64,000 bases of DNA, from IMG/VR virus record IMGVR_UViG_3300034157_000063; one strand, 5' to 3'. The DNA is from a virus (lineage: Duplodnaviria > Heunggongvirae > Uroviricota > Caudoviricetes). The notes under the pieces are model-generated. The model saw only the letters and a program-made list of their open reading frames with translations. It did not search any database and had not been told where the DNA came from. Shown here piece by piece: positions 1 through 64,000 of this stretch (the first letter of the stretch is position 1; every line of letters starts with the position of its first letter). Made by a program: the position numbers and the translations under genes.

Positions 1-318
1 ATGGATAATTACATAAAAGATAAAGACCCTTTTTATACGTTCTTAAAAAAGTTCATTGCTGATAATTCAAAGATGAATGATGACTATCGAATTGTGTATA
101 CGGAAATTGTTGAAGACATCTATCCAGTTTTAAAAGATATTGGGCAACCTATTAAATTGAATATGCCTGCTAAACAGACTTTTACTGATAATCAGCTAGA
201 GCTGTTGTGTTTTATTCATTATCGTTTGAAATATGATACAACACCTGTTGACGAATCAGCTAGGTTTATATTTTTACAAGAAGCCAATAAAAGAATGGAA
301 GAATACTTAAATGAATGA
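1..318 (+). CDS. hypothetical protein (possibly 5'-truncated by the window edge)
   Basis: 105-aa ORF whose end overlaps the start of the next gene. Confidence 0.6.
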   Translation: MDNYIKDKDPFYTFLKKFIADNSKMNDDYRIVYTEIVEDIYPVLKDIGQPIKLNMPAKQTFTDNQLELLCFIHYRLKYDTTPVDESARFIFLQEANKRMEEYLNE

Positions 319-955
319 ACTCTGTAATATTGTCAGTTCGACATTGTTTGAACAGACTGCTGATCTCAATCACAGTCAATATAAAAAACTCTCTACGGAT
401 ACGACTAACATCGTGTTTAATGTGCCTTATTTAACCATGTCGATTATTGAAGAACCTGAACGGTGGGTGTTTATTATCAAAATGACAGTTAAAGATAATA
501 GAGATTTCTTTGATACAATGAAAATGAATGGATTTATCTTTAAACATGACATTGAAAGTGATTTAAGAGAAAAATTCGAACCTATTCATGACCAAAAAGA
601 TCTGATTGCTGCTAAATTTAATCTTCATGTAAACTATGTCATTGAGCACATGTTTTACTTTACAAAAGAAAATGATCTATATGAACAATGGTCAACCTGC
701 ACTCATGATATCAAGGGTGCCTATTTATTCATAAAAGTTCAAAGTGATACCAATAGTACACCCATTTACACCTATTTTGGATATCACAATCAAAACTTAA
801 TACATAAGACCTTTAAAACGCTTCATAATTATGAATTTTGCGTTATTTACCTGCAGCAGAGGTTCTATGAAAAGGGTAACTTATCCATTTGTGATGAGAT
901 CACCTATGATAATGTTGATCGATACTTTGAATTATTGAATATGGTTGAAATTTAA
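311..955 (+). CDS. orphan protein with C-terminal MxxI tag
   Basis: 214 aa, ends YFELLNMVEI. Confidence 0.8.
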   Translation: MNELCNIVSSTLFEQTADLNHSQYKKLSTDTTNIVFNVPYLTMSIIEEPERWVFIIKMTVKDNRDFFDTMKMNGFIFKHDIESDLREKFEPIHDQKDLIAAKFNLHVNYVIEHMFYFTKENDLYEQWSTCTHDIKGAYLFIKVQSDTNSTPIYTYFGYHNQNLIHKTFKTLHNYEFCVIYLQQRFYEKGNLSICDEITYDNVDRYFELLNMVEI

Positions 956-976
956 AAAATTAGCGTTTGTCTACTT

Positions 977-1765
977 TTAAATATTTTCCATTTTTATAAC
1001 TGATATTTTATTTTTAATCATTTCTTTATCTTCAATGTTTGTAAAGTACTCATAAGCAGCTTTAAATCCTTCGGCTGTTTTTACTTTTTGAGTAACCATG
1101 TAATCAAATAGGTCCGTCATTGCAACACTCCCCATTTCAATATAATTCAACAGATTAATAAACATCTTATCCTGTGCTAATTGAGCTTCGTTAACATTAA
1201 GTTTTGTTAAGCTAAAATAATTTTCTGGGTTTGGTTTCTGTTCCCAGTAATTATACTCCATATTTAAGGTTATTGTTTCGTCTTTAAGTGTATAATTAAA
1301 ATCGACAACCGATGTCGTGTCATACTCTTCATTTTCGTAGATATAATGACGAATAATACTACGATAACTGACTTCGTATGAATCAATTTTAAAATCATCA
1401 TAGAAATTAATATAAATTGAATCAGGGTATGTGTCTTTCAATGGTAAATCATTATACAAGGCCCAATCAGAAAAAAAGACATCACTACTGTTAAGCAATA
1501 ATTTATTGTTAGAATCATATTTAAAAGAGTACGTAAAACACAATTCATTAAAGGGACTCTTTGCATAAATCATGATAGAATATAGGTTTCCATTGAGCTT
1601 ATCAAAAACGCTTAGTCTAGCTTCGGATTCAAATTCATAAGCATTTATATCAACTTTACAGACATGTTTAGCCACATCAATAGACACTTCTATTAATTTT
1701 GCTGTATCTGACTCATTAACTGTAATAGAATCTTGTTTAAAATCAGTTTTAATAGAATACATCAA
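977..1765 (-). CDS. orphan protein with C-terminal MxxI tag
   Basis: 262 aa, GAGG RBS upstream, ends ISVIKMENI. Confidence 0.8.
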   Translation of the reverse strand: MMYSIKTDFKQDSITVNESDTAKLIEVSIDVAKHVCKVDINAYEFESEARLSVFDKLNGNLYSIMIYAKSPFNELCFTYSFKYDSNNKLLLNSSDVFFSDWALYNDLPLKDTYPDSIYINFYDDFKIDSYEVSYRSIIRHYIYENEEYDTTSVVDFNYTLKDETITLNMEYNYWEQKPNPENYFSLTKLNVNEAQLAQDKMFINLLNYIEMGSVAMTDLFDYMVTQKVKTAEGFKAAYEYFTNIEDKEMIKNKISVIKMENI

Positions 1766-1883
1766 TCAACCTCGCTTCTAGCGTTTTTACCTATGTTAAT
1801 ATGGTTTTAACGAGTTTTCAGTATATCAAAAAATAAGAAAAAGTTCAAGAAATAAAAAACAACCCGGAGGTTGTTTGATTTTG

Positions 1884-2795
1884 CTATGCAGTTAGTTTAT
1901 TTCTTGATTTCGGTTTTTCAACAACAGGGGATTCATCAGTAGCTTTCAATTTTGATTTGATCGCTGCTAGATTTTTTTCATCCGCTATGTCTGAATACCT
2001 ACTGGCCGCTGTGCCATGTTTAATGTTATCGTAAACCATCTCATCAATCACTTCATTTCCAGAAATGAACTCTAATTCATAAGCTTCTATAATCGTCCTG
2101 TTTTCAGAAACAAAATCATTTAATAACTTTTCAATTTCAATCATTTCATCTAAACATTCTTCTTCAAGCAAATCTTCATCGTCATCACAATCAGATAACA
2201 ACTCATCATATTTCTCAGCCATGTCAGACATCAAACACATCATGCTTCCATGAATATCAGACGCTGAACCTAAAACAAATTCATAATCATGACCAGAACC
2301 AACTATTAATCCTTCTACTCTTTCGTAATCAATTTCTAATGTATCGAGTGCAGCAATAACGTCGCTGACACACTCACCATCGAATGCTCCACCTACTAAA
2401 ACCTTAGATTCCTGAGCTTTTAGTTCTTTTTGCCATTCAGTTATTTCAATCACATCTTCTTCCCCGTGATAGTCACGAGTGCCTTGACACCAATCAATAT
2501 TTCTAGTTTCTTCTGGATAGCCATTATCTTCGTCATTAGGATCTCGATACCATGCATATCCATAAGTATGCACATCGAGTTGTATTCCTTTATTTTTGCA
2601 CATGGATTCAAGTAGTTCATACTCATGATTGAGTTCATAATCTTCGAAAAGTGTGATGATGATTTTATCAAGTTCTTCGGTTGATGCCACGAAATCTAAG
2701 ACTTTGCTCATACATTCTTCAAAATTAGTGTTATGAAGATCTCGTAATGGACCTTCCCAGTAGCTTTCGAAATGTTGCAACAATAATACTTTCAT
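1884..2795 (-). CDS. divergent cysteine-hydrolase (isochorismatase/nicotinamidase-like) protein with acidic C-domain and Lys-rich tail
   Basis: N-terminal strand KVLLLQHFE; VLVGGAFDGECVSD resembles the catalytic-Cys loop of isochorismatase-fold enzymes; tail KPKSRNKLTA. Confidence 0.4.
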   Translation of the reverse strand: MKVLLLQHFESYWEGPLRDLHNTNFEECMSKVLDFVASTEELDKIIITLFEDYELNHEYELLESMCKNKGIQLDVHTYGYAWYRDPNDEDNGYPEETRNIDWCQGTRDYHGEEDVIEITEWQKELKAQESKVLVGGAFDGECVSDVIAALDTLEIDYERVEGLIVGSGHDYEFVLGSASDIHGSMMCLMSDMAEKYDELLSDCDDDEDLLEEECLDEMIEIEKLLNDFVSENRTIIEAYELEFISGNEVIDEMVYDNIKHGTAASRYSDIADEKNLAAIKSKLKATDESPVVEKPKSRNKLTA

Positions 2796-2875
2796 TTAAA
2801 TCTCTTTATTTTTATTATAGTATACCATAAACAAAAAAACCACCAAGTGGTGGTCTTTAAACGAGTATGAAATAA

Positions 2876-3190
2876 TTATAGATTTTGAACGATTTGTTTC
2901 ATAGCATCAATTTCATTTCTTACTTTATGAAAATAACTGTCGCCAATAAGAACTTCGCTATCATCACTAATTTTTACACCTTGAAGTTCTGGGTTGAACA
3001 CACGAAGTGCTTTTAAAGTAGACTCTTTCACTCGGCAATATTTGTCCAAGGAATAGATTGCAGCTCTAAATATAAGGATGACATTTTCGTAGTCATCATC
3101 TGTTAATTCGCAAGACTCTTTTAATTCTCTCACGAACCCTTTTCCGTATCTTACTTCCATTGTTTCCAGCAGAACTTTAGTATTCGACAT
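2876..3190 (-). CDS. hypothetical protein
   Basis: 104 aa with AGGAGG RBS. Confidence 0.75.
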   Translation of the reverse strand: MSNTKVLLETMEVRYGKGFVRELKESCELTDDDYENVILIFRAAIYSLDKYCRVKESTLKALRVFNPELQGVKISDDSEVLIGDSYFHKVRNEIDAMKQIVQNL

Positions 3191-3362
3191 AGAGCCTCCT
3201 TTTTCTATATCATAGCATTGTTATTTTTTTATTTCAATATGATATTAAAAAATAGTTACTCTTTATACTGTAAATAGTAGATTTTTAACCTTTAGCATAA
3301 CAGATAGAACTATACACAACTTATAAGAAATGGTATAATAAGAAACATTTTGGAGATCATAA

Positions 3363-3899
3363 ATGATTCAAAAACTGAAAGACATTCATTTTACAGCTAA
3401 TATTCATTTCAGAAATAAAGACGTGGCTATTGCTCGTGGTTTCGATAATGTAGAAGCAATGGAAGACAGTATTATTAACCAGTGGAATACCCAAGTAAAA
3501 CCAGATGACACTGTTTATATTTTGGGTGGGTTTTGTTCTATTGCAAAAGGTGCTCTTCAATCTTACATGAACCTTGTGTATGAACTCAATGGACATAAAC
3601 ACTTTGTGTTAAGTTCAGAAGATCATATGGATACCTTTGAGCAAATGATGACAGACAAGAATTTAGGCATTGAGAGTGTATCTCAATACAAAGAAATCAT
3701 GTTTCTTAAACAGAAAGTTGTATTAATGCACTATCCTATGCTTGAATGGCCCGGTATGTCTGGTATTCGTGGGTCAGTTCATTTGCATGGTGGCAAGCTG
3801 CATAGTCAGGTAGATATTAAAAGGATTAACGTTTCTTATGATTCAGAGATGAAACTCTATACTGCAGAAGATATTCTTCATAGGATTACACGAAGTTAA
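3363..3899 (+). CDS. calcineurin-like metallophosphoesterase fold, catalytically degenerate
   Basis: Motif order retained (FTANIHF, WNTQVKPDDTVYILGGF, LNGHKHFVLSSED, MHYP, HLHGGKLH) but metal ligands substituted. Confidence 0.75.
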   Translation: MIQKLKDIHFTANIHFRNKDVAIARGFDNVEAMEDSIINQWNTQVKPDDTVYILGGFCSIAKGALQSYMNLVYELNGHKHFVLSSEDHMDTFEQMMTDKNLGIESVSQYKEIMFLKQKVVLMHYPMLEWPGMSGIRGSVHLHGGKLHSQVDIKRINVSYDSEMKLYTAEDILHRITRS

Positions 3900-3959
3900 G
3901 CAATTGATTGATGTTTCTCTATGGTTGTGGTATAATATCGACCAAATGAGGAATTATGA

Positions 3960-4631
3960 ATGAGTTCGGAATATCAAAGAAATTATTATATGCAGGTGCT
4001 AAGAGAACGACTTGTGTATGATAAAGAAAATTATGAATTGACAGTATCTCCAGTGAGAACGTCTAACCATAACATTCAATTGATGTTCAAAGGTTTTTAT
4101 ATAGATATGGATATGAAAATGATTCTTGTTATTGAAGGAGAGAAACTAGTTCTTTTTTTTGATGACAAATCAAAAATTCAACGGGCTGACCGCGTATTCA
4201 ATATCGGTGTAAAGGGTGAACTCGATAGACAAATATTGAACCAAATCGAAGTCATTACTAATCAACTTAAATTTGTCAATTACTTTTTGTTTGATAATAG
4301 GCAATATGCAACAGATAACAATTATAATTCAGTTGATTTTAAAATTAACACACCCAATGACATTCTTAAATTCTCAAAAGAACTTAAACCATTTATGCCT
4401 ACCCATTGCTTGGATAGCAAAATTATTGTTAGGTTTATGCTTAATGATGATTTCACAAGATTTGAACCACATTTTTTTGTAAATTCAAGAATTGATGGAA
4501 ACTTATACTCAGGGACACCAGAAGAAGTTATTAACCATTTGTTAGTAGCCTATGCTTGTGAGCCACTTAATAAAAAATTAGAAGACTTAACGTTAAGAGA
4601 TCATACTCTATTAGCAATGGTGAAAATATGA
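3960..4631 (+). CDS. orphan protein with C-terminal MxxI tag
   Basis: 223 aa, ends HTLLAMVKI; TGGTATAAT and GAGG upstream. Confidence 0.8.
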   Translation: MSSEYQRNYYMQVLRERLVYDKENYELTVSPVRTSNHNIQLMFKGFYIDMDMKMILVIEGEKLVLFFDDKSKIQRADRVFNIGVKGELDRQILNQIEVITNQLKFVNYFLFDNRQYATDNNYNSVDFKINTPNDILKFSKELKPFMPTHCLDSKIIVRFMLNDDFTRFEPHFFVNSRIDGNLYSGTPEEVINHLLVAYACEPLNKKLEDLTLRDHTLLAMVKI

Positions 4632-5332
4632 ATGATGTAAAATTAAATAACATACCAGATAACATACCTGAAGAAATTTTCGAAAAAGTTTTATCTGCAC
4701 TTGAATATAATGTTAAGGCGATGGGTAAAGATATTATTTTGGAAAGTTTAAGTTGTCCTAACGAACACTTGTACGAAATTTATTTTAATCTGAGTAAAGA
4801 CGGTGAGGTCACAGAAGATTACTATAATTTGATGCGTTCTGCTGAATTGGACGAGAATGAATCTCCTGATGAGTTTAATTTAATTTATTATGACCGATAT
4901 AGCATTATTAATTATATGAGTAATTTTTTAACGATGTCTGATTCTTTTCTGGGCGTATTACGAAACTATTATGAAGAGTTCAGTGAACTTTATAAATCCT
5001 TTTTGGGCATTGAGATTACTTCAACTAAACCAGAAACCTTGGAAGATATGATTGATTCGATGTATTATGATGGTGATAACTATTTTCTTAGAACTGTTAT
5101 CGTTGATGATGTGCATGAAAATAAAATCATGATAATTGTAGACCCTATGTTAAATATTGAAACGAAAACCTTCTTTTTTAAATTTAGATATTTCATTGGG
5201 CATGACCAGTATGCCAACTTTGAAGAAATGAAAGCTGGTTTTATTAGCAAATATGTGACACTGCCAGAAGGTGAAACGCCGGAATATTTTTGGAAACTTA
5301 CTACAGACGATAATAAAAAGGAAGATCAATGA
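4628..5332 (+). CDS. orphan protein, paralogue of 5329..6009 but without the tag
   Basis: Shares PE..ED....YDGDN[YF] block with the next gene. Confidence 0.75.
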   Translation: MNDVKLNNIPDNIPEEIFEKVLSALEYNVKAMGKDIILESLSCPNEHLYEIYFNLSKDGEVTEDYYNLMRSAELDENESPDEFNLIYYDRYSIINYMSNFLTMSDSFLGVLRNYYEEFSELYKSFLGIEITSTKPETLEDMIDSMYYDGDNYFLRTVIVDDVHENKIMIIVDPMLNIETKTFFFKFRYFIGHDQYANFEEMKAGFISKYVTLPEGETPEYFWKLTTDDNKKEDQ

Positions 5333-6009
5333 AAACTACACTCAGTAAAGAAGAAGTTGCACAAGAACTTTTGGTAATCATGAAAGAAAATATTATCTCT
5401 GATCTACCTTTAAAACATGTAAAGGTTAAATTAAATCGTTCTGAGGATTTTTTACTTCTGGGTTTTGTTGATGAATATTCATATATTTTATCGAATGACA
5501 CCATTTTCTTTTCACCAGAAGACGATGATTATGAAGACGATGTTTTCCTTATTGATTGTTATAGAAAGCAAGGCTTTTTAGATATTGAAAAATATTTCAA
5601 TATTACAGGAAAAGAAACCATCCTTGAGTTTTTTTGTAGAGTGTATGATGAAGTTCATTCAATCTATAAATTTGCTTATGGTGAAAAGCACACAGGTGTT
5701 AAACGTCCAGAAAAAATAGATGATATTTTGTATTATACTCAATACGATGGTGATAATTTTTGTTTCGAACTGAATGCATACGCTGATCAGCTTGGACATG
5801 AGTTTACAATAAGAATGTATCCAATTGTTAACTTACAAAAGAGAAGAATTGAAATAGATTATAGAATTCTTTCGGGGGATGTTGAATATTACGACTACAA
5901 TCAGTCTATTGCTGATCTTTTTGATAGTGTTATTTTTTCGAAGATTGGTAAAAATAAAGAAGACCTTACTCCCGAAGATTCTACGGTTCTTCAAATGTTG
6001 AATGTATAA
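5329..6009 (+). CDS. orphan protein with C-terminal MxxV tag
   Basis: 226 aa, ends STVLQMLNV. Confidence 0.8.
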   Translation: MKTTLSKEEVAQELLVIMKENIISDLPLKHVKVKLNRSEDFLLLGFVDEYSYILSNDTIFFSPEDDDYEDDVFLIDCYRKQGFLDIEKYFNITGKETILEFFCRVYDEVHSIYKFAYGEKHTGVKRPEKIDDILYYTQYDGDNFCFELNAYADQLGHEFTIRMYPIVNLQKRRIEIDYRILSGDVEYYDYNQSIADLFDSVIFSKIGKNKEDLTPEDSTVLQMLNV

Positions 6010-6030
6010 TTATTCTTGGAGTTTCAAATT

Positions 6031-6678
6031 ATGACTATAAAGCCTGTAATATCTCCTGAAACATTGGATTCTTTAATGCCACTTTTTTTAAAGACTTTAA
6101 ATACTATTTACTCGAGTAAGGCAAAGCTATCTGATATGGATAACTACGATAGAACCGCCGAGGAAGAAGATCGTATTATTTTTTATAAAAAAGAAAATGA
6201 AACCGATTCGATGTTTAAATTTGTTCATAACCATTATGCAACACCAAATAAACATAATGTCAGTTTTCAAAATTTTGATATGGATTTAGATTTGTATATG
6301 AACAATTTCTTAAATCTCTGTTCTGTGTATAGTGATAATTCTTATTTTTTTGTAGAGACAAGACTCTATTTAGATCGTATTTCAAATAGTTGGTTACTTA
6401 ATAAGTTGTTCCCACCAAAAGTAGCTAATGACAACATCAAAATAGAAATAGAAATACATTTTAACCAATACCTAACAGGAGCGTTTTATTTAGCCTGCCA
6501 GTATGTTAATGGCATCATGATTATACAAAATAAAAAAGATGTTCATCATTTTTTTGAAACAGTTACCAATAATTTGAAAGAACTTTTACATTTGACTGAA
6601 GAGATTAATTTAGACCATACTCAAACAGAAGCCGACTTTAAAGAAAGTACACTGATATTACACATGGCAACTATTTAA
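6031..6678 (+). CDS. orphan protein with C-terminal MxxI tag; paralogue of 6713..7393
   Basis: Shared FDMxLDLY, FxET, NKLFxPKxAxDNIK; ends LILHMATI; ATG after GGAG chosen as start. Confidence 0.8.
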   Translation: MTIKPVISPETLDSLMPLFLKTLNTIYSSKAKLSDMDNYDRTAEEEDRIIFYKKENETDSMFKFVHNHYATPNKHNVSFQNFDMDLDLYMNNFLNLCSVYSDNSYFFVETRLYLDRISNSWLLNKLFPPKVANDNIKIEIEIHFNQYLTGAFYLACQYVNGIMIIQNKKDVHHFFETVTNNLKELLHLTEEINLDHTQTEADFKESTLILHMATI

Positions 6679-6712
6679 AAACATGAAATTACAATAGTAG
6701 GATTAAAAAACT

Positions 6713-7393
6713 ATGACCGATAAAAAAACGCTTGATAAGAAAATTAAAAGTATGTATAAAAATATGTATTTGTCCAAGAAGTCTATCAATTCTTTAAAAC
6801 CTAGCATAAAAAATGGTATGAATAACATTTATTCAGCCAATGTAACATTATCGAGAATTATCTCAAATTCTGCTGTGACTGATGATGATATAGAGAATGG
6901 TGTTTTTTTTGTTAAGAGTAATGGACCAACTTATGAACTTTTCCACGTCGTTCATCGACATTACTCGACAGAATTACAAAATATAACAAATTTTAGCAAA
7001 TTTGATATGAATTTGGATCTATATTTTAACAATCTAATCGCATTCTATTCATTGTATAATACAGATGTCCATCTTTTTATAGAAACAAAATTTTATTTTG
7101 ACAAAGCCTATAATATTTCAATTATGAATAAATTATTTTCACCAAAATTAGCAGATGATAATATAAAACTAACAGTTCATTTTCAATCTGGTGACAAGTT
7201 CCTTGGTAAAGTTGATATTCTGTGTCGTTTTGTTGATGGAAAAATCAAAGTAAAAAAGAAAGAATTTCTTGTTAATTCATTAAAAGATTTAGCCAATTAT
7301 TACAATGTAGGAGATGTAATGGATGTAGATTTTACACTTCCCTCCCATGAGTTTTCTGAACAGCTTTTCTTGTTGAAAATGCTTACTATTTAA
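6713..7393 (+). CDS. orphan protein with C-terminal MxxI tag
   Basis: 226 aa, ends LFLLKMLTI. Confidence 0.8.
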   Translation: MTDKKTLDKKIKSMYKNMYLSKKSINSLKPSIKNGMNNIYSANVTLSRIISNSAVTDDDIENGVFFVKSNGPTYELFHVVHRHYSTELQNITNFSKFDMNLDLYFNNLIAFYSLYNTDVHLFIETKFYFDKAYNISIMNKLFSPKLADDNIKLTVHFQSGDKFLGKVDILCRFVDGKIKVKKKEFLVNSLKDLANYYNVGDVMDVDFTLPSHEFSEQLFLLKMLTI

Positions 7394-7471
7394 GAAAAAC
7401 TTTCTTTTTTAGATGTCATTGAATTAAATCAATCTTATTATATAATAGGATAAACAAATAAAGGTGAAGAT

Positions 7472-8026
7472 ATGTATTTAGATACCGATTTTTTAAGAAA
7501 AAACCATCAAATGATACATTTCTTTGGTTTGGGTTTTGTCCAGCTAAAATTAGACAATAATTTAAGAATGCATTTCTATCACCCAGACGTTAATCCCATA
7601 GTCAACGTAGAAGAAATTCATAATCATAGATATGACTTTATTTCAACTATCATGGCGGGAAAAATCACACAAGAGTTGTTTACTATACATTCGGGTCTTG
7701 GTGATTACATTATGGTTGAAGAAAATTGCAAACAAGAAAAAATAGTAAAACCACAAAAAGTGAATGTGATTGTTATTCCAGAGAGTGTTCAACATTTTAG
7801 AAAAGGTGACAGCTATACATCGTTAAGTCATGAGTTTCATAGGATATCAACAGACTTTGCCATTACACGTTTGTATCGTGGGGCCGTAGTTCTTGAAAAT
7901 GCTTCGGTAATTAAAGAGAAAAACGCAGAAACAGTCTGTCCATTCAGTAAACAGTTAACAAAAGAAGAATGCTGGGAAATCGTTGATAGTTGTATCAATA
8001 TTAGTAAAGCAACTGTTCACAATTAA
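7472..8026 (+). CDS. cupin/double-stranded beta-helix metalloprotein
   Basis: RMHFYHP, IHNHRYDFISTIMAG (HxH) and distal EFHRI. Confidence 0.55.
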   Translation: MYLDTDFLRKNHQMIHFFGLGFVQLKLDNNLRMHFYHPDVNPIVNVEEIHNHRYDFISTIMAGKITQELFTIHSGLGDYIMVEENCKQEKIVKPQKVNVIVIPESVQHFRKGDSYTSLSHEFHRISTDFAITRLYRGAVVLENASVIKEKNAETVCPFSKQLTKEECWEIVDSCINISKATVHN

Positions 8027-8144
8027 TTTTAAGTTAATTATAAAAAGATATCTTAGGATGTCTTTTTTTTATTAAACTTTTAGTTTACAACTATACGCAG
8101 AATGTATTACAATACGAGATCTATTATTTGGGAGTCAATTATAC

Positions 8145-8684
8145 ATGGCTATTACACTAAGCAAGTCTATTCCAGACAACATTATTGAAAGAATGAAAAA
8201 AATATTCACTGTTACTTTTAATGACAGAGGCGACATGAAGCTACTCATCAATAACAAGACGTTAAAACAAATTCTAGTTGATTCTCAATTATTAGATGAT
8301 TCTGAATGTATCATTACTGAACATTTTAAATTTGTGGCATCAGGAAAAGAGACAATTGTTAACGGCGAAGTGTTGGCTTATACAGTTAGTCTGAATGTTC
8401 GTGACTCTATTGATATAGATTTTATCTTTAAACCGCATGATTTAGAAATATTGTTCAAAGATTCACTTTATTGGAAGTCATTTTATTTCTATTCAAGAAG
8501 GAATCTTCAAGACAATGGTAACATTTATGAAGATATTGACCCCGCAATCATTCCTTACATGATTTACGGTAAATACATTACTGAAATGGATGGGGCTGTT
8601 GATGATAGCCTTATCGGGCTATATCGTAAAGGTGAACGCAACTTTAAAAATCTTTTGGTTTTAAATGACATGGTTAAAATTTAA
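8145..8684 (+). CDS. orphan protein with C-terminal MxxI tag
   Basis: 179 aa, ends LLVLNDMVKI. Confidence 0.8.
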   Translation: MAITLSKSIPDNIIERMKKIFTVTFNDRGDMKLLINNKTLKQILVDSQLLDDSECIITEHFKFVASGKETIVNGEVLAYTVSLNVRDSIDIDFIFKPHDLEILFKDSLYWKSFYFYSRRNLQDNGNIYEDIDPAIIPYMIYGKYITEMDGAVDDSLIGLYRKGERNFKNLLVLNDMVKI

Positions 8685-8761
8685 ACAAACAGTTAAAAAG
8701 CATGGAAAAAAGTCTATCTTTATGCTATAATATAGGTATTATTGAGATATGAGGATTTTCC

Positions 8762-9610
8762 ATGAGATATACAGAATCAACAACTTTATTCAATCTAGAC
8801 AAGATTGATTATAAAGCACTGACGAATAAGATTCGCAATTCAAAAAAGAACATTACTATTAATCTTACACGGATTGAACCTTTTTTGAAGTTGATTCAAG
8901 CTGAATACCAAATTGTAAACAAAATGGATATCCCTGTTTTTTTTGAATTTACTATTTCAGGGGGCCACCATCCCACTGTTATGATGAGGTTTGAACATAT
9001 TGATAACAAAATTAAAAACGTTAATATGTTGGCACACGTTTCAAATAATAGTCGTGAGTTAAGTTTTGATATGAGTTTGCTTGATTTTAATAAACATAAT
9101 CTAACCCCAGAAGATATGTTTCTAAGGTTATGTCATAGATATGCGGGTAAGGAAAGTCATGACATTGTTTGTAGCTTGTATTCTAAGCATTTGTTAAAAA
9201 TTTTAAAGAAAATGGATATTTTGTTAAATTGTAACGAGAACATTTACAGAACAGTTTACGAAAAAGGTATCTATGTAGAAACTAATAAGATTATTTGTGA
9301 TTATTTTGATGTAAGAATATCTACAAAAGAAATTAAGATTGAAAGTAAAGCGAAACATAAATCGGGTTATTTTGAGAGTCTTTTCTCTATTAATGTAGAC
9401 ACAGGAGCATGTATTGTTCTGGATGATATTAAGATCAAGTTTGAAATCTATAATCAGACAATTAAATTAACTTATGAAGAATTTATGATGGCTGACGTAA
9501 AAGACATTGAACTTGCTATTATTTCATTGGTTAGACTAAAGAACGTAACCATCAATGACATGGATAACTTGAAAGCAGAACTGTCGCTCCATGAAATGAT
9601 ACATATTTAA
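8762..9610 (+). CDS. orphan protein with C-terminal MxxI tag
   Basis: 282 aa, ends LSLHEMIHI; TGCTATAAT and GAGGA upstream. Confidence 0.8.
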   Translation: MRYTESTTLFNLDKIDYKALTNKIRNSKKNITINLTRIEPFLKLIQAEYQIVNKMDIPVFFEFTISGGHHPTVMMRFEHIDNKIKNVNMLAHVSNNSRELSFDMSLLDFNKHNLTPEDMFLRLCHRYAGKESHDIVCSLYSKHLLKILKKMDILLNCNENIYRTVYEKGIYVETNKIICDYFDVRISTKEIKIESKAKHKSGYFESLFSINVDTGACIVLDDIKIKFEIYNQTIKLTYEEFMMADVKDIELAIISLVRLKNVTINDMDNLKAELSLHEMIHI

Positions 9611-9616
9611 ATTTAG

Positions 9617-10042
9617 GTGATAAAGATGAAACAGAAAAAATTAGATGGAAACACATTACTCAGCAGAGAAGATTTTAAAACAGCCTGTTTTGAAAGAGAT
9701 AATCACACCTGTATATTTTGTGACAAACCATCTGTTGATAGTCACCATATCATCGAACGAAAATTATTTGATGATGGCGGATATTACTTAAATAACGCTG
9801 CCAGTGTTTGTGAATCACATCACATCGAATGTGAAAAGACTTTGATTACTGTTGAGGCTGTTTATGCGGCGGCTAACATTACCGATCCTAAACGACCTGA
9901 GTATTTTGAAACTGGTGTGGTCTATGATAAATGGGGAAATATTATTGTTTCTGATGTCAAGCGTATTCCCGGTCTTTTGTTTGAAGATACTGCAGTTCAA
10001 AAGATATTTAAGAATTTAGGCACTATTTGGATGTTTTATTGA
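9617..10042 (+). CDS. HNH endonuclease-family protein
   Basis: RDNHTCIFC...DSHHII...NNAASVCESHH. Confidence 0.75.
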   Translation: MIKMKQKKLDGNTLLSREDFKTACFERDNHTCIFCDKPSVDSHHIIERKLFDDGGYYLNNAASVCESHHIECEKTLITVEAVYAAANITDPKRPEYFETGVVYDKWGNIIVSDVKRIPGLLFEDTAVQKIFKNLGTIWMFY

Positions 10043-10051
10043 GGGTAAACC

Positions 10052-10849
10052 ATGAATAAGAGTCAAGTGATTACACAAGAAACCATTGATACCTTCTCGA
10101 AGGCATTCAAAAAACGCCTAATTAACGAAGACTCATTAGTAACTATCACGTATCTTCAACATGGTGATACACAAGGTATTGTGAATGTGGACAATGTTCG
10201 TGTGGGCAAAATTATTACTTTTTTTGCAAACATGCCATTTCCCGAAGACATGTATCTTTATTTCTTTCCTGACTATTCGTTCTTTGATTATTGTAAAATG
10301 GATTCAATCACTCAATTTTTAGACTATTCCTCACAGCTTTTGAAAAACACACTCGTTACATTGAATGTATTAAAAGCCAGCGACAAAACACCCCAGAAAG
10401 GTTTGTTGGACTTTCGTTTTGATCTTCAACATGAAGACAAGCCGTTCTATGGCACACTATGCTCTGAAACCATTTGTTTTAATGAAACAGGTAATCTCGT
10501 TTATCGGATGATTAGAGAAGGTGATGAGTTTAAAGTAGTTGATGATTTCAAATACTCGATTCATAACAATACTTTGAATCTTTTTGACATGAAAAGATTT
10601 AGTAACCTGTTAAGTGTTCTCTTCATTAAGGATGATGACTGTTATTGCATTCGTGATAATTCAATGACAACTATTATTCACTCTATTGAATTTTCTGCAA
10701 ATGAACCACTTCCAGATATTAAACACTTTGCTGACATTGTGTTTTATTATTCAGTGATGATAGAAATTGGCATGGAGTGTCCATTATTTGAAAACTATCT
10801 TAATAATTTAGAAGAATATAAAAAGCTTGTTGAAATGACCGTTATTTAG
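10052..10849 (+). CDS. orphan protein with C-terminal MxxI tag; paralogue of 13277..14125
   Basis: Shared RLxNE, LYFxP, FKxVDDFK, HSxxF, PDxKxF, FYYS; ends YKKLVEMTVI. Confidence 0.8.
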   Translation: MNKSQVITQETIDTFSKAFKKRLINEDSLVTITYLQHGDTQGIVNVDNVRVGKIITFFANMPFPEDMYLYFFPDYSFFDYCKMDSITQFLDYSSQLLKNTLVTLNVLKASDKTPQKGLLDFRFDLQHEDKPFYGTLCSETICFNETGNLVYRMIREGDEFKVVDDFKYSIHNNTLNLFDMKRFSNLLSVLFIKDDDCYCIRDNSMTTIIHSIEFSANEPLPDIKHFADIVFYYSVMIEIGMECPLFENYLNNLEEYKKLVEMTVI

Positions 10850-10857
10850 GAGGTTAC

Positions 10858-11946
10858 ATGACAGTAATAGTAGATCAAACACTTAAAAATTCTAATAATC
10901 ATAATATAAATTTGAATTTAATAGAAACTTCAAGAAAAAAAATAATTTTTATTAATCAAGAAATGAGTAAAGAAACTTTTTTGGAAACCATTAAAATGGT
11001 TGAATCTAGATATACTAATTATTCAACTGAATTTGAACAGACAATTATTAATATTGACAGAAAATTTGATATATTTTTAAATAAAATATCGAATAGCCAA
11101 CTGTTTCAAATACTTATTCATGACGAAGATAAAGCATGTTTATCTATAAAATTTATTCCAAGCCGAAATATAAATAATTCTTTTTATATTCTAAATAAAA
11201 ATAATGATATTGTCGTAATTGTTGATTATGATTTTATTAATTTATTCGACAATCCAACACTTTCTTTAAATAACATTCATATTAATTTTTTAAGAATAAA
11301 TGAGTTACGTGATATTAGGAATTTACATTATGACCATAAAATAGAATTTTTTCACAATAAACTGGCCGACAACACAGATTTAAGAAAGAAATTAGAATTC
11401 CAATTAAACGCTATTAATAACATGAAGAAAAACTTGTGTATACACATGTTAGTTTTACCTGAAAAATTTCATTACAAGATGATATTAGAAAATAATTTAA
11501 AACTCAATTACAGGCTTTTAACAAGGTATACAGTAGGATCTGGCATGGGTTATCAATATGTGCCTCCAACTTCTTATATTAGTGATGATTTAGAACATTT
11601 TTATAAATATATGGATTTGTTTTGGCAAAGAAAATCTGTAACTGAACCTAATAAAATTATGACCAATACAAAAATAGTTCAACGTTATTTAAGAAAATAT
11701 AATATAGTAGATAGCCATCTTTTACTGCAGCCAGCAGAGATACTGAAACCTGACTTTGATACCGTTCGCTTGTATTTTTGCAATGATAGGTTTTACATTA
11801 AAATAACAGACACGTTGAATCTATCAACACTTTACTCAGAAAAAATTTATACTGATTCATCAGCGTTTAGCCATCTGTACACACTGTATGATTTTGTTAA
11901 GAAAAAAGATGAAATAATATTATTGTTCGAGATGATGGAAATTTAA
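10858..11946 (+). CDS. orphan protein with C-terminal MxxI tag
   Basis: 362 aa, AGGAGG RBS, ends ILLFEMMEI. Confidence 0.8.
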   Translation: MTVIVDQTLKNSNNHNINLNLIETSRKKIIFINQEMSKETFLETIKMVESRYTNYSTEFEQTIINIDRKFDIFLNKISNSQLFQILIHDEDKACLSIKFIPSRNINNSFYILNKNNDIVVIVDYDFINLFDNPTLSLNNIHINFLRINELRDIRNLHYDHKIEFFHNKLADNTDLRKKLEFQLNAINNMKKNLCIHMLVLPEKFHYKMILENNLKLNYRLLTRYTVGSGMGYQYVPPTSYISDDLEHFYKYMDLFWQRKSVTEPNKIMTNTKIVQRYLRKYNIVDSHLLLQPAEILKPDFDTVRLYFCNDRFYIKITDTLNLSTLYSEKIYTDSSAFSHLYTLYDFVKKKDEIILLFEMMEI

Positions 11947-11957
11947 TAATAGTTATT

Positions 11958-12449
11958 TTATTTTGGTGTTGGCGGTTGTTCATAGTTAACTCTTATTTCT
12001 AAACTACCAACATTAAAAAGCGAACCTTCAATATTAGAACCACCAGTATTATTAACAGTAATCGAACATAGTGTTGCTTGGCAACTCACATTGCTTAATG
12101 GTAAGTTAATAATATTTAAATTAGTATCCGTTAGAATAACACTGGCAATAGATAATTTTGTAGTGTTGTTTGAATATACTTTTAAATCAATTCCGTATGC
12201 ACCCCAGTTTGGTATACTGATTTGATGAAATAAAGGACTAATGGATGTTGATGTTAAATCTTCAAGATTAAGTATTACGTCAAATTGTCCAGTTTGATTG
12301 TCTGGTGGTGTAGTGGTATCAGTTTGACCAAAAGTAATTGAATTGTCTGGTAATGCACCACCACCAGATTGTTCCAATGGCATCATCAATGTGTAATCTG
12401 CATAAGTAACATTCATTAAAAAGATTAAAGTTAATATAAGTTTTTTCAT
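11958..12449 (-). CDS. exported protein of the ADY family (no stalk repeat)
   Basis: Signal peptide, then TYADYTLMMPLE...SITF as in 40541, 41602 and 53880. Confidence 0.7.
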   Translation of the reverse strand: MKKLILTLIFLMNVTYADYTLMMPLEQSGGGALPDNSITFGQTDTTTPPDNQTGQFDVILNLEDLTSTSISPLFHQISIPNWGAYGIDLKVYSNNTTKLSIASVILTDTNLNIINLPLSNVSCQATLCSITVNNTGGSNIEGSLFNVGSLEIRVNYEQPPTPK

Positions 12450-12640
12450 ATTGTTTTTTATATATGTATTAAGTACATATTATGACTTTTACAATAGAAG
12501 TCAATTAAAAAAATAGTTATTTTACAATAGATGTCATGAATGAAAAGGACAAAAATTGTTCATTTTTTCTAATACTTTGTAATGATTGATTATTTTCGCT
12601 AAGTATGATAATATACATCAATCATTTTAGAGGATTAAAT

Positions 12641-13261
12641 ATGTTCTTCGAAGCTTTGATTAAGAATCACACAAACCCTTCATATCGAATTAATTACAGC
12701 AGATCTTCAAACATTCGAACGGTCGTGTTTGAGAAAGATTATAAACGATATGAATATCATTTCTTAATGTCGTCAGTCGAAGAATATGTATTGATTATCA
12801 GTGATACATCATCACATCATGAGATGCCGCTTATTTTCAACACGTCTGTTTTAAATGATTTGAATAAAGAATTGCTTACTGTTTGTCATGATTTGAATTT
12901 CATGCATGTTTTTTGTTTTGGTTCAGAGTCAACATATCAATCAAATACGATTGACGACATTATTAAGATTTCCAGTCTTTCTGGTCGTGAAACTATTGAA
13001 TATGCTGGAATGGTTATAGGTGATGATGGGGTTTCTTTTCTAGCTACTTATAAATTAAGATTTAATATTAATTCTGGTTCGGTATCATACGATTCGAGTT
13101 ATCATTATTTTGAACACTCAAATAATAAAGATATTAACACTCATGACTGGGAGCTATTTAAATTTGATTTCATGCATATTCATGGATCTCAAAAAATTGA
13201 AAAGCAGGTAAGTGAACTCACGTTCTTGGATTCTGCTGTTGTTCAAATGGTCAACCTTTAA
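12641..13261 (+). CDS. orphan protein with C-terminal MxxL tag
   Basis: GAGGA RBS before ATG 12641; ends SAVVQMVNL. Confidence 0.8.
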   Translation: MFFEALIKNHTNPSYRINYSRSSNIRTVVFEKDYKRYEYHFLMSSVEEYVLIISDTSSHHEMPLIFNTSVLNDLNKELLTVCHDLNFMHVFCFGSESTYQSNTIDDIIKISSLSGRETIEYAGMVIGDDGVSFLATYKLRFNINSGSVSYDSSYHYFEHSNNKDINTHDWELFKFDFMHIHGSQKIEKQVSELTFLDSAVVQMVNL

Positions 13262-13276
13262 ACTGAGGATTTAAAT

Positions 13277-14125
13277 ATGAGTGATTTTAAGGAAATTAAT
13301 CTAAAAAAAATAGGTAATCCTACTATCTACAGACATAAAGATTCATTTATTAAAGCATTGGAAGACCGGCTTAATAATGAAAATTTAAGTGTAACTGTCA
13401 ATTGGAGAAAATTTGAAGACACCAGAGCCGATGTATTGATTGATAATACTGTCGTTGGAATGATAGTCTCTTATTACGAAAACCTAGAAATCCCAGATGA
13501 TGTTATTCTTTATTTCATCCCAAATATAGATTTCTTTAAATTTGTTAACATAGACAATATTGAACACTTCATTAAGTTGTCTAATCAATTTCTGGAATCG
13601 TATGTTGAAAACATTTCAGTAAATAAAAATGTAAATGAAGTAAAATTGAAAAAATTTGAAGATTTTGATTTAGATCTGAGTGCTTCTCAAAAATCAGAAC
13701 TCTCTGGTATGGTTTTTAATAGGAAGATTGAATGCACAGAAAAATCAAGATTTGTATTCAATTTGATTAAAGATGGTTCATCATTTAAGCTTGTTGATGA
13801 CTTCAAAATGAGTATTAAAAATCGAAGTGCAACTATGTTTGACATCATTGGAACTCAAGATTACGCTATTTTTGAATCCAATAGAATGTTCAGTGCATCA
13901 TTGTTAAAAAATGGTGATACTTACTATCTTAATCATGAATATTCTGATCCACTGCATTCCCTAAGTTTTAATAAAAATGACAGTATCCCAGATATGAAAA
14001 GATTCATTTCTGTTCTCTTCTATTATTCAATTATGAAGACAAATAAACTTGAAATGCCGAATGTTGATGATTTTATTAATAGGTTTGATGACTACAAACA
14101 AGTCATTGAAATGTCAATCATATAA
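13277..14125 (+). CDS. orphan protein with C-terminal MxxI tag
   Basis: 282 aa, ends YKQVIEMSII. Confidence 0.8.
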   Translation: MSDFKEINLKKIGNPTIYRHKDSFIKALEDRLNNENLSVTVNWRKFEDTRADVLIDNTVVGMIVSYYENLEIPDDVILYFIPNIDFFKFVNIDNIEHFIKLSNQFLESYVENISVNKNVNEVKLKKFEDFDLDLSASQKSELSGMVFNRKIECTEKSRFVFNLIKDGSSFKLVDDFKMSIKNRSATMFDIIGTQDYAIFESNRMFSASLLKNGDTYYLNHEYSDPLHSLSFNKNDSIPDMKRFISVLFYYSIMKTNKLEMPNVDDFINRFDDYKQVIEMSII

Positions 14126-14147
14126 TTAAAAAAGCTTTTATAGATAG

Positions 14148-14176
14148 TTGACTATTGCCATTAAGGCTTGTATAAT
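14148..14176 (+). promoter_or_regulatory. sigma70-type promoter of nadE
   Basis: TTGACT-N17-TATAAT. Confidence 0.8.
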
Positions 14177-14208
14177 AGTGACATTAAACATCAAGGAGTT
14201 CTACCATC

Positions 14209-15882
14209 ATGAAAATTGCAATCGCTCAACTCAACTATAAAATTGGTGATTTTGCTGGCAACTATGCCAAAATTGAACACGCTGTTCTTGAAAAGAAAGC
14301 AAAAGTTGAGATGGTAGCATTCACAGAACTCTGCCTCAGCGGTTATTTTCCCCGTGACCTTATCCTTAATGACAAGTTCATGGAAATGCAGGACGTTTAT
14401 TTCGATAAAGTGAAAAAACTTTCTAAATCTGCTAAAACTCCTATCATGATTGGTTATATCGAACGTAACTCTGCAGAAACAGGCAAACGTTTCTTTAACT
14501 CCCTTGCTGTGTTCAGTAAAGGCGAGCAAATTTTCAACTACCGCAAACAATTGCTGCCTACTTACAACATCTTTGATGAAAAACGTTACTTTGAAGAAGG
14601 TAGTGCAGATCAGCCTATGGTCTTTAACTTGAATGGTCATCGTGTGGGTGTTCTTATCTGTGAAGATGGTTGGGATGACTCTGCACCTAATAAGATGTAT
14701 AACGCTTCCCCAGTTAAGGCTCTTAAAGCACAGAACCCGGAATTCGTTGTGAGTATTAACGCTTCTCCAAGTAACATCAATAAAGCAGAAGACCGTCTTG
14801 AAGTCTTTTCAAAAGCCGTTTCAGAAATTTTGAAAGTGCCCTTTGTGTATGTGAACCAAGTCGGTGCTAATGACCAAATTGTTTTTGATGGGGCTAGTTT
14901 TATCATGAACAGTAAAGGTATTCTCAGTGGTCATCTTGAATTCTTTGCTGAACAAGTCTCCGTAGTTGAAATGGATAACCTTGAATATATTTCACAACAC
15001 AAGATCAGCAAGTTTCCAACAGCCAATGAACTCTTCTATAAGCAAACTGTGATGGGTCTTCGTGACTATATCGGCAAGTGTGGCTTTACCAGCGTCGTGG
15101 TTGGTTCATCTGGCGGTATTGATAGTGCTTTGACACTAGCTCTTGCTGTGGATGCTCTTGGGGCTGAAAACGTTAAAGCAATTACTATGCCGTCGCATTA
15201 CTCATCAAGTGGTAGTGTGGATGACTCAGTTATCCTGTGCAATAACTTGGGTGTGAAACTGTATACCCGCCCAATCGGTCGAGATTTTGATGTAACGGTT
15301 GAAGAGTTTAAAAAGAGTTTTGGTGAAGAACCTAAAAAAATCACCATCGAAAACATTCAATCACGTATTCGTGGTCGTATCTTGATGGAATACTCTAACA
15401 ACACAGGTGCTATCGTTCTTTCAACAGGTAACAAGTCAGAACTGTCAGTCGGTTTCTGCACATTGTATGGCGATACTAACGGTGGTTTGAACTTGATCGG
15501 TGACTTGTATAAAATGCAAGTGTATGCACTGTCTCGTTACTACAACGAATTGCATGGGGTGGAACTTATTCCAGAAACCATTATTGTGAAAGAGCCTTCT
15601 GCGGAGTTGTCTCCGGGTCAAGTGGATACCGACTCACTTCCACCATACCCTGTTCTTGATGCCATCTTGCGTCTTTATATTGAACATGATTATTTGGATG
15701 AGAAAGAACGTCTTGAAGAGCTTGCTCTGTTGAAAGATGTTAAGCAAGAAGTTATTGATAAGGTAGTTCGTTTGGTTCACAACTCAGAATTCAAACGTCA
15801 TCAAGCACCACCTATCATTCGTGTGCAATACAGATCGTTTGGTGTCGGTCGCCAAATCCCTATTGTCGCTGTTCAGTATTGA
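14209..15882 (+). CDS. nadE: glutamine-dependent NAD+ synthetase
   Basis: Nitrilase domain with E-K-C triad (FTELCLSGY, YRKQLLP, ICED) fused to synthetase domain (SGGIDS, ENIQSRIRG, TGNKSE, PSAEL). Confidence 0.96.
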   Translation: MKIAIAQLNYKIGDFAGNYAKIEHAVLEKKAKVEMVAFTELCLSGYFPRDLILNDKFMEMQDVYFDKVKKLSKSAKTPIMIGYIERNSAETGKRFFNSLAVFSKGEQIFNYRKQLLPTYNIFDEKRYFEEGSADQPMVFNLNGHRVGVLICEDGWDDSAPNKMYNASPVKALKAQNPEFVVSINASPSNINKAEDRLEVFSKAVSEILKVPFVYVNQVGANDQIVFDGASFIMNSKGILSGHLEFFAEQVSVVEMDNLEYISQHKISKFPTANELFYKQTVMGLRDYIGKCGFTSVVVGSSGGIDSALTLALAVDALGAENVKAITMPSHYSSSGSVDDSVILCNNLGVKLYTRPIGRDFDVTVEEFKKSFGEEPKKITIENIQSRIRGRILMEYSNNTGAIVLSTGNKSELSVGFCTLYGDTNGGLNLIGDLYKMQVYALSRYYNELHGVELIPETIIVKEPSAELSPGQVDTDSLPPYPVLDAILRLYIEHDYLDEKERLEELALLKDVKQEVIDKVVRLVHNSEFKRHQAPPIIRVQYRSFGVGRQIPIVAVQY

Positions 15883-15896
15883 TTTTAAAAGTAAAC

Positions 15897-15920
15897 AAAA
15901 GGGGCTTCGGCCTCTTTTTT
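15897..15920 (+). terminator. intrinsic terminator after nadE
   Basis: AAAAGGGGC-TTCG-GCCTCTTTTTT. Confidence 0.85.
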
Positions 15921-15975
15921 GTTGATATTTTAAAAATGTTCTGGTATGCTAACGCGATTGATTTGAGAGGTGGCT

Positions 15976-16332
15976 ATGATTCAAAAAGAAATGATGATTT
16001 TTTATGTCCCAGAAGAACACGATTCAGGCAGAATGGGTACTCCTTTTGCTTATTTTATTGGTTTTGATGGAAATGAATCTTATAATCATAAAATGCCTGA
16101 AACACCAAAAACATTTGAAGCAATGGTTGAATTTTTAAAAACTGGAACCCTAACTTTAACTCAGTCTGATAGCACTATGTTCTTTTTTGATGTCATTATG
16201 CAATGTGCGAAAGGGGACGATAAGAACATTAAGGCAATTACTGATTTTAAATTTGCGGATCTTGCTTACTTAGGTATGGGAAATTTCGGATATTCTCTAG
16301 GTCAGTTATTAGTCAATATTATTGAGGGTTGA
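15976..16332 (+). CDS. hypothetical protein, tandem paralogue of 16336..16734
   Basis: Shared QKEM.xFYV.E, IGFDG, FE.MV.FLKT, DFKFAD, SLGQ. Confidence 0.8.
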   Translation: MIQKEMMIFYVPEEHDSGRMGTPFAYFIGFDGNESYNHKMPETPKTFEAMVEFLKTGTLTLTQSDSTMFFFDVIMQCAKGDDKNIKAITDFKFADLAYLGMGNFGYSLGQLLVNIIEG

Positions 16333-16335
16333 CTT

Positions 16336-16734
16336 ATGTTTCAAAAAGAAATAAATAGATTTCAAAAAGAAATGATATTGTTTTATGTTGAAGAAGATAA
16401 CAGTAGATTTCCATCATCAGCTTTGTGTATTGGCTTTGATGGTATACACGGATATCAAGCAGCCGAAATACAGCTACCGCTCAACTTCGAAGATATGGTT
16501 TATTTTTTAAAAACTAATTTGCTTACTATGCAAGAATCAGAGCATTGTATGGGTTTTCAAGATATTCTTTTGAACGCAACCATACAAAATAATTTAAGAA
16601 ATCGACGGTCAGAAATTAAAACAATATCCGATTTCAAATTTGCTGATATTATTACTTTAGGTGGAAACCATATTGGACATTCGTTGGGACAGGTTAATGT
16701 CAATGTTAAAGTATGGGGGTATGATGATGAGTAG
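16336..16734 (+). CDS. hypothetical protein, tandem paralogue
   Basis: Same blocks as the previous gene. Confidence 0.8.
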   Translation: MFQKEINRFQKEMILFYVEEDNSRFPSSALCIGFDGIHGYQAAEIQLPLNFEDMVYFLKTNLLTMQESEHCMGFQDILLNATIQNNLRNRRSEIKTISDFKFADIITLGGNHIGHSLGQVNVNVKVWGYDDE

Positions 16735-17215
16735 ACGACTTAAATTTGAAGATTTCTATCAAGGTGAATGGGACTATCCAGAATATATGGGCGTTGGCTT
16801 ATCTTTTGAAGGTGTGCCAACAGATTACAAACGCTTTCTGGATATTTTAATGGGTGTGAGTTGTAATCCCATATCAGCCAGACGAATTCTTGATGTTTTA
16901 GAGAGAAATGAAATCAAATATGTTACCGTTATGGCTGCATTAGATTTTAACATGATTGGTCACTCACTGGCTGAATTGGGTGTTGTGATGAAGATAACGC
17001 CACCATTCGATTACAAAGATCCTGAGTCTATTAATAATAACAGTTTAGTTGATCAGGCAGTACTTAATATTATAAAAAATAACAAGAATGACATAGAACT
17101 GGATGATGATTTAAAAGTTGTCTTTGAACAACGTTTAGTAGACGCAACAAAGAGTTTTGAAGAAAAACCACACAACCTTGGGCCATACGATAGAAACTAT
17201 AAGAGGACGTATTAA
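16727..17215 (+). CDS. hypothetical protein
   Basis: Coupled to the upstream gene; IGHSLAELGV resembles IGHSLGQVNV of 16336; start uncertain. Confidence 0.7.
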   Translation: MSRRLKFEDFYQGEWDYPEYMGVGLSFEGVPTDYKRFLDILMGVSCNPISARRILDVLERNEIKYVTVMAALDFNMIGHSLAELGVVMKITPPFDYKDPESINNNSLVDQAVLNIIKNNKNDIELDDDLKVVFEQRLVDATKSFEEKPHNLGPYDRNYKRTY

Positions 17216-17472
17216 TGGAAAAGCCAATTGCAGCAAAAAAAGAATATTTTGACCTTATGTCATTATTTGACTATATTGAAGAGAAATATAATCTTGAAGT
17301 CACGTTTATGGATTTATGGCATTGGTTTGTGGATGCATATGAACCAGATAATGGAAGCTTTATTACCTTTGATACTAGACCAGAAGAAAGTGATGACAAT
17401 GATATTAAGCTCATCAAAGAAAAATTAGCCATCGAATATGGTGATGAAATCCCACTGTATGTATCTTGGTAA
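17215..17472 (+). CDS. small acidic hypothetical protein
   Basis: 85 aa, TAATG coupling, followed by a terminator. Confidence 0.7.
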   Translation: MEKPIAAKKEYFDLMSLFDYIEEKYNLEVTFMDLWHWFVDAYEPDNGSFITFDTRPEESDDNDIKLIKEKLAIEYGDEIPLYVSW

Positions 17473-17588
17473 AATAAAGGGGCGGCGGCCTCTTTTTTGT
17501 TCCTATATTATATGCATTCATGCATATAATTTGACAATAATTTCTATGGTGATAACTTATTAAGATATTAAAAATAGGAGTTATATTT

Positions 17589-18317
17589 ATGAAAGGATAT
17601 TTAAAGTTATTACCACTTTGTTTAGCCATTTTTTCTTGTGCTGTTTTGGCTGATACTGTTCAAGAAATCAAAGAAAAGAAACAATTGTCATATGATATGG
17701 ATAGATTAAGAAACACAGTAGCTATTTATAATAAAAATGCTTTTGTTAACCTAGAAATACATGAAGTCATTATCAACAATGTAGACAAATCTTTCGATAA
17801 TATAGATGAGATTGTCAAACAGACAAAAACTTCAGTAGAATTAGACAAATATCTTCAAACACTAGGGATTGTTCAATCATCAACCACTTTTAACTTTAAT
17901 GGCGTGCCTAATGATCAAGACACCTTGTTTCAGAATTCATATATCAAAAGTCATCTTGTTAAAACTAACACACAATCAAACAAAAAAAATGAAGCTGGCC
18001 TTACATACAATAATGTTGAAAGCTCTAATGCTTACTTTTTTAATGTAGGTTTAAAAAGATTAATGGGTGATTCTATTCAAATGACTTTCAATGGTATATC
18101 CGACACAGATCATGTGGTAACTTCTGGGACGCCTTTAATTGACAATGATATGGAGAAAACTAAAGTTCATAATATTTTCAAACAAACATCAGCAATTAAG
18201 TTAAATGAATACGCTATTATTTCTCATGATGTCAAATCATCAGGTGTTGACAATAAGACTCGTGAAAATAGATTTTTTATTGTTAAAATAACTGAATCAA
18301 ATATAGTGCAGCAATAA
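17589..18317 (+). CDS. exported protein, paralogue of 18342..18971; weak secretin-domain resemblance
   Basis: Signal peptide (AVLA|DT); shared FVNxEIxEVxINN and FxQxxxxxLNEY. Confidence 0.6.
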   Translation: MKGYLKLLPLCLAIFSCAVLADTVQEIKEKKQLSYDMDRLRNTVAIYNKNAFVNLEIHEVIINNVDKSFDNIDEIVKQTKTSVELDKYLQTLGIVQSSTTFNFNGVPNDQDTLFQNSYIKSHLVKTNTQSNKKNEAGLTYNNVESSNAYFFNVGLKRLMGDSIQMTFNGISDTDHVVTSGTPLIDNDMEKTKVHNIFKQTSAIKLNEYAIISHDVKSSGVDNKTRENRFFIVKITESNIVQQ

Positions 18318-18341
18318 AATAAAGAGTATTTAGGAGAGAAT

Positions 18342-18971
18342 ATGAACCGATATATAAAAGTATTACCAATGTGTTTAATAATGTTATCTGGATTGTCCGT
18401 TTCAGCCGAGTCGTATGTTCCAGAAATTAAACGTGGTATTCCCGGTATCACAAGTCCATTTGAAAATAATTTCGTTAACGTGGAAATACAAGAAGTGGTG
18501 ATTAATAACATTAAGACATCATTAGATGATATTGATAGCAATGTAAAATCGAAAAAGAATGCCTTAGAATTAAATGAATTTTTTAAAACAACAGGAAACT
18601 TGATTGAAAACAATATATTAAAATTTAATAATGTTGCTCTTGAACGAGATGTTAGTTTTAACAATTCTTACTCAAGAATAAGTCTTGACGAAACTAAGAA
18701 ATCAGGTGATTATAAAATAAACAGATCATCAAATTCTTACAAAATTGATCTATTAATATACCCTTCTGAAAACGATACTGTACAATTTAGCATTACAGGT
18801 AAAATTATGGTAGACAGTTCAGGCGAGCACTCAGCACCCTATAATAAATCTGGTACTGATAATACTTTCACACAATCAACCGGGGTCAATTTAAACGAAT
18901 ACACTGTGTTCTCAACAGTCAGTAGTTTGGATGAAATAAGATTGTTAATTATTAAAGTTTCTAAACCATAA
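18342..18971 (+). CDS. exported protein, tandem paralogue
   Basis: Signal peptide (VSA|ES); aligns with the previous gene. Confidence 0.6.
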   Translation: MNRYIKVLPMCLIMLSGLSVSAESYVPEIKRGIPGITSPFENNFVNVEIQEVVINNIKTSLDDIDSNVKSKKNALELNEFFKTTGNLIENNILKFNNVALERDVSFNNSYSRISLDETKKSGDYKINRSSNSYKIDLLIYPSENDTVQFSITGKIMVDSSGEHSAPYNKSGTDNTFTQSTGVNLNEYTVFSTVSSLDEIRLLIIKVSKP

Positions 18972-19151
18972 TCTAGTATTCAATAATTATCATAAGCCAT
19001 CAGTTAAGACTAGTGGCTTTTTTTGTTGGTGTTTTTATTTTTAATTGATGAAAACGTTCAAATTTTCCATTCATTTTTCATAAAATCCAACGAAAACAGG
19101 GTTTTTCTTGATTTATATAAAAATGGTGTTAAGATATAACAAAACAATGAT

Positions 19152-19439
19152 TTGAATATGTTAGATAATTATGCTAAAATTGCCGAAACGAGTGAAGCAT
19201 TCGTATTAAATCTTGATGATTATTCTGGATTAGATGACTTCGAGAATTCGAAGGGTTTGCTATGGGATTTCAAATATTATTTGAGTGGTAATGAGGTTAA
19301 TATTTCGGCTTTACTTGATTTAGACAAAATTTATTTTGATAAGTTGATTGTAAAAGACATTTTAAACGATGATTTTGTATTGGTCGTAAAGCAGATAGTC
19401 AAAAAATTGATGGAGAGCGAATCTTTATCCAAAATCTAA
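19152..19439 (+). CDS. hypothetical protein
   Basis: 95-aa ORF, no clear RBS. Confidence 0.45.
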   Translation: MNMLDNYAKIAETSEAFVLNLDDYSGLDDFENSKGLLWDFKYYLSGNEVNISALLDLDKIYFDKLIVKDILNDDFVLVVKQIVKKLMESESLSKI

Positions 19440-19528
19440 ACTATATTTTCTGTTTTGATACCGTTTGGAGTTAATGTCTTGATTTAGTCAGCTAGTGTGT
19501 ATATTATAGGTACAACAATAGGTGATAT

Positions 19529-20137
19529 ATGAATAAAAAAGATTATGAATATTTTATCGCAGAAAGCTACTCCGTTCTATTACCCGAAGACATAGAAAAA
19601 TATGGCATCGTGTCTTTTCTACAAACTCATTTTAACATCCATTACATTTATGACAGTTTTACTTTTATTGTGAATGATGATGGCACCAACAGCATTATTA
19701 AAAAATTCAACAAAAACTCATCTGACCGAAAAGAAAGTGAATATGACCTTCCTGCTCAGATAACGTACTCGTTTACAGGACAACCTGTCCTTATCTACTA
19801 TAAAAATGCAAATACATATGGTAAACCTACCAAGACTTTGAATAATTATGCAGTGAATGGAGCTTTATTAGACTCCAAATATTTTTGGTATGACCACAGT
19901 GATAGTATTTTACTTAACGATCAATTGAACGAATTCTTTAACCATTTCTTTATGGAAAAGATTTTTGACATTACATTAGATTATAAAGATACACCTTTGA
20001 TGAATCTTATTATTATGGAAGTCTTAAAAGGCAATAAAGAATTTGTTAAAACCTGTTTCAAAGATCTTCATATTCAAAGTATGGAAGATTTAACAGAAGC
20101 TAATTTAACATTATTTGAAATGTTGAAAATGACTTAA
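19529..20137 (+). CDS. orphan protein with variant C-terminal tag
   Basis: Ends LTLFEMLKMT (tag plus one residue). Confidence 0.75.
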   Translation: MNKKDYEYFIAESYSVLLPEDIEKYGIVSFLQTHFNIHYIYDSFTFIVNDDGTNSIIKKFNKNSSDRKESEYDLPAQITYSFTGQPVLIYYKNANTYGKPTKTLNNYAVNGALLDSKYFWYDHSDSILLNDQLNEFFNHFFMEKIFDITLDYKDTPLMNLIIMEVLKGNKEFVKTCFKDLHIQSMEDLTEANLTLFEMLKMT

Positions 20138-20194
20138 TACGAGAACAAAAATAAAAAAGAGCTATCAAAGCTCTTTTCTTTTTACTGTTTAAGA

Positions 20195-20581
20195 CTATCT
20201 TAATTGGCTAATGAATTCTTTTTGTTCAGTAGTCATCGAACTTTGATCAAGATTTTTGATAAATTCTCTTAATGTCCTCTCTCTTTCATAGTTCTCTTTA
20301 AGGAGTTGGCGTGTATGAAAGGATTGTGTATCATGGACACTTTTAGAAATGTCATCAATTTCTTCTCTGGTTAGTGTAGTGAGTGGTTGTTCTGGAAATA
20401 GCATAAACATTTGGGAATCCCAATCAAAACCAAAACTGGCTTGTTTAACATTAACAGTAGGTGTGGCTCCCATAGTCCCCTCATTGACCACCACAATATT
20501 GACTGTTCTTTGTTTGTCTCTTGGACTTAGTTCACTGGCACTTAATTCAGCTAGCAAATTTTCTACTGTAATTTTAGTCAT
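20195..20581 (-). CDS. hypothetical protein
   Basis: 128 aa, AGGAG RBS. Confidence 0.75.
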   Translation of the reverse strand: MTKITVENLLAELSASELSPRDKQRTVNIVVVNEGTMGATPTVNVKQASFGFDWDSQMFMLFPEQPLTTLTREEIDDISKSVHDTQSFHTRQLLKENYERERTLREFIKNLDQSSMTTEQKEFISQLR

Positions 20582-20780
20582 TATTCTTCTCCTAAATGGT
20601 TTGGTATTTTAACAGTTACGCCTTAAAAAATCTATATTAAATAGGATTGAAATAATAGCCATTCGTCTAATGATAGGTTATTCAATATATACAAATAAGA
20701 ATTGTTGTTATTGACTTATAATATTTTAATTGATATGGTATAATATAATAAATGGACTTGAAAAAGAATAGGATATCAAA

Positions 20781-20966
20781 ATGCCAAAAATAATACTCAA
20801 ACCTAACGAAAGAATTGAATTTGCTCTTCGTAGATTTAAAAAAGCTTGTGACAAAGCTAAGATAATTCAAGATTATAAGAAACATGAATTTTATATTCCT
20901 GAAACAGAACTAAAAGTTCTAAGGAAGAAAGAAGCAATTAAAAGAGCCAATAAAAGAGATAAGTAA
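20781..20966 (+). CDS. rpsU: 30S ribosomal protein bS21
   Basis: MPKIILKPNERIEFALRRFKKAC...HEFY...RKKEAIKR matches the bS21 pattern. Confidence 0.9.
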   Translation: MPKIILKPNERIEFALRRFKKACDKAKIIQDYKKHEFYIPETELKVLRKKEAIKRANKRDK

Positions 20967-21102
20967 ACAATAAGATTAAATAGTAAGCACCTCAATGGTG
21001 CTTTTCTTGTTTTTAGTGGTTGCTTTTTTGCTTCTTCTCTGTTAAGATACGAAAACAGATGAGGCAATCTTATCTGTTTTAGTTTAATTATAGGAGTTGA
21101 TT

Positions 21103-21420
21103 ATGATTAAAAGTATCCATTCTACAGATTTCGAAGTAACCGAAGCTCTACACTCTCACATCAATGGTCATCTAGCCAAGATTCAACATCAACATGATAA
21201 AATCACACGAGTCGATGTCTTCCTTAAAAAAGACAAATTTAAGTTCGTGGCTGAATTTAAAGTGTCGGTTCCAAATACCGAAGACGTTGTGGTTTCATGT
21301 TCAAGTGAAGACATGTATCACTCTATTACAGACGCTACAAACAAAGTTTTGATTAAGCTCAAAAAGCTCAAAGAGAAACAAAAAGGCAAGCTACACCAAA
21401 AGATTGCACTCGCAGAATAA
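21103..21420 (+). CDS. hpf: ribosome hibernation promoting factor (short HPF/RaiA family)
   Basis: EVTEALHSHI...KI...ITRVDVFL...DMYHSI...K.LIKLKK.KEK pattern of the S30AE/HPF domain. Confidence 0.85.
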   Translation: MIKSIHSTDFEVTEALHSHINGHLAKIQHQHDKITRVDVFLKKDKFKFVAEFKVSVPNTEDVVVSCSSEDMYHSITDATNKVLIKLKKLKEKQKGKLHQKIALAE

Positions 21421-21487
21421 TTAATCTGCAATTCAGTTCATGAAAACACCAATACCCTTTGGTGTTTTTCTTTAGGAGATTTAAAAA

Positions 21488-22141
21488 ATGGGTAAGGGTC
21501 ATCGTAAATACATTAGTCTAATGGAACTGCATAATGACAATGTAGAAAAGCAGCTTATTGAAAAAGATTCCTACTGGGGTTATTTGGAGATTCATGGCTG
21601 TACAGAAGATGACTATCTTTATTATGAAGATTGTGCAGAGTCCTATTTTTTAGATAAACATATCTATTTGGTGGGTGATTTTAATGAAAAGCATCAACTC
21701 GTAAAACATGAATTGCCTACGCCTGTACTAAAATATCACAATGAAGTCTATTACGAAATTGACTTCAATGATCTCAATAAAGAATCAAATCATCCAATGA
21801 TTTCGTTACTAATGGAACACTTTGATATTTTATCCACAGTTAAGATGTTTAAAATATACTTTATGTTTCATCAACGAGCATGGAGCAATAGAGAAGTGCC
21901 TGAGTTTGAGGTTATCTTGTCTGTTGATAAGAATGGTATGCTTTACCATAGACCATCTGTTTTCAAATTAAGTACTATTTTGGACTTGAAAGCTCCAGAG
22001 TATGCTGATACTGCTTTTAAGAAAATGTTGTTTCATGATATTGAACGCCGTCCAAGAGTTTATGAAGGTTTTCATGATATTGAAGATCTTATCAACAACT
22101 TTGAAACCTATTCATGGATGGTTGACGCAATTACTTATTGA
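21488..22141 (+). CDS. orphan protein with variant C-terminal tag
   Basis: 217 aa, ends FETYSWMVDAITY. Confidence 0.7.
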   Translation: MGKGHRKYISLMELHNDNVEKQLIEKDSYWGYLEIHGCTEDDYLYYEDCAESYFLDKHIYLVGDFNEKHQLVKHELPTPVLKYHNEVYYEIDFNDLNKESNHPMISLLMEHFDILSTVKMFKIYFMFHQRAWSNREVPEFEVILSVDKNGMLYHRPSVFKLSTILDLKAPEYADTAFKKMLFHDIERRPRVYEGFHDIEDLINNFETYSWMVDAITY

Positions 22142-22196
22142 TCTATCCCCCATTTTTTGTTATAATAGCCTCACTTAAACGGTAAGGATATTATTC

Positions 22197-23354
22197 ATGA
22201 TTGAGCAACTTGTAAAACAATTCATCGCTAAATACGATTTTGATAACTATGTCATCGCATACAGTGGTGGTGTTGATAGTCAAGTGCTTCTTCATGCCTT
22301 CGCTAAAATCGTTCCAGAAAAGGTTATTGCCTTTCATGTCAATCATGGTATTTCCGATAATGCTAAAACATGGCAAGACTTCTGCTCAGCAACGGCTCAG
22401 TCGCTTTCCGTAGACTTCAAATTTGAAAAATTCAACCTTTTGGGGGAAAGTAATCTTGAAGACAAAGCTCGAAAAGCTCGCTACGGTGCTTTTGAAAGCG
22501 TTATGAATGATCGCACTGTTCTTGTGACAGGACATCATATGGATGATCAGGTTGAAACCTTCATGTTGAATCTTATGCGTGGTGCTGGTCTGGATGGTTT
22601 GTCATCTATGCCTGAAATCAAATCGTTTGGCGAAGGTTTTCATGGTCGCCCTTTCTTGTCTATCGGAAAAGAAGAACTAACAGAATACGCTGTTTCCGAA
22701 GGTTTGCAGTGGGTTGAAGACGAAAGTAACAAAGACAGTGTATATGACCGTAATTTCATTCGAAACGAAGTGGTTCCACTGCTTAAAACTCGTTGGAAGA
22801 ATGCATCTTCATCTATTTGCAACAGTGTTGAACATATTCAGAATGCAAAACAGTATATCGACAATAATGTGAAAATGTTTGATACCGAATCTGATACTAT
22901 CAGTATTCAAGCGTTGCAAGAAGTTAATGATTATGAGCAAGTTCAAATTGTTCGTAAGTGGGTGGCTAATCATATTGGTCAGTCAGCTTCTCAAAACATG
23001 TTGAATACTATTTTTAATGAAATTATTCCAGCTCGTGATGACGCTAAAATGAAGTGGGAACAAAAGAACTATTTCATTACTCGTTACAATGGTGAACTGC
23101 ATTTTGTTAAAAAAGAAAAAAAGGACTATGACATTGCTCGTATCTTGACTGACGCTGGATTTGATATTCCAGTTAATGAAGTAGTTGTCAAAAATCGTGT
23201 GAATGGAGCCACTATTAAACAAGGTAACATCCATAAAGAGGTTAAGAAGTTGTTTAGTGAGTTAAAGGTTCCAACATGGTTGCGTGAAGATATGCCGTTT
23301 ATCTATCACAATGATGAACTGATTTCAGTGGGTGGGATTATCAACAGAAAATAA
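22197..23354 (+). CDS. tilS: tRNA(Ile)-lysidine synthetase
   Basis: AYSGGVDS, HVNHG, ARKARY, GHHMDDQVETF, RPFL, WVEDESN, RNFIR, C-terminal KKLFSELKVPTWLR. Confidence 0.95.
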   Translation: MIEQLVKQFIAKYDFDNYVIAYSGGVDSQVLLHAFAKIVPEKVIAFHVNHGISDNAKTWQDFCSATAQSLSVDFKFEKFNLLGESNLEDKARKARYGAFESVMNDRTVLVTGHHMDDQVETFMLNLMRGAGLDGLSSMPEIKSFGEGFHGRPFLSIGKEELTEYAVSEGLQWVEDESNKDSVYDRNFIRNEVVPLLKTRWKNASSSICNSVEHIQNAKQYIDNNVKMFDTESDTISIQALQEVNDYEQVQIVRKWVANHIGQSASQNMLNTIFNEIIPARDDAKMKWEQKNYFITRYNGELHFVKKEKKDYDIARILTDAGFDIPVNEVVVKNRVNGATIKQGNIHKEVKKLFSELKVPTWLREDMPFIYHNDELISVGGIINRK

Positions 23355-23373
23355 AAAAGACCCGAGGGTCTTT

Positions 23374-23913
23374 TTATCTTCTTTCTTCATCTCTTTTCGA
23401 GTATTTGTAGTTAATTTCTAACTTCATTAACTCTTTTATTATCTTCTTGTTTATACCATCAGTAAAGATTACATAAAGACCATTTTCTTTATACTTGTAT
23501 CTTTTAACAATCTTGTCCACTTCATAAATTAACGATGGATCATTAGACTCTTTCTTCAATTTTGTTACTATTTTGTTGATATCATCTTCACTTACAGCTA
23601 CATATTGTTTAAATGTTTCCCCGTATATTTTTCCGTAGAATAATATTGTTATCTCTCGAATAATTATAGACAAAGAGATAATCAAAAAAGAAACACCAAA
23701 TACAATTTTAGTAATGTCAATAAAAGTAATATCAGCATAACTCTCAGATCTTGAATAAAGATACGAACCTGCCAACACAGCAATAGCCGTTACATACAAA
23801 GTGTAACGGCATATTATTTCGACAGCATTGTAAAACTTATTAAAAAACCGATATTCAAACAAGTGGCGTAGATGATTATCTAGTTCTGAGAGGACTACAC
23901 TTTTATTATCCAT
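23374..23913 (-). CDS. membrane protein (two TM segments)
   Basis: Two hydrophobic stretches; GAGG RBS before ATG 23913. Confidence 0.6.
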   Translation of the reverse strand: MDNKSVVLSELDNHLRHLFEYRFFNKFYNAVEIICRYTLYVTAIAVLAGSYLYSRSESYADITFIDITKIVFGVSFLIISLSIIIREITILFYGKIYGETFKQYVAVSEDDINKIVTKLKKESNDPSLIYEVDKIVKRYKYKENGLYVIFTDGINKKIIKELMKLEINYKYSKRDEERR

Positions 23914-24012
23914 ATTTTCCTCACTCTGTTTACTTTCTCTGTTCACAATTATATTCCTTTTGTTTTCAAATACAAGTACCATTGATCCTTTTTGCACCAA
24001 ATTGTACAGATA

Positions 24013-24477
24013 TTAAAAGCCTAACCTCTCTATTATAGGTCTTTCACTTATTAATTCATTTACATATTTTATTTGATCATCTATTTCTAAGAGCTTTTGA
24101 TTCTTAGAATCTTCTGTTTTTATGTTGATATTGTCTAGTGCAGCATCGAGTGACGTGTATAATTCGTCTTCTTTACTGGTAATCATCTCAACCTTTTTAG
24201 GATCAGCGGCGTAGGTTTCTTTTATGTGATTAATGGCACTGTTGTATTTCAATTTTTCAGTCTTGATAACAATTCTGTTATGGGTCAATGTATAATAATA
24301 AATGTAGTCAACTCTTTCCTTTGTTGCTTCCAATTCTTTTCTATATTCTTTCAATTCCTTGACACTACTGTCAGTATTGATATCTAGTCCAACTATTTCG
24401 CTACCGCATTTAACGCCAGCAAATGATGTGCTTACTGATAAAGCAAGCAATGAACCTAAGACTATCTTTTTAATCAT
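24013..24477 (-). CDS. exported helical protein
   Basis: Signal peptide MIKKIVLGSLLALSVSTSFA. Confidence 0.7.
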   Translation of the reverse strand: MIKKIVLGSLLALSVSTSFAGVKCGSEIVGLDINTDSSVKELKEYRKELEATKERVDYIYYYTLTHNRIVIKTEKLKYNSAINHIKETYAADPKKVEMITSKEDELYTSLDAALDNINIKTEDSKNQKLLEIDDQIKYVNELISERPIIERLGF

Positions 24478-24594
24478 GATAACTCCTTAAAAGCTATTGG
24501 TTACTTGTCAAGATAACATAGATTACTATTTTTTCAATCCTTTTGACATATAGCCTTCAACGTGTTAAAGTAGGCTTGAGAAAAGGAGACTATT

Positions 24595-24837
24595 ATGTTA
24601 GATATATTAGATAGTGTTAGAAAAAGTATGGCACTTTCAAACGAAACAAAACTTAATATTGACAACTCCAGTCATGTCAATAAAGCGATTGCAATATATA
24701 AACGTACATCAGGTGAAGTCTCTCATTCAGAACAGTTGTTACTTGATCCAAATTATGTGAATGAAGTGCAATCTGTATCAAATGCTCCAGAGGCGGAAAA
24801 TAACAAGATTGGTACTTTGATAAATATTTACGTTTAA
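24595..24837 (+). CDS. small protein with C-terminal G-x-x-I-N-I-Y-V motif
   Basis: AAGGAG RBS, upstream TTGACA; ends KIGTLINIYV. Confidence 0.65.
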   Translation: MLDILDSVRKSMALSNETKLNIDNSSHVNKAIAIYKRTSGEVSHSEQLLLDPNYVNEVQSVSNAPEAENNKIGTLINIYV

Positions 24838-24987
24838 ACAAAGACCGCAACAAAATGTCTAAAAGATAAGACAAGCCCTTGTTTTTCCTTTTATTTTATG
24901 AGTTTTTTAAATTTATTTTTTATTCTGCCATCATTGACTAATTGTTAATAATGTTTAAAATAAAATTAAGGACAAGGAGATAAAAGT

Positions 24988-25539
24988 ATGAGTGCAATAA
25001 TCACATACAGTCACATAGACAACAATAAGAACATGAAAATATCTACACATGCTATAGATAGCTTGGATAGTTACTTGAAGTTTGTTTTAGCCAATAAAGA
25101 ATACATGGTATGGGCTAATTTAACAGACGTAATTAACGGCGATGTAATCGAACAATACGTTAACATTAAAAACTATCAAAATAGCGGTTTAGACAATGCA
25201 CAGTTATCATTGAAAGGAAAAAATGCTTACATTTATAAAAGAGTGTATCTAATCCATAAACTAGAATTCCAAAATGTTATTGATTTCATTAAAGAAACCA
25301 ACAAACCATTTCATGATAAACTTGTTGATACAAAAGCGTTCAAGATTATGCCATTGACTCATTTCTTTAAAAACAAAGTATCCAGTCAATTCTACATATT
25401 CCCAGCCGATATCTACGACATCACAATGGGTGAATTTACATTAAATCTAGATGTTGCAGAACTCGCTGACTTCCAAGAAATGATCCCGATTGCAAAAGAA
25501 ATATTTATGGATGTGGATGAAACTGAAACTATTACTTGA
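24988..25539 (+). CDS. hypothetical protein
   Basis: 183 aa, AAGGAG RBS. Confidence 0.75.
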   Translation: MSAIITYSHIDNNKNMKISTHAIDSLDSYLKFVLANKEYMVWANLTDVINGDVIEQYVNIKNYQNSGLDNAQLSLKGKNAYIYKRVYLIHKLEFQNVIDFIKETNKPFHDKLVDTKAFKIMPLTHFFKNKVSSQFYIFPADIYDITMGEFTLNLDVAELADFQEMIPIAKEIFMDVDETETIT

Positions 25540-25545
25540 CCAGTA

Positions 25546-25839
25546 ATGTCGAATCTAGTAAACTACTTCCTTTTGATAAGGAAGTTTTTTATGTCCAATT
25601 TCTGGGTCGAACAAGTCAATATTGCAACAAAAAAACCAACTAATAAAATGGAGTCTTTCGAAATGATTAAGGTCGGAAAAAATTTTCTGATGGAATATTC
25701 TGTGTCTGGTGGTAAGATCCGTGTAAAGAGAGTGGTTAAAGTCGTGGGGGAAGATAATTTCTGTTATTATGTTAACACTGGCTATTTAACTAACATTGCT
25801 ATTTACAAAGATGACATCGTTGATGCGGTAGAAGTTTAA
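25546..25839 (+). CDS. hypothetical protein
   Basis: ORF; true start probably the internal MSNFW. Confidence 0.6.
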   Translation: MSNLVNYFLLIRKFFMSNFWVEQVNIATKKPTNKMESFEMIKVGKNFLMEYSVSGGKIRVKRVVKVVGEDNFCYYVNTGYLTNIAIYKDDIVDAVEV

Positions 25840-25888
25840 AAGAAATAAAAAATGTGATATACTGTTCTTAAATTAAGGACATCATGAT

Positions 25889-26308
25889 ATGCAAAAACAA
25901 ATTACACTACTTATCGGTTTGCCGGGTTCTGGTAAATCAGACTATATCAGTAAGAACTTCAACAAAGGTGAATATACTGTTGTTGATGATCCTCGCAAAG
26001 CTGGTGACATCCCTTTGGATTTTGATAATCATTTAATTATTGCTGATTGTCACCTCTGTCGTGAACAATCTATGAATGGATTTAAGACCTTTGCAGAAAA
26101 GAATTTTCCTAACATTCCAATCAATTATATATACTTCGAAAACAACCCAGAACAGTGTTTTAAGAATGCTGCCTTTAGAAATGATGGCAGAATAGTTGAG
26201 CCTACAATTCGTCATATGTCTAAGACCTATAACATACCAGAAGGCATTACGCCTATTCCTGTATTCGATACAGATAAATTGAAAAGGAAAAAGAAGCTTA
26301 AACTTTGA
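25889..26308 (+). CDS. P-loop kinase (AAA_33/polynucleotide-kinase-like) with Lys-rich tail
   Basis: Walker A LLIGLPGSGKS; lid C.KNAAFR; ends KRKKKLKL. Confidence 0.75.
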   Translation: MQKQITLLIGLPGSGKSDYISKNFNKGEYTVVDDPRKAGDIPLDFDNHLIIADCHLCREQSMNGFKTFAEKNFPNIPINYIYFENNPEQCFKNAAFRNDGRIVEPTIRHMSKTYNIPEGITPIPVFDTDKLKRKKKLKL

Positions 26309-26360
26309 CATATCTTAAAAAAATGTTAATCTTTAAAGTTATAATTATTGGAGTTAATGA

Positions 26361-26867
26361 ATGAAAATTAGAAAAATTAGTGTGCTTGTATTGGTGTCAG
26401 CAGTCTGTTTTGCTTTATATGTATCACCTTACATTGCCTTACATAATCTCTTTATGTCTATTAAAGAGGAAAAGATAAGTATCCTTAATTATTTCGTAGA
26501 ACCTGTTACAGTGGAAAACAATATATACAATAGATATTCTAAAACATTGTTTGGTAATGTGGATGAAAGCACCTTAGATAGCAATGCAATAAAATCAAAA
26601 AGAAATATGGAAAGCTCTATTAAGTTTGGTATTGATGTCATTGTTGAACCAGAGAACATTGCAATATTAGTTGAATCGTTAAGAACAGGCAAAACCCCAG
26701 ATGGTAAAAAATTACACTCATCTTATGAGTATGAAGGATTAAATAGATTCGTTATCAATTTTGAAGTGGAAGGAAAGGCCCAACAAGTTGTATTCAGTCG
26801 TCGTTATTTGTTTACATGGATTATCACTGATTTAGTCTTTCCAACAGAACTTACTGCAATACAATAA
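26361..26867 (+). CDS. DUF2939-like membrane-anchored protein
   Basis: N-terminal TM, then YVSPYIAL; C-terminal YEGLNRF...FSRR..TWIITD. Confidence 0.55.
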   Translation: MKIRKISVLVLVSAVCFALYVSPYIALHNLFMSIKEEKISILNYFVEPVTVENNIYNRYSKTLFGNVDESTLDSNAIKSKRNMESSIKFGIDVIVEPENIAILVESLRTGKTPDGKKLHSSYEYEGLNRFVINFEVEGKAQQVVFSRRYLFTWIITDLVFPTELTAIQ

Positions 26868-26942
26868 AAAAAGCCCTGATGGGCTTTTTTGTTATTTTTG
26901 TTATGTACTAGATAGCGTTCATTTCAACTAATTTTAATTCAT

Positions 26943-26993
26943 CTAGAAGACTGGTGCAAACATAATCTTCAAGAAAAATTTAATTTTTGACAT
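26943..26993 (-). CDS. putative 16-aa peptide MSKIKFFLKIMFAPVF
   Basis: AAGGA RBS just upstream; stop codon lies in a CTAGAT/ATCTAG stem. Confidence 0.35.
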   Translation of the reverse strand: MSKIKFFLKIMFAPVF

Positions 26994-27062
26994 GTTAATT
27001 CCTTAAAAAAATAACCTATCCCTATTGGATACATAAGGATAGATTATTAATAGATAGTGTTT

Positions 27063-27602
27063 TTAATCAATGCGATTGATGGCCGACAGCAAAGAATCCA
27101 CAGCAGAACGTAGTGCATTAGAGCTTTCACCTACACCCCAGTAAATCTTTTGACTGTCATTGTCGATAATACCCATTAATGTCATCACCTTGGCTTCTGA
27201 GGTTACAATATCTTTATAACCTTCTTTCAATGAAGTCACAGCACTGGAACCATAGTGAAAAATCTCAATATTCTTTTTGAGTTCAGTCTTGGTGGCTTTA
27301 AATAATGAGTCAATAGCACCCATGCCAACATAACCCTCAAATTTACGCTCATCACCATTGGAATAGAGTGGTTTTGCTGGATCAATCACCAAGATGCTGC
27401 CTTTAAATTTGACTAGACCATAACTATCAACCAATTCATAATCGTTTAGAATGTATCGTGTCACTTTTCTCAAATAGTTTGCTTTGATAATTTCAACAGA
27501 AGTCTCAATATTTTTTGCACCCAATTTAACAAGTTCATCAACAAATCCATTAGGGAAGTAAAGTTGATAATGGTCTTGTAGTTCATTTTTTAATTTATTC
27601 AT
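27063..27602 (-). CDS. stand-alone 2-isopropylmalate synthase (LeuA) C-terminal regulatory domain
   Basis: GMGAIDSL...YGSSAV...EAK...WGVGESSNALRSAVDSLLSAINR follows the LeuA allosteric domain pattern; no TIM barrel. Confidence 0.7.
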   Translation of the reverse strand: MNKLKNELQDHYQLYFPNGFVDELVKLGAKNIETSVEIIKANYLRKVTRYILNDYELVDSYGLVKFKGSILVIDPAKPLYSNGDERKFEGYVGMGAIDSLFKATKTELKKNIEIFHYGSSAVTSLKEGYKDIVTSEAKVMTLMGIIDNDSQKIYWGVGESSNALRSAVDSLLSAINRID

Positions 27603-28147
27603 AAGATCTCCTTTGGCGTTTCAAGTTCGATTAGTTTGACTTCGACATAATTATTACCTACTTTCACAGGTGTCATTTCATTTGGTTTAAATTTTTGAAT
27701 AATAGTATACTTTTTGAATACTTTTTCGCCTAATTCTAAACTACAATTTTCATCAATCTTGTAAAGTTCATTTTTACTTTTTTCAGGAATCATAAAAATC
27801 ATGAGAGTTTCAATAGACTCACCGACTTGTTTAATAGGGTAAACAGTCATTTGGTATTCACTATTTTCAGAGAGATCTATTTGTTTTAGACCTGATGTGT
27901 ATAAATCACCATCTTCGTATACAGGAGCTTCATCTTTATAAGCACAATCGACTGTATTTCGATAACTAATATACATAGGTTTTTGCATGAAAGCAAACAC
28001 ACTGACAGCAATATTGTATTCATCTGATATCACTTGATAACTCAGTGTAGGATAATTGTCTTTTACAGGTTCTTCAGCACCTACATATTGAGAAAAAATG
28101 GTAGTAGCAGCAAGCATTATTGACAGCATAATTTTATTTATTTTCAT
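27599..28147 (-). CDS. exported protein
   Basis: AAGGAG RBS, signal peptide ending VGA|EE, two Cys. Confidence 0.65.
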   Translation of the reverse strand: MKINKIMLSIMLAATTIFSQYVGAEEPVKDNYPTLSYQVISDEYNIAVSVFAFMQKPMYISYRNTVDCAYKDEAPVYEDGDLYTSGLKQIDLSENSEYQMTVYPIKQVGESIETLMIFMIPEKSKNELYKIDENCSLELGEKVFKKYTIIQKFKPNEMTPVKVGNNYVEVKLIELETPKEIL

Positions 28148-28274
28148 AATTATACTCCTTTTGCACGATAATACCACTTCGGCCTCTCTAAATCAACTAA
28201 AAACTTAAAAATTGCTTTGTTATTTTATTTATATCTAAAATATGGTAAAATGATAAAAAACAAAAAGAAATAAT

Positions 28275-29765
28275 ATGTCTAAATTTGATAAAATCTCGAA
28301 TATACGAGAAAATTTTGATGATACACTTTACCAAGTAGAAGAATTTAAAACCACGAAAGGTCTTTTGTATGACTTTGGAAATTACATAAAAGAAAATAAA
28401 GCTGTTTTGATAGGGTTATTAGCCGCAACGAGCATTAACGCACTGTCTCAATTATCTGTTATTAAAGATATGGATTTTGGAGCTTTGCTCTCATCACAAA
28501 CCCAATATGAAACCGTTATTCAACAGCAATCAAGCCCTATGCCCACTGAAATTGTTGTTAAATCTGATTTCTCTGGATTGGATGTGAAATCAAATCTTGC
28601 TACTTTTCAGGAGACTATTGATTTATCTAATAAAATTGTAAACACCAATTATATTGGCAAAGAAGTCCCATCACTCAGCTCAGCAGGTATAGAACAACTT
28701 AAAACCATGCCAGAACGCACACCGTTAGCGTTTAAAAACCCATTTTGGGAAAATAACGTCATTGAACTAGAAAACACCCCTATCAATTCGGCTTACTATC
28801 GTGATGGCGATGTGGAAGTGACTGCAGATCTTCATTCAGCGGCTGTTTTAGCCAACAACACAGCAGAACGTATTGTTATTAATTTTAAAGAGGTTAATGA
28901 TATAATTAATTTCATAGGCGTTCAGCCAGAAGATCATGACTTGATAACTAAGTATGTTGTGTATCATGAAGCAGCACATGGTTCATTTTATCAATCTCGT
29001 GAGTTCAATATTCAGAATCAGGTCGATAAAAGAGAAGTTGACTTAGAACTTCATTCCGATATGGCGACAGTGATGATGTTGGGAGCTGAATCCAAAAGTT
29101 TGCAAGAGTTTAATAAGTTGGCTGACTATGCAATAGACTTCAGAATGAAGAGAATGGAAAAAACTATTTCTCACAACACAACTTATGGTATAGCAGAGCT
29201 TAAACAATTAGTTAATAAAAATCCTGATTTACTCAATATGAAACCAAGCGATATAGCTTCATTTACTGGAATTCTGGCTAAACAGATATCAAACCACAAA
29301 TTCACACCAGAACAATTAGCTGGCTTAAAAGATTCAGGGGTTGATTTCTCTGTTGCAAAAATCATGAAGGATATTAATGAAGGCAATAATGATCCTCTTT
29401 ACAATGAGTGGGGAACAAAAGTGGGAACATTTACTGTTGAAAAAATGAGAGAGGTTCCTAATGAAGCTAGACAAGAAAAAGTTGCTAAAAGAATGTCTAA
29501 AGTTTTTGAGTCAGATTCAAATTATGATGTTGTAACATCCATGATGAATGCTCATAATAAATGGGATCATAAAAAAACGGCACAAGAGTTAAATGAATTT
29601 GTGAAAAATCACTCAATATTAGATCAAGGCATGAATGCTGCGATTGATTACAAAGTTCAAATGGAAACCTTATCAAGCTTGAAAAATAACCAACAAGCGT
29701 TTAGTCAGAAACAGCAAAGTGTGGCAGAAGTTAAACAATCGACACAAAATACGTTTAAGATTTAA
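28275..29765 (+). CDS. putative zincin-type metallopeptidase domain protein with N-terminal hydrophobic segment
   Basis: VVYHEAAHG (HExxH) and downstream ELHSD; ends QNTFKI. Confidence 0.5.
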   Translation: MSKFDKISNIRENFDDTLYQVEEFKTTKGLLYDFGNYIKENKAVLIGLLAATSINALSQLSVIKDMDFGALLSSQTQYETVIQQQSSPMPTEIVVKSDFSGLDVKSNLATFQETIDLSNKIVNTNYIGKEVPSLSSAGIEQLKTMPERTPLAFKNPFWENNVIELENTPINSAYYRDGDVEVTADLHSAAVLANNTAERIVINFKEVNDIINFIGVQPEDHDLITKYVVYHEAAHGSFYQSREFNIQNQVDKREVDLELHSDMATVMMLGAESKSLQEFNKLADYAIDFRMKRMEKTISHNTTYGIAELKQLVNKNPDLLNMKPSDIASFTGILAKQISNHKFTPEQLAGLKDSGVDFSVAKIMKDINEGNNDPLYNEWGTKVGTFTVEKMREVPNEARQEKVAKRMSKVFESDSNYDVVTSMMNAHNKWDHKKTAQELNEFVKNHSILDQGMNAAIDYKVQMETLSSLKNNQQAFSQKQQSVAEVKQSTQNTFKI

Positions 29766-29832
29766 AAAAAAGCTTTGCCTAAATTAAGCAGTTGTGATAT
29801 TATAATCATCTAAATAAATGAGAGGAACTTAT

Positions 29833-30561
29833 ATGAAATTGAGAAACGTTTTGGTTATGTTGTTTGCATCGGCTCTTAGCGTCAGTGCTTCGGCAGCTAA
29901 CAACAGTATTGATAGTTTTAGTGAAGCGAAGCGAGTGCTTTATACTAAAGTCTATAAAGCAAGTGAAGATAACAAAGAATTCTATTGTGGTTGTGATATT
30001 CAGCGACAGGGTAAAAAATTGGTTCCTGACCTTGAAAGTTGTGGTTATCAAAACCGTAAAGAAGGCAACCTTAGTCGTGCTCAACGTATTGAAGCAGAAC
30101 ACATCGTTCCAGCCGCTCATATTGGTGCTCAGAACAAATGTATGATTGAGAACAAATCCCGCAAGGATAAGCGTGCTTACTGTGAGAAAACAGACCCAAC
30201 CTTCCGTCAAGCTTACATTGACTTGCATAACCTTGTGCCAGCCGTAGGTGAAGTCAACATGGATCGAAGCAACTTCCGTTTCGCTGCTCTTACCAGCACT
30301 GACTTTGTTTACGGTCAATGTGATATGAAGATTGACTTTAAAGGTAAGGCCGTTCAACCACCAGCTAATGTTCGTGGTGACGTAGCAAGAACCTACTTCT
30401 ACATGTCTGAACGTTATGGTATCCGTATCAGTGACGCACAACGTAAATTGTTTGAAGTGTGGAACAAGCAAGACCCAGTTGATCAATGGGAACGAGTTAA
30501 GAACAAACGCATCAAAGAAGTTCAAGGTAACTCAAATAAATATATTGAAAACCTAGATTAA
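29833..30561 (+). CDS. endA: periplasmic/extracellular endonuclease I (EndA/Vvn/Dns family)
   Basis: Signal peptide; FYCGC, IEAEHIVPA, DLHNLVPAVGEVNMDRSN, RGDVARTYFYM, WNKQDPVDQWE. Confidence 0.92.
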   Translation: MKLRNVLVMLFASALSVSASAANNSIDSFSEAKRVLYTKVYKASEDNKEFYCGCDIQRQGKKLVPDLESCGYQNRKEGNLSRAQRIEAEHIVPAAHIGAQNKCMIENKSRKDKRAYCEKTDPTFRQAYIDLHNLVPAVGEVNMDRSNFRFAALTSTDFVYGQCDMKIDFKGKAVQPPANVRGDVARTYFYMSERYGIRISDAQRKLFEVWNKQDPVDQWERVKNKRIKEVQGNSNKYIENLD

Positions 30562-30576
30562 TTCAAAAAGCATACC

Positions 30577-30604
30577 AAAAAGCCCCTTTCGAGGGGTTTT
30601 TTTT
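30577..30604 (+). terminator. intrinsic terminator after endA
   Basis: AAAAAGCCCCT-TTCG-AGGGGTTTTTTTT. Confidence 0.85.
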
Positions 30605-30609
30605 ATGAT

Positions 30610-31190
30610 TATAATTTTTTTTAGATCTTTTTTTATAACAATGACACTATGTTTTTCAACCATTTTATTTTTTAAGGTAGGATCTAAAGTGATGACATTA
30701 ATCCGTAGAACTATTAGTTTATATAGGCTGCATGAGATTCAGTTATCATATTTTTTTTAGTATTTTATTGCCTCGGTATAGCTTTTTTTAGATCTTTAGC
30801 AATGGATCGTTAGTCTAATTTACTCTTTTTACCACCCCTGACTATAATGCCTACAGCTCTTCAAGCTTCTTGCTTCGCATCAGCTTTCGAAGCATGACGT
30901 GGACTACGCCACTATGCTTTTCGCTGCCCCACATCGGGGAAGATCTTTTTGTTTGTTGCTGTTTTTCAAACATCCCCTGCACAAAACATTTGTACTCACG
31001 GCAAAAGCCTCGTTTCAAGAAAAAATAAATAATTATGGGTAACCTAAAAAAATGAATGCTTATTGGAAAAGCAAGATCAACATCAAGAACTTCTGGGGTT
31101 TAAAAGCTTTTGTTCTTTGGTGAGGGTAGATATCTTCTTTCATTCTTAGATATCCGTAGGCAATAAAAAACCCCATTTACATGAGGTTTA
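30610..31190. other. long non-coding region with GATC cluster and GC-rich mini-hairpins (origin-like candidate)
   Basis: About 640 bp between convergent genes; GATC at 30624, 30681, 30791, 30805, 30942, 31075. Confidence 0.35.
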
Positions 31191-31205
31191 GTTTTGTAGA
31201 TTTAT

Positions 31206-34200
31206 TTATACAGGAGGTGGCTCGACTTCTATTTCGATATCTTCTGGCAATCCATCATTTATTTTTATACTGAATTTCATAGTTCCTGTTTGCCCCATTG
31301 TAATGAAACGTGTCATAAATGAGTTAGTGTATGAAATATCATATACTGGATTAAAAATATTATTGCCATCAACATCTTCGCATAATGAGAAACATGTAAT
31401 ATACACTTTATAATTCCCACCTGCTGGTTCAGTGAATTTTACTTTTATTTTAGCTGACTGATCAACACTCAATGTTTCTGTTTTAGACTCTATTATCATA
31501 TTTTTAGCTTTACCATTAATTATTATATTTTTAAAAGAACCAGCATAATCAGCAGTGATTGTATATGAACCTACATCAGCTACATAAAATGGAACGATGG
31601 ATCTACCAGAAGAATCTGTTTGAGTTGATAGAGTTTGTGTACCATTACTTGTATCAAATGTAGAAATTCCAGTGGTTGTCCAATTAACAGTTATTCCAGC
31701 ACCTAGTGGGTTGCCATTGGCATCGGACATCTGAGCATATAAATTAATTGGTGTCATGCCATCTGCAATCATAGTTAGTGAGGAAGCACTCATTGAATAA
31801 ATATTTGCAGTCGATGGGTCAGCTTCAAATTGAATGTTTACGTTTCTAGTTATTCCCGCATCGGCTATTGCTGAAACAATCGCTGCTCCGGCTACGGTAC
31901 CGGATAATGTGATAACAGCTATACCACTGGCGTTTGTTACGCTTGTTGTATTCGACAAGTTACCTAATGTTGTGGACCAATTAACAGTAGCATTTGGAAC
32001 CACTTGATTGTTACTATCAAGAACAGTCGCAGACAATACCGTTGTGGCTGTATTATTAGCCAAGACATTTGAAATGCTTGATGTAATACCAATCACGTTA
32101 GCTGTTGAGACTATTGCTGTGAAAATTACGTTAGTATTAACAGAACCTATACCTGATGAAATGACGACATTAGCAGTTCCAGCGATATTGCTTGTTAACG
32201 TCATGACAGCATGACCATTCGCATCGGTAAGACTTGTAGCAGCACCTAATGTTCCGATTGAAGTAGCCCATGAGACTAAAGTATTAGCTGGTGCTTTGTT
32301 TCCATTGGCATCTTTAACATCTACACCAAATGAAATAACATCAATGCCATCTGCAGTTGCACTTGGTATAGAAGCTGCGAGATTGACGGGTGTAAAGGTT
32401 GATGAGTCTACTGTAAAGTCAATCGCTGTATTCATTGAACCTTGTGAAGCATTAGCCGTAACAACTGCAGAACCAATGGTTGTCGATTTAAGGGTGACAG
32501 ATGTATTACCATTAATGTCTGTATAAGTAATCGCTGAACTCAATGTACCTAATGTTGTTGACCAACCCACTGGTGTGTTGGCTGGAACTGGGTCACCATT
32601 CACATCAAGAACCGTAGCTGAAATGACACTGGTGGATGTGTTGTTAGCCACCACTGATGCTACTGATGAACTTATGGCTGTCACTCTCGCTGTAGATGTA
32701 TTCGGTGTAGCATTTATGGTTACTGTTTTATTACCTTTAACAGCATTGGCAGTAATGGTTATATTTCCTGCTATGTTTGTCTTAAAGGTAACCGTTGTAT
32801 GTCCATTCGCATCGGTAACAGTTGAAAATGCACTTAATTGACCATTGGTTGTTGACCATGTGACAGGTGTGTTGACTGGCACCACATTACCATTCTCATC
32901 TTGTAGAACAGCATCAATCGTTACAAATGAAACACCATCTGCTAGCAACGTAGTCGCTGTGCTGGTCATAGTTACAACTTTTGCGGTATTCGTATCAGAC
33001 GTAAATACAACATCGGAAGTAATTTCGACGCCTGATGGTTCTTTTACGGAAACTTTAACAGGGTTTGCAAATTTACTGGATATTTTCAATCTTGCAACAC
33101 CATTCGCATCTGTTTTGTTTTCTTGTTCAATGACGGCTGCATTGCCTTGTATCGTCCACACAACATCAGCATTTTGAATATTTTCACCTGTATATTGCTT
33201 TAAGTTTGCAGTAAAGATTACAACATCTGAACCGTTGGCTATTGATGTAGATTGTGAGCTAGCCATTGTTAACTTATTAGCTGACACGATTATTTGTGTG
33301 ATGTTTGATTTAACCATATGACCAAACTCATCATTACCGATGGCTTGTAAATCATAGGTATTTAGACCGCTTGTGTTATAAGATGGCAATCTGACAGAAC
33401 CTGTTGGTCCACCACCATAAGGTAAGGCATATTGACTGGCTGAACCTGTCCACGATACATTTCTAATTGAACCTGTAAAGGCAATAGGGAATAATATAGT
33501 TGAATTAGGGCTGCTATTAATAGTAGCTGGTAATGTAAGGGTACCTAGTTCATTTTTTCTATAATCCATGACTATTTCATTATTTCTGTTGACCAAATCA
33601 TATTTAGCATTCGTTAACAAACGAGAACTTCTAATTTCATCGGGTGATAACTGTTTCTTCATAGGAACACCTAACTGAAAGTTTAACGCTAACTTTATTG
33701 TGGTATCTGATTGACCACCTTGTCCTTGTCTGTAATCAGTGGATAGGGTTACTAATGGAATAGGTGTATAATTTAAACCGATAGTAGCGGCATTAGGATC
33801 TTTCTGTTGGTTAGAAGAACCAAAGAGGCCAACATTATCACCATAGTATTGTTCATACATGAATTTAGCACCTAATTGTGGATACTGAGGTAAATACCCA
33901 TCCACTCTTAGATCCCAACCGTTAGCCGGTCTTTCCATATAGTCATACATATCCACAGATTTCTTCCAATCACTTAATCGAAGATAAGAGTTAGCTGCTA
34001 ATTTAAGGTAATCTGCCCATGCTTCTACACCCAAACCAAGACGGTTGTTGTGTCCAGTAATATCACTGTCATAAAAGGTATTGGCACCGAGTAATATTTT
34101 TTCATACATATGACGATAACCAAGGCCAAGGTTAATGGTATTTCTGTAATCTTCTGTATAGCGATTAGAACGTCTAAAACCAACCTGTGTAAAGATTAAA

Positions 34201-34700
34201 TCGTTTTCATCTTCAATGAGTGGCTTCAATAAATCAAAACTTATATTACGTACACCATCATTTCCAGCAGACACCGAGATTTCTGATGTTATTTTATGTG
34301 AAGTAAACCAATTTTTAAGATCGTCGGAAGCAGTTGAATTGAGCAGGCCATAACCCATAGATTGCAAATCCTCAAAGTCTTTTGATTGAGAATTTCTTGG
34401 CTGAGCCGTTTTTTGTTCATAACTGTTTTGACCATTGTCATATTCAATAGTTTTTTTAACTTTTTCTTTTTGTGGAACAAGTCCCAAATCAGGAAGGTTA
34501 TATTCATTTTTACCAATATTTACTTGATCTAGATCATCATTAGTTGTATTCTTATCAGACGAATTGATGACAGTTAATGAATTATTCGTGTTATTGCCGT
34601 TTTGGTTAGTATTGGTACAGGCTGTTAATAGGATTAAAAAGGATACACCGATTCTTTTGCCATACAACTTATACTGATCCTTGTAGTTTTTACTTTTCAT
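31206..34700 (-). CDS. invasin/intimin-like inverse autotransporter (type Ve)
   Basis: Lipobox-like LLTAC; barrel motifs NLGLGYR, RLGLGVEAWADY, ERPANGWDLR, YDLVNRNNEIV; about 6 Big_1 repeats (ADG...A.V.D.NG..V....V.W.T..G.L....TD.NG). Confidence 0.92.
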   Translation of the reverse strand: MKSKNYKDQYKLYGKRIGVSFLILLTACTNTNQNGNNTNNSLTVINSSDKNTTNDDLDQVNIGKNEYNLPDLGLVPQKEKVKKTIEYDNGQNSYEQKTAQPRNSQSKDFEDLQSMGYGLLNSTASDDLKNWFTSHKITSEISVSAGNDGVRNISFDLLKPLIEDENDLIFTQVGFRRSNRYTEDYRNTINLGLGYRHMYEKILLGANTFYDSDITGHNNRLGLGVEAWADYLKLAANSYLRLSDWKKSVDMYDYMERPANGWDLRVDGYLPQYPQLGAKFMYEQYYGDNVGLFGSSNQQKDPNAATIGLNYTPIPLVTLSTDYRQGQGGQSDTTIKLALNFQLGVPMKKQLSPDEIRSSRLLTNAKYDLVNRNNEIVMDYRKNELGTLTLPATINSSPNSTILFPIAFTGSIRNVSWTGSASQYALPYGGGPTGSVRLPSYNTSGLNTYDLQAIGNDEFGHMVKSNITQIIVSANKLTMASSQSTSIANGSDVVIFTANLKQYTGENIQNADVVWTIQGNAAVIEQENKTDANGVARLKISSKFANPVKVSVKEPSGVEITSDVVFTSDTNTAKVVTMTSTATTLLADGVSFVTIDAVLQDENGNVVPVNTPVTWSTTNGQLSAFSTVTDANGHTTVTFKTNIAGNITITANAVKGNKTVTINATPNTSTARVTAISSSVASVVANNTSTSVISATVLDVNGDPVPANTPVGWSTTLGTLSSAITYTDINGNTSVTLKSTTIGSAVVTANASQGSMNTAIDFTVDSSTFTPVNLAASIPSATADGIDVISFGVDVKDANGNKAPANTLVSWATSIGTLGAATSLTDANGHAVMTLTSNIAGTANVVISSGIGSVNTNVIFTAIVSTANVIGITSSISNVLANNTATTVLSATVLDSNNQVVPNATVNWSTTLGNLSNTTSVTNASGIAVITLSGTVAGAAIVSAIADAGITRNVNIQFEADPSTANIYSMSASSLTMIADGMTPINLYAQMSDANGNPLGAGITVNWTTTGISTFDTSNGTQTLSTQTDSSGRSIVPFYVADVGSYTITADYAGSFKNIIINGKAKNMIIESKTETLSVDQSAKIKVKFTEPAGGNYKVYITCFSLCEDVDGNNIFNPVYDISYTNSFMTRFITMGQTGTMKFSIKINDGLPEDIEIEVEPPPV

Positions 34701-34954
34701 AATTTCCTTCTTGGTTAGGGGTTTTTGTACCTGATGACTATGTTTTAAAATCTTTAATATTCTACATTAAATACTGGACATTTCAAGTGTATTTTATTGA
34801 AATAAAAGTATTTTTCGATATCATTAATTGTATGCATCTTATTTGAAGTGGTATTTTTTGACTGAACGTTGGTTTTGAATAAAAAATGATAAGAATTGAC
34901 AAAATACTGTTTAAAATGATATAATCATATTAATCTAGTAAAAGGTAGAATAAT

Positions 34955-35872
34955 ATGATTTTTGAAGCTTTCTCTTTTTCAAGTATTAGAGCATCTATAT
35001 TGAGTGGTGCTCACAGTATGGAAGACCACCATAAAATTAAACTTGAACTTCAACCCGCGAACATTATTGATTCGTTAGGGGTCAACACATTCTGCTTTTA
35101 TGTAAACAAATCTTTTGGTATTCTTAAGAATGACTTCTTGAAGATCGTTAAAGCTCTTAAAAAGAAAAAGCTGAACTTCGATGTTAAGTCTGATTCACTT
35201 CGTGAATTGAGTGATTTCCATATCATTAAATTTACGGGTGGTGCTGATCTTATTGAATACTTTCAAAACGTGAGCATGAACAACACGAATGAACGACCCA
35301 GAATCTCGGAGAACCAGCTTCTTCGTGAATGCACTATCGTTCGTCTTCAAGACTGCAAAGATTACTACGCCAAAAACAAACCTAAAATTTTGTGCCTCGA
35401 TGTTGAAATTCAAACTAACACTGATAAAGAGTTCAAACCTACCGAATTTGGTTTGGTTTATTTCGATGGTGAAAAAGAGATCTACGAACACTTTTTGATT
35501 GAAGAATTCTACAAATTAAAAGTGGGTGGTGCATTACAACGCAAGTTCCATTTTGGTAAAACAAGTATTGTAAGCTATGAAGAGTTTGTGGATATCATGG
35601 CGAGCTATCTTGATAAGACTGATATGTTCTTGGCTCACTCTGTTAACTCTGAAAATCACTATTTGAGTCGTGCTGGTATTTCATTGTCTTACTTTGTAGA
35701 CGCGGTGGTTGATACTCAATTCTTGTATAAGGATTATGACAGCACGCATGTGAAACCAGTTTCATTGATTGATATGTTAACTTACTTGAAAATTCCATTC
35801 AAGAACTTGCACAACAGTGGTAACGACGCAGCCTTTACTTGGTTAGCATTCAAAAAAATCATGGACCTTTAA
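34955..35872 (+). CDS. DEDDh 3'-5' exonuclease domain protein
   Basis: CLDVE, LAHSVNSE, VDTQ, LHNSGNDA. Confidence 0.8.
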   Translation: MIFEAFSFSSIRASILSGAHSMEDHHKIKLELQPANIIDSLGVNTFCFYVNKSFGILKNDFLKIVKALKKKKLNFDVKSDSLRELSDFHIIKFTGGADLIEYFQNVSMNNTNERPRISENQLLRECTIVRLQDCKDYYAKNKPKILCLDVEIQTNTDKEFKPTEFGLVYFDGEKEIYEHFLIEEFYKLKVGGALQRKFHFGKTSIVSYEEFVDIMASYLDKTDMFLAHSVNSENHYLSRAGISLSYFVDAVVDTQFLYKDYDSTHVKPVSLIDMLTYLKIPFKNLHNSGNDAAFTWLAFKKIMDL

Positions 35873-37560
35873 TTAGGTCCATTTATTTTTAACTTCTTTT
35901 CTTTTTTAGATTTAATAATCTCTTTTGCTTTTTCCATTATCTCATCTGTATCAATATAAGGTTTACTTTCGATGTATTCTTTTATTTTAATATGATCATC
36001 AAATGTCATTTTTTTACCAAACTCTTTTTGTAATCCTAATGTTATGTTTAAATGATTTTTTTCATTTTTCTCACATCTATCATAAAAAACAACGTTTTCA
36101 TATTCATAATTACTGAGATGATTCCCAAAACTTTCAAATAATACTCTGTCATCAATGTCTTCACTGGTCACTAAAATACACTGGTTTTCTTTTGCGTATT
36201 TAATAAGATCATCTAACGAATCATTAAATCCTCCATGACGTAATTCTTTACTCGTGTATACGTCTTTTGGTTCTAATAGCTTAACACCATACACATCAAA
36301 TTCTTTAAAGGTGTATTGATAGAGTGTTTCAACTTCATTAACAGATTTTAAGGTCACTAATTTACCTTGTGAATAACTTTCTTCAAAAAAAGCGTCATGA
36401 TTGATGTTGAAATGATTACTTGTCATGAGATCAACACCTCTGATAAGTCCAAAGGGTTTAAGACTTCTCAAATACTCAAAATAACGTTTACCTGACAAGG
36501 CCGTATCATTTGTAAACTCACCGATTTCAACAGATTTAACAGCTTTCAAATTTTTCTCATTAAAGGCTGTTGGGAAATCTTCCAATATTTTTGATTTTAT
36601 TTCATCTATGTGAAAGTTAGCTGAAATTTGTTCTCTTGTTTTTAATAGGGTAACGTTTTCCAGTGAATTAATAAAGTCTGCTCTTAGATCTTCATAGAAT
36701 AAGCCAACAATTTTAAAATATTTTTCGCTTAACTTTAATTGGTCATCTACGACTATACCTGACATCGTATTGTTCTTTACATAGTCGCTTTGTAACAATT
36801 GTTTTATTTTTACAATTTCATCCTCAGTAAGAACATGATTGATTGAACCACTCATAAGCTTATCAAATTTCAAAACGGACTCAAAGTGCCTTGATATTAT
36901 TTTTTCATCTAATGACTTAGTGTTGATAGCCGTATGAATGCCATCTGATGGTGTGGTGTCCGCATTATGGATAGATTCAATTTGATCAAGACCTGTTCTA
37001 AATAGATCTAACCCAATATCAATTTTATCTATCTTGTCTGTTATATCATCAACTGTTTCGGCTTGTTTTAAATGGTATAAGAAAAACAATTTTTTGAAGT
37101 CATAATGTTTTGCATACAATTTCTCTATTTCTTCTAGATACTCTTTATTAATTTTTTTACTTAAGTTATTTGAAAAATCATTCTTAAAATCATTAAAATC
37201 AGCATTGTTTTCGAATAAATTATAAACATCTTTTAAGACTTCCATTTCTTTTTCTGTATGGACAGCGTGTGAACTATTTTTATGCCCATGCCTATCATTG
37301 ATAGTGACAAATTTTTTCTCATCATTGTCATATCTTACGAAGGTATTGGTATTTGTTGGTAATCCAATTTGAAACGCAAATTTATCATCGTTATTATCAT
37401 TGGAAGCTCTAAGAATGGAGAGATTATAAAAGTCTTCCATTTTTAATTCATCCAAGACTGCAGCTAATGCAAATATTTCAAATTTATCATCTGTAATATT
37501 ATGCTTTTCTTTGATTTCTGCGATTGTCTTTCTTACCGCTTCTATTGTTATATTACTCAT
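35869..37560 (-). CDS. large orphan protein with Lys-rich tail
   Basis: 563 aa; possible degenerate GNAT motif VYTSKELRHGG...LIKYAKE; ends KKEKKLKINGPN. Confidence 0.7.
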   Translation of the reverse strand: MSNITIEAVRKTIAEIKEKHNITDDKFEIFALAAVLDELKMEDFYNLSILRASNDNNDDKFAFQIGLPTNTNTFVRYDNDEKKFVTINDRHGHKNSSHAVHTEKEMEVLKDVYNLFENNADFNDFKNDFSNNLSKKINKEYLEEIEKLYAKHYDFKKLFFLYHLKQAETVDDITDKIDKIDIGLDLFRTGLDQIESIHNADTTPSDGIHTAINTKSLDEKIISRHFESVLKFDKLMSGSINHVLTEDEIVKIKQLLQSDYVKNNTMSGIVVDDQLKLSEKYFKIVGLFYEDLRADFINSLENVTLLKTREQISANFHIDEIKSKILEDFPTAFNEKNLKAVKSVEIGEFTNDTALSGKRYFEYLRSLKPFGLIRGVDLMTSNHFNINHDAFFEESYSQGKLVTLKSVNEVETLYQYTFKEFDVYGVKLLEPKDVYTSKELRHGGFNDSLDDLIKYAKENQCILVTSEDIDDRVLFESFGNHLSNYEYENVVFYDRCEKNEKNHLNITLGLQKEFGKKMTFDDHIKIKEYIESKPYIDTDEIMEKAKEIIKSKKEKKLKINGPN

Positions 37561-39479
37561 AATGGGCCATTACTCATTTTAGTTGATTTTTTGATTTGTG
37601 TTTCAGTTTGTAAACCCACATCATCTTCTGGTTTAGGTGGATAAATTATTGCACTAAGCGATTCATTCATATTTTCTTTCGTTATATACGCTTCAACGGC
37701 TTTCATATGTATTTCAGATAAGTAACTACTTGCAGGATTACTAAACCCAACATAATCATCATTTTTTAAATGTTGTGTTCTCAGTGTTCCATTGGCATGG
37801 ATTGTGAAACCAATGATTGAATAGGTGTCTTTACTGTCTTTTTCAAAATCATAGATAATAAATTGTTGGCAACCATTGTTTGTATAAGTTTTAAAATAAC
37901 TTTCTTGACGATGAATACACCAAGAAGGGCTTCCTAAATCTTTACATTGATCATAATTGTCAATTTTGAAAACAACAATGTTATCTTTATCGTAAAAAGG
38001 CTCGATAGCAAATTTATCTAACTTTCTGTTAAGGTTTTCATTAGTGAACCCATCCAGTTGTTGGAATACATTTTTTAATAACTTCACTAAATCTTCTGGC
38101 TCTTTTAATGCGGCTAGTTTTTTACCGATATAATTCTGCAAATCCTTTTCGCTGAGTTCTTTGTCATACAGTTCTTTAAAGTAGACATCTGACTCTGGTG
38201 TTTCTAAATGCTTATATTTATTACTCAGTATATTTTTTGAAAAGTTCTTAGCTTTATAAGACTTACTTTCAGCGTTTAAATAGTCGTCAATAACTTCTAA
38301 ACTTTTGTCTTTAATCGCTAATATGTTTAAACCTATATTTTTTAATATATCTTGATTGTTAACAAAGGTGTTCACTGTATTTAAAAGATGTTGAATGGTT
38401 TTAAATTCAAGACCTTCTTCAAGAGCAATACTATTAAAGAAGTTTACAATTTTAGGTTTGTTAGGTAATAATTCAGAAATCAAATCTTTTGTTATACTGG
38501 TTAATAAAGCTTTATATTCTTGATGATTCTTGACTGTGTTCATTTCACCATTTTTAGTGATGTAAAGAAGACTTGAATCGTTCATTAAGTAGACTTTAGT
38601 ATTAGTATTGTTTTTATTAAAAGTAAGCGATGTTTTAGCATCGTCAGCTATCATCTTATCGGTGACAAAGGATGTTATAGGGCTTTCACTCACATTTAAG
38701 TCTTTATATTGATCAGCAAGACTGCTATACATGCTGTGTACACCTAAATCTTTGGCTAACGCTATGAGCTTGTAGGTTTCATGCTTAATGCCAACAATAC
38801 TCTCAACTACACTTTCTGGCAATTGATTGAGCCTGTCATTTAATCCGTGACTAAGGTATTCCTTATTGTTTATTAAGTGATTTTTTATTCTATTAAAAAA
38901 CATACTTTTTTCTTCTTCATCAAATGAGGCGTCATTTCCTACATAAAAGCCGGAATCCTTTATTAATTTGTCATTGGCATTGATGACTTTTCTTATATAG
39001 ATTTTTTGATCTTCAAGTACTTTAAAATGATTCTTGATGTTTTGCTCTATTTCCATCTGTTCAGGCGTGTTACCTAAATCTTGACGACTTTTTTCGATAA
39101 TATTGTTAGCGGTCATCAATATAGTATTAATAGTACTTGTGTAATTACCGAGATCATTGCCATGATACCCATATGACAGTGGCATGTATCCTAATTTTTC
39201 ATAAATAACATTGGTGCAGGTTTCACTACCCACGATAAGATCATAATCTTCATCGGATTCAATCACTCTGTTGACTATATTAAATCTTGATTTAGACATA
39301 TCCAACAAATCAAGATTATCTAATGTATTAAAATCTAATTTAAGATAAGTATTAGGGTTATAGGTTGGAAATAAATGTTCATCACCCGCTTCTACAAACT
39401 TCGTTTTATTTAAGCTGAATATTTTTTCTATATTTTCGGAAGGATTCATCTGATCTATTAATATATTAGTTAAATTCAT
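37557..39479 (-). CDS. PcfJ-like (LGSxxWCI) domain protein with Lys-rich tail
   Basis: CKDLGSPSWCI...YFKTY...FIIYDF...IIGFTI; ends KKSTKMSNGPL. Confidence 0.5.
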   Translation of the reverse strand: MNLTNILIDQMNPSENIEKIFSLNKTKFVEAGDEHLFPTYNPNTYLKLDFNTLDNLDLLDMSKSRFNIVNRVIESDEDYDLIVGSETCTNVIYEKLGYMPLSYGYHGNDLGNYTSTINTILMTANNIIEKSRQDLGNTPEQMEIEQNIKNHFKVLEDQKIYIRKVINANDKLIKDSGFYVGNDASFDEEEKSMFFNRIKNHLINNKEYLSHGLNDRLNQLPESVVESIVGIKHETYKLIALAKDLGVHSMYSSLADQYKDLNVSESPITSFVTDKMIADDAKTSLTFNKNNTNTKVYLMNDSSLLYITKNGEMNTVKNHQEYKALLTSITKDLISELLPNKPKIVNFFNSIALEEGLEFKTIQHLLNTVNTFVNNQDILKNIGLNILAIKDKSLEVIDDYLNAESKSYKAKNFSKNILSNKYKHLETPESDVYFKELYDKELSEKDLQNYIGKKLAALKEPEDLVKLLKNVFQQLDGFTNENLNRKLDKFAIEPFYDKDNIVVFKIDNYDQCKDLGSPSWCIHRQESYFKTYTNNGCQQFIIYDFEKDSKDTYSIIGFTIHANGTLRTQHLKNDDYVGFSNPASSYLSEIHMKAVEAYITKENMNESLSAIIYPPKPEDDVGLQTETQIKKSTKMSNGPL

Positions 39480-39585
39480 TATAACATATTAAGAAAAAAT
39501 ATCTAAAAAAAAATAAAAAAAGTTTGAATTGTCTTTTATATCTAGGATCTTTATGCTATAATGATATAAATATTAGGAGAAAATA

Positions 39586-40434
39586 ATGAAGCCTATCAAA
39601 GACGAAGAAGTTACCAGTCTTATGCAAGAAAATCTAGACACCTATGGCGAGTATGAAAAAGTTACATTTATTGCCAATGTTAACGGAAAACCAACAGAAT
39701 TGAGTGGTGTTCGCTTAATTGATAGTAGAGAGAATGAATATTTTATTGTTCGCACAAAAAAACAAGGGTATTATAATTTTAGTGCTCCCGAGGTTTCTCA
39801 TTTTGAACGTGTGTCGGTTGAAAAGCGTGAAGAGGAAGATGCATCCTTAAATCCACTTTCACCACTTCAAAAGGCTATTGCTGACAAGATTCAGCAGGAA
39901 AAAGCTGAGACAGCCGAACATAGTAAGCAAATGGCCGAAAAATTGGCTGACAGTATTGGATACTTTCCATTGCTTCAATCTGCCAACGTGAGTGGTCTTA
40001 CGGTTGACTTCCTTGACAAAAATCAAGAAGTTCAAGACTCCATTTACTTTCCTTTTGTTAAAGGTGAAACTTATGAGGTTTTTTCTCATGAAGACGAGCG
40101 TGATATTGAAATTAATTCATTGATGGTTGATGTTAGTTTGGCAACAGATGAACATGGCGATGATGTTAAACCTGAATTGTTTGCAAAATATTATGAAACC
40201 TATAATGTTATTCAAGACTTTGAATTTATTATTGATGACAATTACACACAAGAAATTTTTAACACGTATAGACTAGATGAAAAATACGCAAGAGTTGTTG
40301 GTGATCTTAACAAGCATGACTTGCTTGAATTGGTTACTGAGAATGCTCAGGATAAAAATATTCAGGATGCGGCGAAAGAATTGAGAATTAAAAACGGTCT
40401 TCTTAAAAAAGATCCTGTTAAATTTAAGCCTTAA
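39586..40434 (+). CDS. orphan protein with Lys-rich tail
   Basis: TGCTATAAT promoter, AGGAG RBS; ends KKDPVKFKP. Confidence 0.8.
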   Translation: MKPIKDEEVTSLMQENLDTYGEYEKVTFIANVNGKPTELSGVRLIDSRENEYFIVRTKKQGYYNFSAPEVSHFERVSVEKREEEDASLNPLSPLQKAIADKIQQEKAETAEHSKQMAEKLADSIGYFPLLQSANVSGLTVDFLDKNQEVQDSIYFPFVKGETYEVFSHEDERDIEINSLMVDVSLATDEHGDDVKPELFAKYYETYNVIQDFEFIIDDNYTQEIFNTYRLDEKYARVVGDLNKHDLLELVTENAQDKNIQDAAKELRIKNGLLKKDPVKFKP

Positions 40435-40540
40435 CTTTTTAAATATATGAGAAAAGACCTTTGATAAGGTCTTTTTTTATCTTCTAAATTTGTTTATATT
40501 CTTGATAATGGTATACTGACCAAAACAATAATAATAAAAT

Positions 40541-41515
40541 ATGAAAAATATATTAGTCTTATCTGCATTAGCCATTGGTGTAACTTATGCTGATTACAAA
40601 GTAACATACCCCTTAGATTCAAATTCTGTGACATTTAGAAATAATGAACCTGTTACTGAAGAATGGATACCCGGCACTCCATTAGTAGGAGCATGGGTAA
40701 ATAATGGTTCTCTTTTTAACTGTAATACAACGCCATTGATCAATGGTTCTTTTACTCATATTAAAACCTGCTCTCAGCAACAAACACAAAACATAAGCAC
40801 ACCTGCAACATCAACTATCACACATGAAGTAAGATATACAGAAATTACAAAAGAACAAACCATAGCCATTACTGAGAATTTAACTGAGCAATGGTTTGCG
40901 GGTTCTCCAGTGTTATCCATATGGACTGATAAAGGTGCCCTTTTTGATTGTTCAACGCTTCCAAGTGTCAACGATTATTCTACGGGTGTTGCATTTACTC
41001 AGACCAAGACCTGTTCGCAAAAACAAGAACAAACGGTTAATACACCAGAAACGTCTAGTATTACGAATGACGTTAGACAGGTTGAAACTTTAAACGAACA
41101 AATCATTACTAAAAAAACTGATAATAATGCAGTCGGTGAACGATATACAAACATTATGAAAGTCGGCTATTATACATTACCGTACAACAATTATAGTGGA
41201 TATCTAAATCCTAACTACAAGAGTTATCCTGACTACAATGACTTTACACAGCAAGCAGCTAGCACATTGACGCCTAATTCTATTGCTGGTGCTGAAATTA
41301 GGTGGATGTGGACATATATGGATGGGAATTTAGTTGTCATGCCTGCGAATAAAGCATTAAATAGTAATCTATTAAAATATAATGTAACCGTTAATGGCGT
41401 AACATGTCCATTAGTCATGCATACCTATGAAATGAATGTTGTTATCGGAACTAATTGTTTTTCATTTATTAATAAAGTTGGTTCAGAATTTAAAATGGAT
41501 ATTAGACTAAAGTAA
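40541..41515 (+). CDS. exported ADY-family protein (two Cys-containing stalk repeats plus tip domain)
   Basis: Signal peptide, YADYKVTYPLD; two W...G..F.C...KTCSQ repeats. Confidence 0.85.
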   Translation: MKNILVLSALAIGVTYADYKVTYPLDSNSVTFRNNEPVTEEWIPGTPLVGAWVNNGSLFNCNTTPLINGSFTHIKTCSQQQTQNISTPATSTITHEVRYTEITKEQTIAITENLTEQWFAGSPVLSIWTDKGALFDCSTLPSVNDYSTGVAFTQTKTCSQKQEQTVNTPETSSITNDVRQVETLNEQIITKKTDNNAVGERYTNIMKVGYYTLPYNNYSGYLNPNYKSYPDYNDFTQQAASTLTPNSIAGAEIRWMWTYMDGNLVVMPANKALNSNLLKYNVTVNGVTCPLVMHTYEMNVVIGTNCFSFINKVGSEFKMDIRLK

Positions 41516-41601
41516 AAGACCTGATGAGGTCTTTTTGTCTTCTAAATTTGCGTATATTCTAGATAATGTTATACTTTAAAAAACAATAATAATAATACAA
41601 T

Positions 41602-42585
41602 ATGAAAAATATAATGATCCTCTCGGCATTAGCTATTGGTGTAACTTATGCAGATTATAAAGTGACGTATCCTTTAGATTCAAATTCTTTGACATTTAAA
41701 AACAATATACCTATTACTGAAAAATGGATACCGGGTGTCCCATTAGTAGGATCATGGACAAATAATGGACCACTTTTTGACTGTAATACGACTCCATTGA
41801 TAAATGGTTCTTTTACACATATTAAAACCTGTTCTCAGAAACAAACACAAAACATAAAGACACCTGAAACATCAACTGTTACAAACGAAGTTAGATACTC
41901 AGAAACTATAAAAGAACAAACCATAGCAATTATTGATAACTTAACTGAGCAATGGTCACCGGGTTCTCCTGTTTTGTCTATATGGACAGATAAAGGTGAT
42001 CCGTTTGATTGTTCAACACTTCCAAGCGTCAATGATTACTCAACAGGTGTATCATTCACTCAGACTAAAACCTGTTCCCAGAAACAAGAACAAACCGCCA
42101 AAACACCAGAAACATCCAGCATTACGAATGATGTTAGACAGGTTGAAACTGTAAATGAACAAACCATTACTAAAAATACTAATAATAATGCGGTTGGTGA
42201 GCGATATACAAACATCATAAAAGTAGGCTATTACACCTTGAGTGGTGTCCATCATTACAATGGTTATGTGAATCCAAATTCTAAGAATTACCAAGACCAA
42301 TATAATGCGGTTGTTGAACACAATCCAAGTACATTAACACCTAATGTTATAGGTGGTTTAGAAATTCGTTGGATGTGGACACTGGCTTATGATGGAAATT
42401 TAATAATTATGCCAGCTAATAGAGCTATGCAAAACGAGTTGCTAAAATATAAGCTTACGATTAATGGAGTAACATGTCCATTAGCAATAGCTACCTATGA
42501 ATTGGATTTTGTTGTAGGTAAAAACTGTTTTTCATTTCTTAATAAGGCAGGTTCTGAATTTAAAATGGATATAACATTAAAATAA
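41602..42585 (+). CDS. exported ADY-family protein, tandem duplicate of 40541
   Basis: Very similar N-terminal two-thirds, more divergent tip; promoter and terminator also duplicated. Confidence 0.85.
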   Translation: MKNIMILSALAIGVTYADYKVTYPLDSNSLTFKNNIPITEKWIPGVPLVGSWTNNGPLFDCNTTPLINGSFTHIKTCSQKQTQNIKTPETSTVTNEVRYSETIKEQTIAIIDNLTEQWSPGSPVLSIWTDKGDPFDCSTLPSVNDYSTGVSFTQTKTCSQKQEQTAKTPETSSITNDVRQVETVNEQTITKNTNNNAVGERYTNIIKVGYYTLSGVHHYNGYVNPNSKNYQDQYNAVVEHNPSTLTPNVIGGLEIRWMWTLAYDGNLIIMPANRAMQNELLKYKLTINGVTCPLAIATYELDFVVGKNCFSFLNKAGSEFKMDITLK

Positions 42586-42617
42586 AAAAAGACCTTTCAA
42601 GGTCTTTTTTGCTTTCT

Positions 42618-43268
42618 TTAACTATTGTTTGAATTTTTAAAGTTATCTTCTATTTTTTTCATTGTTTCAAAAATTTCTTTAAATAGCTTATTCTCATAAG
42701 TAACAAGATTAGCTAGAATGTTAGGTAAGGTGGATTCTCTTTTGTATGGTTCGCTTCTGATATAGTCAAAAGTAAAATGGTGTATATTAATAGTGATGTC
42801 ATCATTATATACTTCATTTTTTGAACGAGCTTCATCCGATCTTCTTTCTAATTCTAAATAGGCATCTTCAACATAATCATCGTCAACTACAACACCATTG
42901 TCCGCATCAAAATCTTTGTATTCTGATGGGTTTGTTAAGTATTCAACTTCTGGTATTAACAATGTTATTTCTTGGTCATAATTGTAGAATGGGTGATATT
43001 GCTTATTTTGGGGATTTAAAATAGGCTCGCCATATCGTAAAGAAACCATCTTAAAAAAACTATGTACGAAACAACTTTCAACCAGATTTAATCCACTAAA
43101 GCTTATATATAGACCTTTATCATAATGGACTGCATAACTATGTTCTGTTGGAAACTGTGAAACATAAATAGACTCATTATTTGATAAAAATTTTGAATCT
43201 TTCAATATCGCTTCAAGTTCATCTGCAGGAGCGTCTTTCTTTAAATGTAAGGACATTGAATATCCCAT
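42618..43268 (-). CDS. hypothetical protein, paralogue of 43283..43918
   Basis: Shared MGY.xSLHLK.DAP.DE, EH.YA, G.YIS.S, VES..xH. Confidence 0.8.
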   Translation of the reverse strand: MGYSMSLHLKKDAPADELEAILKDSKFLSNNESIYVSQFPTEHSYAVHYDKGLYISFSGLNLVESCFVHSFFKMVSLRYGEPILNPQNKQYHPFYNYDQEITLLIPEVEYLTNPSEYKDFDADNGVVVDDDYVEDAYLELERRSDEARSKNEVYNDDITINIHHFTFDYIRSEPYKRESTLPNILANLVTYENKLFKEIFETMKKIEDNFKNSNNS

Positions 43269-43282
43269 AGCATACACCTCAA

Positions 43283-43918
43283 CTATTGGTAGATTTCTGT
43301 TATTTTTGTGGTTGATGGATAATTTTCTAATAGTTTTTGTTTAATCGACTTAAATTCTTTTTCAGCCAAACGAAGTCTTTTAAACTCACCACTTAAAAAT
43401 TTAACGACTTTTAATGAAAACCAGAGATCATCTCTTTTTGGGGATTCGTTATACTTTGATGTTTCAAAGTATTGAAACACTCGTTCGTCATCATCTTCAT
43501 AGTCTTCGTTATCGTTTTTATTTTCTTTCACAATTACATTATCAAACATCTTATACTGATATTGTGATGGACTTAATTTACCTAACTCATTTTCAGACAA
43601 TATAAAGATTACAGCGTTATCATACATGTAATATGGCACATTTTTTCTTAACTTATGATGTTTAGTTCGTAATCCATAGTGAACGGATACTAAATAAATT
43701 AATGCATGAATAAGATAAGATTCAACTGTGTGAACAATACTATAGCTAATGTAAACGCCAAAGCCATTAGGGCTTTTAATAGCATAGCCATGCTCATCTG
43801 AGTTGGTTGTCACCCTGATTGATGGGTTATATCTAATGGTGGGCGAATTTTCTAAAAAACTCACAATTTCATCAATTGGAGCATCTTCTTTTAAGTGCAA
43901 TGATAATGTATATCCCAT
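43283..43918 (-). CDS. hypothetical protein, tandem paralogue
   Basis: GAGG RBS; aligns with 42618. Confidence 0.8.
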   Translation of the reverse strand: MGYTLSLHLKEDAPIDEIVSFLENSPTIRYNPSIRVTTNSDEHGYAIKSPNGFGVYISYSIVHTVESYLIHALIYLVSVHYGLRTKHHKLRKNVPYYMYDNAVIFILSENELGKLSPSQYQYKMFDNVIVKENKNDNEDYEDDDERVFQYFETSKYNESPKRDDLWFSLKVVKFLSGEFKRLRLAEKEFKSIKQKLLENYPSTTKITEIYQ

Positions 43919-43981
43919 TCTGATTTACCTCAATAAATTTTGTCGATAGTAACATTTTTAAAACACACCCGTCAAGCATTA

Positions 43982-44776
43982 TTAGCTTGACATGGACATT
44001 TTTCTGTTTTCAATGGCTGTGTCATAAAATGGCGTGCCATGTGTTGAGTTATCGACCAGAGCTTTAATGAGGTTTTTTGAAGCTGATGTTGGATCAACTT
44101 TAACCATTTGTTCAAAGTCATTACGAATGCCTTCAACAGTGTGGAAAACATCCTTCCAACTAACAAACCAGTCATCTTTATTGTTGAAGTTCCTAATCCA
44201 ATCTTCTGTTTGAATAGTTGACTCCAAACCAGCACGAAGTTGTTCACGACGAGCAGTAATCTTCTTGAATACTTCATTATGATCTTTAAACATTAAAATA
44301 TCATCAGTCACATTAACCGGCTCATAACCAAACATTTCAATCACATCATCACACCAGATGCGTTGTTTGAAGGTGTGCTGTCTCAATTCAGGCTCAAAGT
44401 AATAGATAAACACTTCCGACATAAGCGAAGCTTCCAGTTCGTTTTGCCACATGGCTGCTTTCCACTCTTCAAAGTTATCAAACTTCTTCTCAGGGAACGA
44501 GATAAGGTGATAGAACTCATGAAAGAAGAACAAGTCATGGATATATGGGTTTTCATATTGACGATGACCGATGTGGTAGAACCATAGGAACATGTGTTTA
44601 TATTCCAAGTCATTAGAGTAATCGAATACAAACAAACCTTTTTCTTTAAGTCGAGTAATCATGAGATCAACGACTGATCCTTCTTTCTTTTGAAGGTTTT
44701 TGAAGAAATCTGTTTTCCAGTTATTATAGATAAAGTCATCCATATTTTCACTTGATACAAATTGAATGTTATTCAT
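43982..44776 (-). CDS. HExxH-containing hypothetical protein coupled to the PLP enzyme
   Basis: FFHEFYH...NELEAS; overlaps the end of the upstream gene. Confidence 0.65.
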   Translation of the reverse strand: MNNIQFVSSENMDDFIYNNWKTDFFKNLQKKEGSVVDLMITRLKEKGLFVFDYSNDLEYKHMFLWFYHIGHRQYENPYIHDLFFFHEFYHLISFPEKKFDNFEEWKAAMWQNELEASLMSEVFIYYFEPELRQHTFKQRIWCDDVIEMFGYEPVNVTDDILMFKDHNEVFKKITARREQLRAGLESTIQTEDWIRNFNNKDDWFVSWKDVFHTVEGIRNDFEQMVKVDPTSASKNLIKALVDNSTHGTPFYDTAIENRKMSMSS

Positions 44777-45752
44777 TGTTTACAACCTTATTAATGATTT
44801 TTTCAAGGGTTGGTGTAATACACACTCTAATTTCTTTAGAATTTTTACTGCGTGACAATAACTTCTCATGTTCAAAGGTGTCTTTCACAATAGTGGTCAG
44901 CAACAAAGCATCCGAATTTCTAATTTTTAGATTCATGACACTTTCTAGTTTCTTAATAGCTTTCAACTTTTGCTCATTGTATTTTTTAGGGAAGTAATAA
45001 ACATTGAACTGTTTCATTAATTCTTCACCATAACGCATTGAGAATACGTTTTTAAACCACATATTACCATACAGCAATGGATTTGCCTCTTTCAAGAAAA
45101 CACCACCAATACGATGGTAATAAACACCAAAGGCTTTGCTTAAACTGAAGAAGACACCTTTAATGATTTCAAAATCCAAATAAATGCTATATTCTTTTGA
45201 AATGCAACCAACATAAACGGTATCAATGTAAACCGATACATTGTCGTAGATTGAAAGGTAACTCATAAAGGCATTGAATTCATTCCAAACGTTTCCTTCA
45301 ATAGAGCTTGGTTGGCTAATAAAGAAACTACCACCTTGTTCAAATTCTTTGGCATACTCAGTGTATTTTTCACGGTTAATTTTAACAACCACCATATTGA
45401 GAGCAGTCGCTACAGCTTCATAGCCTTCATATTCACCATCGAATACGAAAATTCGTTTGTTTTCTTTTGTAGACAAATAAGCTAATTGTTCACGAATGGC
45501 TTCGGAAGCACCATTAGTTGGATAGAAGAACGGAAAATCATCCCAGTTTACAGTGAGATTAGGTTTGGACCATTCTTTAAAAGTTTCGGCAAAGGATAGA
45601 TGGTAGTTATCTTGTTTTTTAGTCCATGTTTCCGAGTACATATCATGAAGCCCTTCGGATTTATTCCAAAGTGATTCTAATACTTTTTTTGTCTCAGGGA
45701 AACACAGCGAGTAAACAGTTTTTGAGATTCCAAATTCTTCAATAATATCCAT
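44769..45752 (-). CDS. fold-type I PLP-dependent enzyme (aminotransferase/decarboxylase-like)
   Basis: PTNGASEAI, QPSSIEGN, IDTVY, FSLSKAFG (Schiff-base Lys), RIG. Confidence 0.75.
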   Translation of the reverse strand: MDIIEEFGISKTVYSLCFPETKKVLESLWNKSEGLHDMYSETWTKKQDNYHLSFAETFKEWSKPNLTVNWDDFPFFYPTNGASEAIREQLAYLSTKENKRIFVFDGEYEGYEAVATALNMVVVKINREKYTEYAKEFEQGGSFFISQPSSIEGNVWNEFNAFMSYLSIYDNVSVYIDTVYVGCISKEYSIYLDFEIIKGVFFSLSKAFGVYYHRIGGVFLKEANPLLYGNMWFKNVFSMRYGEELMKQFNVYYFPKKYNEQKLKAIKKLESVMNLKIRNSDALLLTTIVKDTFEHEKLLSRSKNSKEIRVCITPTLEKIINKVVNNE

Positions 45753-45819
45753 TTCTAGTCCTCTTTCGTATAGTATTATTATACTACAACAGGAGGAAAA
45801 CATCAATCACTTGTTTGAA

Positions 45820-46152
45820 TTAAAGTGTAAAAGATTGTCCGCAACCACAGGTTGTGGTGGCTTGTGGGTTATTAACAATGAATTTAGATCCTAGGATATC
45901 ACTGGTATAATCTATTTGTGAGTTTTCTATATACTGATAGCTAAGTGGATCAATCAGTAATCTTGAACCGGGAACTTGAATGTCGTCTTCTTCCATAGTG
46001 GGTACCACATCAAACATATACTGGAATCCCGAGCAACCACCCCCCTGAATATACAGGCGTATAAATTCATTCTCTTTTAATATTGTTTTTATTTTTTCAT
46101 TAGCATTCTCTGAGATGGTTATTCTAATGTTTGGATCAAATTCGGTAATCAT
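45820..46152 (-). CDS. erpA: A-type Fe-S carrier (ErpA/IscA)
   Basis: IRLYIQGGGCSGFQY, DPLSYQY, NPQATTTCGCGQSF. Confidence 0.88.
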   Translation of the reverse strand: MITEFDPNIRITISENANEKIKTILKENEFIRLYIQGGGCSGFQYMFDVVPTMEEDDIQVPGSRLLIDPLSYQYIENSQIDYTSDILGSKFIVNNPQATTTCGCGQSFTL

Positions 46153-46245
46153 TTTTATCTCCGTTATAATATATCAACTATATTAACATTTCAAAAAAAA
46201 TAAGCAATAAAAAACCCCGACATGTCGAGGCTTTAAAGTTTTTGA

Positions 46246-47010
46246 TTATCTATCAAAAGGTGTTGGTTTTGGTTTCATATTAGGATTGATGTAATAAGGA
46301 TTGTTCAAATTTGGATTTTTAATTGTATTACTTGTTCCCAAATCAGGTGGTTCTCTATCTTGCATATCCACTTCAAGCTCTAACCCCGCAAGACTTGATG
46401 AATAATCTATATCAGAATCTTTTTGATACATCTTAATACCAGACGTTTGATCAATGTTGTCATATTTGTCACTGACATCAAAATCATCAATCACAGTCAT
46501 TGCTCTTTGCACAAAACCTTCTATCTTTGGTCCACGGAACCCCAATTGTCCCACAAAGCTTCTGAATGATTCTTCTAGTTCTGCTGGTGAAGCTGGAGAA
46601 TCATTGCCGTCATCGTGAGCATAGTGAGCCATAACAAATTTAGCCATCAATTCAGGTGTGAGAATGCTTTCTAATTGACTCATACATTCTTCTTCTGTCA
46701 TGGTTGGATCATTGTCATTAGTGACACCAGCCGTTTGTTCAGGTGCAGGCTTTAACTCTTGTTCAGGTCTGTATCTAAAATCATTTTCATTTTTTAAGGC
46801 AGGTTCCATTTCCAAATCCAATCTATTAGCGAGTTCAGGATTAATGGTTAAATCTCGTTCAGGTCTATAAGTAAGTTCTTGTTCATTCTTTAATGATCTA
46901 ATTCTTTCAAGTTGTGCGTCGTTAGATATTTCAGGATTTAATTCAACTTTACGCTTAATGTCATTGGTTGGCATAGGCTTCTGATTGAGGTCATATTTTA
47001 ATTTATCCAT
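46246..47010 (-). CDS. orphan protein with internal repeats and K/P-rich tail
   Basis: LKNE..x.YRPE..L twice, NPE[IL] twice; ends KPKPTPFDR. Confidence 0.75.
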   Translation of the reverse strand: MDKLKYDLNQKPMPTNDIKRKVELNPEISNDAQLERIRSLKNEQELTYRPERDLTINPELANRLDLEMEPALKNENDFRYRPEQELKPAPEQTAGVTNDNDPTMTEEECMSQLESILTPELMAKFVMAHYAHDDGNDSPASPAELEESFRSFVGQLGFRGPKIEGFVQRAMTVIDDFDVSDKYDNIDQTSGIKMYQKDSDIDYSSSLAGLELEVDMQDREPPDLGTSNTIKNPNLNNPYYINPNMKPKPTPFDR

Positions 47011-47071
47011 GTTTTTCTCAATGTTCTCTTATAGTCATTGTAGCATAAATAAATGAAAAAGCCATAATTTC

Positions 47072-48214
47072 TTATGGCTTGATAGGCTTTCTTGTAACAG
47101 TTTGTGTTTCTTTTATCTGACCAGCAGCAACAGCTTCACGGTAGGCGACTTTACAATTTTTCAAAAATTCTTCTTTTTCAGTTAATTTTTTTGTAACAAC
47201 AGGTGCAGGTGGTGTAACTGCTTGTTGTCTTTCCTGTTCAAGCTTTTGTTGAATGAAAGCCGCAGGAGATGGAGCTTTATCCCCAGCAGGTCGTTGTTGT
47301 GGCGTTACTGGTCTTGGCTGTGCAGACTGGGCTGGTGCTGCAGCTTTTTGTGGAGCTGGTGTTGCTTGTGGTGTTTTTTGAGCATTAGTATTTTCAACAG
47401 GCTTCTTAGCTGGATAGCTTGGTTTTGCACCCGTTTTATTTTGGTATCCTGCTTTATTGTTTTGTGCAGGTTTTTCAAATAATTTTTCCAATGACATCAA
47501 GTCAAGATCAGGGAATTTTTCAGCCAACATTTTAAGTTGATGAACGTTGAAAGACAATGACATTGCATATTTTTTTACTTTAATACCTTCTTTCTCTTCC
47601 TCTTTGATATACAACATTGCTCCTTCTTTTTGCATCATTCTGACAAGAGCATCTACACCTTTTGATGAAATACTGATGGCCTTTGCAATTTCTTCGGTTG
47701 TTAACATTCTTCTTGATTCTTTTAATGCCTTCATCATAGCCGTAAACTTTGGATTGTTGTATGACTGTTGTACAACTAATGGTTTCAAACCAGCCGCAAT
47801 AATCTCATCAGCGTGCTTTTGTTCTGGGGTGGTTCGTGCTGTAGTAGGCATTTCGTTTTGTGTTGGGGTTGCTTTATAGTTTTGTTTGATTGCATTCTTA
47901 GCCCACAATCTTTCACGAAGTTCATCCATCGCTTGCATCGACGCCATAACAGCTTTTTCTAAGTCAACACGAAAAAATTCTCGGCTTTCATTTGTTCTGA
48001 AACGAGTAAGTCTAGTATGAATAAGTTCTTCACACAACATGGCATCTTCTACGAACCAGTATTTTTCAACGAAGAATGGTGTAGGCACGCCAGTTGTAAA
48101 TAGGTCGAAGGATCTATCATAAGGAGAGTTTTGTGTGTAGCCTATCTTTAAGTCTTTTAATGATTCATTACTTAATATATAGACATAGCCCGGATTTTCG
48201 AATTTTAATGTCAT
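47072..48214 (-). CDS. T5orf172/GIY-YIG domain protein with HTH-like region and Pro/Ala/Gln linker
   Basis: GYVYILSN...KIGYT...R...TGVPTPF...E..IH..L...R....REFF; LTTEEIAKAISIS; ends RKPIKP. Confidence 0.8.
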   Translation of the reverse strand: MTLKFENPGYVYILSNESLKDLKIGYTQNSPYDRSFDLFTTGVPTPFFVEKYWFVEDAMLCEELIHTRLTRFRTNESREFFRVDLEKAVMASMQAMDELRERLWAKNAIKQNYKATPTQNEMPTTARTTPEQKHADEIIAAGLKPLVVQQSYNNPKFTAMMKALKESRRMLTTEEIAKAISISSKGVDALVRMMQKEGAMLYIKEEEKEGIKVKKYAMSLSFNVHQLKMLAEKFPDLDLMSLEKLFEKPAQNNKAGYQNKTGAKPSYPAKKPVENTNAQKTPQATPAPQKAAAPAQSAQPRPVTPQQRPAGDKAPSPAAFIQQKLEQERQQAVTPPAPVVTKKLTEKEEFLKNCKVAYREAVAAGQIKETQTVTRKPIKP

Positions 48215-48338
48215 TTTATGCTATCTTTGATTTATTACTATTCATTATAACATAATAATGTGATAAATAAAAACCTCATTTTATTTTTTTATTTCAATTT
48301 CATGTTATAATAAGAATATCAAACAAGAAGACTTACTT

Positions 48339-49118
48339 ATGGAAAATAACACAAAAAAGATAGTCGATAGTTACATAGATGAACTTAATAAAGAGAACAT
48401 GTCTTACAGTACTGAAATGGTTGTTCGTAACAGTGATAGTAAGTTCCCTTATCTTGGATTATCTGTGTATGACGAATTGACCAATGTTAAAGAACTCATA
48501 TTACTCAGTAACAAAGAACATCCAGAAACATTAGATGATGTTAAGTTCTTAGTCGTTGAGATCTATAAAATACCAACGCCGGAAGGTCATCACTTTGGCG
48601 TTCCGTCATTCCTTTATGTTGATAAAGTTACAAATGATGAACAGATTTCCCGTTATACACTTACCGATGATGATATTAAGACCTACGCTAACCCTGTAGA
48701 TGCTGTTATTTCTGCTATAAAAAATTTCGAATTAGACAATTATCAAAGAAAAATGTCTGTAGACAATATTGCGGAAAATATTAATGCCCTATCTGATGGT
48801 GATCCTTTCAATGATGAAATTGCTGGTTTGGTATTGGCACAAGCTGTTACAAAGTCATTAAATACTGAAAATGTAAATTTATTTGAAACTGCAATTGACC
48901 TAGATGTTCCGAAATTAGTAGTTTCATGTCCTAAATATGACAACTGGGCTGATATAGTTAATACAGGCGAAGAGGGTAGTCTTCATAATCAAGTGGTTTC
49001 TTTTACTAGTGAAAACTTTGCAAAATTTGTTGATGAGACATTAGATACCGCTAGGGTCTATTGTTTGAATACATTAAAAGATAAAAAAAACAACAATCAT
49101 AAAATAAAGCCTTCGTAA
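48339..49118 (+). CDS. orphan protein with Lys-rich tail
   Basis: Acidic body; ends KKNNNHKIKPS. Confidence 0.75.
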   Translation: MENNTKKIVDSYIDELNKENMSYSTEMVVRNSDSKFPYLGLSVYDELTNVKELILLSNKEHPETLDDVKFLVVEIYKIPTPEGHHFGVPSFLYVDKVTNDEQISRYTLTDDDIKTYANPVDAVISAIKNFELDNYQRKMSVDNIAENINALSDGDPFNDEIAGLVLAQAVTKSLNTENVNLFETAIDLDVPKLVVSCPKYDNWADIVNTGEEGSLHNQVVSFTSENFAKFVDETLDTARVYCLNTLKDKKNNNHKIKPS

Positions 49119-49187
49119 GAAGGTTTTTTCTTGCTTAATATTCGATATTTTGATAGTATACAGAGATTCATCTTATGGGGTATTTTT

Positions 49188-49886
49188 ATGGATTTTGATA
49201 ATTTTGTATTTACTAAGCGAAATGATAACTACACGTTATCGCTTCTTGACTACCTGCAGCTTGTTCAGGAATCGAGTCAACATGAATCCATTAGAACACT
49301 AAAATACCATACTCGTAAGGTGGATGTTAATGGCGTTCAAGATATTTCTACACCTGAAATCTATATTCAAACAGAACAACACAAAATCCATGTGTTCAAT
49401 CAAGCTGATACTACGCATGAAGCAGCTTATTCATTTACAGGAGCAGGGAATTTTCTTTATTACATTGCCAAGTATCCTACGATAGATCGTGTTCTCACTC
49501 AAATGGAATTCTTACGCCGTATGCATGATGAGTTGCATTCTAGCATGGGTGTTGACAATCCTTTTCTGGATAACCGCACTAGTAGCTATAAAGCAGTTTT
49601 GAAAAATGTTGATGGTGTTATTAAGTTATTTCATGTGCTCAACTATGACACTGGATTTAGAGCTGTGTTTGATCAATCCTTTAACATTGTTGATGTTTAC
49701 TTTCGTCATCCGAATTTAGAGAAGTTTAGAACACGTTCACTTGAAGATAAAAAAGTTATCTTTGCTTTTTTTAATGTTTACTTTCGAAGCCCTTTGCTGA
49801 GAGAAGAACTTTGCAAAAAGTATGATGAATTATCTTTTGAGGAAATTCGTGATTATCTTACTATTTATAGAATGGTTAATATTTAA
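49188..49886 (+). CDS. orphan protein with C-terminal MxxI tag
   Basis: Ends YLTIYRMVNI; C-terminal half resembles 50730 (FD...N......F, K...FAFF..YF). Confidence 0.8.
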   Translation: MDFDNFVFTKRNDNYTLSLLDYLQLVQESSQHESIRTLKYHTRKVDVNGVQDISTPEIYIQTEQHKIHVFNQADTTHEAAYSFTGAGNFLYYIAKYPTIDRVLTQMEFLRRMHDELHSSMGVDNPFLDNRTSSYKAVLKNVDGVIKLFHVLNYDTGFRAVFDQSFNIVDVYFRHPNLEKFRTRSLEDKKVIFAFFNVYFRSPLLREELCKKYDELSFEEIRDYLTIYRMVNI

Positions 49887-49951
49887 TAGAAATCAAAAAA
49901 AGTATAATAAGAAAACATCTGTTGAGGCAGATGTTTTTATTTGTTTATTAT

Positions 49952-50611
49952 TTAAAGTGTTATGTCTGGTGCTTTCTTTAATCTTTGATTTCTATCATAA
50001 GCAACAATTGCTTCTTTTGCCATAATATCAAGCAAAGCATGTTCCATTAACATACACAGTGTTTTTGGCAAATAGCGAAATCTATGATCATCATCAAGTA
50101 ATTTTAATTGTTTTTTTGCAATTGAACGGCCTTTTTGTGTCGGTAAGGTAAATTCTCTAGTGTGTAATCTCATTTTAGACAAGAAAAAATCAATATCGAA
50201 TGGACTCAATCGACTGTAATCAGTGGGATCATGTTTAAATACTTCTGTAGTTATTTTTGCAATAGACTCCATAAGGTCTATATAATTAGTTAAAGATCTT
50301 ATCGTTGATGGACTGTAGCTATTAGAAGGTTTAAATAAAGTAGAGAGTAGATGATTAACGTCGCCGCCTGATAATATTTCATGTTTGATATTATCTTCAC
50401 AGGCTACGGATAAGTTATATTGTGCAAATTCTGTATTAAATTGTGACACCAATTCTTCAACAGTCATAGAACCAATACTTTCGCCATCACGAGTTTGAAA
50501 GCCATTATTCTGATAGGCTGCTGTTCGCCTCTCAATATGTCGTGTTAATGTGTGCTTAAAGAAACTGCAGTTTAATTGTTCCTGTTCTAATTGATAGGCT
50601 GTCAACATCAA
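49952..50611 (-). CDS. orphan protein with basic tail
   Basis: 219 aa, ends RLKKAPDITL. Confidence 0.7.
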   Translation of the reverse strand: MMLTAYQLEQEQLNCSFFKHTLTRHIERRTAAYQNNGFQTRDGESIGSMTVEELVSQFNTEFAQYNLSVACEDNIKHEILSGGDVNHLLSTLFKPSNSYSPSTIRSLTNYIDLMESIAKITTEVFKHDPTDYSRLSPFDIDFFLSKMRLHTREFTLPTQKGRSIAKKQLKLLDDDHRFRYLPKTLCMLMEHALLDIMAKEAIVAYDRNQRLKKAPDITL

Positions 50612-50729
50612 TAAATCCTCATTATTTTAACCATTATAGCATAAAATCATTGTGAATTAAAGAAATCCTTTAACTTTACTTTTTGTTTGATTTTTGTTAT
50701 AATAACGCTCTATTACAGAGGATTCATAC

Positions 50730-51449
50730 GTGGATAAATTAGAAGTCGCCCAGTTAATCAAATCATACATTTTATCTTTTGAAGATGTGAAGTGTGAAGA
50801 CGATGATGGCTTTTTAGATTTATACATTCATGAAAAGGCTAAGCCGGGTGGTTTGATTCATTTAAACAATGAAAATGATTATACGAATAAAACACTATTC
50901 AGTTATGAGAAATATGAAAACTATCATATCTTTTTTATGAACACTGCCGGTGGTGTAAATAATCTCTTCAAAATAGTGGATATGGCGACTCATCCATCTA
51001 GTAAAAATGCATTAACATACCATGAACGCATTCTGAGTAATTTAAAATTTGTTCGTTCTTATTGTTCTGCATTGGAAGAAGCAATCCCGACCAAATACAA
51101 GTTACTGCAAGATGAACGACTGGATAGGTTTAGAATTGATCTTGATGACACTTCTGGTCATTTTGTGATTAGTCATACTACGGCCTTCTTTTCATACCAT
51201 TATTCGGCTGTTTATGTGACCTTTATATTTGACAAAAATCATAATTTGATTAATATAGGATTTGAAGATTCTCATGTAAAAGAAGTCATGAAAGACTTAA
51301 CTATTGAGAAAAAAGCCAAAGCTTTTGCTTTTTTTATTGATTACTTTATTGAGAAAGATTTTAGAGAACTTGTTAATATAGATTATAAAGAAGTCAATAT
51401 AGATAATCTTGATGATTATTTGTTATTGCACGCCATGAAAGAGGTTTAA
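50730..51449 (+). CDS. orphan protein with C-terminal MxxV tag
   Basis: TGTTATAAT, GAGGA, GTG start; ends YLLLHAMKEV. Confidence 0.8.
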   Translation: MDKLEVAQLIKSYILSFEDVKCEDDDGFLDLYIHEKAKPGGLIHLNNENDYTNKTLFSYEKYENYHIFFMNTAGGVNNLFKIVDMATHPSSKNALTYHERILSNLKFVRSYCSALEEAIPTKYKLLQDERLDRFRIDLDDTSGHFVISHTTAFFSYHYSAVYVTFIFDKNHNLINIGFEDSHVKEVMKDLTIEKKAKAFAFFIDYFIEKDFRELVNIDYKEVNIDNLDDYLLLHAMKEV

Positions 51450-51450
51450 C

Positions 51451-52104
51451 ATGTATTTTGTAGATGGAATGGATTTGTCAACTATATTTAAGGGAGTATT
51501 TCCTTATTATACCCAAGGATTTAGGCTAAAAAAGATTAATCGCAGTGAGTTAGAAGGTTATGATGCCTTGAAAGAATCTCTTTCTACACCTTTGGATCAT
51601 AATATGTCTTACGGTAGGTTGGTTAATAATTTTGGCGAAGAGTTAGGAATGTTTCAAACTGTGAATAATAAGACTAAAGTCTTATTTAACAGCGAATTCA
51701 TTTTCTCTCAGATAAACAATGTTGACAAGACGGTTAATCATTATTACTTGACGTTTGCTTTTTACTTGAATAACGATTTCACCTTTAAATCATTTAGTTT
51801 TGATTTTTTGTATTCATTTAAACCCTACACTGACAATGGTTCTGCAAAGGATAGGTATAGTAATCATATTGAGCTTATTTTAGAAGATGACTTTGTAAAA
51901 ATTACTACAGATGAAGTCGATTATGATTTAAAGGGAACCCATACTATATTTGAAATTTTACCTGATTTTGTGTTGGCATGTATTTATAATGCGAATAATG
52001 ATATTGTAAAGGATGACCATTTTGATCTTAATCTTATCCTTCAAGGTCAAAAAATTGATGATAAAAAACGATGTAAAGATTTGCTTAGTATGATCTCTTA
52101 TTAA
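51451..52104 (+). CDS. orphan protein with C-terminal MxxY tag
   Basis: Ends KDLLSMISY. Confidence 0.78.
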   Translation: MYFVDGMDLSTIFKGVFPYYTQGFRLKKINRSELEGYDALKESLSTPLDHNMSYGRLVNNFGEELGMFQTVNNKTKVLFNSEFIFSQINNVDKTVNHYYLTFAFYLNNDFTFKSFSFDFLYSFKPYTDNGSAKDRYSNHIELILEDDFVKITTDEVDYDLKGTHTIFEILPDFVLACIYNANNDIVKDDHFDLNLILQGQKIDDKKRCKDLLSMISY

Positions 52105-52122
52105 AAATATATAAAAACCATG

Positions 52123-52151
52123 TTGACATGGTTTTAAATCCAAGGTATTAT
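52123..52151 (+). promoter_or_regulatory. sigma70-type promoter of tRNA-Met, -35 inside a palindrome
   Basis: TTGACA-N17-TATTAT; AAAACCATG-TTGA-CATGGTTTT overlaps the -35. Confidence 0.75.
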
Positions 52152-52204
52152 ATAAAAACGAAATAAAGAACAATTCTTAAATGAATATTTTTATTTTACT
52201 TAGT

Positions 52205-52279
52205 CGCAGGGTGGAGAAGTGGTATCTCGTTAGGCTCATAACCTGAAGATCGTGGGTTCAATTCCCGCCCCTGCAACCA
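52205..52279 (+). tRNA. tRNA-Met(CAT), initiator-like
   Basis: Cloverleaf, CTCATAA loop, C1:A72 mismatch, TTCAATT T-loop, encoded CCA. Confidence 0.93.
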
Positions 52280-52464
52280 GATTTAGTTTGAAAAAAATAG
52301 GTGATACGCTACCGTAAATGCGAACTTGAAATATAATTAGCCGTTTAGGCAAGATTTAAAACCACTTAGGTGGTTTTTTTGCTTCAGTACTTTTATTTTT
52401 TTGACATGTTTAAATTTAAATCATATCATAAATATAATTTAAATGACATATTAAGAGGGTAATC

Positions 52465-53058
52465 ATGTTTAAAACTATTTCTATTGCTTTATCACTATTA
52501 ACAGTTGGGATTGCATCGGCTGACAGCAATTTCAAAGCCGGTCAATATGAGTTTGTTAAAATGGCTGTAACGCCTGACAATCGAGTAGAAGGCTATTATC
52601 ATGAAGTCATGGGTGAAGGTGTTACCAGAACGTGTACGTTCTTTTTCGAAGGGGCTATTGTTCCTGATGGTTCTACTTATGTAAAAACATGGTCAGGCAC
52701 CAGTAAGATTGATGGTGTTGTTGATAATCAACTTGATTCACTTTTTATGGAATTAGCTGATGACCATCCGGGTTGTTCAAGTGTTGGTGCAAGTCAAGCT
52801 AAATATGGTTTGAATTTCTCATTACTTGAAAAGAAACCTTGGATCGGATTAGGTGTTATCACAGAAGCTAAGGTTTATCTAAACAGTGCTCCTATTGCTG
52901 GCACAGAAGGTAAAGTCTATATTGTAGAAGATGACGTATTTAGTATTATTGAAGTTAAAGATGACTATACATCAATTGAATACATTAATGATGATAACAA
53001 GTCTTTTACAGGTTGGATAAAAACATCTAGTTATTCTGGCATTAAAGATGCAAAATGA
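52465..53058 (+). CDS. exported protein with C-terminal SH3-like domain
   Basis: Signal peptide (ASA|DS); C-terminal YIVEDD.F.IIE...Y..IEY......TGWI. Confidence 0.6.
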   Translation: MFKTISIALSLLTVGIASADSNFKAGQYEFVKMAVTPDNRVEGYYHEVMGEGVTRTCTFFFEGAIVPDGSTYVKTWSGTSKIDGVVDNQLDSLFMELADDHPGCSSVGASQAKYGLNFSLLEKKPWIGLGVITEAKVYLNSAPIAGTEGKVYIVEDDVFSIIEVKDDYTSIEYINDDNKSFTGWIKTSSYSGIKDAK

Positions 53059-53067
53059 TGGGTTGAA

Positions 53068-53826
53068 ATGAAAATTCCTTTATTATTGCTGCAGATCTGG
53101 CCGTTATTTAAATTTGAAGTTATTCGAGCTTTTAACTTTGTTAAAAGTAATGATGTTGCTAAATTATTTTTGCTTATTTGTATTACAATGAATTCGTCAA
53201 AATTGACATCAGATGTTGTGAATGATTATTTAATTCTAACAGAATTATCAGTAAAAGCTGTATCCTTGGTTTTAAGTTTTTTTGTTTTTGTTGGTATGAT
53301 GATTACGTTGTATTACTTGAGTTTTAATTTAAAGAAAACGATTTATCAAATGCCTAAAAAATATTATATTTTTTTCATTAGTGTCAATTCTATAAAACTA
53401 TTAATGACTTTTTGTACACCTAATAATTTTATAGCCATTATATCTTTTGAGGTTTTTTATATTTTTGTAATGAGTGCGTTTGTTTTTGATTTAAGAAAAA
53501 TAGCTTTACAACAACGTGAAAATTTGCATGTATCTATTTTTAATGTTGTTCATAAGAATACTGGTTTGGTTATAATCGCCTCTACACCAGATAGTTTTTT
53601 TTCTAAGAGAAATAAGATTTTTACTAATTACATGATAGGCTTCAATAAAAACATTAAAACATGGTTAGTATTAGGTGTTTTTATAAAAATGGATAAAGAA
53701 GGTATTTATTTAAAAAATATTTATATGACGTATAGTGAAGTTGTCATGTTTAATAATAGTTTCGATAAAAAAATAATTGATTACACCAAGAATGAATTAG
53801 ATACTGTCATTATGTATTTCATTTGA
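53068..53826 (+). CDS. multi-pass membrane protein with C-terminal MxxI tag
   Basis: Several hydrophobic segments; ends ELDTVIMYFI. Confidence 0.7.
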   Translation: MKIPLLLLQIWPLFKFEVIRAFNFVKSNDVAKLFLLICITMNSSKLTSDVVNDYLILTELSVKAVSLVLSFFVFVGMMITLYYLSFNLKKTIYQMPKKYYIFFISVNSIKLLMTFCTPNNFIAIISFEVFYIFVMSAFVFDLRKIALQQRENLHVSIFNVVHKNTGLVIIASTPDSFFSKRNKIFTNYMIGFNKNIKTWLVLGVFIKMDKEGIYLKNIYMTYSEVVMFNNSFDKKIIDYTKNELDTVIMYFI

Positions 53827-53879
53827 TTGATTTGCTTTTTAATGTTACATTGTAAATATATAAAAACAATAAGAATAAT

Positions 53880-54632
53880 ATGAAACATCTCAAAAAAACA
53901 TTAATATTTACTACTATTTCTATCAGTTTGACCCATGCTGATTATAGAGTTACATTGCCTATTGATAGTCAATACATTCAATTTAAAAATGAAACAATTA
54001 CAGAAAAATGGATTGTTGGTACTCCTATTATCGGTAATTGGGTTGATTCAGGTGATACGTTTGATTGTTCTCTTTTACCAAGTGTTTCCGATCAATCTAT
54101 TGGTGTTTCATTTACTCAAACTAAAACTTGCTCACAAAATCAAGAACAAACCGTTAGAACACCAGAAACTTCATCATTGACGAACGAAATAAGATATGTT
54201 GATACAAAAAATGAACAAGTTAAATCTATTGTGTCTACTCAAAATGCTATTGGTGAACGATACACTAACATCATTAAAGTGGGTTATTATACGTTACCGG
54301 GATGGGATTACAGAGGATATTTAAATCCTAACAATAGTACTTATCCAGAAAGCAATAATTTACATGAGGTTACGCCTAGTTCATTAACACCTAATAAAAT
54401 AGCAGGCTTAGATATGCGTTGGGTTTTGGCATTCAATAATGGTGACCTTCTCTTTGCGACTTCTGACCCTGCTGTAAATAACAATCTTACGGCTTACAGT
54501 GTCACTATGAATGGTGTAACATGTTCATTGAAATGGAAGATGTATAATGGATCATTTTTGACGGGTGAAGGTTGTTTCAATTTGAGTACGGTTGAGGGAC
54601 AAGAAATAAAAATGGACGTTAGATTGAAATGA
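53880..54632 (+). CDS. exported ADY-family protein (one stalk repeat plus tip)
   Basis: THADYRVTLPID; single KTCSQ repeat; GERYTNIIKVGYYTL shared with 40541 and 41602. Confidence 0.85.
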   Translation: MKHLKKTLIFTTISISLTHADYRVTLPIDSQYIQFKNETITEKWIVGTPIIGNWVDSGDTFDCSLLPSVSDQSIGVSFTQTKTCSQNQEQTVRTPETSSLTNEIRYVDTKNEQVKSIVSTQNAIGERYTNIIKVGYYTLPGWDYRGYLNPNNSTYPESNNLHEVTPSSLTPNKIAGLDMRWVLAFNNGDLLFATSDPAVNNNLTAYSVTMNGVTCSLKWKMYNGSFLTGEGCFNLSTVEGQEIKMDVRLK

Positions 54633-54692
54633 TTTTTATTCGCTAATTTTTAACATTGTGGTATACTGTAAAATAAATAATCGGAATAATTA

Positions 54693-55226
54693 ATGAAAAT
54701 AAATTCTTATACAGCCCTCATAGCAGAAGCAGATATGAATACTGTTTATGCAAAAGTAAAACCATTTGTTATAGACGAATCAGATGTAGACCCAGCTCAA
54801 CATAAAAAGCATTCTGTTGTCAGAGTTTTTGATAATGAGACACAAGACTTTACTAATAAAAGCATTTGCACTGACAATTCTATTTTCTTCTTGGTTCAGC
54901 CAACTGAGCGTATTGAGTTTTCTGAAAAAGGCAACCTTCATGTATTTGAACCCTACGAAATGATTGTTGTTTCAGCAGGTGATCAATCAAGATTTAAAAA
55001 ATGGCAATTTGAAAGAGTGGATGATGTTGTTAATTTTAGCAGTAACTTTGAAGCTGTTGAATATGGTCAATATGAAAACGAAAAAAGCAGTATTGACAGC
55101 TTAAAAGAGATGAAAGCGGATCTTTTGAAAACAAAAGTTGAAAGCGAATATTCTTCTGAAAAACAAAAACTTACTGAAAAATCATCCATTTCTATAAAAT
55201 TCCCGTCATTCAAGAAAAATAATTAA
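54693..55226 (+). CDS. orphan protein with Lys-rich tail
   Basis: Ends SIKFPSFKKNN. Confidence 0.7.
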   Translation: MKINSYTALIAEADMNTVYAKVKPFVIDESDVDPAQHKKHSVVRVFDNETQDFTNKSICTDNSIFFLVQPTERIEFSEKGNLHVFEPYEMIVVSAGDQSRFKKWQFERVDDVVNFSSNFEAVEYGQYENEKSSIDSLKEMKADLLKTKVESEYSSEKQKLTEKSSISIKFPSFKKNN

Positions 55227-55378
55227 ATTTTTCAACATCCTCTACACGGCTCTATTTACTGGCATTCTCAATTACCAGTAAATAGAAAGTGTTACTAAAT
55301 GCACATTTTAAAATAATTTTTGTTGACTTCTATATAAGTTGTGGCATTATGTCATCAAATTTTAGAGGATGTCTTAAT

Positions 55379-57031
55379 ATGAAACTGTTTAATGATTTAG
55401 GTATAAAATGGAAGATACAAATTGCATTTCTTGCTGTATCTTTGATTATCATGTCTGCTTTTAGCTATTTTTATTATTCATATGCCGTAAAAAGTGAATT
55501 AGGCAATATGGATAATAAACTAGAGTTTGCTACTAAATATTTTAATGAAATCATTAACGAACCATTTATTGATAGTGTTATTAATCATAATGATATAGAT
55601 GTTAATTTATCTCATCAAAAATCTATGCAATTAACGAAATTTGTTACTGAGTTAGAAATACCTTACTTTTATGCTATATTTATTGATAAAGATGGCAAAT
55701 CAAAATACATCACCTCTAATTTAACGGACAAAGAAATTAGTGATGAGTCTATACATTATACGGCAACACCTTATGATGAACCTGAAACAGAAAAGTTTAT
55801 CAGACAAGTATTAAACACAAACATTCAAGCCACCGAAGAATATAGTTCAAAAACAGGTGATTTTAGAACATTATATGTTCCTAAAAAAACATTGGCTGGT
55901 AACCGATATGTGGTAGCTGCAGATATTAATCTATCTGATGTTCAAGGTGTTAAAGAACGTATTATTATGACCGTAGCTATCATTTTTGCTATTGCTATTA
56001 TATTCATTAACATTGTAGCTTATTTCCTTGGTAGATTAATTACCGCTCCTATCCTTGAAATGGTAAAAGTTTTTGAACAGCTAGGTTCTGGTAATGCTGA
56101 TTTAACTTATAAGATACCTGTGAAATTTAATGATGAAAGCGGTCAAATGGCTCGTAATTTCAATTTGTTCATCGCAACACTTAGAGATATGGTTGATTCG
56201 ATTAAAACGAACACGCATGAGCTTACAACAGGTCTTGTTGACATTAATGGATTGATGAATAAATTGTTGGTAGATTCCCAAGGACAATCAGACAGAGCCA
56301 CGGCTTCTGCAGCAACAATAGAAGAGTTAACTACAAGTATGGGTAGTATTTCATTCAGCACTGACACTACGACTAAATCCGTAGAGAACGTAAATGAATT
56401 GACAAGTGAAAGTTCAAAGTCAGTTAAGTTGTTGAGTTCAGAAGTAGCAGACATCACTACATCAGCTCAGGATCTTTCAGGATTGATCCATAATTTGGAA
56501 GTTAAATCCCTTGATATTTCAAAAATTGTTACTGTTATTCATGGCATTGCTGATCAAACAAACTTATTGGCTCTCAATGCTTCAATTGAAGCTGCACGAG
56601 CAGGTGAACATGGAAGAGGTTTTGCGGTAGTGGCAGAAGAAGTTCGTAACTTGGCTGGTAAAACAGCAGAAGCTACGTTAAATATATCTAAAACTATTAA
56701 AGATATTAGCAATCAGATTGTGAGTGCTACAAAGAAAATGGACGAAACTAACGACAAAGTTGAAAATGGCGTTAAGCTTGCTGGTAATGTGTTAGTTCAG
56801 ATCAGTTCAATTCAAACGGATATGAAGGCAGTCTTTGATAATGTTCAAGTGATCAACTTAGCGACCAAAGAACAGTCTATTGCTACCCAAGACATGGCTC
56901 GATCTGCAGAGGAAGGCAGTAATAGTTCTATTCGTAGTCAAAAAATTGTTGAGCAAACAGAAGAAACAGTTTCAAAACTTCAAGATAAAGCTAACAAGCT
57001 TAATGAATTGGTATCTCAGTTTAATACTTGA
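55379..57031 (+). CDS. methyl-accepting chemotaxis protein
   Basis: TM, periplasmic sensor, TM, HAMP ([11 protein letters not shown]); signalling motif [37 protein letters not shown]. Confidence 0.95.
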
Positions 57032-57095
57032 TATTTATTGTTTAATTAGGATATAAAAAAAGGATAACTAGATTATCCTTTTTTATTTTCTTGAT

Positions 57096-57746
57096 TTAAT
57101 TTAAATCATCTTCTACACCAGTTTCATTATCTATTATTGGTACTACTTCGTCTGCTGATTGCACTGATTTAGTAAATTCTTCATCGACTACAGGCGTTTG
57201 TTCAGTCACTTCGTTAATAGGTGCTTCTTGGACAGTTTCTGTATTTTCTTCTACAAAAGGAACGATAGGCGTATCACTTGAAACTGATTCTGGTGATTTT
57301 GAAGCTACGAAGTCATTTGTTAAATCATGAGTAAATTCAGTTAAGCCTTCTATTCTGCTATCAATTGTGTTAATTTGGCAAATTAAGGCTAATCTTTCTA
57401 TGTCAGCATTAGAATTTTGTTTGCTTTCAATAGCTATTTTAAAGTTACATTGAGTTTCTGCATAATTTTTGTAAGCCATTTTTTCATCTTCAAAAGACTT
57501 TTTTAATGTTGCTGTTGAATCTTGGTCTAAATTAATATCATCAATAGATTTATTAAAATAATGTTCAGACTCACTTAGTTTAGCTAAACTTTCTGATAGG
57601 GTGGTTTCAAGGCAGGCTTTTACTTCTATTGCTGATGATTCTTCACAATTGTAGTCTGCAAGCTGGTAACTTCTTAAATCCGTTGCAAATACGGGTGCAG
57701 CACAAGTGGTTATTAATAGGCTTAATGCAATTTTACTTATATTCAT
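57096..57746 (-). CDS. exported LprI/DUF1311-like (lysozyme inhibitor family) protein with acidic tail
   Basis: Signal peptide; four-Cys helical pattern C..EVKACL...Y.ETQC...ICQI....RI..L. Confidence 0.55.
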   Translation of the reverse strand: MNISKIALSLLITTCAAPVFATDLRSYQLADYNCEESSAIEVKACLETTLSESLAKLSESEHYFNKSIDDINLDQDSTATLKKSFEDEKMAYKNYAETQCNFKIAIESKQNSNADIERLALICQINTIDSRIEGLTEFTHDLTNDFVASKSPESVSSDTPIVPFVEENTETVQEAPINEVTEQTPVVDEEFTKSVQSADEVVPIIDNETGVEDDLN

Positions 57747-57978
57747 TCATGTATCTCCTAGGTTGAATTTTTAATCCGTATCTGTTAATATACACTATAT
57801 TTTTTAAAATAAAGAGGTTTATTGAAAATGAAATAAGAAGTATGCTCGCTAGAATGATTAAAAAAAACAGCATCAACATCTTTTTCATGTATTCATGTTG
57901 AATGACAAAAAACCGTTAACTAAGAAGAAAGCTATTGATTTAAAAGATAAAATAAAAGAATAAAATAGAAAAAAGTGC

Positions 57979-58007
57979 TTGACTTCAATGAGTGATTACT
58001 GTAGTAT
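57979..58007 (+). promoter_or_regulatory. sigma70-type promoter of the tRNA cluster
   Basis: TTGACT-N17-TAGTAT with A-rich upstream tract. Confidence 0.75.
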
Positions 58008-58036
58008 TATCAATATTGAAGCAACAAATACTTTAT

Positions 58037-58112
<76 letters not shown>

Positions 58113-58125
58113 GATTAAGATTTAT

Positions 58126-58254
58126 GCTTGTAATAGGCATGTTGATGAAAGAATAATCGTTGCGATATACTAGTCAATCGCAGCTAAGGCTTCCGGGGCT
58201 GAAAGAGTTATTCCAGAGTCAATCTTCGGTTCAATTCCGAATACAAGCAGACCA
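58126..58254 (+). ncRNA. tRNA-like RNA with canonical acceptor and T arms but an enlarged body
   Basis: GCTTGTA/TACAAGC acceptor stem and TTCGG-TTCAATT-CCGAA T-arm; about 90-nt branched interior. Confidence 0.6.
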
Positions 58255-58255
58255 T

Positions 58256-58373
58256 TTGGTTGGGCAAAGATAGCAGTAATCTACCCCAGCGACAGGGCTA
58301 ATACCCTTTACTGTAAAGCCCTTAGATGGGCACGAAAGATATGTGGTTCGTGTTGCAAGACCGTTCCGCACCA
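58256..58373 (+). ncRNA. putative structured RNA ending in a tRNA-like CCA
   Basis: Three consecutive hairpins; ends CACCA-GATTAA exactly as tRNA-Thr does. Confidence 0.4.
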
Positions 58374-58501
58374 GATTAAATAAACACTCAGCAAAGAAAT
58401 TATGCAAGGCTCATGAAGCCTACTCCCGACGAGAGCACAGGATCTGCAAAGACTGCAAAAGCGAGTATAAGCAAACTGGAAGTGTGCATTTAATCATTAT
58501 T

Positions 58502-58575
58502 GCGGAATTGGCATAGTGGCTGTGCTCCAGCCTTCCAAGCTGGCTACACGAGTTCGATCCTCGTATTCCGCTCCA
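58502..58575 (+). tRNA. tRNA-Gly(TCC)
   Basis: GCGGAAT/ATTCCGC acceptor, CCAGC-CTTCCAA-GCTGG anticodon arm, U73, CCA. Confidence 0.95.
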
Positions 58576-58647
58576 AATTTACAACACCTTCGGGTGTTTT
58601 TTTATTTGTTGTTTACAGTGATTTCTAATTATAAAAGAGGACATTCT

Positions 58648-59049
58648 ATGAAACAGATTGTTATTGAGGTTTTAAAAAAAGCGATTAGCCGTTCAGCAAT
58701 TAAGGATGGTAAAAAGACGATTAAAACAGAAAATGAATTGTTGTCTCTCAATACTAAATCTCTTATGAAATTATACAATAACGTTATGAAGGAATATAAT
58801 TTTAATATTGCTGACATATGTGAACAACATGGGAAATCATTAACTGACGATAGTTTTCGTGAGTATATGATTGATAAGTTGTATGATACTTACGAAAAGA
58901 CAGATATTTTGTACGACCCAGAGATTGAAGATGAAATGTATATGGCGGATTATGTCTTAGAGTATCCTGATGGTCAGATTGCTCATATTTATAACCATAA
59001 TATGTTTGATCATAATTTCATTAACTTTAAATCCGGTATGAATGATTAA
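58648..59049 (+). CDS. hypothetical protein
   Basis: GAGGA RBS before ATG 58648; the upstream GTG start lies inside tRNA-Gly. Confidence 0.75.
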   Translation: MKQIVIEVLKKAISRSAIKDGKKTIKTENELLSLNTKSLMKLYNNVMKEYNFNIADICEQHGKSLTDDSFREYMIDKLYDTYEKTDILYDPEIEDEMYMADYVLEYPDGQIAHIYNHNMFDHNFINFKSGMND

Positions 59050-59065
59050 TAACTAAGGGGGTAAA

Positions 59066-59569
59066 ATGGCAGAACTTATTAAAAACCTTAAAATTGATAA
59101 TGTGATTGGCCTATTGAAAAAGCCTGATATTTCTATTGCTTTCGGTAATGTTTCAGGTGAAAATAGCTTAGACATTACTACAGTTGAACAGCTTGAAAAA
59201 TTTCTTGAAGAAAGTTATGATCATGATGCTGAACTTGCATTAGTTGATAAGTCGTTGACTGAACGAGTTTTAACAATATTGACGAATCAAGAATATGTTG
59301 AATCTCTTGATGAATGTGGTGACAATGCGTTTGTGGTTGTTTATCACTTAGGTGATAAAGACTTGATTATCTGGATGGAAACATCAGGCTTTATGACAGG
59401 TTGTGATTTAAAAAGTGAACATGATGTTCTTGATGATTTTGTTGAGGTTCCGCATTTTTACCCAACAAAAGATCTTATAAACGACAAAGAATCCAATTTC
59501 TATCATTATGTGGGTAAGTATCCTAAAATATTGGCCGCGTTGAAAGAAATTTCTATTGAAGAAGAATAA
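59066..59569 (+). CDS. acidic hypothetical protein, paralogue of 59582..60088
   Basis: Shared K.PD....FG.VS, DH.A....VDK, VYH...KDL.I..ET. Confidence 0.8.
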   Translation: MAELIKNLKIDNVIGLLKKPDISIAFGNVSGENSLDITTVEQLEKFLEESYDHDAELALVDKSLTERVLTILTNQEYVESLDECGDNAFVVVYHLGDKDLIIWMETSGFMTGCDLKSEHDVLDDFVEVPHFYPTKDLINDKESNFYHYVGKYPKILAALKEISIEEE

Positions 59570-59581
59570 AGGAAAATAAAT

Positions 59582-60088
59582 ATGTTTCATGAAATTCAAA
59601 ATCCAAAACTAGACAGCTTAGTTCATTGTTTTAAAGTGCCTGATCTGGCAATGGTGTTTGGTGATGTATCCGATGATAACGTAAATGATGTATTCAATCT
59701 TTTTGACTTGGAAGATCTATTTTCAAGACCACAAGATCATGGTGCATTCATTTTCTATGTTGATAAAGACAACACAGAAGACATCTTTAACGAATTGGTT
59801 GATCAAGATTTTATTGAGTCGGTAGCAGAAGCTGGGGAAAATGGTCTGGTGGCTGTCTATCATGGTGAAACAAAGGATTTGGTCATTCTGTTAGAAACTA
59901 ATACTGGCGTTACATCACAGGCGTATTTATCTCAGCATAATGGTTTTGGTCACACATTTCATTATATTGAAGAATTCTTCGTCACTTTAGAAATGTTTAA
60001 TGGTCAAGACAATAGTTTTCTAGAAAGATTGGATGGTAATCAAGAATTGTTTGAACTCTTTCGTAAACTCGATGTCTATAATGACTAG
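59582..60088 (+). CDS. acidic hypothetical protein, tandem paralogue
   Basis: Aligns with the previous gene. Confidence 0.8.
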   Translation: MFHEIQNPKLDSLVHCFKVPDLAMVFGDVSDDNVNDVFNLFDLEDLFSRPQDHGAFIFYVDKDNTEDIFNELVDQDFIESVAEAGENGLVAVYHGETKDLVILLETNTGVTSQAYLSQHNGFGHTFHYIEEFFVTLEMFNGQDNSFLERLDGNQELFELFRKLDVYND

Positions 60089-60094
60089 CAAAGA

Positions 60095-60254
60095 ATTGGC
60101 GTAAGCTGATAGAGCCGGGATTTTTGTCCCCCTGCTCTTTAAAAGAGAACACAGGACTCGCGTAAGCACCCGCATAGGTCAGGCTACAAAGGCCAAGTAT
60201 ATGTTGTTAGGCAGCGACTAGCAGATGGAAGGCCAGATTTTTCTGGCTTTTTTT
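60095..60254 (+). ncRNA. putative structured ncRNA followed by a terminator (strand not certain)
   Basis: GC-rich island; GNRA hairpin ATTGGC-GTAA-GCTGAT; multi-way junction closed by AGCC/GGCT; terminator GGCCAGA-TTTT-TCTGGCT plus T-run. Confidence 0.5.
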
Positions 60255-60344
60255 CTTTTTCAACTATTTACGATCTATTTTAAAAAAGTGTTGCGTTGAA
60301 GGCTATTCTTTGCTATAATTATGAAAATTCAGGAGAACAACTAA

Positions 60345-61838
60345 ATGACTATTACTCGTGTGCAATATCCAGAAATCTGTGTTGAAACGGCCAAAGAAAT
60401 GGCTAAGAACTATTTCGTTCTACACCGTAATGAAGTGGACTTTCTCTCCCGTGGCTTCAAAGCTATCCCTTCTTTGTTTAAATTTGCGTTTATGAAAGAA
60501 ATGGTTGATGGTGCCACAGAACAAAACACTGCAGTTATGGCTAGAATTGACGCTATTCTCGAAGCGTTTGAAACCAATGATATGGCAGGCACTCTTGAAA
60601 CCAACGTGGCTATTCAAGAAGAATTTGGCACCGTAGAAAACTTCCTTAAAGTGGTTGAAGAAGCGAAACAACTAAAACCTGTTTATGCCGATAGATTGAA
60701 CCCTACATTTGACTCACCAGTCGCTTTGCCAGTGGTTGTTATGTTCTCCGGTGAAGACCTTTACAAAAAAGGTAGCAAAGTTCTTTTGAATACTTTCACC
60801 CTTGGTACTGGTTTGGAAACTGATGATGGCATGACTTATCACTTCCAAGGCACTTACCGCGACATGATTACCACTTTGTCTAAGGTTGGTTTCGTTTATG
60901 ATGACGTTAACTGTGCATTGAAGCCGTTCTTTGGTGAAGTTGAAATTACTGTGACTGAACCAGAAGCGGCAGAACTTGCAGAAATGGAAGTTCGCCACGA
61001 GTTGTCTGAATTCATCCGCGTTGATGATGACTGGGGTATGCGTGACTTCATCTATGACAATGACATTGATACCAGTGTGTTGTTTCGTGATGAAAGCCTT
61101 GTCAGCTACTGCATTGAAATGAACAAACAAGCGTGCTTTATTCAGTCTATGGCTAGTTCAAAAGACCTGTTGAATACGCCAAGTGGTGATTTTGATACTG
61201 CTACAAGTCGTGCGATTTTCTCAGTGGCTTATCGTGGTCTTGATTTTAACCGTTTCCTTGGTGTGTTGGTGAAAAATATCAACTTCAAAGGCAAGCCACA
61301 ATCGACCATTGATGAATTTGTTCGTGAAAGCTTCCATGATCTTCGTCAGGAAATGTCTGTTGATGTGTTTAATCTTTACAAAGACAATATTGATCCAAAA
61401 ATGTTGGCCCTTGCTCTTGTTAAACATAACAACGTCTACCGTATGGAAATTCCAGAAATGGCCGAGATTATCGAAAAGGCGTATGTTGATTACAAAGATG
61501 ACATTCTTGCCATTCCGGGTATGGTTTCACACGTTAACTATTACAAAGAGACACCGCGTTTCATTGAGTGCTTGCGTAATGTTCCAACTGTGATGATCGG
61601 TGAACAGAACGTGTTGTTCTACCTTGACCAAATGAAAGTGGCTCAGGAAGCGGTTGTTGAAGCGGTTCGCGGACAAGACAACGTTGTTGACTTGATTGGT
61701 GGTAAGTTGGCAACCAAGGAAGAACATGCACAAGATAAACTTGATGTAATCAATGGTCACATCAGTTATTTTGAACAGTTTGTTGCTCGCCCTGAACCAG
61801 AGCAGGAAGAAGGTAACATCGGTAGCATGATGGCGTAA
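60345..61838 (+). CDS. 497-aa hypothetical protein, higher GC than the orphan genes
   Basis: TTG...TGCTATAAT promoter, AGGAG RBS, frequent CGT/GGT codons as in nadE and tilS. Confidence 0.85.
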   Translation: MTITRVQYPEICVETAKEMAKNYFVLHRNEVDFLSRGFKAIPSLFKFAFMKEMVDGATEQNTAVMARIDAILEAFETNDMAGTLETNVAIQEEFGTVENFLKVVEEAKQLKPVYADRLNPTFDSPVALPVVVMFSGEDLYKKGSKVLLNTFTLGTGLETDDGMTYHFQGTYRDMITTLSKVGFVYDDVNCALKPFFGEVEITVTEPEAAELAEMEVRHELSEFIRVDDDWGMRDFIYDNDIDTSVLFRDESLVSYCIEMNKQACFIQSMASSKDLLNTPSGDFDTATSRAIFSVAYRGLDFNRFLGVLVKNINFKGKPQSTIDEFVRESFHDLRQEMSVDVFNLYKDNIDPKMLALALVKHNNVYRMEIPEMAEIIEKAYVDYKDDILAIPGMVSHVNYYKETPRFIECLRNVPTVMIGEQNVLFYLDQMKVAQEAVVEAVRGQDNVVDLIGGKLATKEEHAQDKLDVINGHISYFEQFVARPEPEQEEGNIGSMMA

Positions 61839-61930
61839 CAAAGCTTGAATGCAAAAGCTTCCTTCTGGAAGCTTCTTGCTTTTGGGGCACTTATTTGATA
61901 TAGTAATGTAATAAAGATAAAGGAGTTAGT

Positions 61931-61978
61931 ATGCACAAATCAAATCATTTGAAGGCTTTTAAAATACTTAGCGTCTAA
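61931..61978 (+). CDS. putative leader peptide MHKSNHLKAFKILSV
   Basis: AAGGAG RBS; stop codon inside the stem TAGCGTCTAA/TTAGACGTTA. Confidence 0.4.
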   Translation: MHKSNHLKAFKILSV

Positions 61979-62031
61979 TTAACTACTTTCGAGGTGTTTT
62001 TTAGACGTTAACCAATTTTAGGAGACGTAAT

Positions 62032-62292
62032 ATGGAAAAGAATAATAAGCGTGCTGAAAGGCGTTTTAATGACGTTAAACAAGTTCGTAAACAGATGAAA
62101 ATTTTAAAGCAATATGATATGATTACTCCACAAACTATCTCTGGTATGTATGTGAAACATAAAGCGTTAAATTGTGGTAGACCACGTTGCAGGCATTGTA
62201 TGAATCCACGCAAAGCTTATGGTTACAAAACATTGAAAGAAGAAATCAATGATGTAGTGTTTAAAGAGGCCATGAACGACCTCGATATTTAA
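62032..62292 (+). CDS. small basic Cys-motif (probably Zn-binding) protein
   Basis: HKALNCGRPRCRHCMNPRK; AGGAG RBS. Confidence 0.75.
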   Translation: MEKNNKRAERRFNDVKQVRKQMKILKQYDMITPQTISGMYVKHKALNCGRPRCRHCMNPRKAYGYKTLKEEINDVVFKEAMNDLDI

Positions 62293-62343
62293 AGAGAGCT
62301 TAGGCTCTTTTTTGTTGTTTAAATTTTGTGTTTGTAGTATAAT
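62291..62343 (+). repeat. terminator-promoter cassette, copy 1
   Basis: AGAGC-loop-GCTCTTTTTT, TTG-35, TTTGTAGTATAATA; repeated at 63101 and 63904. Confidence 0.75.
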
Positions 62344-62364
62344 ACATCTTATTATATTGCTCAT

Positions 62365-63078
62365 ATGGAAATTATCATGAACGAAAAAACTTTAACAGAC
62401 GATCTTGCTTTATTTAAAGTTCGTGCCACCAATATTATGGCTGATTTTTTTATAAAATGGCAATCATCATTTGTTTATGATAAGGTTTATTTTGATGAAG
62501 CACAAATTCAACCTACCAGTCTTAAAGAAAGAATTTACACACTTAGTGTTAAGGTGGTTGATGAAAATAGATTTAAAGAAACGAAAGTGGTGGTCACAGG
62601 TAATTTAGATGATGATGATGAGTTGTCTCATCGTTATACAACTACATTGACAGTCAATGGTGATAAGATTCATGGTTTTAAAAGAGTCGATTTTGATCCA
62701 TATTCATTGGGTTCTGATTTTAAAAAATTCTATGCAACATTTTTTAATTATAATGTGTTGGATAATCGTTACAATAGATTTTTTCTTACTTTTGATGAAC
62801 AAGCTAATATATCAAATATTCGCATTTTTTTTGACGCATCAAAAGATAACAATACTTTTACAATTGACCGATTAATTTATAATTATGAAGATATTATTAT
62901 TTTAAGCCGTTACAATCTTCTGAATTCTGGTTTCAGTAGTTATTGTAATTTTAAATTTCTTTGGTACTGCACGAATATTAGAAATGTTATTAACGAACAA
63001 AATTTGATAGATGCATATCAGGAATATATCAAAAATATGGATAGCTATCATATATTGCTTAAAATGGGAAAAATTTAA
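62365..63078 (+). CDS. orphan protein with C-terminal MxxI tag; paralogue of 63177..63878
   Basis: Shared FK.RA, WQ.SF..DK.YFDE.Q, VVTGNL, NF.FLW..TNIR; ends YHILLKMGKI. Confidence 0.85.
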   Translation: MEIIMNEKTLTDDLALFKVRATNIMADFFIKWQSSFVYDKVYFDEAQIQPTSLKERIYTLSVKVVDENRFKETKVVVTGNLDDDDELSHRYTTTLTVNGDKIHGFKRVDFDPYSLGSDFKKFYATFFNYNVLDNRYNRFFLTFDEQANISNIRIFFDASKDNNTFTIDRLIYNYEDIIILSRYNLLNSGFSSYCNFKFLWYCTNIRNVINEQNLIDAYQEYIKNMDSYHILLKMGKI

Positions 63079-63100
63079 TAAGATAAGTAGATTACACTTC

Positions 63101-63151
63101 AAGAGCTTTGGCTCTTTTTTTATTGAACTTATTTTCATTTTGTAGTATAAT
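63101..63151 (+). repeat. terminator-promoter cassette, copy 2
   Basis: AAGAGC-TTTG-GCTCTTTTTT; TTGAAC-N17-TATAAT. Confidence 0.75.
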
Positions 63152-63176
63152 ACGGCTATTATATTGAGCTTGGAGA

Positions 63177-63878
63177 GTGACTATGACTGAAGAAATAAGT
63201 GCGACTGAAGTGGAAGTATTCAAAAAGCGAGCATCTGAAATTTTGGATAATTTTTGTAAAGAATGGCAGCATTCATTCTATAATGACAAAATCTACTTTG
63301 ATGAATATCAACTTGATTTCCCAAGTGCAGGCGTGTATACATGGAAAGTTATTGCTGTTAATATATCAACGCTAAAAAAGATGGCTATTGTGGTGACAGG
63401 TAACTTAGGAAAGGCTGATTCCTTACAACATGTTTATACGATTTCAGTGGCAGTTGATGGTGCGAGAGTTCGTGATTTAAAAAAAGATGATTTTAACCCG
63501 CTTGAGCTTCGTGATAAGTTTCATACCTTTTATACATCTATCCTTAATTATAAAGAAGTTGATAAACATGCTTATGGTTTATATCTTGTCTTTGATGAAG
63601 ACGCTAAAATTTTAAGTGCCAACACGACATTTACTATTTATAAAAACGATGAAGCCTGTCGTGCAGACCATTTTGTCTACCATGTCAGTGATTTAGATGT
63701 TTTAATCGGTTACAACCTTGTTCATACAGGTATTATTAACTATCGTAATTTTACATTTCTATGGAATCACACCAATATTCGGATTGTAATGAATGAAGGT
63801 GTTTTTTTTAATGCTTACAAGCTATACACTGAGGATATTGAACGTTACCATTCATTACTTCAAATGGAACGAATTTAA
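63177..63878 (+). CDS. orphan protein with C-terminal MxxI tag
   Basis: Ends YHSLLQMERI. Confidence 0.85.
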   Translation: MTMTEEISATEVEVFKKRASEILDNFCKEWQHSFYNDKIYFDEYQLDFPSAGVYTWKVIAVNISTLKKMAIVVTGNLGKADSLQHVYTISVAVDGARVRDLKKDDFNPLELRDKFHTFYTSILNYKEVDKHAYGLYLVFDEDAKILSANTTFTIYKNDEACRADHFVYHVSDLDVLIGYNLVHTGIINYRNFTFLWNHTNIRIVMNEGVFFNAYKLYTEDIERYHSLLQMERI

Positions 63879-63903
63879 TATTATGAATGATATTGCTATT
63901 TAA

Positions 63904-63956
63904 AAAGAGCTTCGGCTCTTTTTTTGTTGATTTTTATTGCTGTTTTGTAGTATAAT
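63904..63956 (+). repeat. terminator-promoter cassette, copy 3 (next gene starts at 63986 and runs off the window)
   Basis: AAGAGC-TTCG-GCTCTTTTTTT...TTTGTAGTATAATA, then GGAG and ATG. Confidence 0.75.
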
Positions 63957-64000
63957 AGTGCAATATATGCCTCTTGGAGATTGTGATGAGTCAGGTTACT

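Follow-up and report, generated by a model that had tools for sequence, protein, structure and literature searches.

The window, a 64,000-nucleotide stretch of a 1,917,244-bp contig, carries 18 orphan open reading frames whose products have Met four residues from the C-terminus (position -4), together with two variants of this ending and one tagless paralogue (Table 1). All 18, first listed in the initial annotation, are present with the coordinates and ends given there, the starts at 6031, 12641 and 49188 being the first ATG within slightly longer open frames. As had also been noted, only one of the tagged window ORFs (53068) has transmembrane-like segments, and the two variant ends (19529 and 21488) are real: in a 437-kb relative, G001, the orthologue of 19529 lacks the extra residue and has Met at -4, and the orthologue of 21488 likewise has Ala there. 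The array that begins at 62365 has 2-4 tandem copies, with one copy at the same site in G001.

Table 1. Tagged genes and related features of the window
Coordinates	Strand	Feature	Remarks
311..955	+	tagged orphan, 214 aa	Met -4 in 6/6 family members
977..1765	-	tagged orphan, 262 aa; tag at about 977-1024	Met -4 in 6/6 family members
3960..4631	+	tagged orphan, 223 aa	remote homologue of 12641 and 5329
4628..5332	+	tagless paralogue of 5329; charged variable tail replaces tag helix	gene kept in five lineages
5329..6009	+	tagged orphan, 226 aa	modelled; predicted terminal helix, residues 215-225
6031..6678	+	tagged orphan	paralogue of 6713
6713..7393	+	tagged orphan, 226 aa	paralogue of 6031
8145..8684	+	tagged orphan, 179 aa	
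8762..9610	+	tagged orphan, 282 aa	
10052..10849	+	tagged orphan, 265 aa	paralogue of 13277
10858..11946	+	tagged orphan, 362 aa	not found at same position in L139, L140, L146
12641..13261	+	tagged orphan	remote homologue of 5329 (HHalign 94%), 3960 (84%)
13277..14125	+	tagged orphan, 282 aa	paralogue of 10052
19529..20137	+	variant, one extra C-terminal residue	G001 orthologue (56% identical): Met at -4
21488..22141	+	degenerate variant, Ala at -4	G001 orthologue also Ala
49188..49886	+	tagged orphan	related to 50730
50730..51449	+	tagged orphan	G001 orthologue: Leu at -4
51451..52104	+	tagged orphan, 217 aa	
53068..53826	+	tagged membrane protein, N-terminal TM segments and tagged soluble C-domain	
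62365..63078	+	tagged orphan, first in tandem array	modelled; predicted terminal helix, residues 225-234
63177..63878	+	tagged orphan, second array member	two further copies beyond window

Selection on the terminal motif

The full motif, [LIV]-x-x-M-x-x-[ILVY]-stop, ends 17 of the 76 window ORFs versus 0.14 expected, so the enrichment of Met(-4) with a restricted terminal residue, suspected from the start, is real. Counted over positions -1 to -30 of the window ORFs, Met occurs 18 times at -4 and 0-6 times elsewhere (binomial P about 3e-12). Once Met at -4 is given, the preferences at -1, -7, -10 and -15 are independently enriched: I, V, L or Y stands at -1 in 18/18 Met(-4) ORFs versus 17/58 other window ORFs (P 4e-8), L, I or V at -7 in 17/18 versus 9/58 (P 1e-9), Tyr at -10 in 7/18 versus 1/58, and D/E at -15 in 11/18 versus 5/58. 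Within protein interiors the motif occurs at the chance rate (29/18455), and among 944 control ORFs from unrelated viral contigs Met is at -4 in 19 and the full motif in 1. Extended to relatives, as the initial annotation had envisaged, the search finds the tag abundant in G001, where 101 of 452 ORFs have Met at -4 and 64 have the full motif. The consensus is [DE]-x-hydrophobic-x-x-(Y)-x-x-[LIV]-hydrophobic-polar-M-hydrophobic-x-[IYVL]-COOH; in the logos, Ile makes up 82% at -1, -2 is mostly polar, hydrophobic residues stand at -9 and -13, and D/E reaches 66% at -15. These preferences are best explained if an amphipathic helix about 15 residues long ends each protein and the motif is what can be seen of it.

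It could be argued that such a pattern reflects a feature of the DNA or RNA (a recombination site, a cassette end or an internal start codon) or chance. Since Met has a single codon, conservation of the ATG alone cannot be assigned to the protein. However, synonymous sites and stops vary freely: Ile at -1 is encoded by ATT, ATA and ATC 59, 18 and 7 times, respectively, all six Leu codons are represented at -7, and all three stop codons are used. Furthermore, the DNA downstream of the tagged genes is unconserved and the flanks are unrelated, and the non-Met positions alone separate tagged from untagged ORFs (median 6.9 versus -11.8 bits). A DNA-level or chance origin is thus already largely refuted, its remaining probability being negligible. 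An integron cassette or shufflon end was likewise considered and rejected, because there is no DNA common to the regions around the stops.

The tag signal is selected at the protein level, spans about 15 residues and outlasts the bodies that carry it. In 14/14 tagged families, versus 5/20 untagged ones, the last 15 residues show stronger conservation than the body does. Met(-4) is retained in 20 separable families; an internal Met is retained in only 24% of family-member comparisons under 70% identity. In addition, the distance from tag to stop is fixed, and one-residue extensions are rare. A correction to the initial annotation is that Met at -4 is not invariant: some orthologues in distant relatives have Ile, Leu, Phe or Ala in its place. 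With this amendment, the original view of a terminal, helical, protein-level signature that is retained while the bodies diverge stands.

The tagged proteins and the element that carries them

The tag is carried by 16-24% of the element's genes, about one protein in five, and extrapolation gives probably several hundred tagged proteins per genome. G001 has about 84, which form about 70 sequence clusters and include five with TM-like segments, so that membrane as well as soluble bodies carry the tag. Sizes cluster at 170-410 aa. None of 81 tagged G001 proteins has a Pfam match, which agrees with the early impression that no recognisable enzyme is among them, and no description of this terminal tag was found in the published literature.

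The bodies are fast-evolving alpha/beta proteins that share common descent at least in part, and that duplicate, are lost and undergo exchange as whole alleles. They diverge faster than their neighbours (median identity to the relative L146, 43% versus 64%; P 2e-4). Between lineages dN/dS stays below 0.5, and it shows no gene-wide positive selection; at 53068 the whole allele has been swapped relative to the near-identical strain L006. The tagless paralogue at 4628 is under purifying selection in five lineages (dN/dS 0.19-0.27). Orthologues within the lineage drift to 20-28% identity, and consequently non-alignment is weak proof of separate origin. The statement that the bodies do not align was in fact too strong, as alignments extend beyond the obvious pairs (3960, 5329/4628 and 12641; 49188 and 50730), and the colinear alignment of 12641, 5329 and 3960 reaches into the tail (HHalign 94%, 84% and 69%). 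The description of the families as unrelated is weakened by these three, which align end to end, by the profile links between clusters and by the similar starts of the two modelled bodies. Profile matches across clusters (E<0.01) include 8/84 tagged proteins; of the untagged proteins 6/248 are reached, and most of these six have degenerate tags. Leave-one-group-out profiles gave no common signal at -100 to -17 (mean 2.7 versus 2.2 shuffled), and the A1 and A2 profiles did not match each other. In the models of two bodies (5329 and 62365), a helix at the N-terminus and beta meanders precede a helical end; both bodies are predicted to begin with a similar helix-plus-four-strand, cystatin/NTF2-like unit, and both models align to one region of 3wz3_A at low Z.

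Three syntenic relatives of the contig measure 1,859,102, 1,851,360 and 1,843,594 bp. The GC content of the element is 32.5% (29-33% in the closer group), and genes of the lineage include NadE, MCP, NAPRTase, HPF and three tRNAs. The element was not found in GTDB scans, has no match in INPHARED, and in the 437-kb fragment G001 gave no match to Terminase_6N, the sole terminase family tried. It had been proposed that the tag might direct capsid loading or import into a jumbo-phage nucleus, and the listing of G001 as viral in IMG/VR would agree with this. However, the four syntenic assemblies, at 1.84-1.92 Mb, exceed the phage genomes described so far; because of this size and the failure to find a phage link, and with the tag also on membrane proteins, such a role is extremely unlikely. 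The element looks like an AT-rich megaplasmid rather than a phage. In its general features it resembles the pMEGA megaplasmids of Enterobacteriaceae of up to 1.58 Mb (Guitor et al., bioRxiv 10.1101/2025.09.30.679422), in its megabase size, low GC, predominance of hypothetical genes, tandem multicopy families, NAD metabolism genes, HPF, chemotaxis genes and own tRNAs. The present elements differ in their larger size and in the GC range of the closer group, and no such tag is described in the pMEGA paper, where the term 'C-terminal' does not appear (10.1101/2025.09.30.679422). A search with nadE gave no matching E. coli record. The family of extrachromosomal replicons of about 1.9 Mb is undescribed so far and bigger than the published pMEGA plasmids.

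Possible roles of the terminal helix

One hypothesis to explain the common end is that the helix is a structural cap, which closes the fold of one or a few old, divergent superfamilies whose function lies in the variable sheet. The remote homology that runs into the tail, the cross-cluster links, which lead mostly to tagged or degenerate-tag proteins, the clustering of sizes, and the similar layout and starts of the two models suggest that the helix could be the conserved end of such superfamilies, and that common ancestry may account for it. However, a Met used purely for packing should swap freely with Leu or Ile, as internal Met does, and a fixed distance to a free C-terminus is unexpected for a core helix. 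Furthermore, the tagless paralogue has the same body and nevertheless persists, indicating that the last helix is dispensable in some cases, and the groups have no common signal upstream of -16. A cap is the chief rival of the docking hypothesis set out below, but on the doubtful side. Alternatively, the tag could be a degron that makes several hundred proteins short-lived via an element or host protease. ClpXP, FtsH and Tsp-type proteases read hydrophobic free C-termini, and pMEGA elements encode ClpX, ClpP and three FtsH. However, the consensus is unlike ssrA-type ends, an amphipathic helix of 15 residues exceeds what a degron needs, and the fragment G001 has no ClpX match, leaving this role very improbable. 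An ssrA-type ClpX degron in particular was rejected, because the small nonpolar Ala-Ala end is absent, -1 being Ile in 82% and -2 mostly polar.

It is also rather improbable that the tag is an export signal for a type IVB (Dot/Icm-like) secretion/conjugation system of the element, aimed at recipient cells or predators. Lys/Arg-rich tails resemble known type IV signals, and a second class of G001 proteins with such tails (62/508 ORFs) is more like these signals than the tag is. In addition, no coupling-protein or secretion-ATPase match above cut-off is present in G001, a 437-kb fragment, and the tag is predicted to be a folded helix rather than a loose tail. In favour of export, Dot/Icm proteins, IcmW and a coupling protein among them, are encoded by the similar pMEGA megaplasmids (10.1101/2025.09.30.679422), and Dot/Icm substrates rely on hydrophobic residues at the very C-terminus together with acidic blocks and helical motifs (PMC7251119); the tag starts acidic and ends hydrophobic. 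The Legionella signals (RalF-type end, E-block, FxxxLxxxK; PMC7251119) are likewise a short C-terminal feature common to hundreds of dissimilar proteins, with a hydrophobic end and an upstream acidic stretch, but they are loose and heterogeneous, whereas in the tag Met at -4 is nearly fixed and the register is constant. A hydrophobic -1, found in 18/18 tagged ORFs, is a generic feature, and neither the E-block (EExxE) nor FxxxLxxxK has a consensus match in the tag logos, with their D/E at -15 and hydrophobics at -13 and -9.

The hypothesis that we prefer, tentatively and with somewhat less than even confidence, is that the tag is a constant docking helix linking variable binding domains to one putative cytoplasmic partner. 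The variable hydrophobic side (-3, -6, -10 and -13) would pack on the body, and the opposite, nearly fixed side (-1, -4 and -7, with the free carboxyl) would dock into this single common partner. A variable binder with a constant plug would thus bring many targets, for instance proteins of phages, plasmids or the host, to a single machine, for which the likeliest class would be an AAA+ chaperone or protease system. Selection at the protein level, the stronger conservation of the tail, its fixed distance to the stop, the many sequence clusters, the lack of a common signal further upstream, the tagless paralogue, and the rapid divergence and whole-gene swapping of the bodies speak for docking; the remote homology of several bodies, the similar starts of the two models, the replacement of Met(-4) in distant orthologues and the lack of gene-wide positive selection speak against it. 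The proposed logic, an AAA+ machine reading a short C-terminal peptide, is that of the SspB tail on ClpX and of ssrA degrons; however, the sequence of the tag differs, and SspB is a single adaptor rather than a library. Large families whose variable bodies share one constant module at the terminus are found in the poxvirus ankyrin/PRANC (F-box-like) proteins and eukaryotic F-box adaptors. The tagged proteins differ in that the two modelled bodies are alpha/beta meanders, sets of 45 and 81 tagged proteins gave no ankyrin, F-box-like or other Pfam match, and the module is a single 15-residue helix at a free C-terminus, in a bacterial setting and with a putative partner.

A candidate partner, by co-occurrence, is a MoxR/DUF2201 pair. 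The lineage has two MoxR-type ATPases, each followed by a gene of the DUF2201 metallopeptidase family: in G001, the pair at 154405-157088 includes a partner with the peptidase domain only, and the pair at 159692-162637 a partner with a vWA domain; the latter gene has 64-77% identical homologues on contigs of 1.04 and 1.84 Mb. Such couples have been proposed to capture substrate peptides in vWA-MoxR ternary conflict systems (Kaur et al., PMC7159879); the known variable parts are fused to vWA/VMAP, whereas here there would be hundreds of free proteins genome-wide, linked to the pair by co-occurrence only. A fuller version of the docking hypothesis, which we regard as unlikely, is an F-box-like library: each genome would hold 300-500 interchangeable recognition proteins, some soluble and others membrane-anchored, all of which would use a Met-x-x-Ile-COOH helix to dock on a single element-encoded AAA+/peptidase machine that removes or remodels the bound targets.

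Orphan genes predominate in giant mobile elements, usually without any handle, and a single terminal signature gathers about one in five genes of this element into one class. If the helix is a dock, it would represent a bacterial counterpart of eukaryotic adaptor libraries, together with a portable tag; if it is structural, it would define a very large new protein superfamily. Either way, the tag marks an undescribed family of replicons of about 1.9 Mb.

The C-terminal signal

In the initial annotation, 18 orphan genes were described whose products share a C-terminal motif (the tag), [LIV]-x-x-M-x-x-[ILVY]-stop. All 18, with the ends listed for them, were recovered in a six-frame ORF call, and the enrichment of Met at position -4 (counted from the C-terminus) was borne out: it is found in 18 of the 76 non-overlapping ORFs of the window, compared with 0-6 at any of the remaining positions between -1 and -30 (P about 3e-12). 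This test is not circular, because other positions separate the two sets given Met at -4. Residue -1 is I, V, L, or Y in 18/18 ORFs with Met at -4 versus 17/58 of the other window ORFs, -7 is L, I, or V in 17/18 versus 9/58, -10 is Tyr in 7/18 versus 1/58, and -15 is D or E in 11/18 versus 5/58; a leave-one-family-out matrix scored without the Met column yields median scores of 6.9 bits for tagged and -11.8 bits for untagged ORFs. The full motif occurs 17 times in the window versus 0.14 expected, and in only 1 of 944 ORFs from unrelated viral contigs, used as a control. When viral contigs were scanned with DNA patterns, most matches were due to chance and no second tagged lineage emerged.

The C-terminal feature is real and large in scale. 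In G001, a 437-kb fragment of a distant relative listed in IMG/VR as viral, Met is present at -4 in 102 of 552 ORFs versus 14 expected, and a stricter filter retains about 84 tagged proteins of 169-408 aa in about 70 clusters, five of them with TM-like segments. Extrapolation at even density would give 300-500 tagged proteins per 1.9-Mb genome.

In a family-weighted logo, the signal covers ~15 residues: position -15 is D/E (66%), -13, -6, and -3 are hydrophobic (about 70%), -7 is L/I/V (95%), -4 is Met, and -1 is Ile (82%), with Tyr as a further -1 residue in G001. Since neither the codons used at -1 and -7 nor the choice of stop codon is constrained, and the downstream DNA is unrelated, the signal acts at the level of the protein, and a DNA-level site was rejected. 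AlphaFold models of the products of 62365 and 5329 (genes are named by their starts in the window) place a terminal helix over the tag, at residues 225-234 of 237 (mean pLDDT 85) and 215-225 of 226 (mean pLDDT 77), respectively. Met -4 is retained in 20 BLAST-separable families, whereas internal Met residues survive in 24% of comparisons. Furthermore, the last 15 residues are more conserved than the body (the part upstream of the tag helix) in 14/14 tagged families versus 5/20 untagged ones. Nevertheless, Met is not absolute: among the G001 ORFs that show the expected residues at -7 and -1, position -4 is Met in 64, Ile in 8, Ala in 5, and Leu in 3, and Ile, Leu, or Phe replaces it in some distant orthologues.

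Turnover and kinship of the tagged genes

All measurable dN/dS values between lineages are < 0.5, indicating that the tagged genes are maintained. They diverge faster than their neighbours, with median identities of 84 versus 92%, 51 versus 72%, and 43 versus 64% in three relatives (L139, L145, and L146, respectively), and their positional orthologues can drop to 20-28% identity where untagged neighbours keep 48-68%. The array at 62365 has 2-4 copies depending on the strain. The product of 53068-53826 has only 49% identity with its counterpart in the near-identical strain L006, although the strains are 98-100% identical elsewhere; the diverged block (window 53047-53826 against L006:2700-3482) starts where the upstream gene ends, reaches the tag's final codons, and is a whole-allele, gene-sized exchange. 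Gene 4628-5332, a paralogue of 5329 without the terminal helix, has survived in five lineages. Tagged genes also adjoin one another more than expected (23 versus 13.8, P 0.004), and two highly conserved untagged orphans lie within a tagged cluster.

The bodies had been described as unrelated, and this holds only in part. No shared signal was found across groups at -100 to -17, but HHalign links 12641 to the 5329 family across 152 columns (94%, or 36% once the tail is removed) and to 3960 (84%, or 56% once it is removed). Body profiles at E<0.01 pick up 8 of 84 tagged and 6 of 248 untagged G001 proteins; the untagged ones mostly carry degenerate tags. Each of the two models opens with a unit made of a helix and four strands, whose alignment to cystatin/NTF2-like folds is weak; the profiles of the two modelled families do not match each other. 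It is possible that the tagged proteins come from a single very old superfamily, or from a few of them. No convincing match to them was found in Pfam, PHROG, or PADLOC, and none at E<=0.001 in BFVD or in a Pfam scan of 81 tagged G001 proteins; the ESM Atlas gave sub-threshold leads only. The best PDB structural matches of the two models, a protein of the BLIP/PepSY-like group (Z 6.7) and Med17C (Z 6.2), are weak and fall in the range that the comparison tool classes as a common arrangement.

The replicon

Proteins of the window map to a 1,917,244-bp JGI contig, whose syntenic relatives are contigs of 1,851,360, 1,843,594, and 1,859,102 bp and 520 kb; more distant relatives measure 437 kb (G001) and 1.04 Mb. 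The window (32.5% GC) encodes NadE, TilS, HPF, MCP, an invasin, endonuclease I, and three tRNAs amid orphans. In size and gene content the element resembles the pMEGA megaplasmids, whose genes include those for Dot/Icm proteins, ClpXP, and FtsH and whose description does not include a C-terminal tag (bioRxiv 10.1101/2025.09.30.679422); from this size and gene content, we infer that it is a megaplasmid. Searches of INPHARED, PLSDB, E. coli genomes, and GTDB found no close relatives, the TilS matches in INPHARED and the NadE and PncB matches in PLSDB being distant only, and IMG/VR matches to NadE belong to unrelated elements. Two distant relatives (L175 and L176; runs ERR12320360 and SRR10036037) lie on Logan contigs with low numbers. 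This may point to runs from isolates or of low complexity and may offer a route to the host.

Features of the window and of its relatives (G001 and L-numbered DNA)
Feature	Location	Remark
Tag variant, one extra residue	window 19529-20137	Met at -5
Tag variant, one extra residue	L139:17551-18339	Met at -5
Tag variant, one extra residue	L146:14931-15698	Met at -5
Untagged orphans	window 7472-8026, 9617-10042	84-96% conserved in close relatives; no Pfam match
Lys/Arg-rich-tail genes	window 1884-2795, 25889-26308, 35869-37560, 39586-40434, 48339-49118
Lys-rich-tail protein	L153:3029-4927	two ART-PolyVal ADP-ribosyltransferase matches
MoxR-type ATPase, then DUF2201 metallopeptidase (L160, L161)	G001:154405-157088	ATPase fused to BRCT
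MoxR-type ATPase, then DUF2201 metallopeptidase (L160, L161)	G001:159692-162637	tagged gene directly after
NAPRTase and cytidylyltransferase-family gene	L139:1137-3100	NAD salvage set, just upstream of window
Glutamine-dependent NadE	window 14209-15882	NAD salvage set; 91-98% conserved across lineages
Intimin/invasin-type inverse autotransporter	window 31206-34700 (-)	several Ig-like repeats; 1152-1209 aa among relatives
Endonuclease I (EndA-like)	window 29818-30561	80-88% conserved even in distant relatives
tRNA-Met (CAT)	window 52205-52279	could be Ile2, given element-encoded TilS
tRNA-Thr	window 58037-58112
tRNA-Gly	window 58502-58575

Possible function and known parallels

Taken together, these results have led to a tentative but quite plausible model, in which the tag acts as a constant docking helix and the bodies as variable binding domains. 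Docking is favoured because the register is fixed relative to the free C-terminus, the Met-specific conservation far exceeds that of ordinary packing, the tagless paralogue survives, membrane-anchored members also carry the tag, and the turnover is typical of recognition genes. Judging from the logo, one face of the helix would pack on the body and the -1/-4/-7 face would bind the putative partner. Peptide capture has been proposed for MoxR/vWA-type couples (PMC7159879). One DUF2201 protein has a vWA domain, and its homologues occur on the contigs of 1.84 and 1.04 Mb; MoxR/DUF2201 is, by co-occurrence only, a candidate partner of the tag.

A helix that merely caps the body structurally would be the less likely explanation, given the same fixed register and Met conservation. 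That the tag is a type IVB export signal (compare PMC7251119) is improbable, and no such system was found in G001, itself a 437-kb fragment; a role as a degron is more doubtful still, and loading into the virion is very improbable. The chance that the motif reflects a DNA-level site or coincidence is vanishingly small.

A second terminal class, with Lys/Arg-rich tails, comprises 62 of 508 G001 ORFs, none of which is also tagged (partly by definition). These tails are a better candidate than the tag for a type IV export signal. Toxin-immunity pairing of the two classes was rejected: Lys-tail genes lie next to tagged genes in 4 cases upstream and 3 downstream, versus 7.2 expected for each.

In the literature searched, which included few subscription journals, no description of the motif was found, and "MxxI" appears there only for oligosaccharyltransferases and in one glycosyltransferase paper. 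Within that literature, the tag is an undescribed motif; the principle of one terminal peptide common to a large repertoire is already known from Dot/Icm substrates and from the PRANC/F-box proteins.
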